Source: an uncultured cyanobacterium (GTDB lineage: Bacteria > Cyanobacteriota > Cyanobacteriia > Cyanobacteriales > Cyanobacteriaceae). Taken from it: a stretch of DNA of 64,000 nucleotides. Position 1 is the first letter of the stretch. Every line of letters begins with the position of its first letter. A program made the position numbers and the translations under genes. The notes beneath the pieces are model-generated. The model was not told the DNA's origin and made no database searches. It saw only the letters and a list, made by a program, of their open reading frames with translations. This document shows, piece by piece, positions 1 through 64,000 of this stretch. The stretch lies in NCBI GenBank assembly GCA_963749915.1, contig CAVVOP010000008.1, positions 96,001-160,000 on the forward strand. Direction: 5' to 3'.

Positions 1-93
1 ACGCTGTTAATCATCTCATCAATTTCATCAATTATTCTCCTCAAAGTTACCGCCATTACTTCTTCAATATAAGCCTCACAACAGAGCCGTTCC

Positions 94-295
94 TAGAACA
101 CCGATTCAGTAATCGAAAACTAGGCAGTGTCTGATTTTGAAGCAAATAGCTCTGGGTCGTCTTTTAACAGCCTGACCAGTACATGAAGGTTATGAACAAC
201 CGCCGTGGGACGTAAGTCGAATAAATTTTTTCGCACTCCGATGTAAGGAGCTTTATCACCTTGCCAGCGACCAATGTGAGATAAACTATGTTCCA
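94..295 (-). pseudogene. IS1182-like transposase C-terminal remnant with its downstream end
   Basis: VEHSLSHIGRWQGDKAPYIGVRKNLFDLRPTAVVHNLH resembles the C-terminus of cyanobacterial IS1182/IS5-type transposases. The 5' part is replaced by the MITE at 296-554. Confidence 0.65.
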
Positions 296-554
296 CCTGG
301 GGGGGCGACAAGTCTTCTACAATTCTTATATAATAAGGCTTTTGAGCATTAATCCTTGAAAAGATCGGATACGCGATCGCTTCATAATTTTACGAGAGAA
401 TGAGGTTTTCAAGGACGGCGGTCTCGCTTTGCGAGTGCCACTGCATCGCTTCTAAGGGTCTCAAAAACTCTTACATGAGGCTGATCTTCCCGAAGCCTAG
501 AGGGTTGTAAAGCTTGCGATTAAAGACTTTGAGCCTAGTTGTCGCCCCCTCAGG
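296..554. mobile_element. MITE-like element (about 259 bp) with 16-bp terminal inverted repeats
   Basis: CCTGGGGGGGCGACAA (296-311) matches the reverse complement of TTGTCGCCCCCTCAGG (539-554) at 15/16. The interior is non-coding. Confidence 0.65.
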
Positions 555-560
555 AGTATG

Positions 561-2471
561 TCACTTAGTTGCTAATTTACCGGTGTGTAGCCATTCTGAT
601 AAATCTTCTGGAGCTTGAACCTGATCAAGTTGCTCTTTCAGTTCTTCTCCTTCCAGAATTTCCCTTTGTAATAAAATTGCCGCTGCACTGATTAATAAAT
701 CTCGATTCTGTAGCAGAATTTTCTGGGCCATTTCATGAGCCGTATCGATAATTTCTTTAACTTGCAAATCAATTTCCTCAGCGACTTTAGGACTAACAGA
801 GCGGCGAGGATTCATATAACCTTCTAAAAATTGTTGCTGTACTTTTTCAAAAGCAATTGGTCCGAGAACATGACTCATACCATATATCGTCACAGCTCGT
901 TCGGCAAAATCCGTTGCTTTCTGGATATCGTCACTCGCACCAGTAGAAACTTCACCAAAGATGATTTCTTCCGCTGAACGTCCTCCCAAAAGAGTGGCAA
1001 TACGACCACGAATTTCACTTTCAATCATTAAAAAGCGGTCTTCTTCTGGTAGTTGTAAAGTATAGCCCAAAGCACCTACTCCACGGGGAACAATAGAGAT
1101 TTTTTCTACTTTTCCGGCTCCGGGCATTAATGCTCCGACGATGGCATGACCCATTTCGTGATGAGCGACGGTTTTCTTTTCCAGCTCGTTAAGAATACGG
1201 GATTTTTTCTCTAAACCGGCTACCACTCGTTCGATGGCTTCGTTAAAATCTGACATCGTTACAGAATCTTTATTCTGACGAGCGGCCAACAGTGCCGCTT
1301 CATTAATGAGATTGGCAAGATCTGCTCCGGCAAAACCAGGAGTACGAACGGCAATTTTACCTAAATCTACATCGGCATCGAGTTTAACATTTCTCACATG
1401 AACTTGAAGAATCGCTTCTCGACCAATTTTATCAGGACGATCGACTGCAATTTGACGGTCAAAACGACCCGGACGAAGCAAAGCAGGGTCTAGCACCTCT
1501 GGACGGTTAGTGGCAGATAAAATAATCACTCCGCTATTAGCATTAAATCCATCCATTTCTGAGAGTAACTGGTTTAAAGTTTGTTCCCGTTCATCATTAC
1601 CACCGATAAACCCTCCAGTTCCCCCCCTGGATTTACCTAAAGCATCCAATTCATCAATAAAAACTATACAGGGGGCCTTCACCTTTGCTTGCTCAAATAA
1701 GTCCCTTACCCTTGCGGCTCCTATGCCGACGAATAGTTCGATAAATTCTGAACCGGAGATACTAAAAAAAGGAACTCCTGCTTCTCCAGCGATCGCTTTG
1801 GCCAGAAGAGTTTTTCCCGTTCCTGGAGGTCCTACTAATAATACGCCTTTGGGAATTTTCGCTCCCAAACGCACGTAGCGCTCGGCATTTTTCAGAAAAT
1901 CAACAATTTCTTCCAATTCTGTTTTGGCTTCATCTATTCCTGCCACGTCTTTAAAGGTAACTCCTGTATCTCCTTCTGAATAAATACGAGCTTTACTTTT
2001 ACCTACCATCAAGGCATCAGGAGCGGCACCTTGGGAACGACTAATTAACCAGATCCAAATACCAAAGAAGATTAAAGGTGGTGCTATCCAACCTAATAGC
2101 GTACCTAGCCAACCGTAGGGATTGGGTGGGGGAGAACCAAACTCAACATTATTTTCTCGAAGTATCTTGGGTAAATCTAAATCTAAAGCTACTGGGACTG
2201 TTACATATACTGGAGGGGTTTGACCTTTGATTTTAGTATCTTTAAGGAAATATTCAATCCTTTCAGAAGTAATAATGGCACGTTCAACTTTACCGGCTTC
2301 TACCAGGTTAATAAATTCACTGTAAGGAGTTTCTGTGGGGCGAGGACTAAATAAAGGAAGAATGACTAAATTAAATAGTAGTAAAATTGTAAGTAGTAAA
2401 ATAAAGCTATCACCAAACTGTTTTGGTTGTGGCGTTTTTGCTGAACGATTTGTTTCTGTTTCTAAAGGCAT
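561..2471 (-). CDS. ftsH: ATP-dependent zinc metalloprotease FtsH (FtsH4-like paralog)
   Basis: Two N-terminal TM segments, Walker A GPPGTGKT, Walker [17 protein letters not shown] Zn motif. ATG at 2471 preferred to TTG at 2486. Confidence 0.97.
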
Positions 2472-2676
2472 AATAATAACTCTCAACAGTAGTTAAAAAC
2501 TGCTTATATTTTCCATTGTTATCGAAAAATCCTGAGATTTGCCTTTGTATTAACTTAGCTTAATAATTTAATGAATTATTTGAGGCAAATTTAAAATTTA
2601 GAATTTAGAAAAGATAATTACAACTATGCTGTCTTATTTTTTGATTTTTTAGACCTCGATTATTGAAAAGCCCATT

Positions 2677-3558
2677 TTATGGGGGAATAACACACCTAAT
2701 GCCGTGTTTTTTTCCTTGATTATCTCCTTGATAACGAGGGATTAAATGAATATGAGTATGTTTTACTTTTTGCCCACCCGCTGGATGAATATTAAAACCA
2801 ATATTAAAACCATCAGGGTTATATTTTTGAGTGATAATTTTTTGCACTTCATTTACCATTTGCCAACAATTATTCTGTTGTTGAAATGATAAATCAAAGT
2901 AGTTTTCGATGTGAGTTTTTGGAATAACTAAACTATGACCTTTAGTGAGGGGATAACCGTCTAAAATACTATAAGCTGAAACGGATTCTGTGAGTAAAGT
3001 CAAGTTTGGGTAAGGATTACAGAATATACAGCGATTAGTGTTGTTTTTTTGTTGATTATAATGTTTATATTCATAAATTTCGCAAAATTCGTCTAAATAA
3101 ATGGATTTAAAGGGTAGTTTTACTAAGCATTGATAAGTCAGTTTTTTATGAATATAATGTCTCCGAAATCCCTCGGTTTTTAAATCCCTCCTCACGGCAA
3201 AATAAGCCTTCCCCGTTGGTTTCAGGAGTTGGGATATTGCCATAATTGCTGATTCTTGTGACTCGCGAAAAAGTACATTGAGAACATAAAAACAGCAAAT
3301 AGTATCAAATTTTTGTTGGGGATATGTGGGAAAATAATAAGGATCATACCCTTCTATTTTAATGTTTTGTGATCGATCAGTGCTGAGGGTCAGAAGTGAT
3401 CGTAAAATTTCTACATCTTTACCGTAACCACAACCAAAATCGAGAATATCGCCTTTTAAGAGTTTATTTTTAAGCAAATATCTGGCAGGAAAGGACAATT
3501 TTTCTCTTTCTATGGCTGTTAAATGAGCATATTTATTTTCTAGCTGATTTTCTCTCAT
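2677..3558 (-). CDS. Class I SAM-methyltransferase / HIT-family hydrolase fusion
   Basis: N-terminal ILDFGCGYGKD and YVLNV; C-terminal CIFC, GHSLVIPK and HTHIHLIPR HIT motif. Confidence 0.85.
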   Translation of the reverse strand: MRENQLENKYAHLTAIEREKLSFPARYLLKNKLLKGDILDFGCGYGKDVEILRSLLTLSTDRSQNIKIEGYDPYYFPTYPQQKFDTICCFYVLNVLFRESQESAIMAISQLLKPTGKAYFAVRRDLKTEGFRRHYIHKKLTYQCLVKLPFKSIYLDEFCEIYEYKHYNQQKNNTNRCIFCNPYPNLTLLTESVSAYSILDGYPLTKGHSLVIPKTHIENYFDLSFQQQNNCWQMVNEVQKIITQKYNPDGFNIGFNIHPAGGQKVKHTHIHLIPRYQGDNQGKKHGIRCVIPP

Positions 3559-3576
3559 TTTTAACTAAATTCTCAA

Positions 3577-4371
3577 TTATTTTCTAACAAATCTCAGGGT
3601 TTCCATAGATTGAGATGTTAAAAATAAGCCTAAAACTATATAAGTAAAAAAGACCATTAAATTACTACTTTCAAAAATACCCATAACAAAACTTTCGTAA
3701 GTTTTTAAGAGAGAAAAATGGGCGATAATTTCACCTATTTGTCCGCCCAAAAGATTTCCTATACCATCTAAAACTGAAAGAAAAATGACGAGAGTAAATG
3801 TCATAATAGCAGAAAAAATTGTACTGTCTGTCAAGGAAGAAATAAACATCCCTAAAGATAAAATTGAAGCCGCCATTAAAATTAAACCGACATGGGCTAG
3901 GATTATTACCTGAGGTTTGACAGGAGGAGTTGCACCCTGGAAAGCGATCGCTTCATAGAGTAAGATAGGCATAATCATAGTTATAAAAAATAAGACTACT
4001 CCTAATAATTTACCCAGTGCTACCACCCAATTAAAAACAGGAGAAGTTGCTAGTAATTCTATAGTACCTCTTTTGCGTTCTTCGGCATATAAACCCATAG
4101 ATAAAATCGGTAAAATAAAGATAGTTAATGAACCAATTATGCTGAAAAATATTTGCATAAATTCATAAACTACATCGATGGAAACTGGATTCCCCATCTG
4201 TTCTTGTATAACGACATTTTGAATTACTCCATCTTTACTTAAGAGAATAAAAACAAAAAATAACCCAGAAATTAACCAAAAAATTCCGGTAATACTAAAG
4301 GCTAAAGGGGATGTAAAATAGCCTTGCAATTCTTTCTGTAAAATAGCGATGATATTATTTATTATTCTCAT
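3577..4371 (-). CDS. ABC-2 transporter permease (GldF-like)
   Basis: KELQGYFTSP start, AEERKRGTIELLATSP motif, about 6 TM helices. Confidence 0.88.
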   Translation of the reverse strand: MRIINNIIAILQKELQGYFTSPLAFSITGIFWLISGLFFVFILLSKDGVIQNVVIQEQMGNPVSIDVVYEFMQIFFSIIGSLTIFILPILSMGLYAEERKRGTIELLATSPVFNWVVALGKLLGVVLFFITMIMPILLYEAIAFQGATPPVKPQVIILAHVGLILMAASILSLGMFISSLTDSTIFSAIMTFTLVIFLSVLDGIGNLLGGQIGEIIAHFSLLKTYESFVMGIFESSNLMVFFTYIVLGLFLTSQSMETLRFVRK

Positions 4372-4502
4372 TTTTATTATTTTTAATTATGGTTTACTAA
4401 AATTTTGGTATTGAAATCCAGATTTTTTAAGCATACATTACAATGATCTATTTCACTCCTATAAATGTAACCGTTCACACCCCCTCCATTCTTCAGCAAT
4501 TC

Positions 4503-4772
4503 TTATAATGTTGCTTCAATGTGATGTTTTAAATCAATTATTAATTCATCTACATGATCTCTGATAGTGCGATAAGTATTAATGAGTTCGCTATTAATAT
4601 CAACTAAAATCGCTTTTTGAGGCTGAAGAGAAAAGGAAAGTGCTCCACCTCCTACAAAAGGCTCAAAATATGGTTCATATTTGCCAGGTAAACGCTTTTG
4701 TATTTCAGGTAATAGCTGAGATTTTCCACCTACCCACTTTAAAAATGGCTTGACTCTAGTTTTTGACTGCAT
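4503..4772 (-). pseudogene. Truncated Dam-like (D12 class) DNA adenine methyltransferase, N-terminus only
   Basis: KPFLKWVGGKSQL, YFEPFVGGG and DINSELINTY present. Ends at 89 aa with no DPPY motif. Confidence 0.85.
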
Positions 4773-4885
4773 TTCTAGATTTCTTGCTTAAAAAATCTCA
4801 TTGTATCTTTCTGATCCGAATTTAGGCTTGCTGAATAAAGATAGAAAAACTATCTTGACGTAAGTTAATATTATATTTAAACTAA

Positions 4886-6312
<1,427 letters not shown>

Positions 6313-6313
<1 letters not shown>

Positions 6314-6717
6314 TGAAACTTAAGGTTTTAGTTTGTACCCAAGTGTTTTTAGTGGCGACAGTAGAGCAAGTCAATGCAGAAGCTAAAGACGGAGCCTTTG
6401 GATTGCGAAAAGACCATATTGATTTCGTGACAGCACTAGTACCAGGGATTTTATCTTATCGCTCCAAAACGGGAGAAGAAGTTTTTATTGCCGTTGATGA
6501 AGGCATTTTGGTCAAGTGTGGGGCCGAGATACTGGTTTCCACAACAAGGGCGGTTAAAGATATAGACTTAAAGACGTTGCATCAAACTGTAGAACGAGAA
6601 TTTAGACAGTTAAATGAACAGCAAAAACTGGCCCGTAGGGCAGTGGCTAGGCTTGAGGCGGGTTTGGTGCGAGGCATATTAGGAATGGGGGGAGAAAGCC
6701 GTGAAACTACCTTATAA
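6313..6717 (+). CDS. atpC: ATP synthase epsilon subunit, N-ATPase type
   Basis: GAFGLRKDHIDFVTALVPGIL and AVDEGILVK. GTG start overlaps the atpD stop. Confidence 0.9.
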
Positions 6718-7021
6718 ACCCAAGGGAAAACAATATCGGCAACGCCAGGAGAAATTTCATCGTCAGGTGAAAAATAAAGCCTCCCGTAAATTAAAAGCAC
6801 GACGAGAAGGCGATCGCACTATCTGGTACGGATTGGGAATGTTTGGCATCATTGGCTGGTCCGTTACCATTCCCACGCTGATGGGGATCGCTCTTGGTAT
6901 TTGGCTCGATTCGATCTTGGTCGATCCCTATTCCTGGACACTGATGATGTTATTTATTGGTGTGGTCATCGGTTGTCTAAATGCGTGGTATTGGATTGAA
7001 CGGGAGAGCCGAGATGATTGA
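6701..7021 (+). CDS. atpQ: N-ATPase AtpQ (AtpZ/AtpI family) membrane protein
   Basis: RKLKARR, GLGMFGIIGWSVTIPTL and GCLNAWYWI; two TM helices. Confidence 0.88.
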   Translation: MKLPYKPKGKQYRQRQEKFHRQVKNKASRKLKARREGDRTIWYGLGMFGIIGWSVTIPTLMGIALGIWLDSILVDPYSWTLMMLFIGVVIGCLNAWYWIERESRDD

Positions 7022-7104
7022 GGGGCAGGAGGCTGGGGTGTTTGTTGATTACGTAGATCATAATTCATTCTTTTAATTGATGAACAGAAAATTATGAGAT
7101 TATG

Positions 7105-7137
7105 GCGATCGCGCAGCGCCAGCCGGAGGCTGATCGC
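7105..7137. repeat. HIP1-bounded small dispersed repeat (SDR-like hairpin)
   Basis: GCGATCGC-GCAGCGC-CAGCCGGAGGCTG-ATCGC: a GC-rich hairpin between a HIP1 site and a HIP1-like end. Confidence 0.55.
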
Positions 7138-7177
7138 AAAATCTAAATCACAACAGTCGAGATCTTTAAAATTATGG

Positions 7178-7753
7178 CTAATTGCTAACTGCTTTCCACT
7201 CATCAAAATCCCTTTCAATAGCGTATTGAAAACTCTTAGAAACCAAAAAAATATTTTGTTTTGACTTAACAGACTGCGGAAACTTAACTTCGGCGTAAAT
7301 TTGAGTATCATCAAAATTCGGCTTACCGAGAATTATGTGATATTCTTCACCATTATTTAAAGTTAACCAGATTTGATTTTGAGATATATCTAAACCAAAC
7401 TCTTGTCGTTTATCTTCCGTTAAGGGAATTTCGACCTTATTTTCTGCTTGACTAAATAAATTTACTAAAAAAGACATTGCTGCATCACTGGCAATTATTT
7501 TTTGTGGTTGTGTCATTCGCCAAGGTTGACTATTATCTTCTGTCTTCTCAAAAGTAATTTTTTGCTCATTAACTTGAATAGTAATAGTCTTAATATCACT
7601 AGTGTTAAAGGGAAAAATTTTCTCCTTTTTGTCCTGGTTTTCCGCTTTCTTGGTAATATCGAAACCTTGATCTTTTATTTCCCGAAAAAAAACAAAGCCC
7701 GTTAAACATAGTGCTAAAATGACTAGAAATGTCGTGGTGCGGTTAAATTTCAT
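7178..7753 (-). CDS. DUF4340-like protein (normally associated with Gld-type ABC transporters)
   Basis: N-terminal TM anchor, WRMTQP, EFGLD and ILGKPNFD motifs. Confidence 0.75.
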   Translation of the reverse strand: MKFNRTTTFLVILALCLTGFVFFREIKDQGFDITKKAENQDKKEKIFPFNTSDIKTITIQVNEQKITFEKTEDNSQPWRMTQPQKIIASDAAMSFLVNLFSQAENKVEIPLTEDKRQEFGLDISQNQIWLTLNNGEEYHIILGKPNFDDTQIYAEVKFPQSVKSKQNIFLVSKSFQYAIERDFDEWKAVSN

Positions 7754-8225
7754 CAGCGAAAAAACAAATTAAGGAGAAAAGAAAAAAGGCTCTCCCAGAG
7801 TGCAGCAATCCTACATCGGTCATGGTATTAGACTTCTTTTAGAAGTTAGAGAATAGGGAACAAAGGACAAAATTAACAATTTATTACCTCAAAATTGGTT
7901 TTTATTTTAATTTTTGGAAGTGTCTATTGTATCCTCTTAGACCCAGTTAATAAAGGGAGTAATATTTAAAGAATACCATAAATTTAATAGCATTTTTATG
8001 TAATTGTGCATCTTTTTCCGTAGTTTAACTATTTTCGTATTAATTTCACCTATACATTACATTTTGATCGACTTGTTAATAATTTTTGTGTTTTTTGTAA
8101 TATCATATAATTATTTTTATCCATCTACTTAAATTTGCTCTTATTCCCGACAAAGTCTAATAATAAGAGGATAATAGGTAATCAACAATAGTGTAAGTTT
8201 AATTGTTCATTGTTAATTATCAATC

Positions 8226-9842
8226 ATGGGTTTATCTCGCATTATCACCATTGTTGTCGGCTTAAGTGTCATTTTCGGGTTAATGCTATGGTTAATTAGT
8301 GCCTTATCCCGACTTTATAGCGAAATTGCATGGACTAGCCCATTTTTAGCCAATTTTTTGGTTTTTATCCTTATTGTCTTGCTGATTGGCTTTATAGCTA
8401 TCTTTATTTACTACTTAGGTATTCTTCCTCAGGGTAAATCTAGCGGTAAAGGTGCACGCCGTAAAATCTTACCCACCTTACCCGCTGAAAAAAATCAGAT
8501 TGCTTCTCAAACCATCAAAGCCGTTAAAAAGCAAGTCGCCCAAATTCAAGATGAAGTAACTCAAAAGGCATTATTAGCTAAATCTCGACAAATAGAGGCG
8601 AATTTAACCACAGGCATTTTGAAAATAGCGGTTTTTGGTACCGGTAGTGCCGGGAAAACTTCCCTCGTCAATGCTTTAATCGGGGAAATGGTGGGCACTG
8701 TTAAGGCAAGTATGGGAACAACCACAGAAGGGGTTACTTATAGCTTAAAACTCCCCCAAGCCAATCGAGAAATTTTGATTAGTGATACTCCGGGTATTTT
8801 GGAAGTAGGCGCACCCGGTCAAATTAGAGAAAAATTAGCACGACAATTAGCTACAGAAGCGGATTTATTACTATTCGTCTGTGATAATGACTTACGTGCC
8901 TCGGAATTCACCCCCTTAGAGGCTTTGGCTAGTATGGGGAAGCGATCGCTGTTAATCTTCAATAAGATAGACTTATATTCGGAACAAGAACAGGAGATAA
9001 TAATAGCTAATCTGCAAGAAAGAGTTAAAAATTTTATTGCCCCCATAGATGTCTTGAAAGCCTGTGCTAATCCTCAACCCGTGAAATTTTCTGAGGATGA
9101 AATCATACAGCCAGAAGTAGAAATAACCGCCGTCATCAAACGTTTAGCCAACCTTTGTCGTGCGGAAGGAGATGATTTATTAGCCGATAATATCCTTTTG
9201 CAATCCCAAAGGTTAGGGGAGGAAACGAGAAAATTAATTAGTCAACAACGTAGCCGAGAAGCCGATAAGATTATTGCTCGTTATCAGTGGATTGGTGGAG
9301 GAGTTATTGCTTGTACACCCCTGCCTGTGGTGGACATGTTAGCAACGGCAGCCGTGAATGCACAGATGGTGGTAGAAATTGGGCAGGTTTATGGCTGTGA
9401 TTTAAACAGTGAGACAGGAAGAGACTTAGCCTTATCCTTAGGCAAAACCCTCGTTAGCTTAGGAGTAGTTAAAGGTGCAGTAGAATTAGTAGCGAGGGCA
9501 CTGCAATTCACTGCGGCGACTTATGTGTTGGGGAAAGTGATTCAAGGCATCAGTGCGGCATATTTGACTAGAATTGCTGGTAAAAGTTTTGTGGAATATT
9601 TTAGCCATGATCAAGACTGGGGCGACGGTGGAATCACAGAAGTAGTTCAAAGACAATTTAAGTTAAGTCGCAAGGATGAATTTGTAAAATCCTTTGTTCA
9701 AGATGCTATTACCCGTGTTATTGAACCGATCAAAGATACTTTAGATAGTAATTTTGACGATGAAGTAGAGGAAAGTAACGAGATTTATTTTGATGAAAAC
9801 GACGACTGGAGTAATTCTAAATCTAAAGAGGAATGGGGTTAG
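8226..9842 (+). CDS. YcjF/DUF697-family GTP-binding membrane protein
   Basis: Two TM segments, GTGSAGKTS, DTPG, NKID; C-terminal TPLPVVD DUF697-type region. Confidence 0.88.
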   Translation: MGLSRIITIVVGLSVIFGLMLWLISALSRLYSEIAWTSPFLANFLVFILIVLLIGFIAIFIYYLGILPQGKSSGKGARRKILPTLPAEKNQIASQTIKAVKKQVAQIQDEVTQKALLAKSRQIEANLTTGILKIAVFGTGSAGKTSLVNALIGEMVGTVKASMGTTTEGVTYSLKLPQANREILISDTPGILEVGAPGQIREKLARQLATEADLLLFVCDNDLRASEFTPLEALASMGKRSLLIFNKIDLYSEQEQEIIIANLQERVKNFIAPIDVLKACANPQPVKFSEDEIIQPEVEITAVIKRLANLCRAEGDDLLADNILLQSQRLGEETRKLISQQRSREADKIIARYQWIGGGVIACTPLPVVDMLATAAVNAQMVVEIGQVYGCDLNSETGRDLALSLGKTLVSLGVVKGAVELVARALQFTAATYVLGKVIQGISAAYLTRIAGKSFVEYFSHDQDWGDGGITEVVQRQFKLSRKDEFVKSFVQDAITRVIEPIKDTLDSNFDDEVEESNEIYFDENDDWSNSKSKEEWG

Positions 9843-9978
9843 ATTTGATAAAAAAAGTGCAGCCAAACAAAGGTATTTTTTGAGTTTTTTGTTATGGTTT
9901 ATCAATGATTTTTTGTCTAAACCTTAATTGATCATGATATAATCGCTATACATTTATGATTTCATTCTCGGATCACTT

Positions 9979-10764
9979 ATGAAAATCTCTTCTTTTTGTA
10001 ACCGATTAAACAATCAAGCAGCAGTACTTTTAGCCACTTTGACTTTGACCTTGTCAACTAGTGGCGTTACACTGGCTCAAGAAAAACCGACAATCTCAGT
10101 TCCAGATTTTAAAAATGAAAGCACTTGGTGGTGGTGGAATACAACTACATCGAAGCAGTTGGCAGATGCCCTTAGTAACGAATTAACCTCCACGGGAAAA
10201 TTTGCCGTCGTTGAGCGACAAAAATTAGGGGAAGTCCTTTCAGAACAGGAATTGGCTGAATTAGGGTTAGTTCGTCCAGAAACAGCGGCCCAAAAAGGGC
10301 AACTAACTGGGGCTAAGTATATTATTCTTGGGAAGGTAACTTCTTATGAAGAAGGAGTTTCGAGTGAATCCACTGGGGGCAATTTTGGTCTTAATTTAGG
10401 TATTGTAAGTATCGGCAATAGTAAGCGTAAACAGCAACAACAGGCTTACATTGCCATTGATCTGCGGGTGGTGGATTCTACTACGGGAGAAGTTGTTTAT
10501 GCCCGTACTGTAGAAGGTCGTGCCACCAATGAAGCGGAAGGATCTTCCAATAATTTGGGTTTTTTAGGGGGTCTTGTGAGAACGGGAAATGAGAATCAGA
10601 AAACAAGTAAAGCTCCTGTGGGTAAAGCACTTCGAGCTGGGTTGATTGAAATAACGAATTATCTAAGCTGTGTCATGGTTGATCAAGGAACTTGTATGGC
10701 AGAATTTGAGGAAAAAGAGCAACTCCGTCGTAATAACACCCTAGATACTTTACAGTTAGAATAA
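9979..10764 (+). CDS. CsgG/HfaB family exported protein
   Basis: Signal peptide, ISVPDFKN, FAVVER, EQEL and IDLRVVDSTTGEV. Confidence 0.85.
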   Translation: MKISSFCNRLNNQAAVLLATLTLTLSTSGVTLAQEKPTISVPDFKNESTWWWWNTTTSKQLADALSNELTSTGKFAVVERQKLGEVLSEQELAELGLVRPETAAQKGQLTGAKYIILGKVTSYEEGVSSESTGGNFGLNLGIVSIGNSKRKQQQQAYIAIDLRVVDSTTGEVVYARTVEGRATNEAEGSSNNLGFLGGLVRTGNENQKTSKAPVGKALRAGLIEITNYLSCVMVDQGTCMAEFEEKEQLRRNNTLDTLQLE

Positions 10765-10943
10765 GTTTTAGCTTAGTACTATAAAGGAAAGGATGAACGG
10801 GCAAGTAACGAAGCGTTGTCGTAATGAATCAAATTCCAAATGATTCCTATATGTTATAAACATTTACGGATATATGATCCCTTAAAATATAAAGTTATAG
10901 AAAATAAAATATTATTTTTGTAATTTTTATAGATTAATTGATT

Positions 10944-12383
10944 ATGTTTGATGCTTTAGCTGAACGTTTGGAAGATACATGGAAAAAGTTACGAGGTCAG
11001 GGTAAAATTACTCCATCTAATATTCAAGATGCTCTACAAGAAGTTAGACGAGCTTTGTTGGCTGCAGATGTGAATTTTCAGGTGGTAAAGAGTTTTGTCG
11101 GCGAAGTGGAAAAAAATGCCCTTGGTGCGGAGGTTATTTCTGGGGTTAATCCACAACAACAGTTTATCAAGATTGTTTATGATCAGTTGGTAAAGGTGAT
11201 GGGGGAAAGTAATGTTCCTCTGACAAAGGCGGATACGTCGCCGACTGTTATCTTAATGGCTGGTTTACAAGGTGCGGGTAAAACTACAGCTACGGCGAAA
11301 TTGGCTTTATATTTGCAAAAACAGAAGCGTAGTTGTTTGATGGTGGCTACCGACGTTTATCGTCCGGCGGCGATCGATCAATTAATTACCTTGGGGAATC
11401 AAATCAAAATCCCGGTTTTTCAATTAGGAAAGGATGCGAATCCAGTAGAAATCGCCCGTCAAGGTATAGAGTCGGCAAAGGAAAAGGGCATTGATACGGT
11501 CATCGTCGATACCGCTGGTCGGTTACAGATTGATCAGGAGATGATGAGGGAGTTAGCCCAAATTAAGGAAGTTGTGCAACCCCATGAAATCTTGTTGGTT
11601 GTAGATTCCATGACGGGGCAAGAGGCGGCTAATGTCACTCGTACTTTCCATGAAGAAATTGGTATTACTGGGGCGATTTTGACGAAGATGGATGGTGATA
11701 GTCGTGGTGGTGCGGCGTTATCTGTAAGGACAATTTCGGGGCAGCCGATTAAGTTTATTGGGGTTGGGGAAAAAGTCGAGGCGTTAGAACCTTTTTATCC
11801 TGAGCGGATGGCTTCTCGTATTTTAAATATGGGTGATATTGTAACTTTGGTGGAGAAGGCTCAAGAGGAGTTAGATATTGCTGATGTGGAAAAAATGCAA
11901 GCTAAGATGATGGAGGCAAAGTTTGATTTTAATGATTTTATCAAACAAATGCGTCTGTTAAAGAATATGGGTTCTTTTGCAGGGGTGATGAAGTTAATTC
12001 CGGGGATGAATAAACTTGGTGCGGGGGCGTTAGAGCAGGGGGAAGCACAATTAAAACGCACGGAGTCGATGATTAATTCTATGACCAAGGAAGAAAAGGA
12101 AAATCCTCAGTTATTAGCTCAATCTCCGAGTCGTCGTCGTCGAGTAGCAAAAGGCTCAGGACGTCAAGAAAAGGAAGTTTCACGTTTGGTGAGCGATTTT
12201 ACTCGGATGCGTAAGATGATGCAACAAATGAGTCTTGGCGGTGGTTTACCCGATATGGGTGGTATGGGGGGAATGCCTGGTATGGGAGGATTATTTGGAG
12301 GTAATCGTCCGGGTTTTCGGAATGAGCCCCCGGCTAAAAAACCGAAAAAGGTTAAGAAAAAAAGGGGTTTTGCTGATTTGTAA
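10944..12383 (+). CDS. ffh: Signal recognition particle protein Ffh
   Basis: GLQGAGKTT, DTAGR, TKMDGDSRGGAALS and Met-rich M domain. Confidence 0.98.
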   Translation: MFDALAERLEDTWKKLRGQGKITPSNIQDALQEVRRALLAADVNFQVVKSFVGEVEKNALGAEVISGVNPQQQFIKIVYDQLVKVMGESNVPLTKADTSPTVILMAGLQGAGKTTATAKLALYLQKQKRSCLMVATDVYRPAAIDQLITLGNQIKIPVFQLGKDANPVEIARQGIESAKEKGIDTVIVDTAGRLQIDQEMMRELAQIKEVVQPHEILLVVDSMTGQEAANVTRTFHEEIGITGAILTKMDGDSRGGAALSVRTISGQPIKFIGVGEKVEALEPFYPERMASRILNMGDIVTLVEKAQEELDIADVEKMQAKMMEAKFDFNDFIKQMRLLKNMGSFAGVMKLIPGMNKLGAGALEQGEAQLKRTESMINSMTKEEKENPQLLAQSPSRRRRVAKGSGRQEKEVSRLVSDFTRMRKMMQQMSLGGGLPDMGGMGGMPGMGGLFGGNRPGFRNEPPAKKPKKVKKKRGFADL

Positions 12384-12452
12384 GAATTTTAAATAACTTG
12401 CGACAATTATCAATTATTAATTATTAATTATTAATTATCAACTTAATGTTTT

Positions 12453-13115
12453 ATGAGTAGTTCAATCGAGCGTCAATATCTTTCTCCTAACTGTATATTA
12501 TCTTTACAAGGTTTTACCGATGATAATAATTCCGATGAGAGTCAACCAATTATGTCGGTGTTAACTCAAGCTAAATTTCAGATTATCGGTCATCCTGTGA
12601 TTTTGAGTGGCGGTTTAGTTTTTATCGAACATTTAATGAAAGCTGCTAGTGCTTACGCTCAAGAGTTATTAAGTGGTTTAACTCGTTCTTGGGAATATAC
12701 TGATGATACTAATTATATTTCTTTGAAAAAAATACCCGAAAAAAATTGTCATCTTTTACTGTGGCGGGAAAAAAAAGAGGACACTAATCATCAGTTAGAA
12801 ATTGAATTAAGTACCATACAATTTTTTGATTTATTGGAAACCATCGATCAACTTTGTGCGGATATTTATACTTTACCTCAACTAGAAGATAATCCTCAAC
12901 CTTTATCTCCTCGTTATCGTCAAGGGGATATTTCAATGGTTGAACAATCTACCCCTATGGCTTTAGGCTTTTTCGGTTTGGCTTTAGCGGCGATCGCTTT
13001 ATTTATCATCCCCAATCCCAGTACCATTAAAGATCCTAATCAAGAGCAAAGACCAACCCCAACACAAAATAATAATGGTGATCTTGTGCCCCCTTTAACA
13101 CCTCCGAGTGAATAG
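12453..13115 (+). CDS. DUF4335-like cyanobacterial protein
   Basis: RQYLSPNCILSLQG, LSTIQFFDLLETIDQ; C-terminal TM segment. Confidence 0.7.
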   Translation: MSSSIERQYLSPNCILSLQGFTDDNNSDESQPIMSVLTQAKFQIIGHPVILSGGLVFIEHLMKAASAYAQELLSGLTRSWEYTDDTNYISLKKIPEKNCHLLLWREKKEDTNHQLEIELSTIQFFDLLETIDQLCADIYTLPQLEDNPQPLSPRYRQGDISMVEQSTPMALGFFGLALAAIALFIIPNPSTIKDPNQEQRPTPTQNNNGDLVPPLTPPSE

Positions 13116-13116
13116 C

Positions 13117-13566
13117 TTACAGGAATTCACAATATTTTTTCGTAACTTCATGACGATAACGAAACATCTCCTGAAGCCGTGAATTTACCCACCAACCAAG
13201 GAAAAAATCACTTAGCCAACCTCCGGGAATTTCATACTCAATAGTATCTGTGAGCTTCGTTGCTAAACCTTGAGCCTCAAAACGATGACGATGGCACCAT
13301 GATTTCATTGGTCCTTTTATTTGTTCATCGGTAAATAGTTTATACTGATCATATTCGGTATGACGAGCTAACCAGGGAACACGGATAAAACCAAACATCA
13401 ACAAAAATTCGCTAGTTGCCCCGATATTTAAATTCCCTTGTCGGTGGACAACTTTCACGGGCTGCCAAGGGGGAGTTAGCAGTTCGAGAACATCTTGTCT
13501 TTCATGAAACTGCCAAACTTCTTCCACTGGGGCTCGAATTATACTGGAATATTGGAATTTTACCAT
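13117..13566 (-). CDS. SRPBCC / polyketide-cyclase-like protein
   Basis: APVEEVWQFH, LTPPW, FTDEQIKGP, WCHRHRF and MFRYRH. ATG at 13566. Confidence 0.85.
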   Translation of the reverse strand: MVKFQYSSIIRAPVEEVWQFHERQDVLELLTPPWQPVKVVHRQGNLNIGATSEFLLMFGFIRVPWLARHTEYDQYKLFTDEQIKGPMKSWCHRHRFEAQGLATKLTDTIEYEIPGGWLSDFFLGWWVNSRLQEMFRYRHEVTKKYCEFL

Positions 13567-13669
13567 GGAGCTTTTTGCCTTATAAAACCACAAATCACAA
13601 ATAAATAAGTTTATCGTCAACGGGTAACTTTTTTCATCTACTGAAATTCCCCAACTACAAACTTTTTAA

Positions 13670-13822
13670 TCACTCTAAATTTTCCCCAGAATAAATATTT
13701 TCCATGGGTGCAGGAGCGGCTAAATCTGTATCGATAAAACTGCGGGCCGTCACTGTCACTAAGGCAAATAAGGCGATGAGAATGGTAACTAAAGGAACGA
13801 TTTGTTGACGGATAAATTGCAT
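13670..13822 (-). CDS. Small single-TM protein (50 aa), absent from the ORF track
   Basis: Hand translation MQFIRQQIVPLVTILIALFALVTVTARSFIDTDLAAPAPMENIYSGENLE. Fills the gap between co-oriented cysK and the SRPBCC gene. Confidence 0.7.
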   Translation of the reverse strand: MQFIRQQIVPLVTILIALFALVTVTARSFIDTDLAAPAPMENIYSGENLE

Positions 13823-13858
13823 GATCAGTAAAGTTAATAAAATTGTTAATAAAAGTAT

Positions 13859-14836
13859 TTAGTCGGGAATAATTAAACCTTTGGAATTTAGCCATTCACG
13901 ATTATAAAGTCGGGATTGATAACGAGCACCACCATCACACAAAACAGTTACAATGCTATGTCCGGGCCCCATTTTTTGTGCTAAAGCAACAGCCGCCCCT
14001 ACATTTATACCTACCGAGCCGCCCATAAATAAGCCCTCTTTCCGTAGTAATTGATAAATCACCCTTAAGGCTTCTTGATCATCAATTTGAATGGCATCAT
14101 CGATGGCTACACCCTCCATATTAGCAGTAATGCGACTGTTACCAATGCCCTCAGTAATGGAGTTACCTTCTATTTTGATTTTTCCAGTTTTCACATAGCT
14201 ATATAAACCGCTACCCATTGGATCAGCCAAAACGCATTTTATGTCAGGGTTTTGATCTTTCAAAAATAAAGACACCCCCGCAAAAGTTCCTCCTGTGCCT
14301 GTGGCGGCTACCCAACCATCAATTTTGTGATCTGTTTGTTCCCAAATTTCTTTACCAGTGGTTTCATAGTGGGCTTGACGGTTTGCTAAATTATCAAATT
14401 GGTTCGCCCAGATAGCGTTATCCATCTCGGAGGCGATTCTACCCGACAGTTTAACATAGTTATTAGGATCTTTATAGGGTACAGCCGGAACCGCCCTAAC
14501 TTCGGCACCTAGGGTGCGTAAGGCCTCCATTTTTTCCTGGGATTGGGTTTCGGGTATAATGATAACACATTTATAACCTTTAGCATTGCAAATATGGGCC
14601 AAACCGATGCCCGTATTTCCTGCTGTGCCTTCTACTACCGTACCACCAGATTTCAGTAATCCTTGGGCTTCCGCTTGTTGAATGATATATAATGCGGCTC
14701 TATCTTTCACCGAACCACCGGGATTCAAAAACTCTGCTTTTCCTAAAATTTCACACCCTGTTTCTTTACTGAAGGTGTTTAAGCGAATTAAAGGGGTATT
14801 GCCAATAGTACCAACGAAGCCGTCTTTTATATCCAT
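13859..14836 (-). CDS. cysK: Cysteine synthase
   Basis: IGNTPLIRL, NPGGSVKDR (PLP Lys), GTAGNTG and GTGGT. Confidence 0.93.
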   Translation of the reverse strand: MDIKDGFVGTIGNTPLIRLNTFSKETGCEILGKAEFLNPGGSVKDRAALYIIQQAEAQGLLKSGGTVVEGTAGNTGIGLAHICNAKGYKCVIIIPETQSQEKMEALRTLGAEVRAVPAVPYKDPNNYVKLSGRIASEMDNAIWANQFDNLANRQAHYETTGKEIWEQTDHKIDGWVAATGTGGTFAGVSLFLKDQNPDIKCVLADPMGSGLYSYVKTGKIKIEGNSITEGIGNSRITANMEGVAIDDAIQIDDQEALRVIYQLLRKEGLFMGGSVGINVGAAVALAQKMGPGHSIVTVLCDGGARYQSRLYNREWLNSKGLIIPD

Positions 14837-15061
14837 TACTAAGTTTTAGTTGATTGATTCTCGTCATGTGAACTACCCACACTAAACTACAAATTATACC
14901 ATGAATCCCTACCGCAATCCAGGATACAATTCAATTAACTGCTAGGTTTTTTTCTCTCCAGATGACTTGGTGAAATCATGTCTGAGATCATGTTTAGTTT
15001 ATTAGCAAACTCTGGATTTATTTATGATTAAAAAGACTACTATCGAATAATTTCGTAAGAT

Positions 15062-15565
15062 ATGACTTTTCAACAACTATTTATTTTATTTAATGATTAT
15101 AAGCCAGTTGTTCTGCTAATTATTTTGTCAGCCCCTTGGTTGGCGTTGTCCATTTGCATTGCTATACCAGGCCAGAGGGAAGAACCCTTTGTTTTAAGTT
15201 TTAATTTAGGAATGTCCATAATCTGTTTATTGATGACATTGGGGTATTTGTTGTATGCAACCAATAATGGTGGTTGGACTAGAGTTATTCAAGAAGCAGA
15301 CATTCTACTTCTACTTGCCCCCTGCTACTATGTCAGTGTTTCAGTTTGGGTGACTAAACTACGTTTACCATTGAGTCAAATACCTCTTATTCGTGCCATT
15401 CAAGGTTTGGCGTTAATCGGTGCGGGATACTTGGGAGTAGCATGGTTTGTCAGTAAGATACGTATTTTGGCATTGACTTTTGTCCCATATCAAGTCTGGG
15501 CTCTATTCATTTTAGGTCTATTATCCATCGGCTATCTTGGCTACTTGCGATTAACTAAAAAATGA
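15062..15565 (+). CDS. Hypothetical multi-pass membrane protein
   Basis: 167-aa ORF with about 5 hydrophobic segments. Confidence 0.7.
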   Translation: MTFQQLFILFNDYKPVVLLIILSAPWLALSICIAIPGQREEPFVLSFNLGMSIICLLMTLGYLLYATNNGGWTRVIQEADILLLLAPCYYVSVSVWVTKLRLPLSQIPLIRAIQGLALIGAGYLGVAWFVSKIRILALTFVPYQVWALFILGLLSIGYLGYLRLTKK

Positions 15566-15597
15566 AATTCCCATAGCGATCGCCCCTGAAAATCAGC

Positions 15598-16266
15598 TTA
15601 GCTAAGAAGCAAAGCAAATAAACCACACATGGCAATACCATCAAACACCCCAGCACCCCCTATACTAAGAACTCCAGGGCTCATACGCTCGATTTCCCCA
15701 AGATGCAACAGATCTGCACCAATCAATGTTCCCAGAATTCCCCCGGCAAAAGCCACCGAGGGAGCTTGCTGTTGGGCAATGAGAATGGCACTCAGAGAAG
15801 CCGTTAGCGGTGCAATCAGGGCGTTCATTTGAATGCCAATCCCCGGAACTATGTGAGCAGAATAGTAACTGACAACTGTAACAATGGCAGTGACCCAGAA
15901 AATGGCAATCAGGTTGGAGCGAGTTAGTTCGTAAAATGCGAGCAATACGGGAATTAACCCGCCACCGACATTGAGTGCCACAATGGTTTTCTGTCTGATT
16001 TTCTGGAGAGGAATGCCCCAAAATTGCCTCAACCATATATCCATTAAATCGGGGACAATAATTACGGTTGATTCGACTTGGTAAAGGGGAATATTAATTA
16101 GGCTACCTAACAATACGGCGGCTAAGAGAAGAAAAGCCAGATTAGGAGAAAAACCGAGCTTGGCAACTGCTATTTCTACCACGTCGAGGGTAACTGTCAC
16201 CCAAATAAAAGGAAATAGTAGCAGAAATAATAAAAACAGAAAGAGGGATACGGGCAGGTAAATCAT
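15598..16266 (-). CDS. DUF1614 family membrane protein
   Basis: GSLINIP, ALNVGGGLIP, GTLIGADLL and SIGGAGVFDGI. Confidence 0.88.
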   Translation of the reverse strand: MIYLPVSLFLFLLFLLLFPFIWVTVTLDVVEIAVAKLGFSPNLAFLLLAAVLLGSLINIPLYQVESTVIIVPDLMDIWLRQFWGIPLQKIRQKTIVALNVGGGLIPVLLAFYELTRSNLIAIFWVTAIVTVVSYYSAHIVPGIGIQMNALIAPLTASLSAILIAQQQAPSVAFAGGILGTLIGADLLHLGEIERMSPGVLSIGGAGVFDGIAMCGLFALLLS

Positions 16267-16390
16267 TTAGATAGGGCTTGCCGGGTAAGTTTATGCTGAT
16301 TGTATCATCAAAACTAGATGAGATCAAAGCTAACCCAAACTCTGTTTAATTAACCGAAATAAAGTTAGTAGTAATGGCTGACATGTAAAC

Positions 16391-18358
<1,968 letters not shown>

Positions 18359-18577
18359 TTAAGGCTATTTTTCCCTGAATGATATTTTTACCAAAAATTA
18401 TAACACATAAGAGAATATCACAATTTAAACCTTCATTCCAGTCTTGTTTTTGAAAAGGGGGTACTCTAATCATTTTTGGCTTTTTAGGTTATCTTTCTCT
18501 GTCTGAAATTATTATGTGGGTTTTGACAACCGGATTTAGTATTATGGATAGGTAGGTCAACACAAAAATTTTTAGCA

Positions 18578-19738
18578 ATGTTGGAAATTCCATTGTCATC
18601 AGGAGAAATTATTACGAATAAAAATCAAAAAAGTAGTAATAATTATCTTAAACAACTTACTTCGATCGCTATTATTTTAGCCTCTTTAGGTATAACTTAT
18701 TTACCTATGATTTTTGGTATTAAAAGTACCATTACTATTGTTAGCGGTTCCGAATTAAAAGAAGTATTAGAAACTATAGAAAAAAAATTTGAAAAAGAAA
18801 ATGCTAATGTTAATTTACAATTAATAGTTCAAGGTTCCCAAGATATTGTTACTAATTTTATTGACGAGAAAAATGACTTTAAATCTACTATTTTGATTCC
18901 TGCTAATAGTGAGTTAATTACAGAATTAGAAACTAAATTAAAAGCACAAGGAGAAACCGATATTTTTTACGACAATCCCACAGCGATCGCAAAGACGTTA
19001 TTAGTGGGCATTGCCTGGGAAGAAAGAGGAAAAGTTTTATTCCCCGATAATAAATTTAATTGGCAAAAATTAGAAACCGCTTTAAGGACAAAAAATTGGG
19101 ACAAATTGGGAGGTAAAAAAGAATGGGGCAGTTTTGATTTTATCACCACAGATCCCACTCGTTCAAATAGTGGACAATTAACCCTTAGTTTATGGGCAAA
19201 AAACCAATTAAATAAAAATAATTTAACAGTTAGTGATATTAACAAGCCAGAAATTGAACAACTATTTAAACTTATAAAAAACTCTATTTATCAACCTCCA
19301 AGATCAACTGATATCTTACTACAAGAATTTATTGCTAGGGGGGTCAATGATGCCGATGTCGCCACGGTTTATGAAAGTATCGCTTTATATCGTTGGTTAC
19401 AGGCAAAGGAAAATCAGAAACAAGGTTATAAAATTTATTATCCTAATCCTACCATTGAAACAACAATTATGGCGGCGATCGTTAAAAAAAATGTTAGTCA
19501 GTCGGAAGCCAAATCTGCTAGAAAATTTATAGACTTTTTGACAAAAAATGAACAACAAATAATTTTCGCTGAATATGGTTTTCGCCCCATCATTAATTTA
19601 GACTTAAACTCTTTACTAAATACCCCTTGGAGTCAAAATATTCCGGGAGTACAAATTAACTCACCTATTAATATTAATTCTAGCCCCAATTCAGAGATTA
19701 TCAGTGAGATTCAAAAAGTATGGTATCGTGCCAATTAA
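18578..19738 (+). CDS. Extracellular solute-binding protein (VWA-associated type)
   Basis: TM anchor, VSGSEL, TDPTRSNSG, VYES and GFRP. Confidence 0.78.
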   Translation: MLEIPLSSGEIITNKNQKSSNNYLKQLTSIAIILASLGITYLPMIFGIKSTITIVSGSELKEVLETIEKKFEKENANVNLQLIVQGSQDIVTNFIDEKNDFKSTILIPANSELITELETKLKAQGETDIFYDNPTAIAKTLLVGIAWEERGKVLFPDNKFNWQKLETALRTKNWDKLGGKKEWGSFDFITTDPTRSNSGQLTLSLWAKNQLNKNNLTVSDINKPEIEQLFKLIKNSIYQPPRSTDILLQEFIARGVNDADVATVYESIALYRWLQAKENQKQGYKIYYPNPTIETTIMAAIVKKNVSQSEAKSARKFIDFLTKNEQQIIFAEYGFRPIINLDLNSLLNTPWSQNIPGVQINSPININSSPNSEIISEIQKVWYRAN

Positions 19739-19767
19739 ATAAGGTATATTCTTTTTAGACAAAAAAT

Positions 19768-21099
19768 ATGAGTTTTGGCAACACAAAATTGATGATAAAT
19801 AATAATAATTATTGGCTAAAAAATGCTCATATTCCCACTTGTTTAATGGCAAATAACCACTTTATTCCGCAAACAAGAGAAAATTTGTCTTCATGTGATT
19901 TGCAAATTCAAGGGGGAAAAATAACTCAAATAATCCCCGCTTCTATGGATACCGTCGGCATTGATTTGCAAAAAGGAATTGTTTTGCCTTGTTTTGTCGA
20001 TATACATACCCATCTTGATAAAGGACATATTTTTGAAAGATCGCCAAACTTACAGGGGAATTTCAAGACGGCATTAGAAACGGTAAAAGAAGATGCAATT
20101 CTTTGGAATGAAGAGGATTTATCTAAGCGCATGGAATTTGCCTTGAAATGTAGTTACGCTCATGGTACGATCGCCATTAGGACACATTTAGATTGTCATG
20201 AAAATCAAGGCGATATTAGTTTCAAAGTCTGGCAACAATTACAACGGCAATGGCAAGATAAAATTACCCTACAAGCAGTTTCCTTAGTCAGTTTAGATTA
20301 TTTTCTCACGGAGGACGGAGTGAAATTGGCCAATAAAATAGCCGAAGTTGGCGGAGTTTTAGGGGGGGTTGCTTACACAAATCCCGATTTAGAAATTCAG
20401 TTAGAAAAGGTTTTTCAACTAGCAAAAGAAAGAAATTTAGATTTAGATTTCCATGCTGACGAAAATGGTGAAATCGACTCTATTTGTCTACAAAAAATCG
20501 CTGAAACCGCGCTTAAAACTAATTTTACTGGTGACATTCTTTGCGGTCATTGTTGTAGCTTATCTGTACAACCTCAAGGAGTAGTACAAAATATAATTAA
20601 CCTAGTGAAAGAGGCGAATATTAATATTGTTAGTTTGCCCATGTGTAATTTATATTTGCAGGATAGACAAGAAAATATAACTCCTTTTTGGCGGGGTGTC
20701 ACAAGGGTAAAAGAGTTAAAACAGGCAGGAGTAAAAATTGCTTTTGCTAATGATAATTGTCGTGATCCTTTTTTCGGTTTTGGGGATCATGATATGTTAG
20801 AGGTGTTTAACCAATCGGTAAGAATTGCACATTTAGACACTCCTTACAGCGATTGGATTACCTCTGTTTCTAAAATCCCTGCTGATTTAATGAAATTACC
20901 AAAACTGGGGCAAATAGGGGTAAATTTATCGGCTAATTTAGTGGTATTTAAAGCTCGTTATTTTAGTGAACTATTATCTCGAAACCAAGGCAATCGCCTT
21001 GTTATTAGAGATGGTAAAATAATTAAAAATAAGTTACCCGATTATCAAGAATTAGATGACTTAAATAACTCTTCTACAATACAAGGTAAGCTCATCTAA
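19768..21099 (+). CDS. codA: Cytosine deaminase (amidohydrolase)
   Basis: HTHLDKGH, DFHADE, GHCCSL and DNCRDPF. Confidence 0.9.
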   Translation: MSFGNTKLMINNNNYWLKNAHIPTCLMANNHFIPQTRENLSSCDLQIQGGKITQIIPASMDTVGIDLQKGIVLPCFVDIHTHLDKGHIFERSPNLQGNFKTALETVKEDAILWNEEDLSKRMEFALKCSYAHGTIAIRTHLDCHENQGDISFKVWQQLQRQWQDKITLQAVSLVSLDYFLTEDGVKLANKIAEVGGVLGGVAYTNPDLEIQLEKVFQLAKERNLDLDFHADENGEIDSICLQKIAETALKTNFTGDILCGHCCSLSVQPQGVVQNIINLVKEANINIVSLPMCNLYLQDRQENITPFWRGVTRVKELKQAGVKIAFANDNCRDPFFGFGDHDMLEVFNQSVRIAHLDTPYSDWITSVSKIPADLMKLPKLGQIGVNLSANLVVFKARYFSELLSRNQGNRLVIRDGKIIKNKLPDYQELDDLNNSSTIQGKLI

Positions 21100-21135
21100 T
21101 CTCACCTGTCTGTGACATGCTCCCGACTCTGATGC

Positions 21136-21557
21136 TTACGCATACAGAGCGGGCTTCTCATCGACTCCAGCTATTGCTTCGGACGTTAGATGAGCTTTAA
21201 GAACGGAATGCCCTACCGCTGTGTATTTGATGTTTCTAGCTGCGTTGTGGTCACGGTCAAGAGAACATCCGCAATTTGACTGATTCGAGACTTTCAGATG
21301 TACCTTAGGGACTCGTTTGATCGCTTTCTTGCGACGATTTGAGCCTTTCTTTTTGCGTGACAGTGAACGCTGTAACCGCTTCAGTCGTTTCTCTGATTTG
21401 CGGTAGTGATGTGGGATTGCTACCTCTTTTCCGGAATCATCTACCAGAAATGATTTCAGCCCCATATCAATGCCGATCGTGTTTTCCCTCCTTGGAGCCT
21501 CAGGGGTGAGAACAGGTACACAGGCATCTTCAAGGCTTAAGGTCACATACCATCCGT
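21136..21557 (-). pseudogene. tnpB: TnpB remnant
   Basis: IGIDMGL (RuvC-I), LQRSLSRKKKGSNRRKKA, then a jump to CGCSLDRDHNAARNI. RuvC-II and most of the Zn finger are deleted. Confidence 0.88.
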
Positions 21558-21559
21558 CA

Positions 21560-21784
21560 ATTCATTTGCTGTTTCAGTACTACCCACAAATGGACTTATC
21601 CAAATTCGTCAATAACATCAAATCTGTATCTAGCCGTCGAATTAGAAGTGAGTTCGCCGATCATCTCAACAGCATTTATGGGAAAGATGTGCTTTGGAAT
21701 GAGTTGTATTTCATTGCCTCCTGTGGCGGTGTTACCGTCTCAGTTTTGCGTCAGTACATTGAAAATCAGAACCTGCCTGACTAG
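21560..21784 (+). pseudogene. tnpA: IS200-type TnpA (Y1) C-terminal remnant
   Basis: IHLL, KSVSSR, LWNELYFIASCGG and YIENQ. The N-terminus is missing. Confidence 0.85.
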
Positions 21785-21789
21785 CGATA

Positions 21790-21990
21790 TGAGACAAGAC
21801 AAGGAAGGAACGAAGGACAGCAGACAAGGGAGATAGTACAAACGAAGAATGGTCTTTTCAGGCATTTCTGTATTATTTGTAACAAAGTGTTTCTTAAACG
21901 ATTCCCCTCTTCCTTGTCCACTTTCCACCCTTGTCCCCGCAAGTCTTCACCCTCATCAGAATGTTTTTGTAAAAAACCTACACCTGTGAG
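21790..21990. mobile_element. Left-truncated copy of the MITE at 49041-49269
   Basis: Shares GAGACAAGACAAGGAAGGAACGAAGGACAGCAGACAAGG, CTTCCTTGTCCACTTTCCACCCTTGTCC and the right end AAAAAACCTACACCTGTGAG. Confidence 0.85.
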
Positions 21991-22014
21991 GGCTTCCCGG
22001 CTAGGAGCTAAAAA

Positions 22015-23181
22015 CTAAAGTGATTTGATAAAATTACCTAGTCTAGTCATGCCTTTTTCGATGGAATCCATGTCAGTAGCATAGGATAGACGGATACAGT
22101 TATCATCACCGAAGGCAATTCCAGGAATAACGGCGACTTTTTCTTGGGTAAGTAATTTTTCGCAAAATTCAAGGGATTTTAAGCCGGTTTTACTAATATC
22201 AGTGAATAGATAAAAAGCTCCGAAAGGTAAAGGAGCGCTGACATTGGGGATAGATTCAGCGGCAGCAAACATGACTTTTCTTCTTTGGGTAAAGGATGCT
22301 AACATTTCCGCTACACAGTCCTGGGAGGATTCCAAAGCGGCGATCGCACCATATTGAGCAAAGGTACACACATTAGAAGTACTGTGACCTTGAACCTTGG
22401 TCATAGCTTTGATAATATCAACATCACCGGCAATATAACCCACGCGCCACCCTGTCATGGAATAAGCCTTGGCAAAACCGTTACTAACAATGGTGCGTTT
22501 AAAAATCTCCTCATCTACCGCACCAATACTTAAATGAGTTGCACCATCATAAAGAATTTTTTCGTAAATTTCGTCAGAAACCACCAGGATATCATGGTCG
22601 ACAACTACTTGAGCCAAAGCCTTAATCTCATCAGGATTATAGACTGAACCAGTGGGGTTAGAAGGAGAATTAAGGACAAATAACTTAGTTTTGGGGGTAA
22701 TCGCCTGTTTTAACTGCTCTGGGGTGATTTTATAGTCATTTTCGGCGGTAGTGGCCACAATAACGGATTTTCCTCCGGCCAAAGTTACCATCTCAGGATA
22801 ACTTAGCCAATAGGGTGCGGGAATAATTACCTCGTCATCGGTTTCGATGAGGGCCATCATGAGATTATATAGAGAATGTTTACCACCGTTAGTAACGATG
22901 ACATTTTCTGCCTTGTACTCCAAATTATTATCTTTTTTCAGCTTATTGGCGATCGCTTGACGCAATTGTATTTCACCCGCCGCTGCCCCATATTTAGTTT
23001 TACCTTGATCTAAGGCTTGTTTCGCCGCTAATTTGATATGATCGGGAGTATCAAAATCGGGTTCACCGGCACTAAAACTACAAACGTCTAACCCTTCCCC
23101 TCTCATCGCTTTGGCCTTAGCTGTGATCGTGAGAGTAAGAGAGGGCTTAACTTGAGATATTCTACTCGCTAATTTATTCAT
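22015..23181 (-). CDS. aspC: Aspartate aminotransferase (class I/II PLP)
   Basis: [21 protein letters not shown] and [11 protein letters not shown]. Confidence 0.9.
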
Positions 23182-23388
23182 TGTTGCTTAACTTAATTGA
23201 GGATAAATATTTTAATAGTGACTTCCATAGTAAATAGTAATTATCGAATTAAGATCCGTAAAAAAAATCACCCTTCTTGATCATAATTTCAGACATGGTT
23301 AATTTTGCCATCAGAAAAAACAGACATGATAAGCTAATATTATCTTTTATGAGTTTGGGTGATATTTCAACTTATCTTTTGAGAATCT

Positions 23389-23991
23389 CTAAATATTCGA
23401 AATTCCCTCCTTACAGATTCCCTCTTTAAAGGTATATTTTAAAGCTAGATGATCAACGGTGGCACAAAGAAGATTCGCCTGAGATAAATTTGTGCCTTGT
23501 AAAATAGCACCTGTTAAATTGGCTTCTTCTAAATCAGCTTGAGATAAATCAGCACCACTTAAATTAGAGTGACTTAAATCGGCTTTTTGTAAACAAGAAC
23601 CCACTAAATTAACACCTCGTAAATCTGCACCCCGTAAGTCAGCTTCACACAAATCTAAATTACTCAAAATTGCCCCGGCTAAAAAACTACCGGCTAAACT
23701 AATATTTTCCACTTGTGCCGATAATAAAATTGCCCCCCGTAAATCTGCCCCTCGTAAATCTGCCCCTCGTAAATCTGCCCCTGTTAAATCCGCACCCCTT
23801 AAATTACAACGCAATATTGCACCCTGTAAATTTGCACCGGAAAAATTTATCCCCATTAATGTACTACTTGAAAAATCAGCTTTTGGTAAATTTGCACCAG
23901 AAAGATCACATCCGCTTAAGTTTATACCTTGCAAATCTTGAATACTGCCGTTGCGAATTTGGGACAAATCATGGATTAATAAGTTAGTCAT
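23389..23991 (-). CDS. Pentapeptide repeat protein
   Basis: A(D/N)LxG repeats throughout. Confidence 0.92.
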   Translation of the reverse strand: MTNLLIHDLSQIRNGSIQDLQGINLSGCDLSGANLPKADFSSSTLMGINFSGANLQGAILRCNLRGADLTGADLRGADLRGADLRGAILLSAQVENISLAGSFLAGAILSNLDLCEADLRGADLRGVNLVGSCLQKADLSHSNLSGADLSQADLEEANLTGAILQGTNLSQANLLCATVDHLALKYTFKEGICKEGISNI

Positions 23992-24104
23992 AATGGTTAT
24001 AAATATTAATTAATATAATTTTCTAATATTAATCATAATTATAAATTAATTAGGGTTTCCGTCAAATAGATAGTAAGTTGTAAAGCAGCGTATGCTCAAT
24101 TAAA

Positions 24105-26234
24105 TCAAGAATCCCAAAAGGTATCTACTTGATATTCTTCTATCTCCGCTTGTAAATCTTGGAAATAGTCACTTTCAGTAATTTTAGCTAGTTCTTCTGC
24201 CCGTTTTTGCTCATCGATTTCAATTTTTAATTCTGCTAATTGTCGTTGTATTTCTTGTTCTTTGAGTTTGCGCTCAGTAATATCTTGAATAATGCCTTCA
24301 AAATAGAGAATTTCACCATGACTATCCTTAACAATACGACTATCTTCTTCTACCCAGATGATACTGCCATCCTTACGATAGGCCTTATATTCCCCATCTT
24401 TTACTTGTCCTTCTTCAAGTAAACGGCGTTTAAATTCTTCTCGATCTTGAGGATTAAGATGAATCTGTTTACCAATATCGGAAATACTCGCAATCATTTC
24501 TTCGGGAGAATCATAACTATAAATTCTGGCCATAGCAGGATTGACCTTGAGATAATGTCCATCAAGGGAGGATTGAAAAATTCCTTCTAAGGCGTTTTCA
24601 AATATACTGCGGTAATTTTCCTCAGCAATACGCAGGGCTTCTTGTGCTCGTTTGCGATCGCTGATATCGAAAATTGCACCATCTAGGGAGACTAAACGAT
24701 CCTCATGGTCAAAAATACCCCTACCTTGTTCAGAAACCCAACGAATCTCACCTTTGTGATTAATGATGCGGTATTCAATCGTATAAAAGTTTTGATTACT
24801 TATTGCTTGATTAATAATCTTTTGCACTAACTCAACATCTTCAGAGTGGATAATACTAGCATAAGTGCGAACTTGGTTATGAATAAAATCTGATGCTGGA
24901 TAACCGGAAATATCAGTTATGGTTGCACTAATAAAATCCATAGTCCAATCGGCATCAAATTGACAACGATAAATTGCACCCGGGATATTCTCTACTAGAG
25001 TTCTAAAACGTTTTTCACTTTGTTCTAGTTTACGATAGGACAAAATTAAATTGAGCCAGAGAACATTGCCAATACTAATTACCGCAGCAGTTACTAAAGC
25101 TAACAAAGGGGTAAATAGAGGTACTAACCAACCAGAGAGAAAACTAAGGTAGGAAACAATAACAATAGTAATTGCAGTGATCAATAAGCTAGTAATCGTC
25201 AGCCAAGCTCGGCGTAGATAAAATAAGCTAATACTGCTACTAATTACTGCCCAAAAGAAGATTAAACCCCAATTAAAATACTTAGGAATTGCCCTGAGTA
25301 AAGGGCGACCGCTGATGGCAGCCCGAAGAATTTGACTGGCAATATTACTATGGATGACAACGCCAGGAACTAACTCTTTATTAGTAAACAGGGTATTGTT
25401 GGCGGGAGTTAGATAATTATCATTCAAACTAGGGGCTATTGGTCCTAATAACACGATGCGATCGCGCATTAAATCTTCGGGAATCCGATTTTCTAAGACA
25501 TCAGTCATAGAAATATGAAGAAAATGTTCTAATCCCCCTTGGTAATTAATCAAGATCTGATAACCTCCCATATCTTCTTGATTGTATTCCCCATCATGTT
25601 TTGATAATGGTACAAATTTGGCTTTTCCTAACCCGTAAATTTGTTGTTTTTGATTAATAGCTTCTAATTCAATATTTTCTCCTTGGAGATAGCTTAACGC
25701 CATTTTGACTCCTAACCCTAAAATGTTACTACCATCATCTTTTTTCAGTAAAACCGTACCACGTCGAATTTTGCCATCGTGATCTATAAATAAATCATTA
25801 GCGGCAACTTGTCCATGTTCTGCCAGGATAGGAGAAGGGGCAATCTGATTTCCGGCTACTTTTTGGACACCAAACAGATTGGGGCTATTTTCAAAAACTT
25901 TTACTAATTCTTGGTATCCAGGCTCAACGGGTAAATCCCGATAAATATCAATACCGATCACTCTCGGTTGTTGGGCTTGAATATTTTTAATAATTTGAGC
26001 CATCACGGCATCAGCCATGGGCCACTGTTTGACATGTTGAATATCTGTCTCGTCAATAGTAACAATAACAATACGCTGATCAACCCCTTCTTGAGGACGT
26101 AACTGGAAAAATTGATCTAAAGCTGCCCATTCTAAAATCCGAAACAGACCTATATAACTTCCGGCAATCAACAAACCAGAAACACAGGAACTAATTAGCA
26201 AAATATTTTTCAATTTTACAAAGTTATTAATCAT
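24105..26234 (-). CDS. CHASE2-TM-PAS-PAS membrane sensor with a short charged C-terminal tail and no enzymatic output domain
   Basis: RIVIVTIDE, WP, IGIDIYRD and PGVVIH (CHASE2); three TM segments; two PAS/PAC domains ending DISDRKRA and DITERK; about 50-aa tail. Confidence 0.88.
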   Translation of the reverse strand: MINNFVKLKNILLISSCVSGLLIAGSYIGLFRILEWAALDQFFQLRPQEGVDQRIVIVTIDETDIQHVKQWPMADAVMAQIIKNIQAQQPRVIGIDIYRDLPVEPGYQELVKVFENSPNLFGVQKVAGNQIAPSPILAEHGQVAANDLFIDHDGKIRRGTVLLKKDDGSNILGLGVKMALSYLQGENIELEAINQKQQIYGLGKAKFVPLSKHDGEYNQEDMGGYQILINYQGGLEHFLHISMTDVLENRIPEDLMRDRIVLLGPIAPSLNDNYLTPANNTLFTNKELVPGVVIHSNIASQILRAAISGRPLLRAIPKYFNWGLIFFWAVISSSISLFYLRRAWLTITSLLITAITIVIVSYLSFLSGWLVPLFTPLLALVTAAVISIGNVLWLNLILSYRKLEQSEKRFRTLVENIPGAIYRCQFDADWTMDFISATITDISGYPASDFIHNQVRTYASIIHSEDVELVQKIINQAISNQNFYTIEYRIINHKGEIRWVSEQGRGIFDHEDRLVSLDGAIFDISDRKRAQEALRIAEENYRSIFENALEGIFQSSLDGHYLKVNPAMARIYSYDSPEEMIASISDIGKQIHLNPQDREEFKRRLLEEGQVKDGEYKAYRKDGSIIWVEEDSRIVKDSHGEILYFEGIIQDITERKLKEQEIQRQLAELKIEIDEQKRAEELAKITESDYFQDLQAEIEEYQVDTFWDS

Positions 26235-26311
26235 TTCATCTACTTATCAGATAACTTCTACATTTAAATTTGATAATTCAACCCTAATCTTGACTGATTT
26301 CTGGCACAAAT

Positions 26312-27418
26312 CTAATTTTTCAGAAATTCTCCATATCCCATCACCTGTAATAACTTAATTTTGGCTTCATCTAATGCTTGTTGACTAGCTGGGAAATAGC
26401 CCACTTTGGTAATTTCCTCATTAACATGGGTCAGATAATAGTTAATAAATGCGGCTACTTGCGGTTTATTTTGAATAGTTTGAGGGTCTGAGTAGATAAA
26501 TAAAGGACGAGATAGAGGATAACTATGATTTTCTACGGTTTTAATATTGGGTTCAACTTTATTAATTGTCAGCAATTTAAGAGTATCTTGATAATTTTGA
26601 TAGTAAGCATAGCCAAAAAAAGCGATCGCATATTTATTATTACTAACTCCCTGAACTAATTCCTCATCATCAGCACTATATTTTGTGTGGGGAGTATGCA
26701 AAATTTTTTCTAAATTACCAGCAAATATCTGTTCCCCAAAAAAATCTAAAGTTCCTGAATCAAGATCAGGGACAAAACGTTGAATAACTTCATCGGGAAA
26801 CTTCGGATCAACATCTGACCATTTTTCCACTGTAAAAATTTTTGCTAGTTGTTCGAAGGTGACGTTTTTCAGAAAATCATTGTCAGGATGTACTACTATA
26901 GCTAAAGTGTCTGTACCAACTCGAAAGGCGATTGGTTGGCGTCCAATTTTAGCACAAGCTTCAAGTTCTTTAGTTTTAATGAGACGACTAGCGTTGGTTA
27001 CATCTAATTTTTTTTGTTGACAAAATAAGCGAAAACCACCCCCTGAACCAATACTATCAATTTGAGCTATTCCTGAGTAGCCATCACTAATAAAGCGTTG
27101 ATAAATTGCTTTGGTTAAGGGATAAACTGTGGAACTGCCGGCAACTAGCAAATTACCCTCAATTTCTAAAGGATTAATTTGTGGTAAAACAATCCCTAGA
27201 TTCTCTTTAGTTTGTGGTTTAGCTAATGATAAATTTAATGGCATTGAAATAATCGTATCTACATTAGCAGAGCTAGGCTCTGATTTCCAAAAAATATCTG
27301 GCATTTCTTCTTTTTTGAGTTGATCTTGTTGTTGTGGGTGGGAGGAAGTATGGGAGCAAGCAGTAACTATAAAAGTTATAGTAATCAGAACTAAATAATA
27401 AGAAAATCTTAATTTCAT
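26312..27418 (-). CDS. PstS-family substrate-binding lipoprotein
   Basis: Lipobox VTAC, GSSTVYP, GSGGGF, NASR, SGT and YPLSRPLFIY. Confidence 0.88.
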   Translation of the reverse strand: MKLRFSYYLVLITITFIVTACSHTSSHPQQQDQLKKEEMPDIFWKSEPSSANVDTIISMPLNLSLAKPQTKENLGIVLPQINPLEIEGNLLVAGSSTVYPLTKAIYQRFISDGYSGIAQIDSIGSGGGFRLFCQQKKLDVTNASRLIKTKELEACAKIGRQPIAFRVGTDTLAIVVHPDNDFLKNVTFEQLAKIFTVEKWSDVDPKFPDEVIQRFVPDLDSGTLDFFGEQIFAGNLEKILHTPHTKYSADDEELVQGVSNNKYAIAFFGYAYYQNYQDTLKLLTINKVEPNIKTVENHSYPLSRPLFIYSDPQTIQNKPQVAAFINYYLTHVNEEITKVGYFPASQQALDEAKIKLLQVMGYGEFLKN

Positions 27419-28899
27419 AAATCGACACTTAATTTGCCATTTCTGAATATTTCATTTTGGGGTGAGCTTTTGGCAACTCTAACCGCTTTTTGACGTTCTT
27501 CAATTAAATAGTTAATTTCTAAAGCTAATTTAGGATGCGTCATAATTAAATTGAGAGCAATATCAGCTTCAATCATAATTACCTGTGCGTCTTTAAGAAC
27601 AGTAACATAAAAATAACTAGGTTCTCCTTGTAAAAAAACGGTTTCACCAAATATATCTCCTGTGCTTAATCTGATAATTTCCTGTTCATCACCCTCGATA
27701 TCATTGAGCCATAACTTGACTTCCCCGCGCATAATTAAGTAAAAACCTGAAGCTGGTTTCCCGCTTTCAATAATCGTTTCGCCCATACCATAGTTAAGGA
27801 TAGTAGCCTGGTGAGCTAATTTAGGGATCTCATCATCATTTAAGAAATAAAAATATGGTAAAGAGCGTAAATAATTACTAATTGTTTCAAAAAGTAGAGC
27901 TTGTTCCTTTGCAACCTTATCATAAGGGACGTTATACTGCAATTGAATCGGTAGCGGTATTGTCAAACCTTGACGTTTAGCAGTATAGTAAATATTACTC
28001 ATTAAGTGATTATGAATATCCTCTACTTGCCGATAATTTTTCGTATAAAACTTTATTTCATAACTGATACTACAATCATTGTAGGATTTAGTCCTAATCT
28101 CAGGCTCAGGATCCCTGAGAATACCTTCAACTTTTAAGGCTATTTGTTTGAGTATATCTTTGACATAGTTAGGAGGATCGTCATAGGAAAATTGTACCAA
28201 AGCTTTTTCGGCATGGATAGGATCAATTAGAGTAAAATTATTAATGATATCTTTACCCAAAATTCCATTAGGAATTACGACAATATCTCGATCTCTGGTT
28301 TTGAGGCGTACCGCACGCCAATTAATTTCAATGACTTCTCCTTCCATACCCTGAACCAGAATCCAGTCCCCCACTTTAAAGGGACTTTCAAAAAGCAAAA
28401 GAAATCCTGAAACCAAGTTACTCAGCGTATCCTGTAGAGCTAAAGCAATAACTAATGAGCCTACCCCAAGAGCGGTTATTAATTGACTTAAATCGATCTG
28501 CCAAACACTACTTAAAATTTGAGCAGTTGCCCCTAAAACCATCACAGCACGAGCAGTATGAAAAAAGAGATTAGGTATGGCAATTTGCCAACTATATTTT
28601 TTAACTGTACAAGTAAAAATAACATTAAAAAAATCGAGAACTGTATAGATAACTATCAACCAAAATAAGGTTTCAATGGTTTGTAGGTATTTAGAGTTTT
28701 CAGAAACTTCAAAAACTTTTCTGAATAAAATCAAAATAGCTACACAAGGTACAAGCAAAAAACGCAAACTATGAAAACAATTAGCCAAAGGATTAGATTT
28801 TTTATTGAGACGTTCGACAATTTCTCCTAAAATAATTGTGATTAAGGGTAGGCCCAAGATTAAAATTAGACTCCATTTCCCAATTGATGTTGTTAACAA
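27415..28899 (-). CDS. MscS-family channel with C-terminal cyclic-nucleotide-binding domain
   Basis: ALQDTLSNLVSG, PFKVGDWI and INWRA; C-terminal FYLIMRGEV and GDIFGE. Confidence 0.92.
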   Translation of the reverse strand: MLTTSIGKWSLILILGLPLITIILGEIVERLNKKSNPLANCFHSLRFLLVPCVAILILFRKVFEVSENSKYLQTIETLFWLIVIYTVLDFFNVIFTCTVKKYSWQIAIPNLFFHTARAVMVLGATAQILSSVWQIDLSQLITALGVGSLVIALALQDTLSNLVSGFLLLFESPFKVGDWILVQGMEGEVIEINWRAVRLKTRDRDIVVIPNGILGKDIINNFTLIDPIHAEKALVQFSYDDPPNYVKDILKQIALKVEGILRDPEPEIRTKSYNDCSISYEIKFYTKNYRQVEDIHNHLMSNIYYTAKRQGLTIPLPIQLQYNVPYDKVAKEQALLFETISNYLRSLPYFYFLNDDEIPKLAHQATILNYGMGETIIESGKPASGFYLIMRGEVKLWLNDIEGDEQEIIRLSTGDIFGETVFLQGEPSYFYVTVLKDAQVIMIEADIALNLIMTHPKLALEINYLIEERQKAVRVAKSSPQNEIFRNGKLSVDL

Positions 28900-28920
28900 T
28901 GGTAATTTCTCCTTAATAAT

Positions 28921-31116
28921 TTACTCAAGATTAAAATCATCATTATCTAAATCAAAACTTAGATCTGCAATTAAATCTTTTAACCATTTTCTCTTCAATA
29001 CCCAAGTTTTGATCAGACCTTGATCTAAATAATTGATAGTTTTACCTAATTCAAAATCATAGGAATCCTGGAGACGCTCATGTAAGTTTTCACTCAGCAC
29101 TATGGTATTGTGTTCAGCTTCATTCATCAGCTTATGGGTAATGCTAACTGTATCACCCCACAGATTATAAACAAATCTATCATCGCCAATAATCCCTGTC
29201 ATTACTGAACCAGTATGTAAACCAATCCTAATACTTAGTGTCGTACCATGTTTATGGTTAAAGTCATCAATAACCCCTAAGCTATCTAAAGCAAAATCAA
29301 CGAGACGTTTCCCATAATCAAGACGTGGTTTGTTAAGCCCACAAACAGCAATATAAATTTCTCCTAATAACTTTAATCTTTCAACATCATATTTAGCTGC
29401 TTTTTGGTCAAGACTACTAATTAATTCACCAAGAATATGATTTAATTGATGACCATTAAAATGTTGATGTAAATGATTAATTCCCGTAATGTTAGCAAAC
29501 ATTATACTTGCTTGTTGCACATAATCAATAATACCATTTTCTCCTTTACGAAAACGTTTAACAAAAGAACTAGGCATTAAGTTTAATAATAGAGTTTGGT
29601 TTTCTTGTTGTTGTTGTTTTAGTAGTTCTGCTTGTTGCTTAATTTTCCCTCTAATCTGATTGACAATTTTTGCTAAATCACTAAATTCGTCGTGAGATTC
29701 AATCCTAATTTCTTGTTCCCAATTATCAGGATTAATATCTTGAGAACTTTTAATAATAGTTTTAATTGGTTGACTGAAATGGTTAGCAAAAGTATTAGCT
29801 AAATAAGTAATTAACAAAATCAAGAGAATAGTAATAATTAGGAGATACTTTTGTAGAACATATACAGGTTGATATGCTTGTGCTAAACTCATTTCCGCAA
29901 TAATTGTCCAATTAAGCCCTGGAATTGCCAGTGGCCCGTAGGAACTTAATACTTTAATGCCACGATAATTGTCAATGATTTTAGTCCCGCTATTACCGGC
30001 GATCGCTTCTTGGACAGCTTCAGTATTAACTTTTTGTAACAAAATATTTGTTTGTAATTGCCTAATTAAATTAATGGTACTTTTTGGAACGTTGTTGGAG
30101 TTTAAAGATTGCTCATAAGCAGTAGCATTTTCGACGAATAAGCGTGATGCTGAGCGCATGAGTAAATCTTGTGTCCCAACTAAATAGGTTTCTCCTGTTT
30201 CTCCTAACCCGTTTTCTTGCCAATTATTATTATTTGTTAATATCTGATTAATTTCAGTTACGGGTAATTGAATTGCCAGAATGCCAACAAAATGTGGCCC
30301 ATTATAAATAGGTGCAGCTATAAATGCGGCAGGCTGCATCAAGGAAGGATAATAAGGCTTAAAATCAACGAGGTAGGATCTACCTCGACGAGGATTTTCT
30401 CGAACTTTTTTGACAACTTCCGCGAGATTACTATTCTGATAAACTCCATCATCTAAGTTAGTAGCAAAATCAGGTTGTTTGGAGACAGAATAGACAATAT
30501 CACCGGTTTGATGGTTAATTAAAAATAAGTCGGAGTAACCAAATTTAGCGACTAGACTCCGAAAAAATGGATGATATTTGCTATGATACTTTCTATATAA
30601 ACTACCATCCTCTGTGTCGATTAATTGTTCTTTTTGACCCACAGGATTGGGATTTTTAGCAATATATTGATATTGTAAATAGTTAGCGGCTTGGGAGCGC
30701 GGACGATATATTTCCCACGTTGGCTGATTAACTGTTGTTTTCTCCAATTTTGACAAAAATTCTGCTTCATAATATTTGAAGATTTCTTGATCCCAGTCTT
30801 GAGGAAGCAACTGGTCTTGGGGAAGCAACTGCTGATCTAAAACACGAAAACTCTGATTTAATTCCACCATGGCTGCTACTACTGTCCGAGTTTCACTTAT
30901 AGTCTCGATCTGGTGGCTCAAATTACTAAAATAGGATTCAATTTGAAATGCTTTAGAGGTGCGATCGCTCGTTAATTGTTGAAAAATTTGATTCTTAATA
31001 GATTCTTTACTCTGACTACAACTGAGATAGCCGACTATGGCAATTGAGCCTAAGCTGATGGAGAGCAAAATTACCATCAGTTGCGATTTAATAGTTAGTC
31101 GATTCAAACCGAACAT
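28921..31116 (-). CDS. Cache-HAMP class III nucleotidyl cyclase-like protein, catalytically degenerate
   Basis: TM, periplasmic Cache-like region (GLGETGETYLVG), TM, HAMP-like segment, cyclase fold (RIGLHTG, WGDTV) with substituted catalytic residues. Confidence 0.88.
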   Translation of the reverse strand: MFGLNRLTIKSQLMVILLSISLGSIAIVGYLSCSQSKESIKNQIFQQLTSDRTSKAFQIESYFSNLSHQIETISETRTVVAAMVELNQSFRVLDQQLLPQDQLLPQDWDQEIFKYYEAEFLSKLEKTTVNQPTWEIYRPRSQAANYLQYQYIAKNPNPVGQKEQLIDTEDGSLYRKYHSKYHPFFRSLVAKFGYSDLFLINHQTGDIVYSVSKQPDFATNLDDGVYQNSNLAEVVKKVRENPRRGRSYLVDFKPYYPSLMQPAAFIAAPIYNGPHFVGILAIQLPVTEINQILTNNNNWQENGLGETGETYLVGTQDLLMRSASRLFVENATAYEQSLNSNNVPKSTINLIRQLQTNILLQKVNTEAVQEAIAGNSGTKIIDNYRGIKVLSSYGPLAIPGLNWTIIAEMSLAQAYQPVYVLQKYLLIITILLILLITYLANTFANHFSQPIKTIIKSSQDINPDNWEQEIRIESHDEFSDLAKIVNQIRGKIKQQAELLKQQQQENQTLLLNLMPSSFVKRFRKGENGIIDYVQQASIMFANITGINHLHQHFNGHQLNHILGELISSLDQKAAKYDVERLKLLGEIYIAVCGLNKPRLDYGKRLVDFALDSLGVIDDFNHKHGTTLSIRIGLHTGSVMTGIIGDDRFVYNLWGDTVSITHKLMNEAEHNTIVLSENLHERLQDSYDFELGKTINYLDQGLIKTWVLKRKWLKDLIADLSFDLDNDDFNLE

Positions 31117-31261
31117 AAACTCTTTTCAAAAGAACAAAATGCCAGGAAAGATCTTAACTCAAAAATACTAGTAAAACTGCCACATTCCATGTTAAAAGAA
31201 TCCTATTGTGATCACAGTTTTTCAGCCATTGAAAAACACTTATTGTTGAGTATATCTGAAA

Positions 31262-32608
31262 TTAGTGCAATCTAACCAAAGGTTCATCGGAAAGTTTTTC
31301 TAGATCAACCTGTTCTAATAAATCATGCCATTCCATAATATAAGTCTGATTATCAGGTTCAGCAAGCTTTGCTTCTGCTAAAACTTTCAAAGTATCGTAC
31401 CAAATCCCCATTTTTCCATACTCAGTGGCTAATTTTACAGGAGAATCAGCTAATTGTTGGGAATTAACATTTGATTCGACCCGCTTAATCCATCCTGTCA
31501 CTGCATAGTTATTTGGTTTCAGTCTTCCTCCCGCTTCGATAGGTGCAAAGTACCAAAGGTAATATTGATCTTTAACTAAAGGTGCTATTTCTGGAGGTAA
31601 GGTCACCATGATCATTCCTCCCTGGCGAGGAACTTGTAATATGGTATAATAATGAGGATTACCATCTTCATCTTGCAGACTAAAGAAAACTTTTTGTGTT
31701 CCTAAAGGTGGCAAATAGGCAAATATAGTTGGATGGGCTAAAGTAGTACGCCCATTATTGGTGGAAGGGAGAATTGCTCTAAGTACTGGACTCTCAAGTC
31801 TTGGTGCTACATTAAGATTAGGATTTGATTGGTCATTTGGGATCGTAAGCTCAACATCCCCCCTAGAACCACTACCCACACTGCTATTAGGGTTAGAAGC
31901 ATCCCCAGGAAGCCCAAATTGTACATCCCCTCTGGAACCACCACCCACACTGCTATTAGGGTTAGAACTATCCCCAGGAAGTCCAAATTGTACATCCCCT
32001 CTGGAACCACCACCCACACTGCTATTAGGGTTAGAACTATCCTCAGGGAGTCCAAATTGAACACTACCTCTAGAACCACCACCCACACTGCTATTAGGGT
32101 TAGAAGCATCCCCAGGGAGTCCAAATTGTACATCCCCTCTGGAACCACCACCCACACTGCTATTAGGGTTAGAAGCATCCTCAGGGAGTCCAAATTGTAC
32201 ATCCCCTCTGGAACCACCACCCACACTGCTATTAGGGTTAGAAGCATCCTCAGGGAGTCCAAATTGTACATCCCCTCTAGAACCACCACCAATGCTGCTA
32301 TTAGGGTTAGAACTATCCCCAGGGAGTCCAAATTGTACATCCCCTCTGGAACCACCACCAATGCTGCTGTTAGGGTTAGAACTATCCTCAGGGAGTCCAA
32401 ATTGAACACTACCTCTAGAACCACCACCAATGCTGCTGTTAGGGTTTTTATCGTCAGGCAGGCTAAATTCTACTAAGGTAATTAGCTGATTTTTGCTTAA
32501 ATTATCAATTTTATATCTATTAGTAGTAGCTAATGTGATCTGAGAAGGCAGGAACATCATACTAACAATAATGCTAGATATTGAAATTGGAGTAATAACT
32601 TGACACAT
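31262..32608 (-). CDS. Exported DUF928 protein with an N-terminal 23-aa tandem repeat array
   Basis: Hydrophobic N-terminus; C-terminal GRTTLAHPTIFAYLP, YLWYF, GWIKRV, GIWYDTL and WHDLLEQV are typical of DUF928. Confidence 0.88.
   Translation of the reverse strand: MCQVITPISISSIIVSMMFLPSQITLATTNRYKIDNLSKNQLITLVEFSLPDDKNPNSSIGGGSRGSVQFGLPEDSSNPNSSIGGGSRGDVQFGLPGDSSNPNSSIGGGSRGDVQFGLPEDASNPNSSVGGGSRGDVQFGLPEDASNPNSSVGGGSRGDVQFGLPGDASNPNSSVGGGSRGSVQFGLPEDSSNPNSSVGGGSRGDVQFGLPGDSSNPNSSVGGGSRGDVQFGLPGDASNPNSSVGSGSRGDVELTIPNDQSNPNLNVAPRLESPVLRAILPSTNNGRTTLAHPTIFAYLPPLGTQKVFFSLQDEDGNPHYYTILQVPRQGGMIMVTLPPEIAPLVKDQYYLWYFAPIEAGGRLKPNNYAVTGWIKRVESNVNSQQLADSPVKLATEYGKMGIWYDTLKVLAEAKLAEPDNQTYIMEWHDLLEQVDLEKLSDEPLVRLH
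31853..32470 (-). repeat. 69-bp coding tandem repeat, 8 full units plus 1 partial
   Basis: Unit QFGLP[EG]D[SA]SNPNSS[IV]G[GS]GSRG[DS]V, near-identical at DNA level. Confidence 0.97.
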
Positions 32609-32677
32609 ATTTTAATTGACCTATATAAATAACTTTATTTGTGAAAAAAAGGATAATTTTTAAATTCCGTACTTTAT

Positions 32678-33367
32678 TTAATCCTCATTCCTAACTCTAG
32701 AACCGCCACCCAAACTGCTCTTAGGGTTAGAGCCATCCCCAGGAACTTGAAATTGAACATCATCGCCTCTAGAACCACCACCCAAACTTTCATTAGGGGC
32801 TGCAGGGGGGAGTGCTAATTCGGTACTTTGTTTCATAATCGGAGCCTCTTTCAGATAGTTATTAATTGAGACAACATATTTTCCTTCTGGATCCCCTTTT
32901 ATAGAAGTACCGCCAACCTGAACAGCATTGCTAAACAAATTTTGTAAAACCTGATCAGGATTATCCTCAGGTTGTAAGGTAATCAATAAGCTATCTTCTG
33001 TACACTCATAACCTTGACCAGCTTTCTTTCCTTGACTAACACAAATTACTTTTTGTTTATTGATTACACTTGTGGTAACATCTCCAAGAGTACCATTATC
33101 AGAAAACTTCTGAAATCGAGCCGTTACTTCTTCACATTGTGCTTGGGGAGTCCAGCCTGAACCTCTAAAATAATCACTTTTCCACACAATCAACTCAATT
33201 CTACCTCTTTGAGTATCTACTATTGTGGTGGGAACGCCGTTATTATTGATACAGCTATAAATATTTTTAGTGGCTTGAGCCTGAGTTGGTTTAGATACAA
33301 AAAAGTAACTAACACTGGTGATTACTAGGCTTGAAGCTAATATTTTGCCAATAAAATGATTCTTCAT
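32678..33367 (-). CDS. Exported COP23-domain protein with a GGGSR-repeat tail
   Basis: Signal peptide ending PTQA, LIVWKSDYF, GWTPQAQCEEVTARFQ, VIC and LLITL. Tail has two GGGSR motifs. Confidence 0.85.
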   Translation of the reverse strand: MKNHFIGKILASSLVITSVSYFFVSKPTQAQATKNIYSCINNNGVPTTIVDTQRGRIELIVWKSDYFRGSGWTPQAQCEEVTARFQKFSDNGTLGDVTTSVINKQKVICVSQGKKAGQGYECTEDSLLITLQPEDNPDQVLQNLFSNAVQVGGTSIKGDPEGKYVVSINNYLKEAPIMKQSTELALPPAAPNESLGGGSRGDDVQFQVPGDGSNPKSSLGGGSRVRNED

Positions 33368-33746
33368 AATCTTTACTCCTGGTCGTTTTGTAGCTTAAGA
33401 GCAATATAAGATGATTGATTATTCAATATATATTAAGGTTCATTTGGTTAAACTTAGGCAATTATGATGATTGCCTTCTATTTCTCTCTAGTCAGGATAA
33501 ATAAAACAGAGCAATTAGCTGATTTTTGGTAACTACCGAGGTCGTCAAATTTTGGGAAAAAACAATGACTTCTTGTTTAAGTATATCTTTCAGGCCCTCT
33601 AACCTGAATTATTCATGAACCAAAAACCAAAACTAAAAAAGCACAAAAGGACAATTTTTAAAGATAATTACCTCTACTCTAACACCTAATCCTTAGCCTC
33701 TGCCTTAATCTTAAGCTTATGATTATCTTGCCAATTTTTATTAAGA

Positions 33747-35309
33747 CTCATCGTTCGCTTAAATAAAATCAGATAACTGACAAAAAAAGGTTAAAATCTG
33801 GACTGGATAAAGCATTAAGCAACATGGAGTCAAAAGATTATTCCACAAATCCAGTCAGAACGAGTAGATGATTTACCATTAATTATCTATTGGCTAACAC
33901 AAATGAATATTGCCGCAATCATCGATGAAAATTTATTGACACCTCATGGTAATCGCAAAGGATTAAGTTATGGTCAACTAGCTGTATTATTACTCACGTA
34001 TATTATCAGTGAAGCAGACCATCGCCTTTGTTGTCTAGAAAAATGGGTTAATGACCATCATCACAGTCTTTCAGCCATAACAGGATGGAACATAGCCGAA
34101 AAAGATGCTACAGATGACCGTTGCGGAGACTTGTTAAAAACCATTGGAATTAGTGGTGAGCAAAGCATTCCTACGATGGAAACATCCCTATCGAAGCATT
34201 TAATCAAAGCTTATGAATTACCAACCCAAAAAGCCCGAAGCGATACTACAAGTTTTGCGGTATATCATCAAACATCAGAAACAGAGCAAGAATCATCTTT
34301 GATAAAATTCGGTTACAGTAAAGATAAACGACCAGATTTACAACAATATCGTCAAATGTTGGGTACATTAGATCCCTGTGGAATGCCATTAGTGGGTGCG
34401 ACTTTAGCTGGTAATGGCACAATCGGGCAAAAATCAATGAAGAGGGAGGAATCTATTGTTTCCCGTCGTTTACTCAAAGGGGAAAAAGCTTTAGCTACCT
34501 TAGCACAGCGACCTGGAAATGAGGAGCAAGTATTATGTAGGAAAGTAGAAGAGATACTAAAAAGCAATCGGATTCTCAAAATACATGGAATATTCAATCG
34601 AAAAAAAGATGAGTTATGACAAGGTGTATCAAGGATTTGGAAATCGTTCTGAATCGTCATCGCTTTGAGGGTGTTTACCCTGATGGAATTTGTAGTTCGC
34701 CGTGAATTACATCAATCTCAATCAAGTTTAGCAGGTCTTTATGATGGTAATCCTAAACGCAGTACTAATCGTCCCACCGCCGAAAAATTATTACGGGCTT
34801 TCTGTAACATAAATTTATATAGACATCGAGATGGTTCGCAAGAAATATCGGCATTGAATATGTTGCAAAAACAGATATTAAGTTTGATGAAAGTACCAGA
34901 GTATATTTATACTAACTTAGCCAGTGATTCGGGTTAAACTACAGTGAAATACGCAGATGGGCAATCAAAGAGGAAATGATTAGCGTATTTTAGACAATAA
35001 TAAAAAAGGGAAAAATAATTAAATTGGAGGAAAATCCCAATACATTTCTCCTGCCCACAAAAAAACTTCATGTTGAGTCAATCAATCTCCTTTTATTGTA
35101 GTATTGATTACACTAACTGATTTTTGTGGTGTAGCCCAAGTCTGATAATTTTTATTTTTGAGAGTAAGTTATAGTATCAAAATCGCTAACAAAAATCATC
35201 TCCCCTACCTTCTATACTTCGTTGCTACTTTTTTGGCTAAAATCCTTATCTATTAAACATTTGAAGTTATTTTTCAAATTTTTACTTTTTCAAATAAGCG
35301 AACAATGAG
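33747..35309 (+). mobile_element. IS1634-family element, internally deleted, with intact ends
   Basis: TIRs CTCATCGTTCGCTTA and TAAGCGAACAATGAG; 6-bp TSD TTAAGA at 33741-33746 and 35310-35315. Confidence 0.85.
33823..34937 (+). pseudogene. IS1634-family transposase, frameshifted and deleted
   Basis: ERVDDLPL, SDTTS, FGYSKDKRPDL and GLYDGNPKRSTNRPTAEKLL, spread over different frames with the middle missing. Confidence 0.85.
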
Positions 35310-35370
35310 TTAAGATTGTCGATCAGAAATGGTAACATGGGAACCGAAACACAGCACAAATCATCCCACT

Positions 35371-35600
35371 ATGAATAAAAAATTAACCATTACTCTTGAT
35401 GAAAAAATCTATGATGGGCTTCATAGAATTGTTAGTCAGGATGCTGTTAGTTAGTTTATCGAAGATTTGTTGCGGCCCTATGTTATAAAAGAAGATCTAG
35501 AAGTTGCTTATCAGCAGATGGCGATGGATGAGGAGAGGGGAAGGACTGCCCTAGAATGGTCTGAGGCTATGATTGGAGACGTTGGCGATGAAACAAACGT
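35371..35600 (+). pseudogene. Antitoxin of a MazF/PemK module, nonsense-mutated
   Basis: MNKKLTITLDEKIYDGLHRIVSQDAVS*FIEDLLRP..ALEWSEAMIGD, with in-frame TAG at 35452-35454. Confidence 0.75.
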
Positions 35601-35838
35601 GGTGAGGTTCGGTGGGTTAATTTTGAGCCTTCTATTGGTGGGGAAATAAGAAAAAGAAGACCTGCTATCATTGTCAGTAATGATATCGCTAATAGAAATC
35701 TTAATCGAGTTCAAGTATTACCTGTTACAAGTAATGTAGCCCGTGTTTATCCTCGTGATGCCCTTGTGGTTATAAATGACCGTCAAGGAAAGGCAATGGC
35801 TGATCAGTTAACCACGGTGTCGAAGTTTATGTATTAAC
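35588..35838 (+). pseudogene. mazF: MazF/PemK toxin, frameshifted and truncated
   Basis: Removing one AAAC of ATG-AAAC-AAAC-GT gives MKRGEVRWVNFEPSIGGEIRKRRPAIIVSND..PVTS..MADQLTTVSK, which then stops early. Confidence 0.85.
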
Positions 35839-35973
35839 GTAAATATGTTGTTTCAGGCTTTTGGAGGTCGCTTTTGATAGCTGGCGATCGCCAAAATATG
35901 ATTGAAAAATCTAGCCACAAGCCTTGAAAAATATACCTGTTATTTCGGCTTTTCTGTCAATGCGTAAGTCCTA
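35821..35973. repeat. MITE/REP-like element ending TGCGTAAGTCCTA
   Basis: The right end matches a common cyanobacterial TAGGACTTACGCA-type terminus and the left end is degenerate. It coincides with the mazF truncation. Confidence 0.45.
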
Positions 35974-36010
35974 ATCTTAATTTAACTTGAGTTAAATCTG
36001 AACATTTAAT

Positions 36011-38647
36011 TTATAGCCAATTACCAATAAGAACAAAAGATGACCAGAAATAGGGATGTTTATGAACCGGATTTCGCATAACTCGAATTTGTGCTTGTCT
36101 TAAGGCTTCTGCTTTACTAATTTTCCCAGTTGCTAATTGTTGATAAAAGGCGATCATTAGTTCTGATGTGGCCTCATCGCTAACAGGCCACAAACTACCC
36201 AAGGTACTTCTTGCACCAGATCGCAGAGCAAATCCAGCCAAACCCAGGGTCGCACGATCGTCCCCTTCTGCGGTTTGACAGGCACTCATTACCAATAGTT
36301 CAATCGGTTTAAGGATACCGACCCTCCTTTTTTGAAAGAGAAGATCAAAGTCTTGGAGCGAAATGCGATCGCTCCACGTCAAAAGGAAAGTCTCGTCGGG
36401 GTTAGAACTAAATTGTCCGTGAGTAGCAAGGTGAACAATGGAGAAATCTTGATTATTGAGGGCTATGGTAAAACTATCATGGGTAAAATTCTGATTAAGT
36501 AACACTTCAGGGGTGTTAACTTCTTGGGATATTTCCTCAATTTCAGCGGCTACTCCAGGTAACGCATTAAATCCCTGGCGTGCTTCGGTTAAACCCACAG
36601 CTAACATACTCAAGTCTTGTCTTTGTAATCCCTGGGGAAATAATTGTAAACCGGGGCTAAGGGCGATACTGAATTTTTCAATAAGATATTTATCGCCATC
36701 GAAAAGAGCAGACATCGGTATATTTCTGAGCAACCTATCGGGAATAAAAACTAAGGTTTTGATCTCATTGTTATTTAGGTCTATTTCCGCTGGTTTAATT
36801 AACCAATCATAAATTTGTTGGGAAAGCTGCCAATGTAAGTCACGCGGATAACCAGGAGAAAAAGAGGAATAAAATTCTTCAACTGTTGCTTCTACATCTT
36901 CATTAGCTAAAAAGGTAGTATAATGGCGTAATGGTTGTTTTGGTAGCGATAAAATCACCTCAAGCCTATCTTTCAAGATAATCGGATAAATAACGGCTGC
37001 TGAGGTATCAATTTCCTCAATTGCTACAGGACGAGTATCTAAACAAGCATCCCGGAAAAAGTTATCTAATTCCTCTATTTGCAATGCTTCCATTACTTCA
37101 CGGGCTTGTTTAAGATTGGTTTGAGTCACTTCTCCTTGATCTGTGGAGGGAGCTAATAATAAACTGACGTAATCTCGATAAATTGGCTCAATACTCTCTT
37201 TAAAAGAGAATTGTATATCTGAATTAATTGCGACTAAGTCACTACGGAGATTTTGAAGATTAGTAAAAGCGATGTAGTAAGCGGCGATCGCACTATCTGG
37301 CTCTCCTCTTTGTGTTAGGATCTTCCCCAACTGACTGGCTGCACGGGCTGTGATATCAACGGCATTAATCGTTTGAGCAATATCTAAACTCTGTTGTGTC
37401 AACTGTTGAGCGTCAGCCAATTCTCCAGCTTCCAGATAAACTTTCCCCAATTGATGTAAGCTATATGCTTCTGCTCTCGAATCCTGAATTTGTTTAGCTT
37501 CTTGAATTGCTTTTGCTAATATTTGGGCTGTTTTTTGATTATTGATAGCGGAAAAACTTCCACTGCTTTTGCCAACTTGGGAAATTTTAGTGAGGCTTTG
37601 TGCTAAATTAATTTCGGCGTAAATTCGAGGGCGACTAGGGGATAATTGGGCTAATTTGTCCTCAATATCAGGGATTAAATCCAGAGCAGGTTGCCATCTT
37701 TCCAATGCGACTAACATACTCAATTGATTAAGTTGTGCTTCCACTTGAGTCAGCTTATCAGGGGATAATTGAGCAGATTCTTGGTAATATGTCCAAGCTA
37801 CCCCATACTCCTCTAAATCTCTGGCAACATTACCAATGGCAAACAAAGCAGCACTAACATCCGTTGGCGATTGTAATTGTTTGCTTAGTTGCCAACTTTC
37901 TTCTAAAACTGCCTTAGATTGCTGAAGATCACCAGTAGCTTGTAGTGCTATCCCTAGACTTCTTAATCCCTGAGCTTTAATCAGATTGTCGGGTTGTTTT
38001 TGTAGTTCTGTAACTGATTGCTCTAAAATGGCTTTAGCCCTACGATACTGCCCCAAAGCTTGTAATGCTTGAGATTTATTGATATTACTAATTGATTTAC
38101 CTGTTTGATCATCATTACTTTGATAGATTTTTGCCGCTTGTTCCCAAGTATTCAAAGCTGTCTGAGTTTGTCCCTGGGATAATTGTAGTATTCCCTGAAT
38201 GTTTAATGCTTGAGCCAAAAGTAAATCACTCTTGGCATCTCGTTTTGTTTGGCTTTGGAGTAAATCAAGACTCATTGTAACCATACTTTGAGCCTTTGTT
38301 TGTTTACCCAAATCTTTATATCCTAATGCTAAATAATTAAGTGTCTGAATTTGACTAATTTTTGACCCTTGCTGCTGCTGATATTCCTCAAGTGCATTTT
38401 CCCAAACTTGAACAGCCTCAGCAAATTGTCCATTTCGGTAGTATTGTTTACCCTTTTGTAACAATTGTCTAGAATCAGATAATTCTTCTTGCCCTATTTC
38501 CTGTTGAGCTAATAAATTTAGTTCATAAGCCATAGCAGGATTAGCTTTAGCGATTAATGATACATGACATCCTAAATAACCAGATAATAGCCATGACAGT
38601 TTAGGCTTAAACTGAAAAATATTATTCAAAAATTTGGGATTATTCAT
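36011..38647 (-). CDS. TPR-CHAT (caspase-like) protease, probably exported
   Basis: TPR-like helices, ELDNFFRDAC, HLATHGQF (His), LVMSACQTA (Cys), SLWPVSD and HPYFWSSF. ATG at 38647 preferred, followed by a signal-like NPAMA. The upstream extension reads through heptamer repeats. Confidence 0.92.
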   Translation of the reverse strand: MNNPKFLNNIFQFKPKLSWLLSGYLGCHVSLIAKANPAMAYELNLLAQQEIGQEELSDSRQLLQKGKQYYRNGQFAEAVQVWENALEEYQQQQGSKISQIQTLNYLALGYKDLGKQTKAQSMVTMSLDLLQSQTKRDAKSDLLLAQALNIQGILQLSQGQTQTALNTWEQAAKIYQSNDDQTGKSISNINKSQALQALGQYRRAKAILEQSVTELQKQPDNLIKAQGLRSLGIALQATGDLQQSKAVLEESWQLSKQLQSPTDVSAALFAIGNVARDLEEYGVAWTYYQESAQLSPDKLTQVEAQLNQLSMLVALERWQPALDLIPDIEDKLAQLSPSRPRIYAEINLAQSLTKISQVGKSSGSFSAINNQKTAQILAKAIQEAKQIQDSRAEAYSLHQLGKVYLEAGELADAQQLTQQSLDIAQTINAVDITARAASQLGKILTQRGEPDSAIAAYYIAFTNLQNLRSDLVAINSDIQFSFKESIEPIYRDYVSLLLAPSTDQGEVTQTNLKQAREVMEALQIEELDNFFRDACLDTRPVAIEEIDTSAAVIYPIILKDRLEVILSLPKQPLRHYTTFLANEDVEATVEEFYSSFSPGYPRDLHWQLSQQIYDWLIKPAEIDLNNNEIKTLVFIPDRLLRNIPMSALFDGDKYLIEKFSIALSPGLQLFPQGLQRQDLSMLAVGLTEARQGFNALPGVAAEIEEISQEVNTPEVLLNQNFTHDSFTIALNNQDFSIVHLATHGQFSSNPDETFLLTWSDRISLQDFDLLFQKRRVGILKPIELLVMSACQTAEGDDRATLGLAGFALRSGARSTLGSLWPVSDEATSELMIAFYQQLATGKISKAEALRQAQIRVMRNPVHKHPYFWSSFVLIGNWL

Positions 38648-38711
38648 GGATTGGTTTTCTAGCTTAATTAATTCAGAAAATAATATTTTAATTGATTGTA
38701 TGTTGCAAATT

Positions 38712-38752
38712 CTGCCTTCTGCCCTCTGCCCTCTGCTTCCTGCCTCCTGCCT
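38712..38752. repeat. Heptamer short tandem repeat (CTGCC[CT][CT]-like)
   Basis: ctgccttctgccctctgccctctgcttcctgcctcctgcct. Confidence 0.8.
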
Positions 38753-38900
38753 TACTCTCGACCACATTGATATTTTCCAAAACCCTCGCAGTCTTGAGTT
38801 GGAATTCATCAACAGAATTGAGAAAAGGATTATTATTACTTAACCATCTCATTAGGGATAATTGGCGCCTAGAATTAATTATATTGCGATCGATTTTATT

Positions 38901-40616
38901 ATGACACAACCTGATTTTTTATCGATATTTTATGCTTTATGTCTGGTTTCAATCACTACACCAATTGCCGCTCAAACTGTTCCTCAACCAGTGCGTCCCC
39001 TATTTCCTCGACCAGTGCGTCCGTCATTTCCTCAACCAGTGCGTCCGCCATTGGAACCTTTACCGGAACCATCAACTCTACCACCTCTGGAAGACTTGCT
39101 GCCACAGTTAAAAGCACCCAGTGGTGAATCACAAACACCACAGTTAGATATTCCCGGAACAATTGTGGTTAGACAATTTGAAGTAATTGGTAGTACTATT
39201 TTTAGTCAGTCAGAACTGACAGAATTACTCAAGCCTTATACTAATCGTCCCCTTTCTTTTGCTGAACTAATGCAAGCACAAGAGGCTGTCACTCAGCTAT
39301 ATATTAACAAAGGATACATTACCACTGGCTCTTTTATTCCTCCTCAAACCCTAAAAGACGGCATAGTGAAAATTGAAGTAGTAGAGGGCTCAGTAGAGAA
39401 AATTGAGGTGAAAGGACTCAAGCGACTCCCCACCAGCTACATCACTAGCCGACTGGAGAAGGCAACTAAAGCACCCCTCAACCAAGAGAAACTCCTGGAA
39501 GCCTTACAAATGCTTCAGCTCAACCCTTTAATTGAGAGGTTATCTGCAGAACTAAGTACGGGAACTAGCCCGGGAAGGGACATTTTAACAGTGGAGATCA
39601 AGCAAGCTTCCGCCTTTGCTGCTAGTCTGAGATTTGATAATGAAAGAGTCCCCTCTGTGGGCAGTGATCGACGTATAATTGAACTCACCCACGGTAATCT
39701 CTTGGGGATTGGCGATCGCCTCAACGTCAGATACTATAACACCAATGGCTCGAACGCCTTGGACGATCTCAGTTATACCATTCCTGTTAATCCTGCCAAC
39801 GGCACTCTCAGCTTCACTTACCGCTTAATTGATAGTAGAGTTATTGAAGAACCCTTTAATGAGCTCGATTTAGAATCAGATTTTCGGCAATACTCCTTTA
39901 CCTACCGCCAACCAATTCTTCAAACTCCTAATCAAGAATTGGCCTTGGGCTTAACCTTCGACAGGCAGACATCAAATATTAATCTTTTAGATAACCTTTT
40001 AAAGGGAGAAACCAGAATTTCTGCCCTGCGTTTTTTCCAAGAATACTCTTGGCGAAGCACTCAAGACGTTTTTGCACTGCGATCGCAATTTAGTGTCGGA
40101 CTGGAAGGTTTCCAAACCACTCTCAATGCTGACAAAACTGACGAGGGATTTTTTGTTTGGCGGGGGCAAGCCCAGTATATCCGTTTACTATCACCAGGTA
40201 CTATCCTCTTGTTGAGGTCCGACTTACAACTAGCAGATCGACCCTTAATTCCTATCGAACAGTTTAGCCTAGGAGGTGCTCTTACAGTCAGGGGTTATCG
40301 TCAAGATCTTTTGCTAGCGGATAACGGGTTCTTCGCTTCAGCAGAAATACGCACTCCTATTTTGCGAATTCCCGAATGGCAGACAACTTTTCAGTTAACT
40401 CCCTTTATTGATGTTGGTACTACCTGGAATAATGATGATATCCCAGTAATACCCCGTCGAAGTCTTTATTCTGTGGGCATAGGCTTACGGGTGGAAGTTG
40501 GCAATAATTTTAATGCCCGACTAGATTGGGGTATCCCTTTAGCAGATGTAAATATAGATAAGGATACACTACAAGAAAATGGCATTTACTTCGTAATTGA
40601 ATATAAACCTTTTTAA
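38901..40616 (+). CDS. ShlB/FhaC/HecB (TpsB) two-partner-secretion outer-membrane protein
   Basis: Signal peptide, Pro-rich linker (PVRP x3), POTRA (YINKGYITTG), GGALTVRGY, and C-terminal aromatic residue. Confidence 0.93.
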   Translation: MTQPDFLSIFYALCLVSITTPIAAQTVPQPVRPLFPRPVRPSFPQPVRPPLEPLPEPSTLPPLEDLLPQLKAPSGESQTPQLDIPGTIVVRQFEVIGSTIFSQSELTELLKPYTNRPLSFAELMQAQEAVTQLYINKGYITTGSFIPPQTLKDGIVKIEVVEGSVEKIEVKGLKRLPTSYITSRLEKATKAPLNQEKLLEALQMLQLNPLIERLSAELSTGTSPGRDILTVEIKQASAFAASLRFDNERVPSVGSDRRIIELTHGNLLGIGDRLNVRYYNTNGSNALDDLSYTIPVNPANGTLSFTYRLIDSRVIEEPFNELDLESDFRQYSFTYRQPILQTPNQELALGLTFDRQTSNINLLDNLLKGETRISALRFFQEYSWRSTQDVFALRSQFSVGLEGFQTTLNADKTDEGFFVWRGQAQYIRLLSPGTILLLRSDLQLADRPLIPIEQFSLGGALTVRGYRQDLLLADNGFFASAEIRTPILRIPEWQTTFQLTPFIDVGTTWNNDDIPVIPRRSLYSVGIGLRVEVGNNFNARLDWGIPLADVNIDKDTLQENGIYFVIEYKPF

Positions 40617-40728
40617 CCTACTATTGCCCTGTCTTCTCCAGGCATGGGAGTGTCAATTTGCTAGGGCTCAGATTATTGCCAATTAATAACCAAATATTAA
40701 CTATTCATAACAATTAGACAAGGTACCC

Positions 40729-40776
40729 GTGTAAAAATACTTGTGTAAAAAATACTTGCGTAAAAATACTTGCGTA
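40729..40776 (+). promoter_or_regulatory. Triple 14/15-bp direct repeat upstream of the RTX adhesin gene
   Basis: GTGTAAAAATACTT, GTGTAAAAAATACTT, GCGTAAAAATACTT, then GCGTA. Confidence 0.5.
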
Positions 40777-40966
40777 TAAGCAATTTTAGACGGGAACTAT
40801 AGAAAAAAATTATCGACCTGTTTATCAAATCTTCATCAAAAACACTGGTAAATCTCACTCAATTTAAGATATCTTAATTCATAGTAGATATCTTAATCAA
40901 GTAAGAAATTACTTTTAAGTACATAAGTAAAATCAACCAGAGGAATTAACAGAGGGTTTATAAATT

Positions 40967-43645
40967 ATGTCTTTTAAATCTAAATCCGGCAAAATAAGTG
41001 GACAAAAATTTGAAGATCTCAATGGTAATGGCGTTAAAGATGGAGAAGAATCGGGATTAGCCGGTTGGATAATCTTTATTGACGCGGATAATGATGGGAT
41101 TTTAGATACAGACGAGATTAGTACTACCACTAATAACCATGGTAACTACAGTTTTACAAATTTAACTGCTGGAAATTACACCATCAGAGAGGTTCAACAA
41201 CCAGGTTGGATACAGACAACTCCTAATCCTCCTGTTATTACTATTCAAAGTAGAACAACAGAAACAGGTGTTGATTTCGGGAACTTTAAGCTAGGTAGTA
41301 TCAGTGGACAAAAATTTGAAGATCTCAATGGCAATAAACATAAAGATAACGGAGAACCGGGATTAGCCGGTTGGACAATTTTTATTGATGCTAATAATAA
41401 TGGGAAGTTGGACAAATATGAACCTAGGACCCATACCGATTCTCATGGGAACTATATTTTTAAAAGATTAAAAGCCGGAAATTATACTATTAGAGAAGTT
41501 CTACAAGAAGGTTGGATAAAGACAACTCCTAATCCTCCTGTTATTACTATTCAAAGTAGAACAACAGAAACAGGTGTTGATTTCGGGAACTTTAAGCTAG
41601 GTAGTATCAGTGGACAAAAATTTGAAGATCTCAATGGCAATAAACATAAAGATAACGGAGAACCGGGGTTAGCCGGTTGGACAATCTTTATTGATGCGGA
41701 TAATGATGGGATTTTAGATACAGGCGAAATTAGTACTATTACCAACGACTATGGCAACTACAGTTTTACAAATTTAACTGCTGGAAATTATACCATCAGA
41801 GAAGTTCAACAAACAGGTTGGCAACAAACTACATCTGATCCCAAAGCTATTGAGATTCTGAGTGGTATGGATGTATTCAATATTGATTTTGGTAATAACC
41901 GTCAAACAACAGATTTACAACTTACTAAAGAATTTATTCCCACATTTAAAGATCAATTAAAGATTGCTACTTATGGAGAAAATCTCTCTTTTACCCTGAC
42001 AGCTAAAAATAATGGTTCTATTACTGCTGAAAATGTTGTCATTACTGATCAAATCTCTCAATTAGAAAATATTCAAATTATTGATACAACTACTGGCTTA
42101 CCCTTAGCTGAAGAATACTGGTATCTAGATTCTAGCAATACTCTACAAATCTCAATTCCTGAACTTGCCGGTGATGAGGAGGTCACATTTACTGTTAGTG
42201 GAGATGTTATTGTACCTGAAGAATTAGTTATCTTCAATTTCTTTGGTCAACTAGCAAATGATAATCCAGCACTCCAAGAATACAGTGCTACTGTGGTTCG
42301 TGGAACTCAATATCTTGATACAAACTTGGTTAAGGAAGAAGGTTCATTAAGCGTTGAATTTAATTACAATAGTCTTACTAATACTGCCACTATTGATGCT
42401 GATAATATCTTTGATCTAGATCCCAGCAATAATGAAAGTAGCGATACCGCTGAAGTGGCTCGTGCTAAATATGAAGGCACATTACAAAATGGACAAACTT
42501 TTGAACTATTTGCCATTGAGTCTCTCTCCAGTGGATTGCCGTTCGTTATAGAGCTTGGTAGTTACGCTACAGGAAGTGGGGGTGGTTATGGAAATGAATC
42601 TGAGTTTCTTCCTCCTGGTGAATTAGGTCTATTTAAGCTTGATTTATTTTGGGATTTTGTTATGCCAGATGGATCCCTTGATACATTTGAGGGCTTATCA
42701 GATCCACAAGAAGTTCTTAATTTTCTTGAAGCAGTAATTGCAGGGGGAGAGGTTAATCCAGATAATTTTACGAGTAGTTCGTTACAATTAACCAATAATG
42801 ATGGGGAGATCGAAAATACTGAATTTGCACAAGGTCAATTTACTCCAGACTTAGAAGGAGCAACTGTTGTTACTATCGTAGTTAATGAAGGTGAATCTTT
42901 ACAGGACGCATTAGATAATCTCGCTCCTGCTGGAAGCTTGTCAGTTTTAAAGATTGTGGTACAAGGTTCAGTAACAGAAACAGAATTACAACAACTGAGT
43001 TTCAATTATAAAGGTTATTTTGTTACAGAATTGCAAATTCAGGGCGACTCAACTACTTTCGCCTCAGGAAATCAGGGTGCAAGTATTGATTTATCTTTGA
43101 TTGAAGTAATTTTAACAGGAGAAGATAATTCTTCCCTTACTCTAACAGGAGAAGATAATCCTTCCCTTACTATAATGGGAGGTAATGCTAAAGATAGCAT
43201 TACAGGAAGCAGTTTAGCAGAAAGGATTGATGGAGATAATGGTAAAGATGAAATAGTTGGTGGGCTTGGTAATGATACTCTAATTGGTGGAAAAGGAAAA
43301 GATCTCTTGCGTGGTGATGGTGGTGATGATCTCCTAGTTGGGGGTGCGGGGGCAGATGTCCTGCGGGGTAGTTTTGGAGAAGATACTCTCATTGGTGGAG
43401 ATTTACATCTTCGTCACGTTGGCGGTGACATCTATGTTTTAGAAGACAATGCTGGTTTAGATACGGTAAAAGGCTATGCTAAGACGGATGCAATTGGGCT
43501 ATTGGACATTAATCAAAATGACCTAACTTTAACAGTACAAGGTAGTGATACGATGATTAGTCTTAATGGTGAGGATTTAATGCTGATTAAGGGTGTTTCT
43601 AATACCAGTGATATTAGCTTTACCACCAACTTCTCATTTATTTAA
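40967..43645 (+). CDS. Surface protein: three SdrD-B/Cna-B repeats, DUF11-like domain and RTX Ca-binding repeats
   Basis: ISGQKFEDLNGN x3 at a 306-bp period, DLQLTK..N.G and GGxGxDxL nonapeptides. No Sec signal, consistent with type I secretion. Confidence 0.9.
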   Translation: MSFKSKSGKISGQKFEDLNGNGVKDGEESGLAGWIIFIDADNDGILDTDEISTTTNNHGNYSFTNLTAGNYTIREVQQPGWIQTTPNPPVITIQSRTTETGVDFGNFKLGSISGQKFEDLNGNKHKDNGEPGLAGWTIFIDANNNGKLDKYEPRTHTDSHGNYIFKRLKAGNYTIREVLQEGWIKTTPNPPVITIQSRTTETGVDFGNFKLGSISGQKFEDLNGNKHKDNGEPGLAGWTIFIDADNDGILDTGEISTITNDYGNYSFTNLTAGNYTIREVQQTGWQQTTSDPKAIEILSGMDVFNIDFGNNRQTTDLQLTKEFIPTFKDQLKIATYGENLSFTLTAKNNGSITAENVVITDQISQLENIQIIDTTTGLPLAEEYWYLDSSNTLQISIPELAGDEEVTFTVSGDVIVPEELVIFNFFGQLANDNPALQEYSATVVRGTQYLDTNLVKEEGSLSVEFNYNSLTNTATIDADNIFDLDPSNNESSDTAEVARAKYEGTLQNGQTFELFAIESLSSGLPFVIELGSYATGSGGGYGNESEFLPPGELGLFKLDLFWDFVMPDGSLDTFEGLSDPQEVLNFLEAVIAGGEVNPDNFTSSSLQLTNNDGEIENTEFAQGQFTPDLEGATVVTIVVNEGESLQDALDNLAPAGSLSVLKIVVQGSVTETELQQLSFNYKGYFVTELQIQGDSTTFASGNQGASIDLSLIEVILTGEDNSSLTLTGEDNPSLTIMGGNAKDSITGSSLAERIDGDNGKDEIVGGLGNDTLIGGKGKDLLRGDGGDDLLVGGAGADVLRGSFGEDTLIGGDLHLRHVGGDIYVLEDNAGLDTVKGYAKTDAIGLLDINQNDLTLTVQGSDTMISLNGEDLMLIKGVSNTSDISFTTNFSFI

Positions 43646-43663
43646 GATGTTGATAAAAACTCA

Positions 43664-45014
43664 CGGATGAGAGACAAGATGTTAATTTTGTCAAAATTAA
43701 GTGAAAGAAAATTATGATAACTTTTATAGGTTAGAAATAAGCATAGCTGATGTAGTGGAAAGAGAGTAATGAGACAAATACAACCCTATCCCGAAGAAAT
43801 AGAAGAAAAAATGATTAGATACTATAATAGTCTATCAGAAAAAGAGCGAAGGCGTTATGCAGCCATAGAAGCTGAAAAATTGGGGTATGGAGGCATAAGT
43901 TATATCGTCAGGCTGTTCGGATGTCGTCCGGATACAATCAAAAGAGGGTTGTCAGACTTAGAATCCACCGAATTAATCAATGAAGATCGTATCAGAGAAA
44001 AAGGAGGCGGAAGAAAAAAATCTATCGAGGTAATTGAAGGTATTAACGAGGCCTTTTTAAGAGTCATAGACAGACATATTGCGGGTTCACCTATGAATGA
44101 ATCAGAGAGATGGACACATTTAACCCGCCAACAAATAGCAGATTTACTCGAACAGGAAGAAGAAATAAAAATTAGTGTAACAGTTATAGATCAGTTACTA
44201 TTCAAGCAGAATTTTCGTCGTCGTCAGGCAGAGAAAACTAAAGCTACAGGCAGTAATCCTCATAGAAATGAGCAGTTTGAACAAATTAATAGTTGGATTG
44301 AATCCTATCAACAACAACAGAATCCAGTAATTAGTATGGATACAAAAAAAAAGAAAAATTAGGACAATTATATCGAGAGGGAAAAACGAGAAACCAAAAG
44401 CCGATTGAAGTCTATGACCATGACTGGGCCTCTTTAGCGACAGGAAAAGTTATTCCTCACGGTTTATATGATCTAAGCTACAATCTAGGATATATGAATA
44501 TAGGTACATCTGACGATACCAGTGAGTTTGCCTGTGATTCAATTCGTCATTGGTGGGTTAATTATGGTTCGATACTTTACCCATTCGCTACTTCTATTTT
44601 ACTCTTATGTGACGGGGAAGGAAGCAATAGCTCTCGTTCCTACTTATTTAAAGAAGCATTATGCCAACTATCTCAAGAATTAGGAATCGAAATCAGAATT
44701 GCCCATTATCCTCCTTATACTTCCAAATATAACCCCATTGAACATCGCTTATTTCCTCATATCACCCGTGCTTGTACTGGAGTTATTTTTGATAGTCATG
44801 AAACGGTGAAAAATTTGATGGCAAAAGCAGAAACTCGTTCAGGATTAAAAGTATTTGCCTCTATAATTGATAAAGTCTATGAAACAGGAAAAAAAGTGGC
44901 TCAAGACTTCAAAGAAAATATGAGTATCATTTTTGATCAAGATCTCCCCCAATGGAATTATGTAGCCACACCAAAATCTTCATAAGTTTACTAAATAATT
45001 AAATCCTCATTCCT
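43664..45014 (+). mobile_element. ISAzo13-family insertion sequence
   Basis: Ends GGATGAG and CTCATTCC enclose a two-ORF transposase. End coordinates are approximate. Confidence 0.8.
43769..44985 (+). CDS. ISAzo13 transposase in two ORFs joined by a -1 frameshift
   Basis: LSEKERRRYAA, GGGRK, SMDTKKK, then YDHDW, DTSEFA and SKYNPIEHRLF. A9G run at 44344-44353. Confidence 0.85.
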
Positions 45015-45148
45015 AAGAAGACTGATATCTGAACGATCGCTATTCCTAGCAAAAGAGCAAACGTATTTGATTTGGGATACGGCAGTTCTGACGCAAACTA
45101 CAATAACCAGTTACACTTTAATCATATAGAGGCTTAAGCCAGAAGACA

Positions 45149-45176
45149 TCCCCCAAAAGGGGGGAGAAATGGGTGA
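45149..45176 (+). repeat. 28-bp hairpin-containing repeat, copy 1
   Basis: TCCCCCAAAAGGGGGGAGAAATGGGTGA, 25/28 identical to 49681-49708. Confidence 0.7.
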
Positions 45177-45351
45177 TTTTTAGTAGAACTCTTCTTCTAA
45201 AATTATCAAAGTTACTCAACTCACAAATATATCTCTCAGCTCCTCTTTATCTTGATAAGCTCGGACGCGTTTACCTGAAGTTTTTTAGTAATTTTTTTAA
45301 GCCTGTAGAACTCTTATAGCTTCAACGTATAGTTGCTATTTTTTATTCCTT

Positions 45352-45627
45352 CTACTTTTTGCTCACCATTCTGTCATATTCTGCATGTGGACCTATCCAA
45401 AACCATACTATCTTGTCTTCTTTTTCTTTCATGACTCCTAGTGCTCTCCATCCAATTCCTACCCTCACTGACCAAATATTCTGATTAGGTTTAATCTTCT
45501 TGAACTGTAAACTTGGATGAAATGGATTATTCCTCCAAAGCTCATAGTTCTTTCTCGCAGTTTCTCTTACTCCCTGAGGTAGTTTCAAAAATAACTTCCG
45601 AAAATTGTTGGTTCTGGATGAGTTCAT
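45352..45627 (-). CDS. RelE/ParE-like toxin
   Basis: NPFHPSLQFKK, WSVRVG and WFWIGPHAEYD. Coupled to the upstream acidic ORF. Confidence 0.8.
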   Translation of the reverse strand: MNSSRTNNFRKLFLKLPQGVRETARKNYELWRNNPFHPSLQFKKIKPNQNIWSVRVGIGWRALGVMKEKEDKIVWFWIGPHAEYDRMVSKK

Positions 45628-45854
45628 TACTCTTCGCCAAAACCTTTCTCTTCAGTTTTCCCCTCTTCCTCTTCTGTTAGTGCTGCTTGAGCCATTTGTT
45701 GAAGAATATCTATGTTAACGTCCGGATTAGACAGAGTTTCTTGCCATTTCAGTTCATTTTGAATATCTTCTAGAAGTTGTTGAGCAATTTCATCCTGAAG
45801 CTCGCTCGGTAATTTTTGGGCTTCCTTTAATGCTTGTTCCAGTAAAGTGGTCAT
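45627..45854 (-). CDS. Putative antitoxin
   Basis: MTTLLEQA..LPSELQDEIA; acidic 75-aa protein whose stop overlaps the toxin start. Confidence 0.78.
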   Translation of the reverse strand: MTTLLEQALKEAQKLPSELQDEIAQQLLEDIQNELKWQETLSNPDVNIDILQQMAQAALTEEEEGKTEEKGFGEE

Positions 45855-45945
45855 AATTTTCCTCTCTTTTTGCTCCAGATAAAAATTTCTCCCTAGGCTC
45901 TATTGTAATGGACATTCAGCAACCCTATGATCGGCAATTTTTAAC

Positions 45946-47223
45946 CTACTTGGGAAAGAGCAAGGTCATTTGAATGCGAAGAGTCCAGTCTGCTGCACCT
46001 TCTGGTTTGACGACATTCCAAAAACCTTGGAGTTGCATATTCACAGGTTGATTGCCAATCTTGAATACTCGGCCAAATCCACCGCCGATGGGTAAAGTCC
46101 ACTTCTCCCCTGTTCCTAACCAGTTGGCGGTAATAATGGGAGACGTTGTCACATACCAACCATCATCAAAATTGTAATTAAAGAAGGGCTGAATGGTAAG
46201 AAGACTGACATCTGAGCGATCGCTTTTTCCCACAAAAGACCAGACGTTGCTAACCAATGCCCCAGTCACAATCCTGTCGGTGGTTACCAAGCCAATTGCA
46301 GAGGGACCAATGGACCATTTATCAGACCCTAGCACGGTATCCGTAGTGGTGGGAAGCACGACAGTTGGACCGATACCCCAAGTAAAGTTTCCTGAGCCTT
46401 TAGGGGAGAAAAAGCCCTGATAGGTTATAGCTCCTAAACCAAAAACATTCCCAACATTAGGAGCAAGTTCGGGCTGATAAGCTACCGGGATAATAGTTCG
46501 ATTAATTAACAGCCAATCTTCGCTGATGGACGTGGGTAGCACTGGTTGAATGTTCATGATGTTGCTGGTGCGATCAAATTCCCCAACACCAAAGTTAGTG
46601 CTGTTTTGAAACGGCACAGAAATCAGATTGGCGATGGGGTTTTGGGATTGTTTGGCTAGATCTGCTTGGCTGGAAGAAGATTGAGCATTCTCATTATTAG
46701 CTTGGGTGAGCTGAGTTTTATTAATTGGCAATTCTATGCTTGTCTCAACCAATGATTCTTTTGTCTGAGAGCTTATGAGATTCGGGGATATGCGATCACC
46801 TGTATCCGAATGCTCGATCAGCAAGTCTTTAGCCTTAATACTGACTTCTTGTCTAGGAAAGTTCTCTTTTAAGTTTCGGCGTTGGGAGTCTTCAAGCCTT
46901 GCCCTGTTTGTCTTGCCATCAGCAGTTTGTAAAAAACTTACATCTGTGAGCGAAGGTAAGATCTTGAATGGCAAAGGGACTTTGTCGAAAGTTTTATCCT
47001 TGTAGATTCCTTTGGAGGTATCTGGGATCTTCAAACTATGGTCAAGCTCGAACTCGCTAAAGAATATTCCCACCGTACCGGTGATCGGTACCAACTGCTC
47101 TAACTCTTCCATGCTCTGTTGAATCTTTCCCGTGTTCTGTGCTCTGACTTTGTGTCCCCAGCTGGTGGTCATCAGTCCAGCTAGAGACAGGCTCGTTATT
47201 ATTTGTTTAATAAATTTTTTCAT
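45946..47223 (-). CDS. Putative outer-membrane beta-barrel of the type found in sulfatase clusters, with a long N-terminal extension
   Basis: Signal peptide, DLAKQSQNPIANLISVPFQN, NIQPVLP, IQPFFNYN and WTLPIGGG; C-terminal LLFPK. Confidence 0.75.
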   Translation of the reverse strand: MKKFIKQIITSLSLAGLMTTSWGHKVRAQNTGKIQQSMEELEQLVPITGTVGIFFSEFELDHSLKIPDTSKGIYKDKTFDKVPLPFKILPSLTDVSFLQTADGKTNRARLEDSQRRNLKENFPRQEVSIKAKDLLIEHSDTGDRISPNLISSQTKESLVETSIELPINKTQLTQANNENAQSSSSQADLAKQSQNPIANLISVPFQNSTNFGVGEFDRTSNIMNIQPVLPTSISEDWLLINRTIIPVAYQPELAPNVGNVFGLGAITYQGFFSPKGSGNFTWGIGPTVVLPTTTDTVLGSDKWSIGPSAIGLVTTDRIVTGALVSNVWSFVGKSDRSDVSLLTIQPFFNYNFDDGWYVTTSPIITANWLGTGEKWTLPIGGGFGRVFKIGNQPVNMQLQGFWNVVKPEGAADWTLRIQMTLLFPK

Positions 47224-47349
47224 TTAATTAAAAGACGAATATTTGTATTCGTATAGAACCAGAGACTGAAAAATTATTTCTCCCCCTGCCCCCTCATCTG
47301 CCCCTGCTCCCCCTGCTCTTAAAGAGTTTTCAGCTTATTTTAGTGCCAT

Positions 47350-48155
47350 TCGATGCGAGGACAGCCGCCGTGGCAGGCGAATCGCACCTCACAGTCGCGG
47401 CAGTATTGGGGCAGGGTGTCTCGTTTGGCCAGTCCGAAGACCCGCTGCTGCTCCGAAGCGACCAGTTCGATCATCGGTGTTTCGGTGATGTTGCCCAAGT
47501 GGTAATCCGGCTCCACGAAGTGGTCACAGGAATAGAGGTCACCGTTATGCTCCAGGGCTAGCGCCTGGCCGCAGGTCTCCGAGAAGACACACACACAGGG
47601 AGGCTCTCCATACCAGTTGGCCAAGGCTACGTCGAACATCTGCACGAACACCTCGCCCACGTCCCGCTTTACCCACTCGTCGAAAATGGCGATCAGAAAC
47701 TGTCCGAAGGCGGTGGCATCGACGCTGCGATCGATCGGTGACCTGGTTGCCGTCTTGTACATAGAGCGGTCGCTTCTCATTGCGGTGGGTACTCCACCCT
47801 TGGTTGGCCAGCGGTAGCAAGGATTCAGTGGTGCGTTCCACGATGGGGATGAACTGCAGAAACGGCACCCCCATTGCATCCCGGAAGAACCGATAGACCT
47901 CCACAGGATGATCCTGGTTGGCTGCATTGACGACGGTACACAGCACGTTCACATCAACGTTGTGCGCTTGGAGATGTTGGTACCCGGCCATAACCTGAGC
48001 GAAAGAACCCTTGCCCTGTTTGTCGACCCGGTAGCGATCATGGAGCTGGCGGGGGCCATCTACCGATAAGCCGACTAGGAAGTTGTGCTGCTTGAGGAAC
48101 GCTGCCCAGCGATCGTCGATCTTTGTGCCGTTGGTCTGGATGGTGTACTGTACCC
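47350..48155 (-). pseudogene. Anaerobic sulfatase maturase (radical SAM/SPASM) fragment
   Basis: IQTNGT, GLSVDGP, QFIPIVE, CVFSETCG, EHNGDLYSCDHFV and CRDCEVRFACHGGCP. The N-terminal CxxxCxxC is missing and there is a frameshift at about 47730. Confidence 0.9.
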
Positions 48156-49606
48156 TCTGCCCTGGAACTGGTTTGCCGCACCTTTGGGATAGTCGTCTGT
48201 GACCGGCAGAGCCAGGTCACAGCCAATATCCAAAGTCTCGTCGGCGGAGAAGACAAAAGGTACGGTCTTGTCGATATGCCCTTCACCAACTTTCTCGTTA
48301 TTGATATAGAGGGTGCCGGTGCCGCCGCTTCCAGGCTGACCGCCATCAAAGTTGAAGTGATAGCGGATGTTGACTGTGCCGACAGGCAGGGGTTTGGTCG
48401 CCTCCACGTAGTAGTAGTCAACGTCAAACCAATTGTGAACATACTTAACTACTCCAGCCTTGACATAGAGATACCATTGAGGGCCATTAACTCATTGAAG
48501 GTGCCGTCTAACCCACCCTCGGCACTGGCCCCGTTGTCCCCGGCGATGTAGATAAACAGGGTGTTGTCATATTTGTCCATGTCTTGGAGGGCCTCGATCA
48601 CCCGCATAACCTGGGCATCGGTGTGTTCGGCCATGCCCGCATAGGCTTCCATTAGGCGACTATAGACGGTTTTCTGAGTCTCATTCAACTCATCCCAAGC
48701 GACAACTCCTTCGGGGCGACCAGTTAGTTCTGTGTCGGGGGGCACCAATCCCTTAGACTTCATATTGGCCAGGGTCTCATCACGCACCGCGTCCCAACCC
48801 TTTTCAAATTTGCCCTTGTACTTGTCAATCCATTCTTGGGAAACATGATGCGAGGCATGGGTAGCACCAAACGAGAGATAGAGGAAGAAGGGCTTGTCTG
48901 GTGTCAATACATCCAGACCCCGCATCCAGCCGATGGCCTTGTCGGTGATATCCTCGGAGAAGTGGTAGCCCTCTTCCGCCGTAGCTGGAGGTTCAACTGG
49001 ACTGGTGCCATTGAATAGGGTGGGAGCCCACTGGTTGGTCCTGACAAGGGTAGGTTTTTAACATTTGGGTTGAGACAAGACAAGGAAGGAACGAAGGACA
49101 GCAGACAAGGAAGATAATACAAATGGAAAATGGTCTTTTCAGCAATTATCGTATTACTTGTAACTAAATATTTTTTAAAGAATTTCCCTCTTCCTTGTCC
49201 ACTTTCCACCCTTGTCCACCTTGTCTCACCTCCACCAGAATGCTATTGTAAAAAACCTACACTTGTGAGACTGGTTGGTCTCGCCGCCGACAAAGCCGTA
49301 GAATTTCTCGAAGCCCTCGCCGGTGGGCCGGCGATCAAAGGGGCCGGACATACTCACTTCCCAGGTGGGGGTCTGGTGTGCCTTGCCCACGCATCCGGTG
49401 CTATAGCCGTTGAGCCGCAGCATCTCGGCAATGGTGGCGACGGTGTTGGGGCGAATACTGTCGTTACCTGGTGCGCCTTGGGGTGGGCGTAGCGGTTCGA
49501 TAGGCGGGAATTCAGCATCCCGCGCGTCCAGCGCCATTTTGCCCTTGACAGGCAGGTCAGGAATGGGAAGAATCTCGCGTCCAGTCACGTCAGGTGTCTG
49601 TGCCAT
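48156..49606 (-). pseudogene. Arylsulfatase with internal deletions and a MITE insertion
   Basis: LPIPD, GFEKFYGFVGGETNQ|WAP, DKPFFLY, GATH and GDNGASAEGG, plus a C-terminal domain. The CxPxR segment is deleted. Confidence 0.9.
49041..49269. mobile_element. 229-bp MITE with 23-bp imperfect TIRs and an 11-bp TSD
   Basis: TIRs CTGACAAGGGTAGGTTTTTAACA and TGTAAAAAACCTACACTTGTGAG; TSD ACTGGTTGGTC at 49030-49040 and 49270-49280. Excision restores GGETNQWAPTL. Confidence 0.93.
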
Positions 49607-49680
49607 GTTCAGTCTCTTTATACAGGTTTTTGAATTCAATCAGTTTGCTTTCATTCTATGAAGACTTGAGGACATTGTCC

Positions 49681-49708
49681 TCCTCCAAAAAGGAGGAGAA
49701 ATGGGTGA
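49681..49708 (+). repeat. 28-bp hairpin-containing repeat, copy 2
   Basis: TCCTCCAAAAAGGAGGAGAAATGGGTGA. Confidence 0.7.
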
Positions 49709-49797
49709 GATTTATTGTCGGCGGCAAAAGGGAGCGGAAAGGGAACGAGAGCGATCGCATTATGAAATGAAATGATGTGTTAAAGTAAAAATTAAGA

Positions 49798-49816
49798 TGT
49801 ACGGAGTTACCGTACA
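49798..49816. promoter_or_regulatory. Palindromic operator of yefM-yoeB
   Basis: TGTACGG-AGTTA-CCGTACA about 45 bp upstream of yefM. TGTAC cores are typical of YefM operators. Confidence 0.6.
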
Positions 49817-49861
49817 ATAGCTTCTCTGTACTCAAAAAAAAATTACTTCTATGAATAGTAG

Positions 49862-50134
49862 ATGAACAGTATAAGTGTTAACCAGTTTAGAGAAAATTTA
49901 AAGAGTTGCGTGGAGGAAGTAATTAATTCCCATGCTCCTCTCAAAGTCACTCGTCGTAATGGTAAGGACTTCGTAGTAATCAGTGCTGATGATTGGGAAA
50001 GAGAACAAGAAACTCTTTATGTTTTACAAAATAATAGTTTAATACAGCAAATAGCTGAGTCCTTTACCACTCATACCAAAGCTCAAGGTTATCAGCCCAG
50101 CGAGGAACAACTTGATGAGATCATTGGTATTTGA
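49862..50134 (+). CDS. yefM: Phd/YefM antitoxin
   Basis: NQFRENLK, VTRRNGKDFVVISADDW and ETLY. Confidence 0.9.
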   Translation: MNSISVNQFRENLKSCVEEVINSHAPLKVTRRNGKDFVVISADDWEREQETLYVLQNNSLIQQIAESFTTHTKAQGYQPSEEQLDEIIGI

Positions 50135-50384
50135 AGGGAAAACATGGCTTGTCTATGAAGAACTGCGAGAAAAAGATAAAAAGCTACACAAGAGTTTGTG
50201 TAAGATTTTGAAGGAGATGCTTCGTTGTGATCCTAGTACTGGGTTAGGAAAGCCAGAACCTTTGAAGCACAATTTATCAGGTTTATGGTCGAGGTGTATC
50301 TCTCAAAAGGATAGACTGATCTACAAATTCGACGACGAATCTATTTATATTTTTGCGATTGGTGGACATTATGATAGTTTCTAG
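50115..50384 (+). CDS. yoeB: Txe/YoeB toxin
   Basis: GLGKPEPLKHNLSGLWSR, DRLIY and GGHY. Confidence 0.92.
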   Translation: MRSLVFEGKTWLVYEELREKDKKLHKSLCKILKEMLRCDPSTGLGKPEPLKHNLSGLWSRCISQKDRLIYKFDDESIYIFAIGGHYDSF

Positions 50385-50424
50385 CCTTAACAATATCTTC
50401 GCCAACCAAAAGGAAAGAAGAGGG

Positions 50425-50880
50425 CTAAAAGGCAAAGTGCGATCGCAGTGCGAAGACCCAAATGGTGTCTTTTTGGGGGTTGAGTGCTGGGTTGATTAGC
50501 AATTGCACGACCGGTGTGATGCTGATTTCCCTTGTTAGTTGCAAGCGGAAGTAACTCTCAATCGCATACTGATTCCTCAAACCAGAGCCAAATAACTCAT
50601 CATTCGGTTGTCCCCAGTTGACTCCGAATCCGAGTTGGCTTCCGGGTACTGGGTGGGGCTGGCAATATAAATGAATCCCAAGCTTACCGCCTTCTGTAGG
50701 AGGCTGCCCCCGCCTTCTGAGAAACCTGCTCTGGCGAACACAATCCAGTTGTCATCAATGGAACCCAATCACAGCCTCAACATTGCCGTTGTTCCAACTC
50801 TGACTCCAATAAAGGTTCGTCAAATGCCAGCCGTCGTCGGCAAAAGGAATCTCGATCGCACCGATATAGCCAAGATTATT
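50425..50880 (-). pseudogene. Carbohydrate (OprB-like) porin remnant
   Basis: Hand translation across frames gives NLGYIGAIEIPFADDGWHLTNLYWSQ, then WIVFARAGFSEGGGSLLQKAVSLGF, then QLGFGVNWGQPNDELFGSGLRNQYAIESYFRLQLTREISITPVVQLLINPALNPQKDTIWVFALRSHFAF*. Confidence 0.72.
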
Positions 50881-50889
50881 AAAAGCATA

Positions 50890-52078
50890 AGCTAAGACGC
50901 ATTTAACTTACATTTATTAATTCACCCTTATTCTTGATTTTTTTGCTCCAATTAATCACTAAACCTCCTTCATTTAATAATTGATTCACTGTTTTTGCTA
51001 ATTGTTCTTTATTTTCAAAATCTCGATGAGCTATAAATTCTTTAGCCGAATGCCATACTAATTCTATTAAGTTATAATCTGGACTATATACTGGTAAATA
51101 CTCTAATCTTATATTTGATAAATTTGTTTCTATTCTTTCTATTATTTCTTTCTTTTTATGGAAACTCGCATTATCTAAAATTATTATTATTTTTGGTCCT
51201 TTTTTTTCAAAATCTTTTTCATTATTTCCCTTACTTATCCATTCTTTTTTTACTTCTTCTTTTAACTTTTCTATTTTCTCATAAAATGTTTCTGAGTTCC
51301 CTTTCTCTATCATAAAGCACAGTCTTTTTTTATCTGAATATCTTAAGCCTCCCATGATATTTACTCTTCCTCTTCTTCTTTGTCCCTTGATTTTTTTTCT
51401 CTTTCCTTTTTTTGTCCATGTTTTTCTTCTTATTACCCTTAAACTAAAACCACACTCATCCCAAAACCATATCTGGAGTAATTCCTGATTTTCTTTACTT
51501 ATTTTTATATAATCTTCTAATTTTTCTTTAAATGCCTTTCTTTCTTCTTTATTTTGCTTATCTTCCAAACTATATTTTCCCCAAATATAACTATACTTTT
51601 TTCTTTTTAATATTCTCGCTATTTGTGATTTACTTAATTTAATTCCTGTTTCTTTTTCGAGATGTTCTGACAATCTTTTCCCTGTCCATCGCCCAAATTC
51701 ATATCCTAAATCTTCGGGGGTCTTGTCCACCACTTCTAACAATATTTCGATATATTTATCCGTTGCTTTTATCTGATTTCCTTTTCTTCTTTTATCTTGT
51801 AATGAATCTACATTATTAGGATTACCATGCACTGCCCAATACGCTACTGTTTTTGTGGAACAACCTAAAAAATCTGCTATTTGTTGATAATTTTTGCCAT
51901 CATTTTCTAATAAAAATATCAAAATCCTTTGCCTAACTTCTGATCTATTTTCCGTTTTTAAGGAATTTTGGAGATATTTTTTTTCTTCATCCGACAAAAA
52001 GTTTTTAATAGGCATGGATTTTCATCAATTTTAATATTTTCTGACTTAAATTATATCCTAGATTGATGCGTCTTAGCT
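50890..52078 (-). mobile_element. IS630-family insertion sequence, apparently intact
   Basis: TIRs AGCTAAGACGCA and TGCGTCTTAGCT, each flanked by TA (50888-89 and 52079-80). Confidence 0.93.
50903..52015 (-). CDS. IS630 transposase
   Basis: HTH, FWDECGF, ILDNASFH and YSPDYNLIE (DDE) in one uninterrupted ORF. Confidence 0.95.
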   Translation of the reverse strand: MPIKNFLSDEEKKYLQNSLKTENRSEVRQRILIFLLENDGKNYQQIADFLGCSTKTVAYWAVHGNPNNVDSLQDKRRKGNQIKATDKYIEILLEVVDKTPEDLGYEFGRWTGKRLSEHLEKETGIKLSKSQIARILKRKKYSYIWGKYSLEDKQNKEERKAFKEKLEDYIKISKENQELLQIWFWDECGFSLRVIRRKTWTKKGKRKKIKGQRRRGRVNIMGGLRYSDKKRLCFMIEKGNSETFYEKIEKLKEEVKKEWISKGNNEKDFEKKGPKIIIILDNASFHKKKEIIERIETNLSNIRLEYLPVYSPDYNLIELVWHSAKEFIAHRDFENKEQLAKTVNQLLNEGGLVINWSKKIKNKGELINVS

Positions 52079-52080
52079 TA

Positions 52081-53344
52081 GCGCATCTTATAGTGGGGCT
52101 TTTGCTGAGTATGAGATTGAGTTTTTGCCAGGAAATACTGTCCGGATCGCAGACACGGTACCCAATCGCGATGGCAATGATACCCTTGAGGGAGTTGATA
52201 GGGGACAGTTTTCTGATAAGTCTATCAGCCTTGCTCCAGGTCAGGACATTTCCTTCGTAATTGACACAACCGGCAGTATGGGGGACGATATTGATGAAGT
52301 CAAGGCCAGTGCAACCGACATCATTGATGCGATCTTTGACGAAGATAACAGTATTCTAAATTCCCGGGTTTCAGTGGTTGGATACAATGACCCCGGAACG
52401 AACACGTTTCTTTCCTTTACCGATCAACCCAAAATAGAAGATCGAAAGGCTGCAGCACTCGCTGCAATTAACAGCATCTCAGTTGGTGGCGGTGGCGATT
52501 TCCCCGAGCTGGTCTACTCTGGACTCATCCGGTCATTGGATGGCAGTGCTGGGGAATGGCGTGAAGAAGCGATCGCTCGCCGGATTATTCTGTTCGGAGA
52601 CGCCCCTGCCAAAGATACTTCCCTTCTATCGCAGGTCTTTACACTTGCTGCTGATGTTGGGGTTTCCACGAGTGGCCTATTATCGATTCCGAGTAGCATT
52701 GAGACTCGCAGTCTGGCTACTGGCCTTGATATGGTGACTTTTGATTTAACAATAACCGATGAAGGCTTAGTTCGCACTCGAGTTCCAGTTGAAATCTTCG
52801 CGGTTCAGATTGGCTCCGATTCATCCACAGCTAAGGAGACGGAAGCTTCAAAGTTGAGTTAGATGCCAAAGGTGATGGCTTTAAACTCAAAGAGGAAATT
52901 GCAGGTCCAATTGATAAGATTTTCATCAACAGTCTGGGTGAGAAGGATCGAGTTGAAGTCAAGACCAAAGACACTCTGACTGGGGTAGGATCTGGAGCCG
53001 CCTTTGTTGGAGTTAGCGAGATGGACGAACTCAAAGGCAATGACGGTAGCGATATCTTTGCCCTGGGAGAAACTGGCCAGGTCTATTACGATGATGAAGA
53101 TCCCCTCACTCCCGGCTTGGATGATTATGCCCTGATTGCGGACTTTAAAGTTGAAGACGGGGATATGATTCGCCTCAGTGGCAGCAGTGAAGACTATGTT
53201 TTGGATACTTCCCCAACAAGCAATTTACCTGGGGGTATAGCCATTTTTCTCACTGCGGGTCAAAGTGACAACGAACTGATTGCGATCGTTGAGGGGAGTC
53301 AGAACTTGAATCTCAATGACTCGACCGTGTTTGAGTTTGTCTAG
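52081..53344 (+). pseudogene. 3' remnant of a VWA + RTX-type secreted protein
   Basis: MIDAS FVIDTTGSM and ILFGDAP; C-terminal DIFALG..YYDD..DYALIADF..ELIAIVEG. The 5' end is lost at IS630 and the frame breaks at about 52835. Confidence 0.8.
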
Positions 53345-53402
53345 ATAGCTAACTTTTCACTGCATCTCTGAAACCCAGCAAAACAAGGGTTTCACTTCAA
53401 GC

Positions 53403-55061
<1,659 letters not shown>

Positions 55062-55107
55062 TTATCACTGACAATTATCGAAAGTAAGGACTTGATGGTA
55101 TTTTATA

Positions 55108-55421
55108 CTGAGATCTTGCACCTTTGCTAAAAGCTCTAAAAATTTAGGTTTTAGGTTTTAGGTTTTAGGTTAAGAAAAAAGAAGTAAATTCGAGTTATTG
55201 TGGGAAAAGTCCCCTTAATTCTTGTCTCAACTTTTAAAAATAGCTAAAAAATGCCAAAACGAACGGTGCTTCCCACACTTCCCACACTTCCCACACTTCC
55301 CACACTTCCTGCACTCCCCACACTTCTCATTTGATCAAGTTTTTCAGCTTAACCGAGTAGTATTGACACCTAACCCCTAACACCTTTTATTAAGTATTTA
55401 TGTACTAGTGTAAGATCTGAG
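55108..55421. mobile_element. Composite MITE containing simple tandem repeats
   Basis: TIRs CTGAGATCTTGCAC and GTGTAAGATCTGAG (12/14); TSD TTATA at 55103-07 and 55422-26. Contains TTTAGGT and TTCCCACAC tandem repeats. Confidence 0.75.
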
Positions 55422-55552
55422 TTATACGCAACTTGTTTTAACGGTTTTAAGTTATCACCGAAAAGTTTATTTCTCGTTTTTTTACCTCACGAATTTCTAG
55501 TATGATTTTTAATCACGGGTTGTCAATTTATAGTTAATCTTATAGAAAAATC

Positions 55553-58504
55553 ATGAAAGTATTAATCGCCGATTTCGACTTATTTTTTAAAATAGGCGGG
55601 GGGCAAACTTTTTACCGTCAAATCATCGAAAAAAACTCCGCTATCGACTTTTATTATCTCATTGAACAGGAAAACATCAACAATCCACGCCCGAAAAATT
55701 CCCATGGTATCCCTTACAAGCCCATTTATCAAATCCATGATCTCAATAATTATATTAATGTAAACCCTCCCCGTTGGGCATATCGTTCTTTTACCTTAGC
55801 TAGTAATATTGCTAATTCCGTTGCTGGTTACTGCTTTGACGTGATTGATGCCCCAGACTATGAACAATATACTCTCTTTTTGCGTCCTGCCCTCGAATAT
55901 CATGGAGTGAAATGTGATAAAGTTGCCCTATCAATGCATGGTAAAATATCCACAACTTTACAACTAGATTGGTTTGGTTCAACAGAAGTTAACATTCCTT
56001 TAGATTTAGAAGAAAAAATGCAATTTAGAACTGCTGATATTCGCTACGGAATCAGTAAAAGTTATATTAAAGAATGGCAAAATTTGGTAAATTTAGAAGT
56101 TCAATATTTTAACCCTTTACATTTTATTGATTTACCCCAAGTTAAACCATTAAAAAACAATCAAGATAAACCAAATTTATATTTTATTGGTAGAACAGAA
56201 AAAAGAAAAGGTGCCGATATTTTTATTGATTTAGTTTGGTGGTTATCTCCCAATAATTTTCATCAAGCAACTATCATTGGACCTCATAGTTATAGTGAAT
56301 TTGGTGATTGTTCACAATTTATACTACAGTCAATGATTGATAAGCGATTAATTAATATCACGATTCAACCGTCAAAATCACGTGCAGAATTATATAAAAT
56401 TTTTACTCAACCGGCTATTACTTTTCTTCCTTCTCGTTATGATACTCTTAATTTATTAGCTCTTGAATCTTTATTTTCTGGTTGTCCTACAGCCATTGGT
56501 AGTGGTGCAGGAGTCTGTCAATTTTTAGAGGAGAATTTTCCTCAATTACCTTGGATTAAAATTGATATAAATCATACCTATGATTGTATTCCTAAATTAA
56601 CAGAAGTTTTAGAAAATTATCATAATTACCGAGGACGACTTAATGATAGTTTATTAACAATTAATACTGCTACCAATGATCCCGATTTAAGCAGTATTTA
56701 TCAACAAGAAAAAAACTATGATCAAGATACATCTGCAGAATTAAAAGAATGGTATTCACAGTTAATTAACTATTGGCGATCGAGATCTGAAAATAACAAT
56801 TATCTTAAAAGTATTCCCAATAAAATTATTAATAAAGCGATAAAACCACTCATTAAGAAAGCTAAAGGTAAATTAGTTAGATATGCAGAAGATACTCGCT
56901 CATCTCAACTGATAAAATCCCCTTTTATCGCCTCTCAATATCACAAAGTATTTACCCTCAGTGAACAAACAGAATTAGAAATAGAAAAAAAATTGCAACA
57001 GGTGTGGAATTTAGCAGAAACATTTGAGCCAGAAGCGAAAGGTATCAAGGGTAAAATACAAAGTGCTTTTCGTCTTGATAGAGTGAGGGTTTGGCGAGAA
57101 ATTGCCCGTTTAGAAAGAATGCGAAATAATGATTCCGTCGCCGCAACTTACCAATTAAGAAGCATGAGGGCCTTAGGTTACGATCGCTTTAATGAGTTGC
57201 CTTTTGTTATTAAAACCTTAGAAGAAAAGGGTTTTAAACCGGAAGCAAAGGTTGCTGAGGCGATGTTTAAAGACATCAATCAACAAACACAAAAAACGTT
57301 AAATATTCTCCATGAGACTTATCAAAACAACCTTAAATATCAACCCCAAGAATATAAATTTATAGACGAAGGAAGAGGAAAGGAAAATTATCAAGTATCG
57401 GTAATAGTTTCCTTATATAATGCTGCCTCTAAATTACCTTTATTTTTGAGAGTTTTAGCTGAACAAACTTTGGTCAAAATAGGACAAGTAGAAATAATAT
57501 TAGTTGATAGCGGTTCACCTGATCAAGAATATCAAGTATTTAAACAATTACAATCAGAATTGAATTTACCCATTGTCTATTTACGCTCTCAAAATCGAGA
57601 AACGATCCAAAATGCGTGGAATCGGGGAATTTTACTTTCTCGATCGCCTTATATCACTTTTTTAGGAGTCGACGAGACGATTTTGCCTGAATGTTTAGAA
57701 GTCCTCGCCGATGAATTAGACCAAAATCCGGACATTGACTGGGTGATAAGTCATAGTTTAGTGACCGATGTAGATTTACAAGGCAATCATGTTAATGATA
57801 TTATGCTTTATAATCGCAGTAATTATCACCAGAATTTGGTATATCTCGATACCTGCTACCTTTCCTTAGTGGGCGGATTATATCGCCGTAACATTCATCA
57901 ACGCTTTGGTTATTATGACTCTAGCTATCGTGGTGCCGGGGATACAGAATTTAAAAATCGAGTTTTACCCCACATCAAAACCAAAATGCTCAATCGAGTT
58001 TTAGGGCTATTTTGGAATTACCCCGATGCACGGACAACTCAAAGTCCGATGGCGGAAGTTGAAGATATTCGGGCTTGGTATCTTCATCGCACTGTGGGGG
58101 GGATTAAATATGCTTTTGGCAACAAAAATGCTGAAGAAATTGAACAATTTTTATATCATACCCTTGCTTATCGCAAATCCTATTGTCAGCATATTAGCAG
58201 TGATTTAGAATATGCCTATAATTTAAGTCAATTGTTAGCGCAAATAAAACCCTCATCGCCATTATTGCAGTTGAAGCCTACCATTGATCAATTATTTATA
58301 GCTTATCGTCAATTAGATTGGGTTGATGATTTGACTACTTTTTCCCCCAGTAAAATGTTGTGGAATACTCGTAAATTAGCCGAAAAAATTGAGGCTTTAC
58401 ACCGTCAAATTGCCCTTAATTTAGGTAATGATAATTTTAATCCTGATTATGATATTTTCCATGATAACCGTCACGAACAACACGCAAATTTATGGAAAAC
58501 CTAA
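55553..58504 (+). CDS. Bifunctional glycosyltransferase (GT4-like + GT2-like)
   Basis: N-terminal GGGQT, FIGRTEKRKG and PSRYD..LALESL; C-terminal VSVIVSLYN, ILVDSGS and WNRGI. Confidence 0.85.
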   Translation: MKVLIADFDLFFKIGGGQTFYRQIIEKNSAIDFYYLIEQENINNPRPKNSHGIPYKPIYQIHDLNNYINVNPPRWAYRSFTLASNIANSVAGYCFDVIDAPDYEQYTLFLRPALEYHGVKCDKVALSMHGKISTTLQLDWFGSTEVNIPLDLEEKMQFRTADIRYGISKSYIKEWQNLVNLEVQYFNPLHFIDLPQVKPLKNNQDKPNLYFIGRTEKRKGADIFIDLVWWLSPNNFHQATIIGPHSYSEFGDCSQFILQSMIDKRLINITIQPSKSRAELYKIFTQPAITFLPSRYDTLNLLALESLFSGCPTAIGSGAGVCQFLEENFPQLPWIKIDINHTYDCIPKLTEVLENYHNYRGRLNDSLLTINTATNDPDLSSIYQQEKNYDQDTSAELKEWYSQLINYWRSRSENNNYLKSIPNKIINKAIKPLIKKAKGKLVRYAEDTRSSQLIKSPFIASQYHKVFTLSEQTELEIEKKLQQVWNLAETFEPEAKGIKGKIQSAFRLDRVRVWREIARLERMRNNDSVAATYQLRSMRALGYDRFNELPFVIKTLEEKGFKPEAKVAEAMFKDINQQTQKTLNILHETYQNNLKYQPQEYKFIDEGRGKENYQVSVIVSLYNAASKLPLFLRVLAEQTLVKIGQVEIILVDSGSPDQEYQVFKQLQSELNLPIVYLRSQNRETIQNAWNRGILLSRSPYITFLGVDETILPECLEVLADELDQNPDIDWVISHSLVTDVDLQGNHVNDIMLYNRSNYHQNLVYLDTCYLSLVGGLYRRNIHQRFGYYDSSYRGAGDTEFKNRVLPHIKTKMLNRVLGLFWNYPDARTTQSPMAEVEDIRAWYLHRTVGGIKYAFGNKNAEEIEQFLYHTLAYRKSYCQHISSDLEYAYNLSQLLAQIKPSSPLLQLKPTIDQLFIAYRQLDWVDDLTTFSPSKMLWNTRKLAEKIEALHRQIALNLGNDNFNPDYDIFHDNRHEQHANLWKT

Positions 58505-58538
58505 GCAATTGACTCAAACCTCCTGCCTCCTGCCTTCT

Positions 58539-58943
58539 TTAAGATTCCTGGATTATCATGTTAATATGAGGTAAAGTAAGGTTATTTTCTAGTTGATTAT
58601 TAATTAATTTTTGGTAAAATTCTGCAACAGAATCGGGATTAATTTGTTGCAAAGTAGTTAATAATTTATAACTGTTTTCTATTAAATTACTAACATCAAT
58701 CTCAAAATAATCAGGCTCATATTCTCTTAATTTTCTCGTACCTTCTCCTAATAAAATAACTGCCCCTCGCCAATTATTATTACTTAGGTGATAACAACCT
58801 ACTGCTATTTGTAAAATTCCCTGATAAAATGTTTTGCTAGGTTCAACAGAATCCATCCAGATTTCTTCAAGGGTATCATGGCAAGCATAAAATTCTTGTT
58901 GGTTAAATTCCTCTATTCCTTTGTGGAAAAATTCATTAGTCAT
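58539..58943 (-). CDS. DUF309 family protein
   Basis: FNQQEFYACHDTLEEIW and YQGILQIAVGCYH. Confidence 0.9.
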   Translation of the reverse strand: MTNEFFHKGIEEFNQQEFYACHDTLEEIWMDSVEPSKTFYQGILQIAVGCYHLSNNNWRGAVILLGEGTRKLREYEPDYFEIDVSNLIENSYKLLTTLQQINPDSVAEFYQKLINNQLENNLTLPHINMIIQES

Positions 58944-59047
58944 GGTAAGTAAAATGAGTTCGGGGAATAATAAACAATGTTAGCTAGCTATTATCTTACT
59001 TCCTCTATCTATTTGTCCATCTTGTCCTCTAACTTATTTCCCTGAAA

Positions 59048-61669
59048 ATGATTAATCAATGGCAAAATTGGTTTAAATCTCAACATTTTGGACGAGGATC
59101 AACTTCCATCCGTTATGCTTTAATGGAAGCGTGTTTAATCGGTATTTTTTCGGCCTTAGCGGCACTTTTACTCAAGGAAGGTATTAATTTATTAGGAGGT
59201 TATCGTTTACAATTAGCCGATCGTTGGGGTGCGATCGCTGTTCTACCGTTATTTGGCCTAGTTTTAGGCTCAATGGCCGGTTTTTTAGTGGAAAATCTTT
59301 CCCCCAGTGCCGCAGGAGGAGGTATCCCCCAAGTAAAGGCCGCTTTAGCAAGATATAAAATACCTCTGTCTTTTCGAGTTGCGGTAGTCAAAATTATCGG
59401 CACAATTCTCGTTTTAGGTGCTGGTTTAACTTTAGGTCGTCGTGCCCCCACTGTCCATATCGGTGCCGCATTAGCAGGAGAATTAACCCGTTTTGTACCT
59501 ACGTCTCCCGAACATCGTCGGCAAATGATAGCCGCAGGTGCTGCCGCGGGATTAGCGGCAGGGTTTAATACTCCCATGGCTGGAGTTATGTTTGTTGTGG
59601 AAGAATTGATGCGAGATATTTCCAATTTAACCCTCGAAATAGCGATCGTAGCATCATTTACCGGGGCAGTAGTGTCATTAATATTACAATCTCCTAATCT
59701 ACAGTTACCTGACAGTATCATTTCCCTAGAGAATCTTTATTTTTCTCCTCAAGATATTCCTTTTTATCTACTTTTAGGCATCCTCGCCGGAATTTTAGGG
59801 GCAATTTTTAACCGTAGTTTCTTGTTTAGTATGCAATGGAATGAAAAACTCAAAATACCACTATATATAAGAATTGGAGTGGCAGGGTTAATTTCAGGAT
59901 TAGTAATCGCATTTCTACCGCCTTTTTTTCGAGATAACAGCGGTTTAAGAAATTTTGTAATTCGGGGTGAACTAACTTGGCAACAAACTGCCTTAGCATT
60001 TTTGGCCCATTATCTTTTAACTATTTTAGCCGCAGGATCCGGTGCACCGGGAGGATTATTCGCCCCTGCTTTAATTATGGGTTCGGCCTTGGGTTATTTG
60101 GTGGGGGACTTAGAAGGCTACATTTCAGGTACACAAAGCGTTTCCACCTTTGCATTAGCAGGCATGGGTGCCTTATTTACGGGAGTTATGCGAGTTCCCA
60201 TTACTGCAATCATGATTGTATTTGAGTTGAGTGCGAATTTTAACCTAGTATTACCTTTGATGATTACTTGTTCGGTGGCTTATATCAGTGCTGAAACCTT
60301 TGAAAATGGTTCTATATATCAACATCTTTTACGCAGTATGGGTGTGGAATTAGAAGAGGATAAAAATAATGCCCAAGATCATTTCCTAACTTATTTAACC
60401 GCCGCCGATGTGATGCAATCCCAAGTGGAAACTATCCCCCCAGATTTATCTATATCGGAATTATTAGAATTTATGACTAATTCCCATCATCGAGGTTTTC
60501 CCGTGGTCAAAGATGGGAGTTTGGTAGGCATTATTACTCAATCAGATTTGGTGAAGGCTGATACCTTTAACCACGAGGTTTCAGTGGATGAGATTATGGC
60601 GAGAAACCCTATTACCGTTAAAGCCAATGCTTCTTTAAGTGATGTTTTATACCTCCTTAACCGTTATCAATTATCTCGTTTACCAGTCTTACAAGATAGT
60701 CGTTTAGTTGGTATTATTACCCGCACTGATATTATTCGAGTAGAAGTAAATGAGTTGAAAGCGGATGTTTCTAATAAATCGCAACCTGCTTATACCATTT
60801 ATGAAACATTATCCCCAGCTATCGGCAAAGGGTGCATTTTAGTACCTATTGCTGAAGATGACGATTTTAGAGGTTTATTTAAAATTGCCGCAGCGATCGC
60901 TCGTTATTATCAATATGAAATTGAATTTGTACAGGTGATCAAAATACCGAAACATCAAGATCCCAGTACAGTGAATGTAGATAAAAGAACTTCTCGTCAC
61001 CTCATGCAAAATTTAGAAAGAATGGGGCGTAAAAACAAAATATCAGTACATACTAAAATAGTAGTAGGACACTATCGTAGTCAAATTATCCTTGATATTA
61101 TTAAAGCTCGACATATTAACTTATTGTTGATGGGATGGAAACAAAATGCTTATGGAGAGGATTTTATTTTTTCTCAACTAATTGATAGTTTAATTAATAA
61201 AGCACCCTGTGAGTTAATTTTAATTAAACTGGGAAAAAATCAGCAATTCTACCCTTATAACATACATCCCTCTGGTAGTTGTTTAATACCTACCGCGGGA
61301 GGTCCCAATGCAGAGGAAGGATTGAAATTATTACCGGCTTTTCTTGGTGTTTATAATAAGGGTGAATTACCCTCAGTGTTCTTAACAAAAGTCTATTCCC
61401 CAGAAACAAAAAACTTGAACAGTGATCAACTTTATTCAACTACTAAAAAGTTACAGAATTTACTAGATACTGAAGTCAAATACCTGACGGTCTGTTCAAC
61501 TTCTGTAGTGTCTGCCGTCATTCAATTAGCAGAAATACAAAAGTCAGAATTAGTTATTTTAGGTGCATCCCGTGATAGTTTATTGAAACAAGCATGGTAT
61601 GGTAATATACCAGAAGCGATCAGATCAAAACTAGATACAACGGTAATTATTATTCGTCTTCCTTCTTAG
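59048..61669 (+). CDS. ClC-family chloride channel/transporter with CBS pair and USP-like domains
   Basis: GGGIPQV, GAAAGLAAGFNTP and GGLFAP; CBS (GFPVV, GIIT); USP-like C-terminus. Confidence 0.93.
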   Translation: MINQWQNWFKSQHFGRGSTSIRYALMEACLIGIFSALAALLLKEGINLLGGYRLQLADRWGAIAVLPLFGLVLGSMAGFLVENLSPSAAGGGIPQVKAALARYKIPLSFRVAVVKIIGTILVLGAGLTLGRRAPTVHIGAALAGELTRFVPTSPEHRRQMIAAGAAAGLAAGFNTPMAGVMFVVEELMRDISNLTLEIAIVASFTGAVVSLILQSPNLQLPDSIISLENLYFSPQDIPFYLLLGILAGILGAIFNRSFLFSMQWNEKLKIPLYIRIGVAGLISGLVIAFLPPFFRDNSGLRNFVIRGELTWQQTALAFLAHYLLTILAAGSGAPGGLFAPALIMGSALGYLVGDLEGYISGTQSVSTFALAGMGALFTGVMRVPITAIMIVFELSANFNLVLPLMITCSVAYISAETFENGSIYQHLLRSMGVELEEDKNNAQDHFLTYLTAADVMQSQVETIPPDLSISELLEFMTNSHHRGFPVVKDGSLVGIITQSDLVKADTFNHEVSVDEIMARNPITVKANASLSDVLYLLNRYQLSRLPVLQDSRLVGIITRTDIIRVEVNELKADVSNKSQPAYTIYETLSPAIGKGCILVPIAEDDDFRGLFKIAAAIARYYQYEIEFVQVIKIPKHQDPSTVNVDKRTSRHLMQNLERMGRKNKISVHTKIVVGHYRSQIILDIIKARHINLLLMGWKQNAYGEDFIFSQLIDSLINKAPCELILIKLGKNQQFYPYNIHPSGSCLIPTAGGPNAEEGLKLLPAFLGVYNKGELPSVFLTKVYSPETKNLNSDQLYSTTKKLQNLLDTEVKYLTVCSTSVVSAVIQLAEIQKSELVILGASRDSLLKQAWYGNIPEAIRSKLDTTVIIIRLPS

Positions 61670-61813
61670 TTGATCGTTAAGCGCAAGGTCAAAAATAGGA
61701 AATTTATTCGCGAACCCAATTTACAAATAAGAGTTGATTGTCACTAAATGAGCGATCGCAGATTGGACGCTGAATCCCACACCAAGACTTTTCAAACAGT
61801 GTCTAAGGCCTGT

Positions 61814-62782
61814 TTAAGACATTTCTAGCATTTTTTGAATAGGTTTTAAGGCTTGAACTCGAATTGACTCTGGAATATTAATTTCCGGGGTACGGTTTTT
61901 CAACGCCAAATAAACTTTTTCCAGGGTATTTAATCTCATGTATGGACATTCGTTACAAGCACAGTTACCCTCAGGAGGGGCAGGAATAAATAATTTTTCA
62001 GGTGCTTTTTTTTCCATCTGATGAATTATACCTGGCTCGGTGGCGATAATAAACTCAGGGGAGGCACTTTCTAAGACGTATTTTAATAAAGCAGTAGTTG
62101 AACCGATATAGTCTGCATGGCGTAGAATAGGAGTTTCACATTCAGGATGGGCTAAAATTTCTGCATCTGGATGTTGTACTTTTAACTGGACAATTTTTTT
62201 CTCAGAAAAGGTTTCATGAACAATACAACTACCATCCCACAATACCATCTCTTTCCCCGTTTTCTCTATTACATAACGCCCCAAATTCCGATCGGGTGCG
62301 AAGATAATCGGCTGATTTTCGGGGATTTGCCGGACGATTTTAACGGCATTCGAGCTAGTGCAAATAATATCACTCAGAGCTTTTATTTCCGCACTACAGT
62401 TAATATAAGAGATGACGATATGATCGGGGTATTGAGCCTTAAAATCGGCAAATTTATCCGCCGGACAACTATCGGCTAAAGAACATCCAGCATTCAAATC
62501 TGGCAATAAAACCAACTTATTGGGGTTAAGGATTTTCGCTGTTTCTGCCATAAAATGAACTCCTGCAAACAAGATTACATCCGCAGTAGTAGAGGCGGCT
62601 TCTTGAGAAAGTCCTAGAGAATCACCGATATAATCTGCTATATCTTGAATATCTGCTTCTTGGTAATAATGGGCTAAAATCACCGCATTATGTTCTTTTT
62701 TTAGCTCGGCGATCGCACTAAATAAATTATGAGGAATATCACTTAACGGGGATTGATTGGGGGGAATAGTGGCAGTAAACAC
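61814..62782 (-). CDS. nadA: Quinolinate synthase
   Basis: ILAHYYQ, GVHFMAE, GCSLA, CIVHE, AHPEC and CPYM. Confidence 0.97.
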
Positions 62783-62916
62783 AATTAACAGTTATCCTTA
62801 AATAGTAATTTACAATTCCTATGTTAACCTAGTTATAGTATTTTTTACCATAAATAATTATGCTGCCCAATCTGGCCAATTGATTAGGCGAAGGCCATTC
62901 ACCCCCGGGTTATGAA

Positions 62917-63294
62917 TTAATCTTCATCGGGGAAACGAATAATATCATCATCCCCTAAATATTCCCCATTTTGAATTTCGATCATGACTAACGGTACAAC
63001 TCCGGGATTTTCCACCCGGTGACGGGTATTCATAGGCACATAAGTTGATTGCTTCGGTAATAATAATTTTCCTTCGCCATTAAAAACTACTTTTGCTGTA
63101 CCTGCTACCACAACCCAATGTTCACTGCGGTGATAGTGCATTTGAGCACTAATATGATGACCTGGTTTAACAGTGATCCTATTAATGCGGTAGTTATTAC
63201 CATTTTCCAATAGTGTAACAGTACCCCAAGGAGGAGTTCTTCTATATTCACTGTCTATTGATTCTTGATGTTCTAAATTAAGATTATCAGTCAT
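62917..63294 (-). CDS. Mannose-6-phosphate isomerase type II C-terminal cupin
   Basis: PWG, QMHYHRSEHWVVV and EIQNGEYLGDDDI. Confidence 0.88.
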   Translation of the reverse strand: MTDNLNLEHQESIDSEYRRTPPWGTVTLLENGNNYRINRITVKPGHHISAQMHYHRSEHWVVVAGTAKVVFNGEGKLLLPKQSTYVPMNTRHRVENPGVVPLVMIEIQNGEYLGDDDIIRFPDED

Positions 63295-63417
63295 AAATTG
63301 CCTTAACCAAATTAAGCTATTTTATTTATAACTCAAATCTTACATCAAGTCTAAAATATTGGCTGGTTGAGTTAGGGAACAGTGAACACAGAACAATGAA
63401 AGTTCGACAAAGCCCAA

Positions 63418-64000
63418 TCAAACATTAAAGCGGAATAACATCACATCACCTTCTCTGACAATATATTCTTTCCCCTCAGACCTAACTAAACCTTGCTCCT
63501 TAGCAGCACTCATACTACCGGTTTTCACTAAATCATCATAAGAAATAGTTTCTGCACGAATAAAACCCTTTTCAAAATCAGTGTGAATAACTCCTGCCGC
63601 TTGAGGTGCCTTCATTCCAGCGACAATTGTCCAGGCTCTGGTTTCCGTTTCCCCTGTGGTAAGATAAGTACGTAAACCTAACAATTCATAGGTAGCCTTA
63701 ATTAAAGACTGTAAACCCCCTTCTTTCACTCCCAAAGACTCTAAAAACTCGGCTTTTTCCTCCGGGGATAATTCTACTAACTCAGATTCTACCTGGGCTG
63801 AAACTATGACAACTTTAGCATTTTCTGAGGCGACTTGTTGCTTAACTTGCTCAACCCATTGGTTACCCGCCGCTAAATCTTCATCAGTAACATTAGCGGC
63901 ATAAATCACAGGTTTAGAAGTTAATAATCCTAAAGGTTTAAGTAAAACCTCTTCTTCTGGGGTTAACTCCAATAATCGTGCGGGTTTACCATCATTGAGA
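63418..64000 (-). CDS. ychF: Redox-regulated ATPase YchF, 3' part (runs off the window)
   Basis: LLTSKPVIYAAN, APQAAGVIHTDFEKGFIRAE and EGKEYIV. Confidence 0.96.
   Translation of the reverse strand, partial: LNDGKPARLLELTPEEEVLLKPLGLLTSKPVIYAANVTDEDLAAGNQWVEQVKQQVASENAKVVIVSAQVESELVELSPEEKAEFLESLGVKEGGLQSLIKATYELLGLRTYLTTGETETRAWTIVAGMKAPQAAGVIHTDFEKGFIRAETISYDDLVKTGSMSAAKEQGLVRSEGKEYIVREGDVMLFRFNV

Follow-up and report, generated by a model that had tools for sequence, protein, structure and literature searches.

A TPR-CHAT protease, an arginine-ended repeat protein and a CHASE2 receptor as a conserved cyanobacterial gene core with a candidate role in peptide signalling

Seven genes follow one another on the minus strand of a 64,000-nucleotide stretch of DNA from an uncultured cyanobacterium (GCA_963749915.1 CAVVOP010000008.1:96001-160000, hereafter the window), in the order TPR-CHAT, COP23, DUF928, dCache-HAMP-cyclase, MscS-cNMP, PstS-like and CHASE2-PAS-PAS, and the question that they raise is whether they constitute one signalling system or more than one. 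The original prediction proposed a single system, in which CHAT would cut repeat proteins and the released peptides would be sensed by CHASE2 and Cache receptors acting on a cNMP-domain channel. The gene set, order and strands that it described, including a divergent TpsB gene, were confirmed from coordinates and from Pfam and NCBIfam scans, as were the IS1634 remnant and the dead mazEF locus between CHAT and COP23 (matches to NF033559 and PemK; Table 1).

Gene order and its conservation

Table 1. Features of the locus, with positions counted from the first nucleotide of the window
Feature	Position	Strand	Basis and remarks
CHASE2 membrane receptor, PAS-PAS and coiled tail (core gene 3)	24105..26234	-	Pfam
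PstS-like solute-binding lipoprotein	26312..27418	-	TIGR02136, 205 bits against a cut-off of 206.6
MscS channel with cNMP-fold domain	27415..28899	-	Pfam
dCache-HAMP-pseudo-cyclase	28921..31116	-	Pfam; Cache match 25.9 bits, below the 45-bit cut-off
Secreted DUF928 protein (core gene 2)	31262..32608	-	PF06051, E 1.5e-41; signal-like leader, Ig-like and helical domain
Repeat array	31862..32479	-	Unit G-x-V-Q-F-G-L-P-x-D-x-S-N-P-N-S-S-[IV]-G-G-G-S-R
COP23-family secreted protein	32678..33367	-	PF14218
IS1634 remnant, recent insertion	33746..~35310	+	NF033559, E 8e-26; contig ends at 33746 and 35310
Broken mazEF-like locus	35371..35837	+	PemK, E 9e-18; stop inside putative antitoxin frame
TPR-CHAT caspase-fold protease (core gene 1)	36011..38647	-	Pfam CHAT, E 2.5e-62, and TPR
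TpsB (POTRA and ShlB barrel), divergent	38862..40616	+	Pfam

Six of the genes are closely spaced, the gaps being 69 bp between COP23 and DUF928, 145 bp between DUF928 and the cyclase, 21 bp between the cyclase and MscS, -4 bp between MscS and PstS and 77 bp between PstS and CHASE2. The distance from CHAT to COP23 is 2643 bp with opposite-strand debris inside it, which counts against the unity of the core in this genome; the IS1634 copies at other sites of the genome are 95-100% identical, and the PemK match spans only positions 1-83 of 109. Scans for promoters and terminators stood at chance level (57 against 58.8 and 10 against 12.5, respectively), and in eight RNA runs 5-8% of words were present, with coverage lying mainly over the IS in the four of the eight that were examined for it.

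Gene neighbourhoods were surveyed around 79 repeat-DUF928 loci, 60 general DUF928 loci and two sets of cyclase loci (12 and 80). Among the 79 related repeat loci, CHAT lay directly upstream of the repeat-DUF928 gene in 67/72 and CHASE2 directly downstream in 64/73, TpsA was present in 50, and COP23, a window-type Cache-cyclase and PstS were found in none. The survey therefore upheld the linkage of CHAT, DUF928 and CHASE2 and contradicted that of all seven genes. CHASE2 occurred in 41/60 general DUF928 loci and CHAT in 25/60, which counts against a tight CHAT link; no missed CHAT was found among the 35 (out of 36) long unlabelled ORFs scanned near these genes.

The median identity of the window's CHAT is 65% with CHATs from repeat loci and 47% with CHATs from general DUF928 loci, the corresponding figures for CHASE2 being 60% to the CHASE2 of repeat loci versus 33%, and the CHAT, DUF928 and CHASE2 of the window all belong to repeat-locus clades, outside which the other CHAT and CHASE2 paralogues of the genome fall. 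Across 80 triads, in which kin are not independent, the three genes diverge together, with correlations of 0.91-0.93 between their pairwise identities. The core is thus made up of three genes that are kept together in many cyanobacteria, and the remaining four are later neighbours. The three very probably act together, a link between protease, repeat protein and CHASE2 for which gene order and clade membership argue strongly and co-folding (see below) weakly. No description of this cassette was found in the open-access articles available to us.

Whatever its role elsewhere, the cassette of this genome might be a recently acquired island that is decaying and has lost its signalling. The repeat, which is present in 75/301 genomes of the order, was not found in any of the 19 other genomes of the same family, TpsA is not adjacent, a recent IS lies between CHAT and DUF928, the CHAT leader is weak, the receptor is without an enzyme, and CHASE2 departs from 9/102 conserved columns, of which three are end gaps, where the median is 3. 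On the other hand, all eight frames of the locus are open, deviations affect 5/146 conserved columns in CHAT, where the median is 5, and 0/69 in DUF928, where it is 2, and Arg is retained in all nine repeat units, so that decay appears improbable.

A receptor-channel pair within the locus

The cyclase and the MscS-cNMP channel are a separate recurring receptor-channel pair, independent of the core. MscS-cNMP follows the cyclase in 44/51 and 10/12 loci, sometimes accompanied by a PstS-like third gene (2/12 and 4/80 cyclase loci), and the same loci include DUF928 in 0/12 and 1/80, CHASE2 in 0/12 and 2/80 and CHAT in 1/12 and 1/80. In all likelihood two unrelated modules are nested here, the second having presumably been inserted between DUF928 and CHASE2.

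In the window cyclase the catalytic positions are occupied by N542, E586, S658 and K662, where we take the class III canon to be D and D (metal), N and R (transition state), and what an active class III enzyme requires is absent; the canonical residues are intact in the cyclase of one surveyed locus (L045). The cNMP pocket (FGETVFLQGEPS in the window) is without the Arg of the phosphate-binding cassette at the place where we presume this residue to lie in the MscS domain, and only 1/44 relatives have it. Because the catalytic residues are missing from the cyclase and the Arg from the pocket, the cyclic-nucleotide step fails; nothing connects a peptide to the Cache domain or to the channel. This second module probably acts by direct protein contact and not via cAMP, and a mycobacterial precedent for a cyclase/MscS pair reportedly exists. 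The architecture of MscS plus cNMP fold is common to the window channel and to cyclic-nucleotide-gated MscS (bCNG), from which the former differs in that the phosphate-binding Arg is absent, as in 43/44 relatives, and in having a dead cyclase as its partner.

Peptides from DUF928 and COP23, sensed by CHASE2 and Cache receptors and gating the cNMP-domain channel, are therefore a very unlikely explanation of the locus. The close spacing of six genes on one strand, the motif acquired by COP23, a window CHASE2 that is without the usual output and could have been rewired, and the presence of MscS-cNMP within 10 kb of 3/79 repeat loci (convergent) and 1/60 general loci would suit it, but they are set against the zero counts for COP23, Cache-cyclase and PstS in repeat loci, the near absence of core genes from cyclase loci and the degenerate cyclase and pocket. 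MscS genes of any kind were seen near 11/79 repeat loci, eight of them of the type without a cNMP domain, all in Nostoc-like records, and these were given no weight in favour of the seven-gene reading.

The arginine-ended repeat and its candidate protease

The array in DUF928 has a 69-bp period with 8.6 copies at 92% and encodes nine Arg-terminated units, eight of which are exact 23-mers; between residues 32 and 269 Arg occurs only at unit ends, and the array region has low pLDDT in the predicted model. Repeat-bearing DUF928 homologues number 55. Arg follows xGG[STVIA] in 290/295 units, Gly follows Arg in 214/248 distinct units, and the span from Phe to Arg is 18-19 residues in all 248 matched units, a range limited by the search pattern. 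The resulting portable motif, F-x2-P-x4-5-P-x3-GG[GA][STV]-R|G, was found in 61/65 general DUF928 proteins versus 320/5000 background windows, and in classical DUF928 it stands just before a Cys (53/61). A rule by which the motif would set DUF928 genes with a CHAT or CHASE2 neighbour apart from the others fitted the two copies in the window genome and was rejected by the survey, where such a neighbour accompanied 47/61 genes with the motif and 3/4 without it.

The motif also occurs in proteins without DUF928, namely the products of two small genes, each with a leader, that are flanked by CHAT and DUF928 in one locus (L047), and the window's COP23, which has it in the tail. The repeat model gave 17 matches lacking DUF928; three of the long matches appear fortuitous, several of the short could be truncated fragments, and only the two L047 genes were used as evidence. 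Where other COP23 proteins usually end in CxxxxC, that of the window has two Arg-terminated repeat units (about 32696-32824), the DNA of which is ~80% identical to the DUF928 array. Of 29 COP23 homologues only one, with 96% identity, has such a tail, and COP23 was on this count rejected as a regular substrate; it is a local, lineage-specific recruit that gained two units. The graft shows that the motif is able to move between proteins.

The predicted catalytic motifs of CHAT, HLATHG (His798) and SAC (Cys845), are present (numbering, as for Asp879, in a 933-residue frame with the likely start at the ATG at 38647), and the catalytic His and Cys are invariant in 55/55 CHATs. The model (pLDDT 84.8) matches the folds of Csx29 (E 1.1e-16), DdvA (E 2.9e-10) and separase 5FC2 (E 8.1e-9). 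No relative of CHAT or CHASE2 emerged when the PDB was searched by sequence, so the S1 residues of CHAT are not alignable residue by residue. The Asp of LWxVxD, which we take to be the equivalent of separase D2151, is likewise invariant (55/55); the position presumably corresponding to separase Glu917 seems to be replaced (IPMSAL), which counts against Arg specificity. In separase, D2151 is described as reading the P1 Arg (PMC9729208), and Glu917 has been proposed as a second acidic S1 residue (PMC4626109). Among CHAT proteases, HetF is reported to cleave after Arg117 (PMC9457339), while cleavage after Leu or Met by others (PMC11506125, PMC9729208) counts against Arg.

Leaders were scored by hydropathy with a scale of our own and a threshold of 1.8. 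Of the three signal-like leaders that had been claimed, that of DUF928 scored 2.26, that of COP23 1.79 and that of CHAT, a weak one, 1.5, which is below threshold. By the same score a hydrophobic leader is found in the window DUF928 and 57/77 relatives, and in 62/68 clade CHATs versus 0/68 internal controls and 326/1019 genome ORFs. The window CHAT has no transmembrane segment in a hydropathy scan, and Pfam and NCBIfam scans of the locus yielded no anti-sigma domain; a periplasmic TPR-CHAT is known (PMC11506125). Judged from these sequence features, CHAT would be an exported, probably Arg-specific protease, and the chances that it cuts at R|G appear evenly balanced.

The CHASE2 receptor, competing readings and known systems

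The CHASE2 domain begins at residue 21 of the receptor, in which no enzyme domain was found; its PAS-PAS output recurs in 0/65 relatives, all 65 of which have an enzyme output (SpoIIE phosphatase, kinase or cyclase). A blastp search for the partners slr1658/slr1659 gave no match in the window genome, and both findings tell against the scheme proposed below. Co-folding of CHASE2 with two repeats reached 0.59 as against 0.00 for the best control, on a scale where the mark was attained by 116/157 solved and 2/215 mismatched pairs, 18 solved pairs and both mismatches lying at or below 0.60; runs agreed in at least 0% of contacts, with a partner pLDDT of at least 48. The peptide pairing foreseen for CHASE2 thus finds weak support. 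We lean slightly towards the motif binding CHASE2, whether free or tethered. In the literature examined, as far as its accessible text goes, no molecule is named as a ligand that CHASE2 binds directly. CHASE2 cyclases of S. meliloti are reported to respond to a protein via an outer-membrane receptor (PMC13001267, PMC7529298), and direct peptide binding is therefore not the sole possibility.

We propose that the first module is an envelope-signalling cassette, normally TpsA > TPR-CHAT > repeat-DUF928 > CHASE2 receptor. CHAT and DUF928 would be exported, CHAT would cut GGGSR|G after Arg, and the freed peptides of 22-23 residues would bind the CHASE2 domain and switch the receptor output, tandem copies raising the peptide dose per precursor. 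In the window this output would be PAS-PAS without an enzyme, unlike the phosphatase, kinase or cyclase of relatives. The TpsA proteins of repeat loci have T-G-R-G-G in 54/70 cases, and CHAT might also cut there, at TGR|GG, in which case the signal would be coupled to adhesin export. The whole chain, from cleavage through peptides to the CHASE2 switch, is plausible at somewhat under even chances. More doubtful is its extension to a widespread and undescribed cyanobacterial peptide signalling, in which a separase-like exported protease would cut a polyprotein after GGG[STV]R, the 22-23-residue product would be the CHASE2 ligand, TpsA would be trimmed too, the motif would serve as a portable tag and its single-copy form in DUF928 would extend the scheme to other CHASE2 receptors.

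Uncut repeats could instead bind CHASE2 multivalently and hold or cluster it in one state, which a CHAT cut would flip, leaving the peptides as waste. The co-folded fragment, which had one Arg inside and another at its end and for which contacts were not given, is compatible with free and tethered forms alike, DUF928 in general loci is accompanied by CHASE2 more often than by CHAT, and an MtxA-like fold adjoins a CHASE2 cyclase in magnetotactic bacteria according to PMC4439547. The persistence of the motif on carriers without DUF928, which suits a releasable unit, and the near-constant unit length, within the range that the search pattern allows, nevertheless make this a less probable alternative. 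We consider it rather unlikely that the motif is a securin-like docking site, bait or inhibitor for TPR-CHAT, with CHASE2 sensing CHAT, part of TpsA or DUF928 in its folded form. Here the similar small-residue-Arg-Gly site kept in TpsA, the position of the motif before a Cys in classical DUF928 and the resting inactivity of CHAT proteases until activated, as described in PMC11506125, are to be weighed against the weak support that co-folding gave to a pairing of CHASE2 with the repeat and the lack of CHAT in 35/60 general DUF928 neighbourhoods.

Several known systems share parts of the proposed cassette. The DUF928 domain is similar to the C-terminal domain of MtxA (Z 10.3, rmsd 3.8, 147 aligned, 11% identity, the next row having Z 7.4; Foldseek E 1.6e-4; in the Atlas, 14-15% of members carry MtxA families and the lead is 0.77). 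MtxA of magnetotactic bacteria (PDB 4Z29; PMC4439547) is, like DUF928, a signal-peptide protein with an Ig-like and helical fold encoded beside a CHASE2 receptor, but its N-terminal part is described there as a predicted beta region and not as Arg-ended repeats, in an account that mentions no protease. DdvA of Myxococcus xanthus shares the TPR-CHAT with a His-Cys dyad, is periplasmic and has been suggested to initiate signalling proteolytically; it is presented as a membrane-anchored, self-cutting anti-sigma (PMC11506125), whereas the window CHAT is without a transmembrane segment, its linked partners being a separate repeat protein and CHASE2. HetF of Anabaena PCC 7120, a cyanobacterial CHAT that cuts one specific substrate, PatU3, after Arg, is described as having periplasmic TPRs together with a membrane helix, its cut triggering degradation of an inhibitor, the description including neither repeat precursor nor CHASE2 (PMC9457339). 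The EACC2-caspase-CHASE2 arrangement also unites a caspase fold with CHASE2 in one cyanobacterial-type system, with the caspase fused to the N-terminus of the receptor and with ECF sigma and DUF1822 genes nearby (PMC8195603); in the window the genes are separate and the protease begins with a weak leader. CyaD1/CyaD2/CyaK with NsrA in Sinorhizobium meliloti are CHASE2 receptors responding to a protein or peptide signal, which in the reports concerned is a plant protein arriving via an outer-membrane barrel, with no self-made precursor and no protease (PMC13001267, PMC7529298).

If the proposed scheme is true, it would give Gram-negative phototrophs a route of caspase-fold multi-copy peptide signalling that acts on phosphatases, kinases and cyclases. 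Yeast alpha-factor and Gram-positive ComC/ComD combine a secreted precursor, a dedicated protease and a membrane receptor, with a basic residue closing each tandem copy; they share no component with the cassette, and the likeness is one of logic only. To our knowledge, few CHAT proteases have a known substrate, and the cassette offers one short, synthesizable candidate for both CHASE2 ligand and CHAT substrate. The window locus, a rearranged copy with a non-catalytic receptor, matters less in this respect than the family, its special contribution being the COP23 graft. Its flanking genes include no TPS domain, so no TpsA lies beside TpsB, while TpsA-like genes, read by eye, occur elsewhere in the genome; TpsB itself is found in 2/79 repeat loci and 13/60 general DUF928 loci.

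Locus layout and the three-gene core

Gene calls and domain scans confirmed the genes, their order and their strands as originally predicted. The intergenic distances along the six genes running from COP23 down to CHASE2 are 69, 145, 21, -4 and 77 bp; CHAT lies 2643 bp upstream of COP23, the gap being occupied by broken mazEF pieces and a plus-strand IS1634 remnant with copies 95–100% identical at other sites of the same genome. Further mobile-element remnants and other minor features are listed in the table.

Coordinates of the window genes and of features in related loci (L, fetched loci; G000, the window's genome, with contigs C)
Feature	Location	Strand	Remark
TPR-CHAT	window 36011-38647	-	
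COP23	window 32678-33367	-	
DUF928	window 31262-32608	-	
dCache-HAMP-pseudo-cyclase	window 28921-31116	-	
MscS-cNMP	window 27415-28899	-	
PstS-like	window 26312-27418	-	
CHASE2-PAS-PAS	window 24105-26234	-	
Tail after PAS	window 24105-24230	-	LxIEIDxxKR...ITxSDYF; no Pfam name
TpsB	window 38862-40616	+	divergent
SdrD-B repeat/DUF11/RTX protein	window 40967-43645	+	directly after TpsB
Split ISAzo13-type transposase	window 43769-44985	+	
Small transposase-like remnants	window 21136-21784		by eye
Transposon-like gene	L067:8658-9848		between CHAT and DUF928, the junction bearing the IS in the window; family by eye
Separate genes with the LxIEIDxxKR...ITxSDYF tail	L020:15078-16661; L039:5591-6865; L078:11541-13097		near three related cassettes
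Two small motif genes	L047:9920-10387; 10377-10838	+	leader-bearing; between CHAT and DUF928
TpsA (example)	L009:4049-7114		
Short [ST]RGC genes	G000 C21:775428-775859; C4:27582-28145		leader-bearing; between CHAT and CHASE2 genes
Sigma-like gene, 355-aa gene, long CHASE2 protein, DUF928, convergent CHAT	G000 C22:118579-127266		EACC2-caspase-CHASE2-like by eye

Using the repeat region of DUF928 as query returned 55 homologues, all named ones cyanobacterial, and an alignment of the window protein with 46 of these 55 was used to fetch 79 repeat-bearing loci (133 matches were confirmed and the best 80 taken), whose genes were labelled by profiles made from the window's domains; the TpsA label, tested against Pfam on four proteins, gave TPS in 4/4. 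In these 79 loci, which include close kin and several from single genomes, so that the counts represent non-independent events, CHAT lies on the same strand at most 2.2 kb upstream of DUF928 in 67 of the 72 with room, CHASE2 at most 0.7 kb downstream in 64/73, and TpsA is found in 50/79. The core is therefore three genes, CHAT, DUF928 and CHASE2, rather than seven, and this portion of the predicted linkage stands.

The window CHAT shares a median identity of 65% with CHATs of the repeat loci versus 47% with CHATs from general DUF928 neighbourhoods, the corresponding values for CHASE2 being 60% and 33%; a preference for repeat-locus relatives is slight or absent in four further CHATs and two further CHASE2 proteins encoded by the genome. 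Pairwise identities of CHAT, DUF928 and CHASE2 correlate at 0.91–0.93 (80 triads), indicating that the core is inherited as a unit while saying nothing of physical contact. Sixty general DUF928 neighbourhoods, hand-picked for long contigs among 150 matches listed, contain CHASE2 (41), CHAT (25), TpsA (20) and TpsB (13). Among 121 genomes surveyed across the phylum, DUF928 occurs in 39, all of them belonging to the 48 with CHAT, and the repeat unit was detected in 75 of the 301 genomes searched at order level and in 0/19 other genomes of the window's family. A decaying copy of the cassette is quite improbable: CHASE2 does drift a little at conserved columns, but there is no excess there in either CHAT or DUF928. 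In our reading the window locus is a rearranged copy of a cassette that is widespread and would operate in the manner of peptide-precursor signalling.

Protease, repeat array and receptor

As originally noted, the catalytic dyad of CHAT is intact; a model of the domain has structural matches to Csx29, DdvA and separase. The Asp of its LWxVxD motif is invariant in 55/55 CHATs and may be the counterpart of separase D2151. D2151 is reported to read the P1 Arg and to be replaced by Lys in a Leu-cutting craspase (PMC9729208), and HetF to cut after Arg117 (PMC9457339). For separase a further acidic residue has been put forward (PMC4626109), which appears to have no counterpart in CHAT here. With our own hydropathy score a leader was detected in 62 of 68 full-length CHATs versus 0/68 internal stretches, the window CHAT, one of the 68, scoring 1.5 (threshold 1.8) and the same score being positive in 326 of the genome's 1019 long ORFs as a control; a TPR-CHAT can be periplasmic, as described for DdvA (PMC11506125).

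The window DUF928 gene contains a tandem array with a 69-bp period encoding nine units, each closing in G[GS]GSR, and the unit ends are the sole arginines within residues 32–269. Across units xGG[STVIA] leads into Arg in 290/295, and the Arg is followed by Gly in 214 of 248 distinct ones, and a single motif copy stands ahead of the domain in 61/65 general DUF928 proteins versus 320/5000 background windows. A repeat profile run against 1.8 billion representatives gave 56 matches, with DUF928 in 36 of the 53 new ones and the remainder largely candidates. The C-terminal end of the window COP23 consists of two repeat units with about 80% DNA identity to the DUF928 array; this tail recurs in just 1/29 COP23 homologues, itself 96% identical, most others ending in CxxxxC. 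The two small motif genes of locus L047 have acidic tails, no DUF928 domain and no Pfam match, and together with the COP23 tail they show that the motif is able to move without the domain. Two terminal units arranged as in COP23 also occur in P0121, a protein of 120 aa (perhaps a fragment) from the profile search, with no Pfam match.

In the DUF928 model the array is of low confidence and the domain confident, the latter resembling the C-terminal domain of MtxA (Z 10.3, rmsd 3.8, 147 aligned); a CHASE2 cyclase gene follows mtxA (PMC4439547).

We infer that the core would act as a precursor–protease–receptor unit, in which exported CHAT would cut after each repeat Arg, the freed 22–23-residue peptides would bind CHASE2 and tandem copy number would set the dose; taken as a whole, this chain is the likeliest of the readings, though tentative. 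The repeats could instead form a tethered ligand removed by cutting, which we find rather unlikely, or serve as a docking or bait sequence for the protease, which is unlikely. Co-folding of the CHASE2 domain with DUF928 residues 44–88 scored 0.59 versus 0.00 for the best control and weakly supports the predicted binding of the repeat; this mark was reached by 116/157 solved and 2/215 mismatched pairs (at 0.60 or below by only 18 solved and both mismatched ones), contact agreement between runs being at least 0% and partner pLDDT at least 48. A sequence search found no solved structure related to CHASE2.

SpoIIE phosphatases are the commonest of the 65 CHASE2 outputs scanned (33), followed by kinase-receiver-cyclase hybrids (16), kinases (10) and cyclases (6); slr1658/slr1659 genes follow the SpoIIE phosphatase in the single case scanned and have no match in the window's genome. 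The window receptor carries PAS-PAS and a tail in place of its relatives' output domains, its last PAS and tail sharing 55–61% identity with stand-alone genes in the vicinity of three related cassettes.

COP23 and the cyclase–channel pair

COP23, the window's Cache-cyclase family and PstS are found in 0/79 repeat loci and MscS-cNMP in 3/79, convergent (best 80 of 133 matches); COP23 occurs in 1/60 general loci, and a profile of 28 homologues gave the same result. From the cyclase side, 12 of 13 matched genome regions were fetched together with 80 metagenome loci (best 80 of 177, only 34 being at least 12 kb). MscS-cNMP directly follows Cache-cyclase in 10/12 regions, the other two stopping at a contig edge, and MscS does so in 44 of the 51 metagenome loci with room. 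In these regions and loci, respectively, PstS is found in 2/12 and 4/80, DUF928 in 0/12 and 1/80, CHASE2 in 0/12 and 2/80, and CHAT in 1/12 and 1/80. The single seven-gene system of the original prediction is thus unsupported by neighbourhood counts from either side, and we consider it very improbable.

In the window cyclase N, E, S and K stand in for the D, D, N and R of active class III enzymes, a canonical set that is also seen in the intact cyclase of locus L045. The phosphate-binding Arg is missing from the cNMP pocket of the window's MscS, as in 43/44 relatives. These residues speak against a cyclic-nucleotide step and, with the independent recurrence of the two genes, point to a separate receptor–channel pair, whose use of cAMP is unlikely judging from sequence.

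Relation to described systems and further loci

In the literature open to search, which lies outside subscription journals and supplements, no report combining the CHAT domain, CHASE2 and cyanobacteria was found, and the cassette is apparently undescribed so far. DUF928 is mentioned there for one Nostoc, where CHASE2 and WD40 genes are its neighbours (PMC5587647). The CHASE2 cyclases of S. meliloti respond to a signal that is a protein, via NsrA (PMC13001267, PMC7529298), and a described system has a caspase fused to CHASE2 (PMC8195603), whereas in the window CHAT and CHASE2 are separate genes.

The short [ST]RGC genes of the window's genome match the DUF928 profile faintly at best (E 8e-4 on C21 and 0.018 on C4, two-sequence search). 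Of 70 TpsA proteins, 54 have T-G-R-G-G close to the C-terminus, within a cysteine-flanked C-x6-8-F-x-[IV]TGRGG[LV]P that is a candidate CHAT site. Two further loci, L107 and L134, encode TpsA-CHAT fusions (2456 and 1822 aa) adjoining DUF928 genes, an arrangement that would take the CHAT domain out of the cytoplasm.

Follow-up and report, generated by a model that had tools for sequence, protein, structure and literature searches.

The DNA analysed here (the window, a 64,000-nucleotide stretch from an uncultured cyanobacterium) encodes a 448-residue DUF928 protein with the sequence traits of a protease-processed, multi-copy peptide precursor: a signal peptide (predicted by hydropathy), tandem units and a putative cut motif at every junction. 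In relatives, its gene typically lies between those of a TPR-CHAT caspase-like protease and a CHASE2 receptor. We propose, at a probability of roughly 40%, that the CHAT protease frees the units from the exported precursor as peptide ligands, which are then read by the CHASE2 receptor of the same cassette. This proposal draws on sequence-level observations, namely the array itself, selection acting copy by copy, the conserved protease-DUF928-CHASE2 order, an intact catalytic dyad and the varied receptor outputs.

A tandem array on a DUF928 protein

The features of the window are listed in Table 1. The N-terminus of the precursor is hydrophobic (11-residue Kyte-Doolittle peak of 2.3), and the Pfam DUF928 match spans residues 272-444 (E 1.5e-41; 142.6 bits against a cut-off of 26). 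The first-pass annotation had listed nine G[GS]GSR|G sites 23 residues apart, and indeed all eight spacings are 23 residues. The eight full units contain no Lys or Arg except as their last residue, with the variant letters as given earlier, and would have calculated monoisotopic masses of 2174.0-2248.0 Da if released unmodified. Tandem Repeats Finder reported a period of 69 with 8.6 copies, 92% matches and a score of 906 (31854-32446), and the tandem array is far beyond chance.

Table 1 Features of the window and their positions.
Feature	Position	Strand	Remarks
CHASE2-PAS-PAS membrane receptor	24105..26234	-	L091 ortholog has 91% DNA identity and lies directly behind DUF928
Block of Cache adenylate cyclase, MscS-cNMP and phosphate-binding-type protein, between DUF928 and CHASE2	26312..31116	-	Absent from L091
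Precursor, 448 aa	31262..32608	-	Predicted signal peptide, nine Arg|Gly sites, DUF928 domain
DUF928 domain (PF06051)	31277..31795	-	Pfam match; modelled as Ig-like plus helices
Decayed ninth unit, residues 250-270	31799..31861	-	Without the Gly-rich site
Eight full 23-aa units, residues 66-249	31862..32413	-	
Leading unit, ending at the first Arg (residue 65)	32414..32482	-	Contains one Lys
Predicted signal peptide, ~residues 1-28	32525..32608	-	Hydropathy only; boundary approximate
COP23-domain protein, hydrophobic N-terminus	32678..33367	-	Inserted upstream of DUF928 relative to L091
Two DUF928-type units at the COP23 C-terminus	32696..32836	-	One partial, one full
IS1634-family element(s) between protease and COP23 genes	33746..35312	+	
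TPR-CHAT caspase-like protease	36011..38812	-	His798/Cys845 present; candidate processing enzyme
ShlB/POTRA outer-membrane transporter	38862..40616	+	Two-partner secretion type

Thirteen codons vary among the eight units, eight synonymously and five with a change of residue, and units 3 and 4 are identical in DNA. Block duplication, previously suggested from the order of the variants, accounts for this pattern only in part. In its favour, units 1/6 differ by 4 bases and units 2/7 by 5, as compared to 7 for units 1/2; the halves of the units, however, are mosaic, as from repeated unequal crossing-over.

Contigs from three sediment metagenome runs, each belonging to a different study, contain near-identical unit DNA; the window itself may derive from one of them. 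An assembly artefact is unlikely, as the units differ from each other and recur in other sediment runs, and one contig runs from the end of COP23 into the start of DUF928. None of the metagenome contigs spans the array, so that its exact copy number depends on the window's assembly. A scan for promoters and terminators gave nothing above shuffled sequence, and RNA data (one run) yielded a single 198-base contig on COP23, covering part of that gene only.

The unit as an amplified family motif

According to the first-pass annotation, DUF928 proteins usually carry one such motif, of which the array would be an amplification. We found 77 distinct single-copy sites, where the motif reads as [FY]-x-P-P, a Pro-rich stretch and GG[GA][ST]R. 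Phe or Tyr stands 17 residues before the Arg in 46/77 of these sites; 18 sites yielded no anchor of this kind. The nine copies in the precursor have the same Phe-to-Arg spacing (17-18 residues), and the amplified unit retains the Phe (95%), two Pro (92-93%), the Gly run and the Arg; thus, the array is an amplification of the family motif.

The precursor is not a one-off but belongs to a cyanobacterial DUF928 subfamily in which this motif is multiplied. A homolog search (best 120 of 150 matches) gave 120 rows with a usable domain, comprising 119 matches and the window protein. At least two motif matches were scored in 97 of the 120 usable rows listed, a proportion that gives no family frequency because the repeat-rich query biases the sample. 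The C-terminal domain is common to the precursor and the usual members. The latter have a single motif, and in most of them a Cys follows within 10 residues of its Arg (17/22 single-copy rows); this Cys is absent from 92/97 multi-copy rows. The window precursor, lacking Cys after residue 30, is not of the common Cys-containing type. The 92 Cys-less multi-copy rows group together in a quick tree, which is not proof of one origin. Copy number varies across the multi-copy subfamily from 2 to ~13 and also among close relatives, with 2, 3 and 9 sites within one 90% cluster. Four proteins (P0089, P0090, P0094 and P0095) form a sister group with units of 18-23 residues, which shows that a unit can be as short as 18.

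A genome scan with the single precursor protein as query returned nothing, and an alignment was needed as query. A two-unit profile matched in 98/401 genomes of the order (the window's genome included) and in 0/19 others of its own family. Of these 19, 13 have DUF928 genes; identity between the CHASE2 regions of these relatives and the window receptor does not exceed 39%, as compared to 51-89% for the receptors of multi-copy cassettes. Horizontal acquisition of the cassette, or its loss from the relatives searched, is therefore likely.

Selection on the individual copies

Between neighbouring units of the same gene, pN/pS was 0.23 overall (186 pairs, 84 genes) and 0.34 for the window array alone. 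Gly1, Phe5 and both Pro had values of 0.01-0.05, and several spacer positions reached about 0.6-1.0. For the five final positions of the unit this measure is circular, as the units were cut by the motif found there, and it was replaced by a count anchored on Phe-x-x-Pro. Among units located by Phe-x-x-Pro alone, Arg is at the site in 326/327 and Gly follows in 312/327. As pN/pS is low between copies and the Arg is kept, the internal copies are under purifying selection; the array is thus not a neutral linker, in line with the earlier inference of a functional unit. The contrary explanation, neutral expansion of a flexible linker by slippage with only one motif mattering, would fit the fast shifts in copy number and the homogenisation of units within genes (mean identity of 81% within versus 54% between), but it is very improbable considering the constraint at the key positions and the persistence of the multi-copy state across the 98 genomes.

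Two points of the first-pass annotation found no support in relatives. First, the lack of any other Lys or Arg is peculiar to the window protein and not a family trait. As 214/348 units in relatives have a second, internal Arg, only a sequence-specific protease could free intact units. Second, the idea that cutting exposes a tethered ligand at the start of DUF928, for which protease-activated receptors (PAR) offer a parallel, is disfavoured: the conserved residues precede the Arg, and positions 2-6 behind the last Arg are variable (most frequent residue 26-39%). The first unit starts 2-4 residues from a signal-peptidase-like site in ~11/106 multi-copy proteins (18 rows, by eye).

A conserved protease-DUF928-receptor cassette

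The gene order in relatives is (TpsA adhesin)-TPR-CHAT-DUF928-CHASE2, and several records of Nostoc, Microseira and Laspinema contain an intact cassette. In genome loci with at least 1.5 kb of flank, CHAT lies directly upstream of DUF928 in 70/75 and CHASE2 directly downstream in 64/73; in metagenome loci, the corresponding counts are 13/14 and 14/15. These loci are kin, so the counts are not independent. In a second scan, whose genomes overlap with those of the first, CHAT lay beside all 30 best loci. The His/Cys dyad motifs are present in 91/94 CHAT ORFs of the loci, and a CHAT protease gene with this dyad is thus the regular neighbour, which supports the first-pass reading. On inspection, the CHAT N-termini are signal-peptide-like. 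An alignment of 62 CHATs, inspected for an Arg-specific S1 pocket, showed Asp879 and further acidic residues to be invariant, with no residue-level match to a substrate complex obtained; an Asp of this kind has a role in the S1 pocket of separase. Besides TpsA, CHAT and CHASE2, no neighbour recurred in more than 14/159 loci (annotation covering the major clusters).

The receptors differ in their outputs. Among 19 tested of 70 distinct receptors, 6 have a SpoIIE phosphatase, 10 a histidine kinase, 2 a cyclase only and 1 PAS only. Since the output domains vary freely, the constant part of the receptors is the input module. Behind SpoIIE-type receptors, two small genes recur (13 and 14 loci; L015:14159-14551 and L019:7129-7746); they have no Pfam match at 1e-10 and are possible partner-switch components.

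The window protease has 89% DNA identity to the protease that directly flanks DUF928 in the related locus L091. Relative to L091, the cassette of the window is split by insertions (IS1634, COP23 and the cyclase-MscS-binding-protein block), and its receptor has no enzymatic output domain, which counts against the CHASE2-ligand reading. This receptor ends in PAS-PAS and a short tail, and the adenylate cyclase block was inserted beside it. The TpsA gene of L091 has its ortholog ~55 kb past the end of the window. At 40967-43645 and 43769-44985, the window has an SdrD-B repeat and RTX-repeat surface protein with a 306-base DNA repeat, followed by transposase-like ORFs at the place of the L091 TpsA gene. 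Short frames between the IS and the protease gene (35340-35850) look by eye like a decayed antitoxin-toxin pair.

Units on other carriers

The window's COP23 protein carries units of the DUF928 type at its C-terminus. The full one has 77-85% DNA identity to the DUF928 units and keeps the Phe, both Pro and the Gly-Gly-Gly-Ser-Arg end. A unit tail was found in only 1/29 COP23 homologs, a 96% identical fragment. We considered COP23 as a regular member of the cassette and rejected this, as a COP23 ORF occurs in 1/159 related loci. Most of the COP23 homologs (P0122-P0149) end in a short Cys-Pro-Pro-Leu-Leu-Cys-type tail where the window protein has units. The second COP23 gene of the genome (G000:C17:4799-5362(-)), beside a TpsA-ShlB-TPR-CHAT cluster, has no unit tail.

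Two other loci have unit carriers without DUF928. In locus L052, two extra ORFs between CHAT and DUF928 each combine a signal peptide with one or two units and an acidic tail (these ORFs recur in L199, which was not counted separately). In locus L202, a DUF928-less repeat ORF (L202:6253-6807) precedes a CHASE2 gene and lies behind a prolyl oligopeptidase-like gene. No CHAT was found in the 13 kb of this locus; the units keep Phe-x-x-Pro, and the Gly-rich Arg site is lost from three of the five. This single case counts against the CHASE2-ligand reading. Free-standing carriers are rare, given that all 58 unit-profile matches in the database (58/58) carry DUF928, although their number may be an underestimate.

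Structure models and a possible uncut array

AlphaFold2 models residues 111-240 as a beta-solenoid with two short strands per unit (pLDDT 56-73). The array may accordingly stay uncut, as a solenoid or a multivalent arm that clusters receptors or the protease, with Arg, Phe and Gly kept for stacking or binding. The solenoid resembles leucine-rich repeat (LRR) and beta-helix folds (Z up to 9.6 with trimming off). The tight spacing (5 residues from Arg to the next Phe in 691/721 intervals) and the decayed terminal units, as caps would be, are consistent with this, as is Pro after the Arg in 5/77 single-copy sites. Proteases generally disfavour Pro after the cut residue, and these five sites are also left unexplained by the CHASE2-ligand reading. 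However, single-copy proteins have the same residues and the 17-residue spacing and are unable to stack in cis, two- and three-copy versions are common, only 4/23 residues of the unit are hydrophobic, and the first two units have pLDDT <50. The fold matches are generic and, by the tool's own note, non-specific at such Z. Taken together, we regard an uncut array as rather unlikely, though a serious rival.

The protease model (mean pLDDT 84.6) matches Csx29, the periplasmic DdvA, separase and gingipain R. Sequence searches of the PDB with the CHAT and CHASE2 profiles and with the DUF928 domain found no relative, and the whole protease gave only generic TPR matches. A complex prediction of the CHASE2 ectodomain with the DUF928 domain and two units scored 0.09 and 0.28 against a mark of 0.32 and counts neither way.

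The DUF928 domain as a possible alternative partner

For the DUF928 domain, the model shows an Ig-like sandwich with additional helices, and pLDDT is >90 along most of the domain. Its closest solved fold is MtxA (4z29; Z 10.1, rmsd 3.9, 147 aligned), for which there was no PDB sequence match and only an Atlas lead of 0.78. According to PMC4439547, the mtxA gene of Magnetospirillum gryphiswaldense (PDB 4Z29) is followed by that of a CHASE2 adenylate cyclase, and its deletion gave no phenotype under standard conditions. MtxA resembles the precursor in its Ig-like and helical fold, its signal peptide and the CHASE2 adenylate cyclase gene next to it; it differs in sequence (11-17% identity) and in its N-terminal region, given in PMC4439547 as a predicted beta region and not an Arg-ended repeat.

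Considering the shared fold and the same gene order, the DUF928 domain may be the receptor's real partner. The motif would then be a cleavable latch or a protease docking site, with extra copies setting a rate or threshold (by avidity or as decoys) and released units as by-products; the tethered-ligand variant belongs here as well. Several single-copy loci have an adjacent CHASE2 and no CHAT in the DNA covered, DUF928 is kept in every unit-profile match, and recognition by the protease alone could explain the conservation of Phe, Pro and Gly-Gly-x-Arg. Against this, strong constraint acts on the internal copies, although release of the domain would take no more than the last cut; the stretch behind the last Arg lacks conservation, and units occur on the DUF928-less carriers of L052 and on the window's COP23. 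We consider a partnership of the domain itself unlikely, if a little easier to accept than an uncut array.

Proposed mechanism

For the CHASE2-ligand reading, the steps would be as follows. The precursor and the protease would be exported to the periplasm, where TPR-CHAT would cut the precursor after each Gly-Gly-x-Arg and release 23-residue peptides. These 23-mers would be read by the CHASE2 receptor, with copy number acting as gain. Surface or cell contact might trigger the protease, a guess from the frequent TpsA adhesin neighbour. Cutting at Arg|Gly is probable; if it occurs, we lean slightly towards the freed unit, rather than the DUF928 domain, as the signal. A wider and more tentative generalisation is that DUF928 genes are peptide-hormone precursors of a self-contained Gram-negative envelope signalling system, in which a caspase-like protease would free a ~22-residue, Arg-ended CHASE2 ligand, and that one cyanobacterial branch tunes the gain by carrying the peptide in up to ~13 copies, comparable to alpha-factor in yeast, and by having grafted it onto further exported proteins, COP23 among them.

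Comparison with known systems

Multi-copy peptide precursors include yeast alpha-factor, the fungal repeat proteins processed by Kex2 and cyanobactin precursors of the PatE type. They share with the array a signal or leader sequence, near-identical units in tandem, junctions each marked by a basic residue or motif, and a variable copy number. They differ in their subtilisin-type proteases, with no sequence relation shown; the DUF928 precursor, in turn, retains a folded C-terminal domain, and no modifying enzymes were found among the annotated neighbours of its cassette.

On the protease side, PMC9457339 reports that cyanobacterial HetF uses its CHAT domain to cut PatU3 between Arg117 and Ser118. 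HetF, Csx29 (Craspase), DdvA and separase share the fold and the His/Cys dyad with the window protease, and HetF cuts after Arg before a small residue. The available text of a review gives no cut-site residue for Csx29 (PMC11127173). As far as the accessible sources go, the known substrates of CHAT proteases are single-site regulators (PatU3 and Csx30), unlike the multi-copy array, and no multi-copy exported peptide precursor was found as a CHAT substrate in the open literature.

On the receptor side, CHASE2 is a sensor domain that is widespread in bacteria, and PMC10581220 describes its ligands as unknown. The CHASE2 receptor Dgc2 controls gliding and biofilm in the cyanobacterium Leptolyngbya, with no DUF928 or CHAT partner mentioned in that paper (PMC10581220). 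The CyaD1/CyaD2/CyaK route of S. meliloti responds to a protein signal through the outer-membrane protein NsrA (PMC13001267). Both systems belong to the same sensor family as the window receptor, and the accessible parts of the two papers give no direct ligand (PMC13001267, PMC10581220). In Nostoc, according to PMC5587647, a DUF928 gene lies next to a CHASE2 gene.

The open literature searched yielded no function for DUF928, no description of the CHAT-DUF928-CHASE2 cassette and no link between CHAT and CHASE2. New here are the selection per copy, the carriers without DUF928 and the two units on the neighbouring COP23, and, as judged from sequence, the array is a multi-copy precursor architecture on a known domain. 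It supplies a specific candidate ligand that can be synthesised, and it offers a group of uncharacterised, likely exported caspase-like proteases a candidate substrate. As it names both candidates, the questions of the CHASE2 ligand and the CHAT substrate are testable with one peptide and one enzyme. If the CHASE2-ligand reading is true, an orphan sensor would gain a ligand, and a eukaryote-like multi-copy peptide signal would be added to cyanobacteria. If the DUF928 domain is the partner instead, the cassette would still give CHASE2 and MtxA-like proteins a pathway.

Possible additional motif carriers

A single-motif DUF928 gene (G000:C22:122707-123522(+)) lies behind a CHAT-CHASE2 fusion and opposite a TPR-CHAT gene with a stop inside the CHAT match. 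Two small ORFs with hydrophobic N-termini lie between TPR-CHAT and CHASE2 genes (G000:C4:27585-28145(-) and G000:C21:775428-775856(+)). They are unmatched by Pfam DUF928, have a Phe 17-18 residues before a small-small-x-Arg|Gly-Cys site and are possibly a second carrier family for the DUF928 motif.
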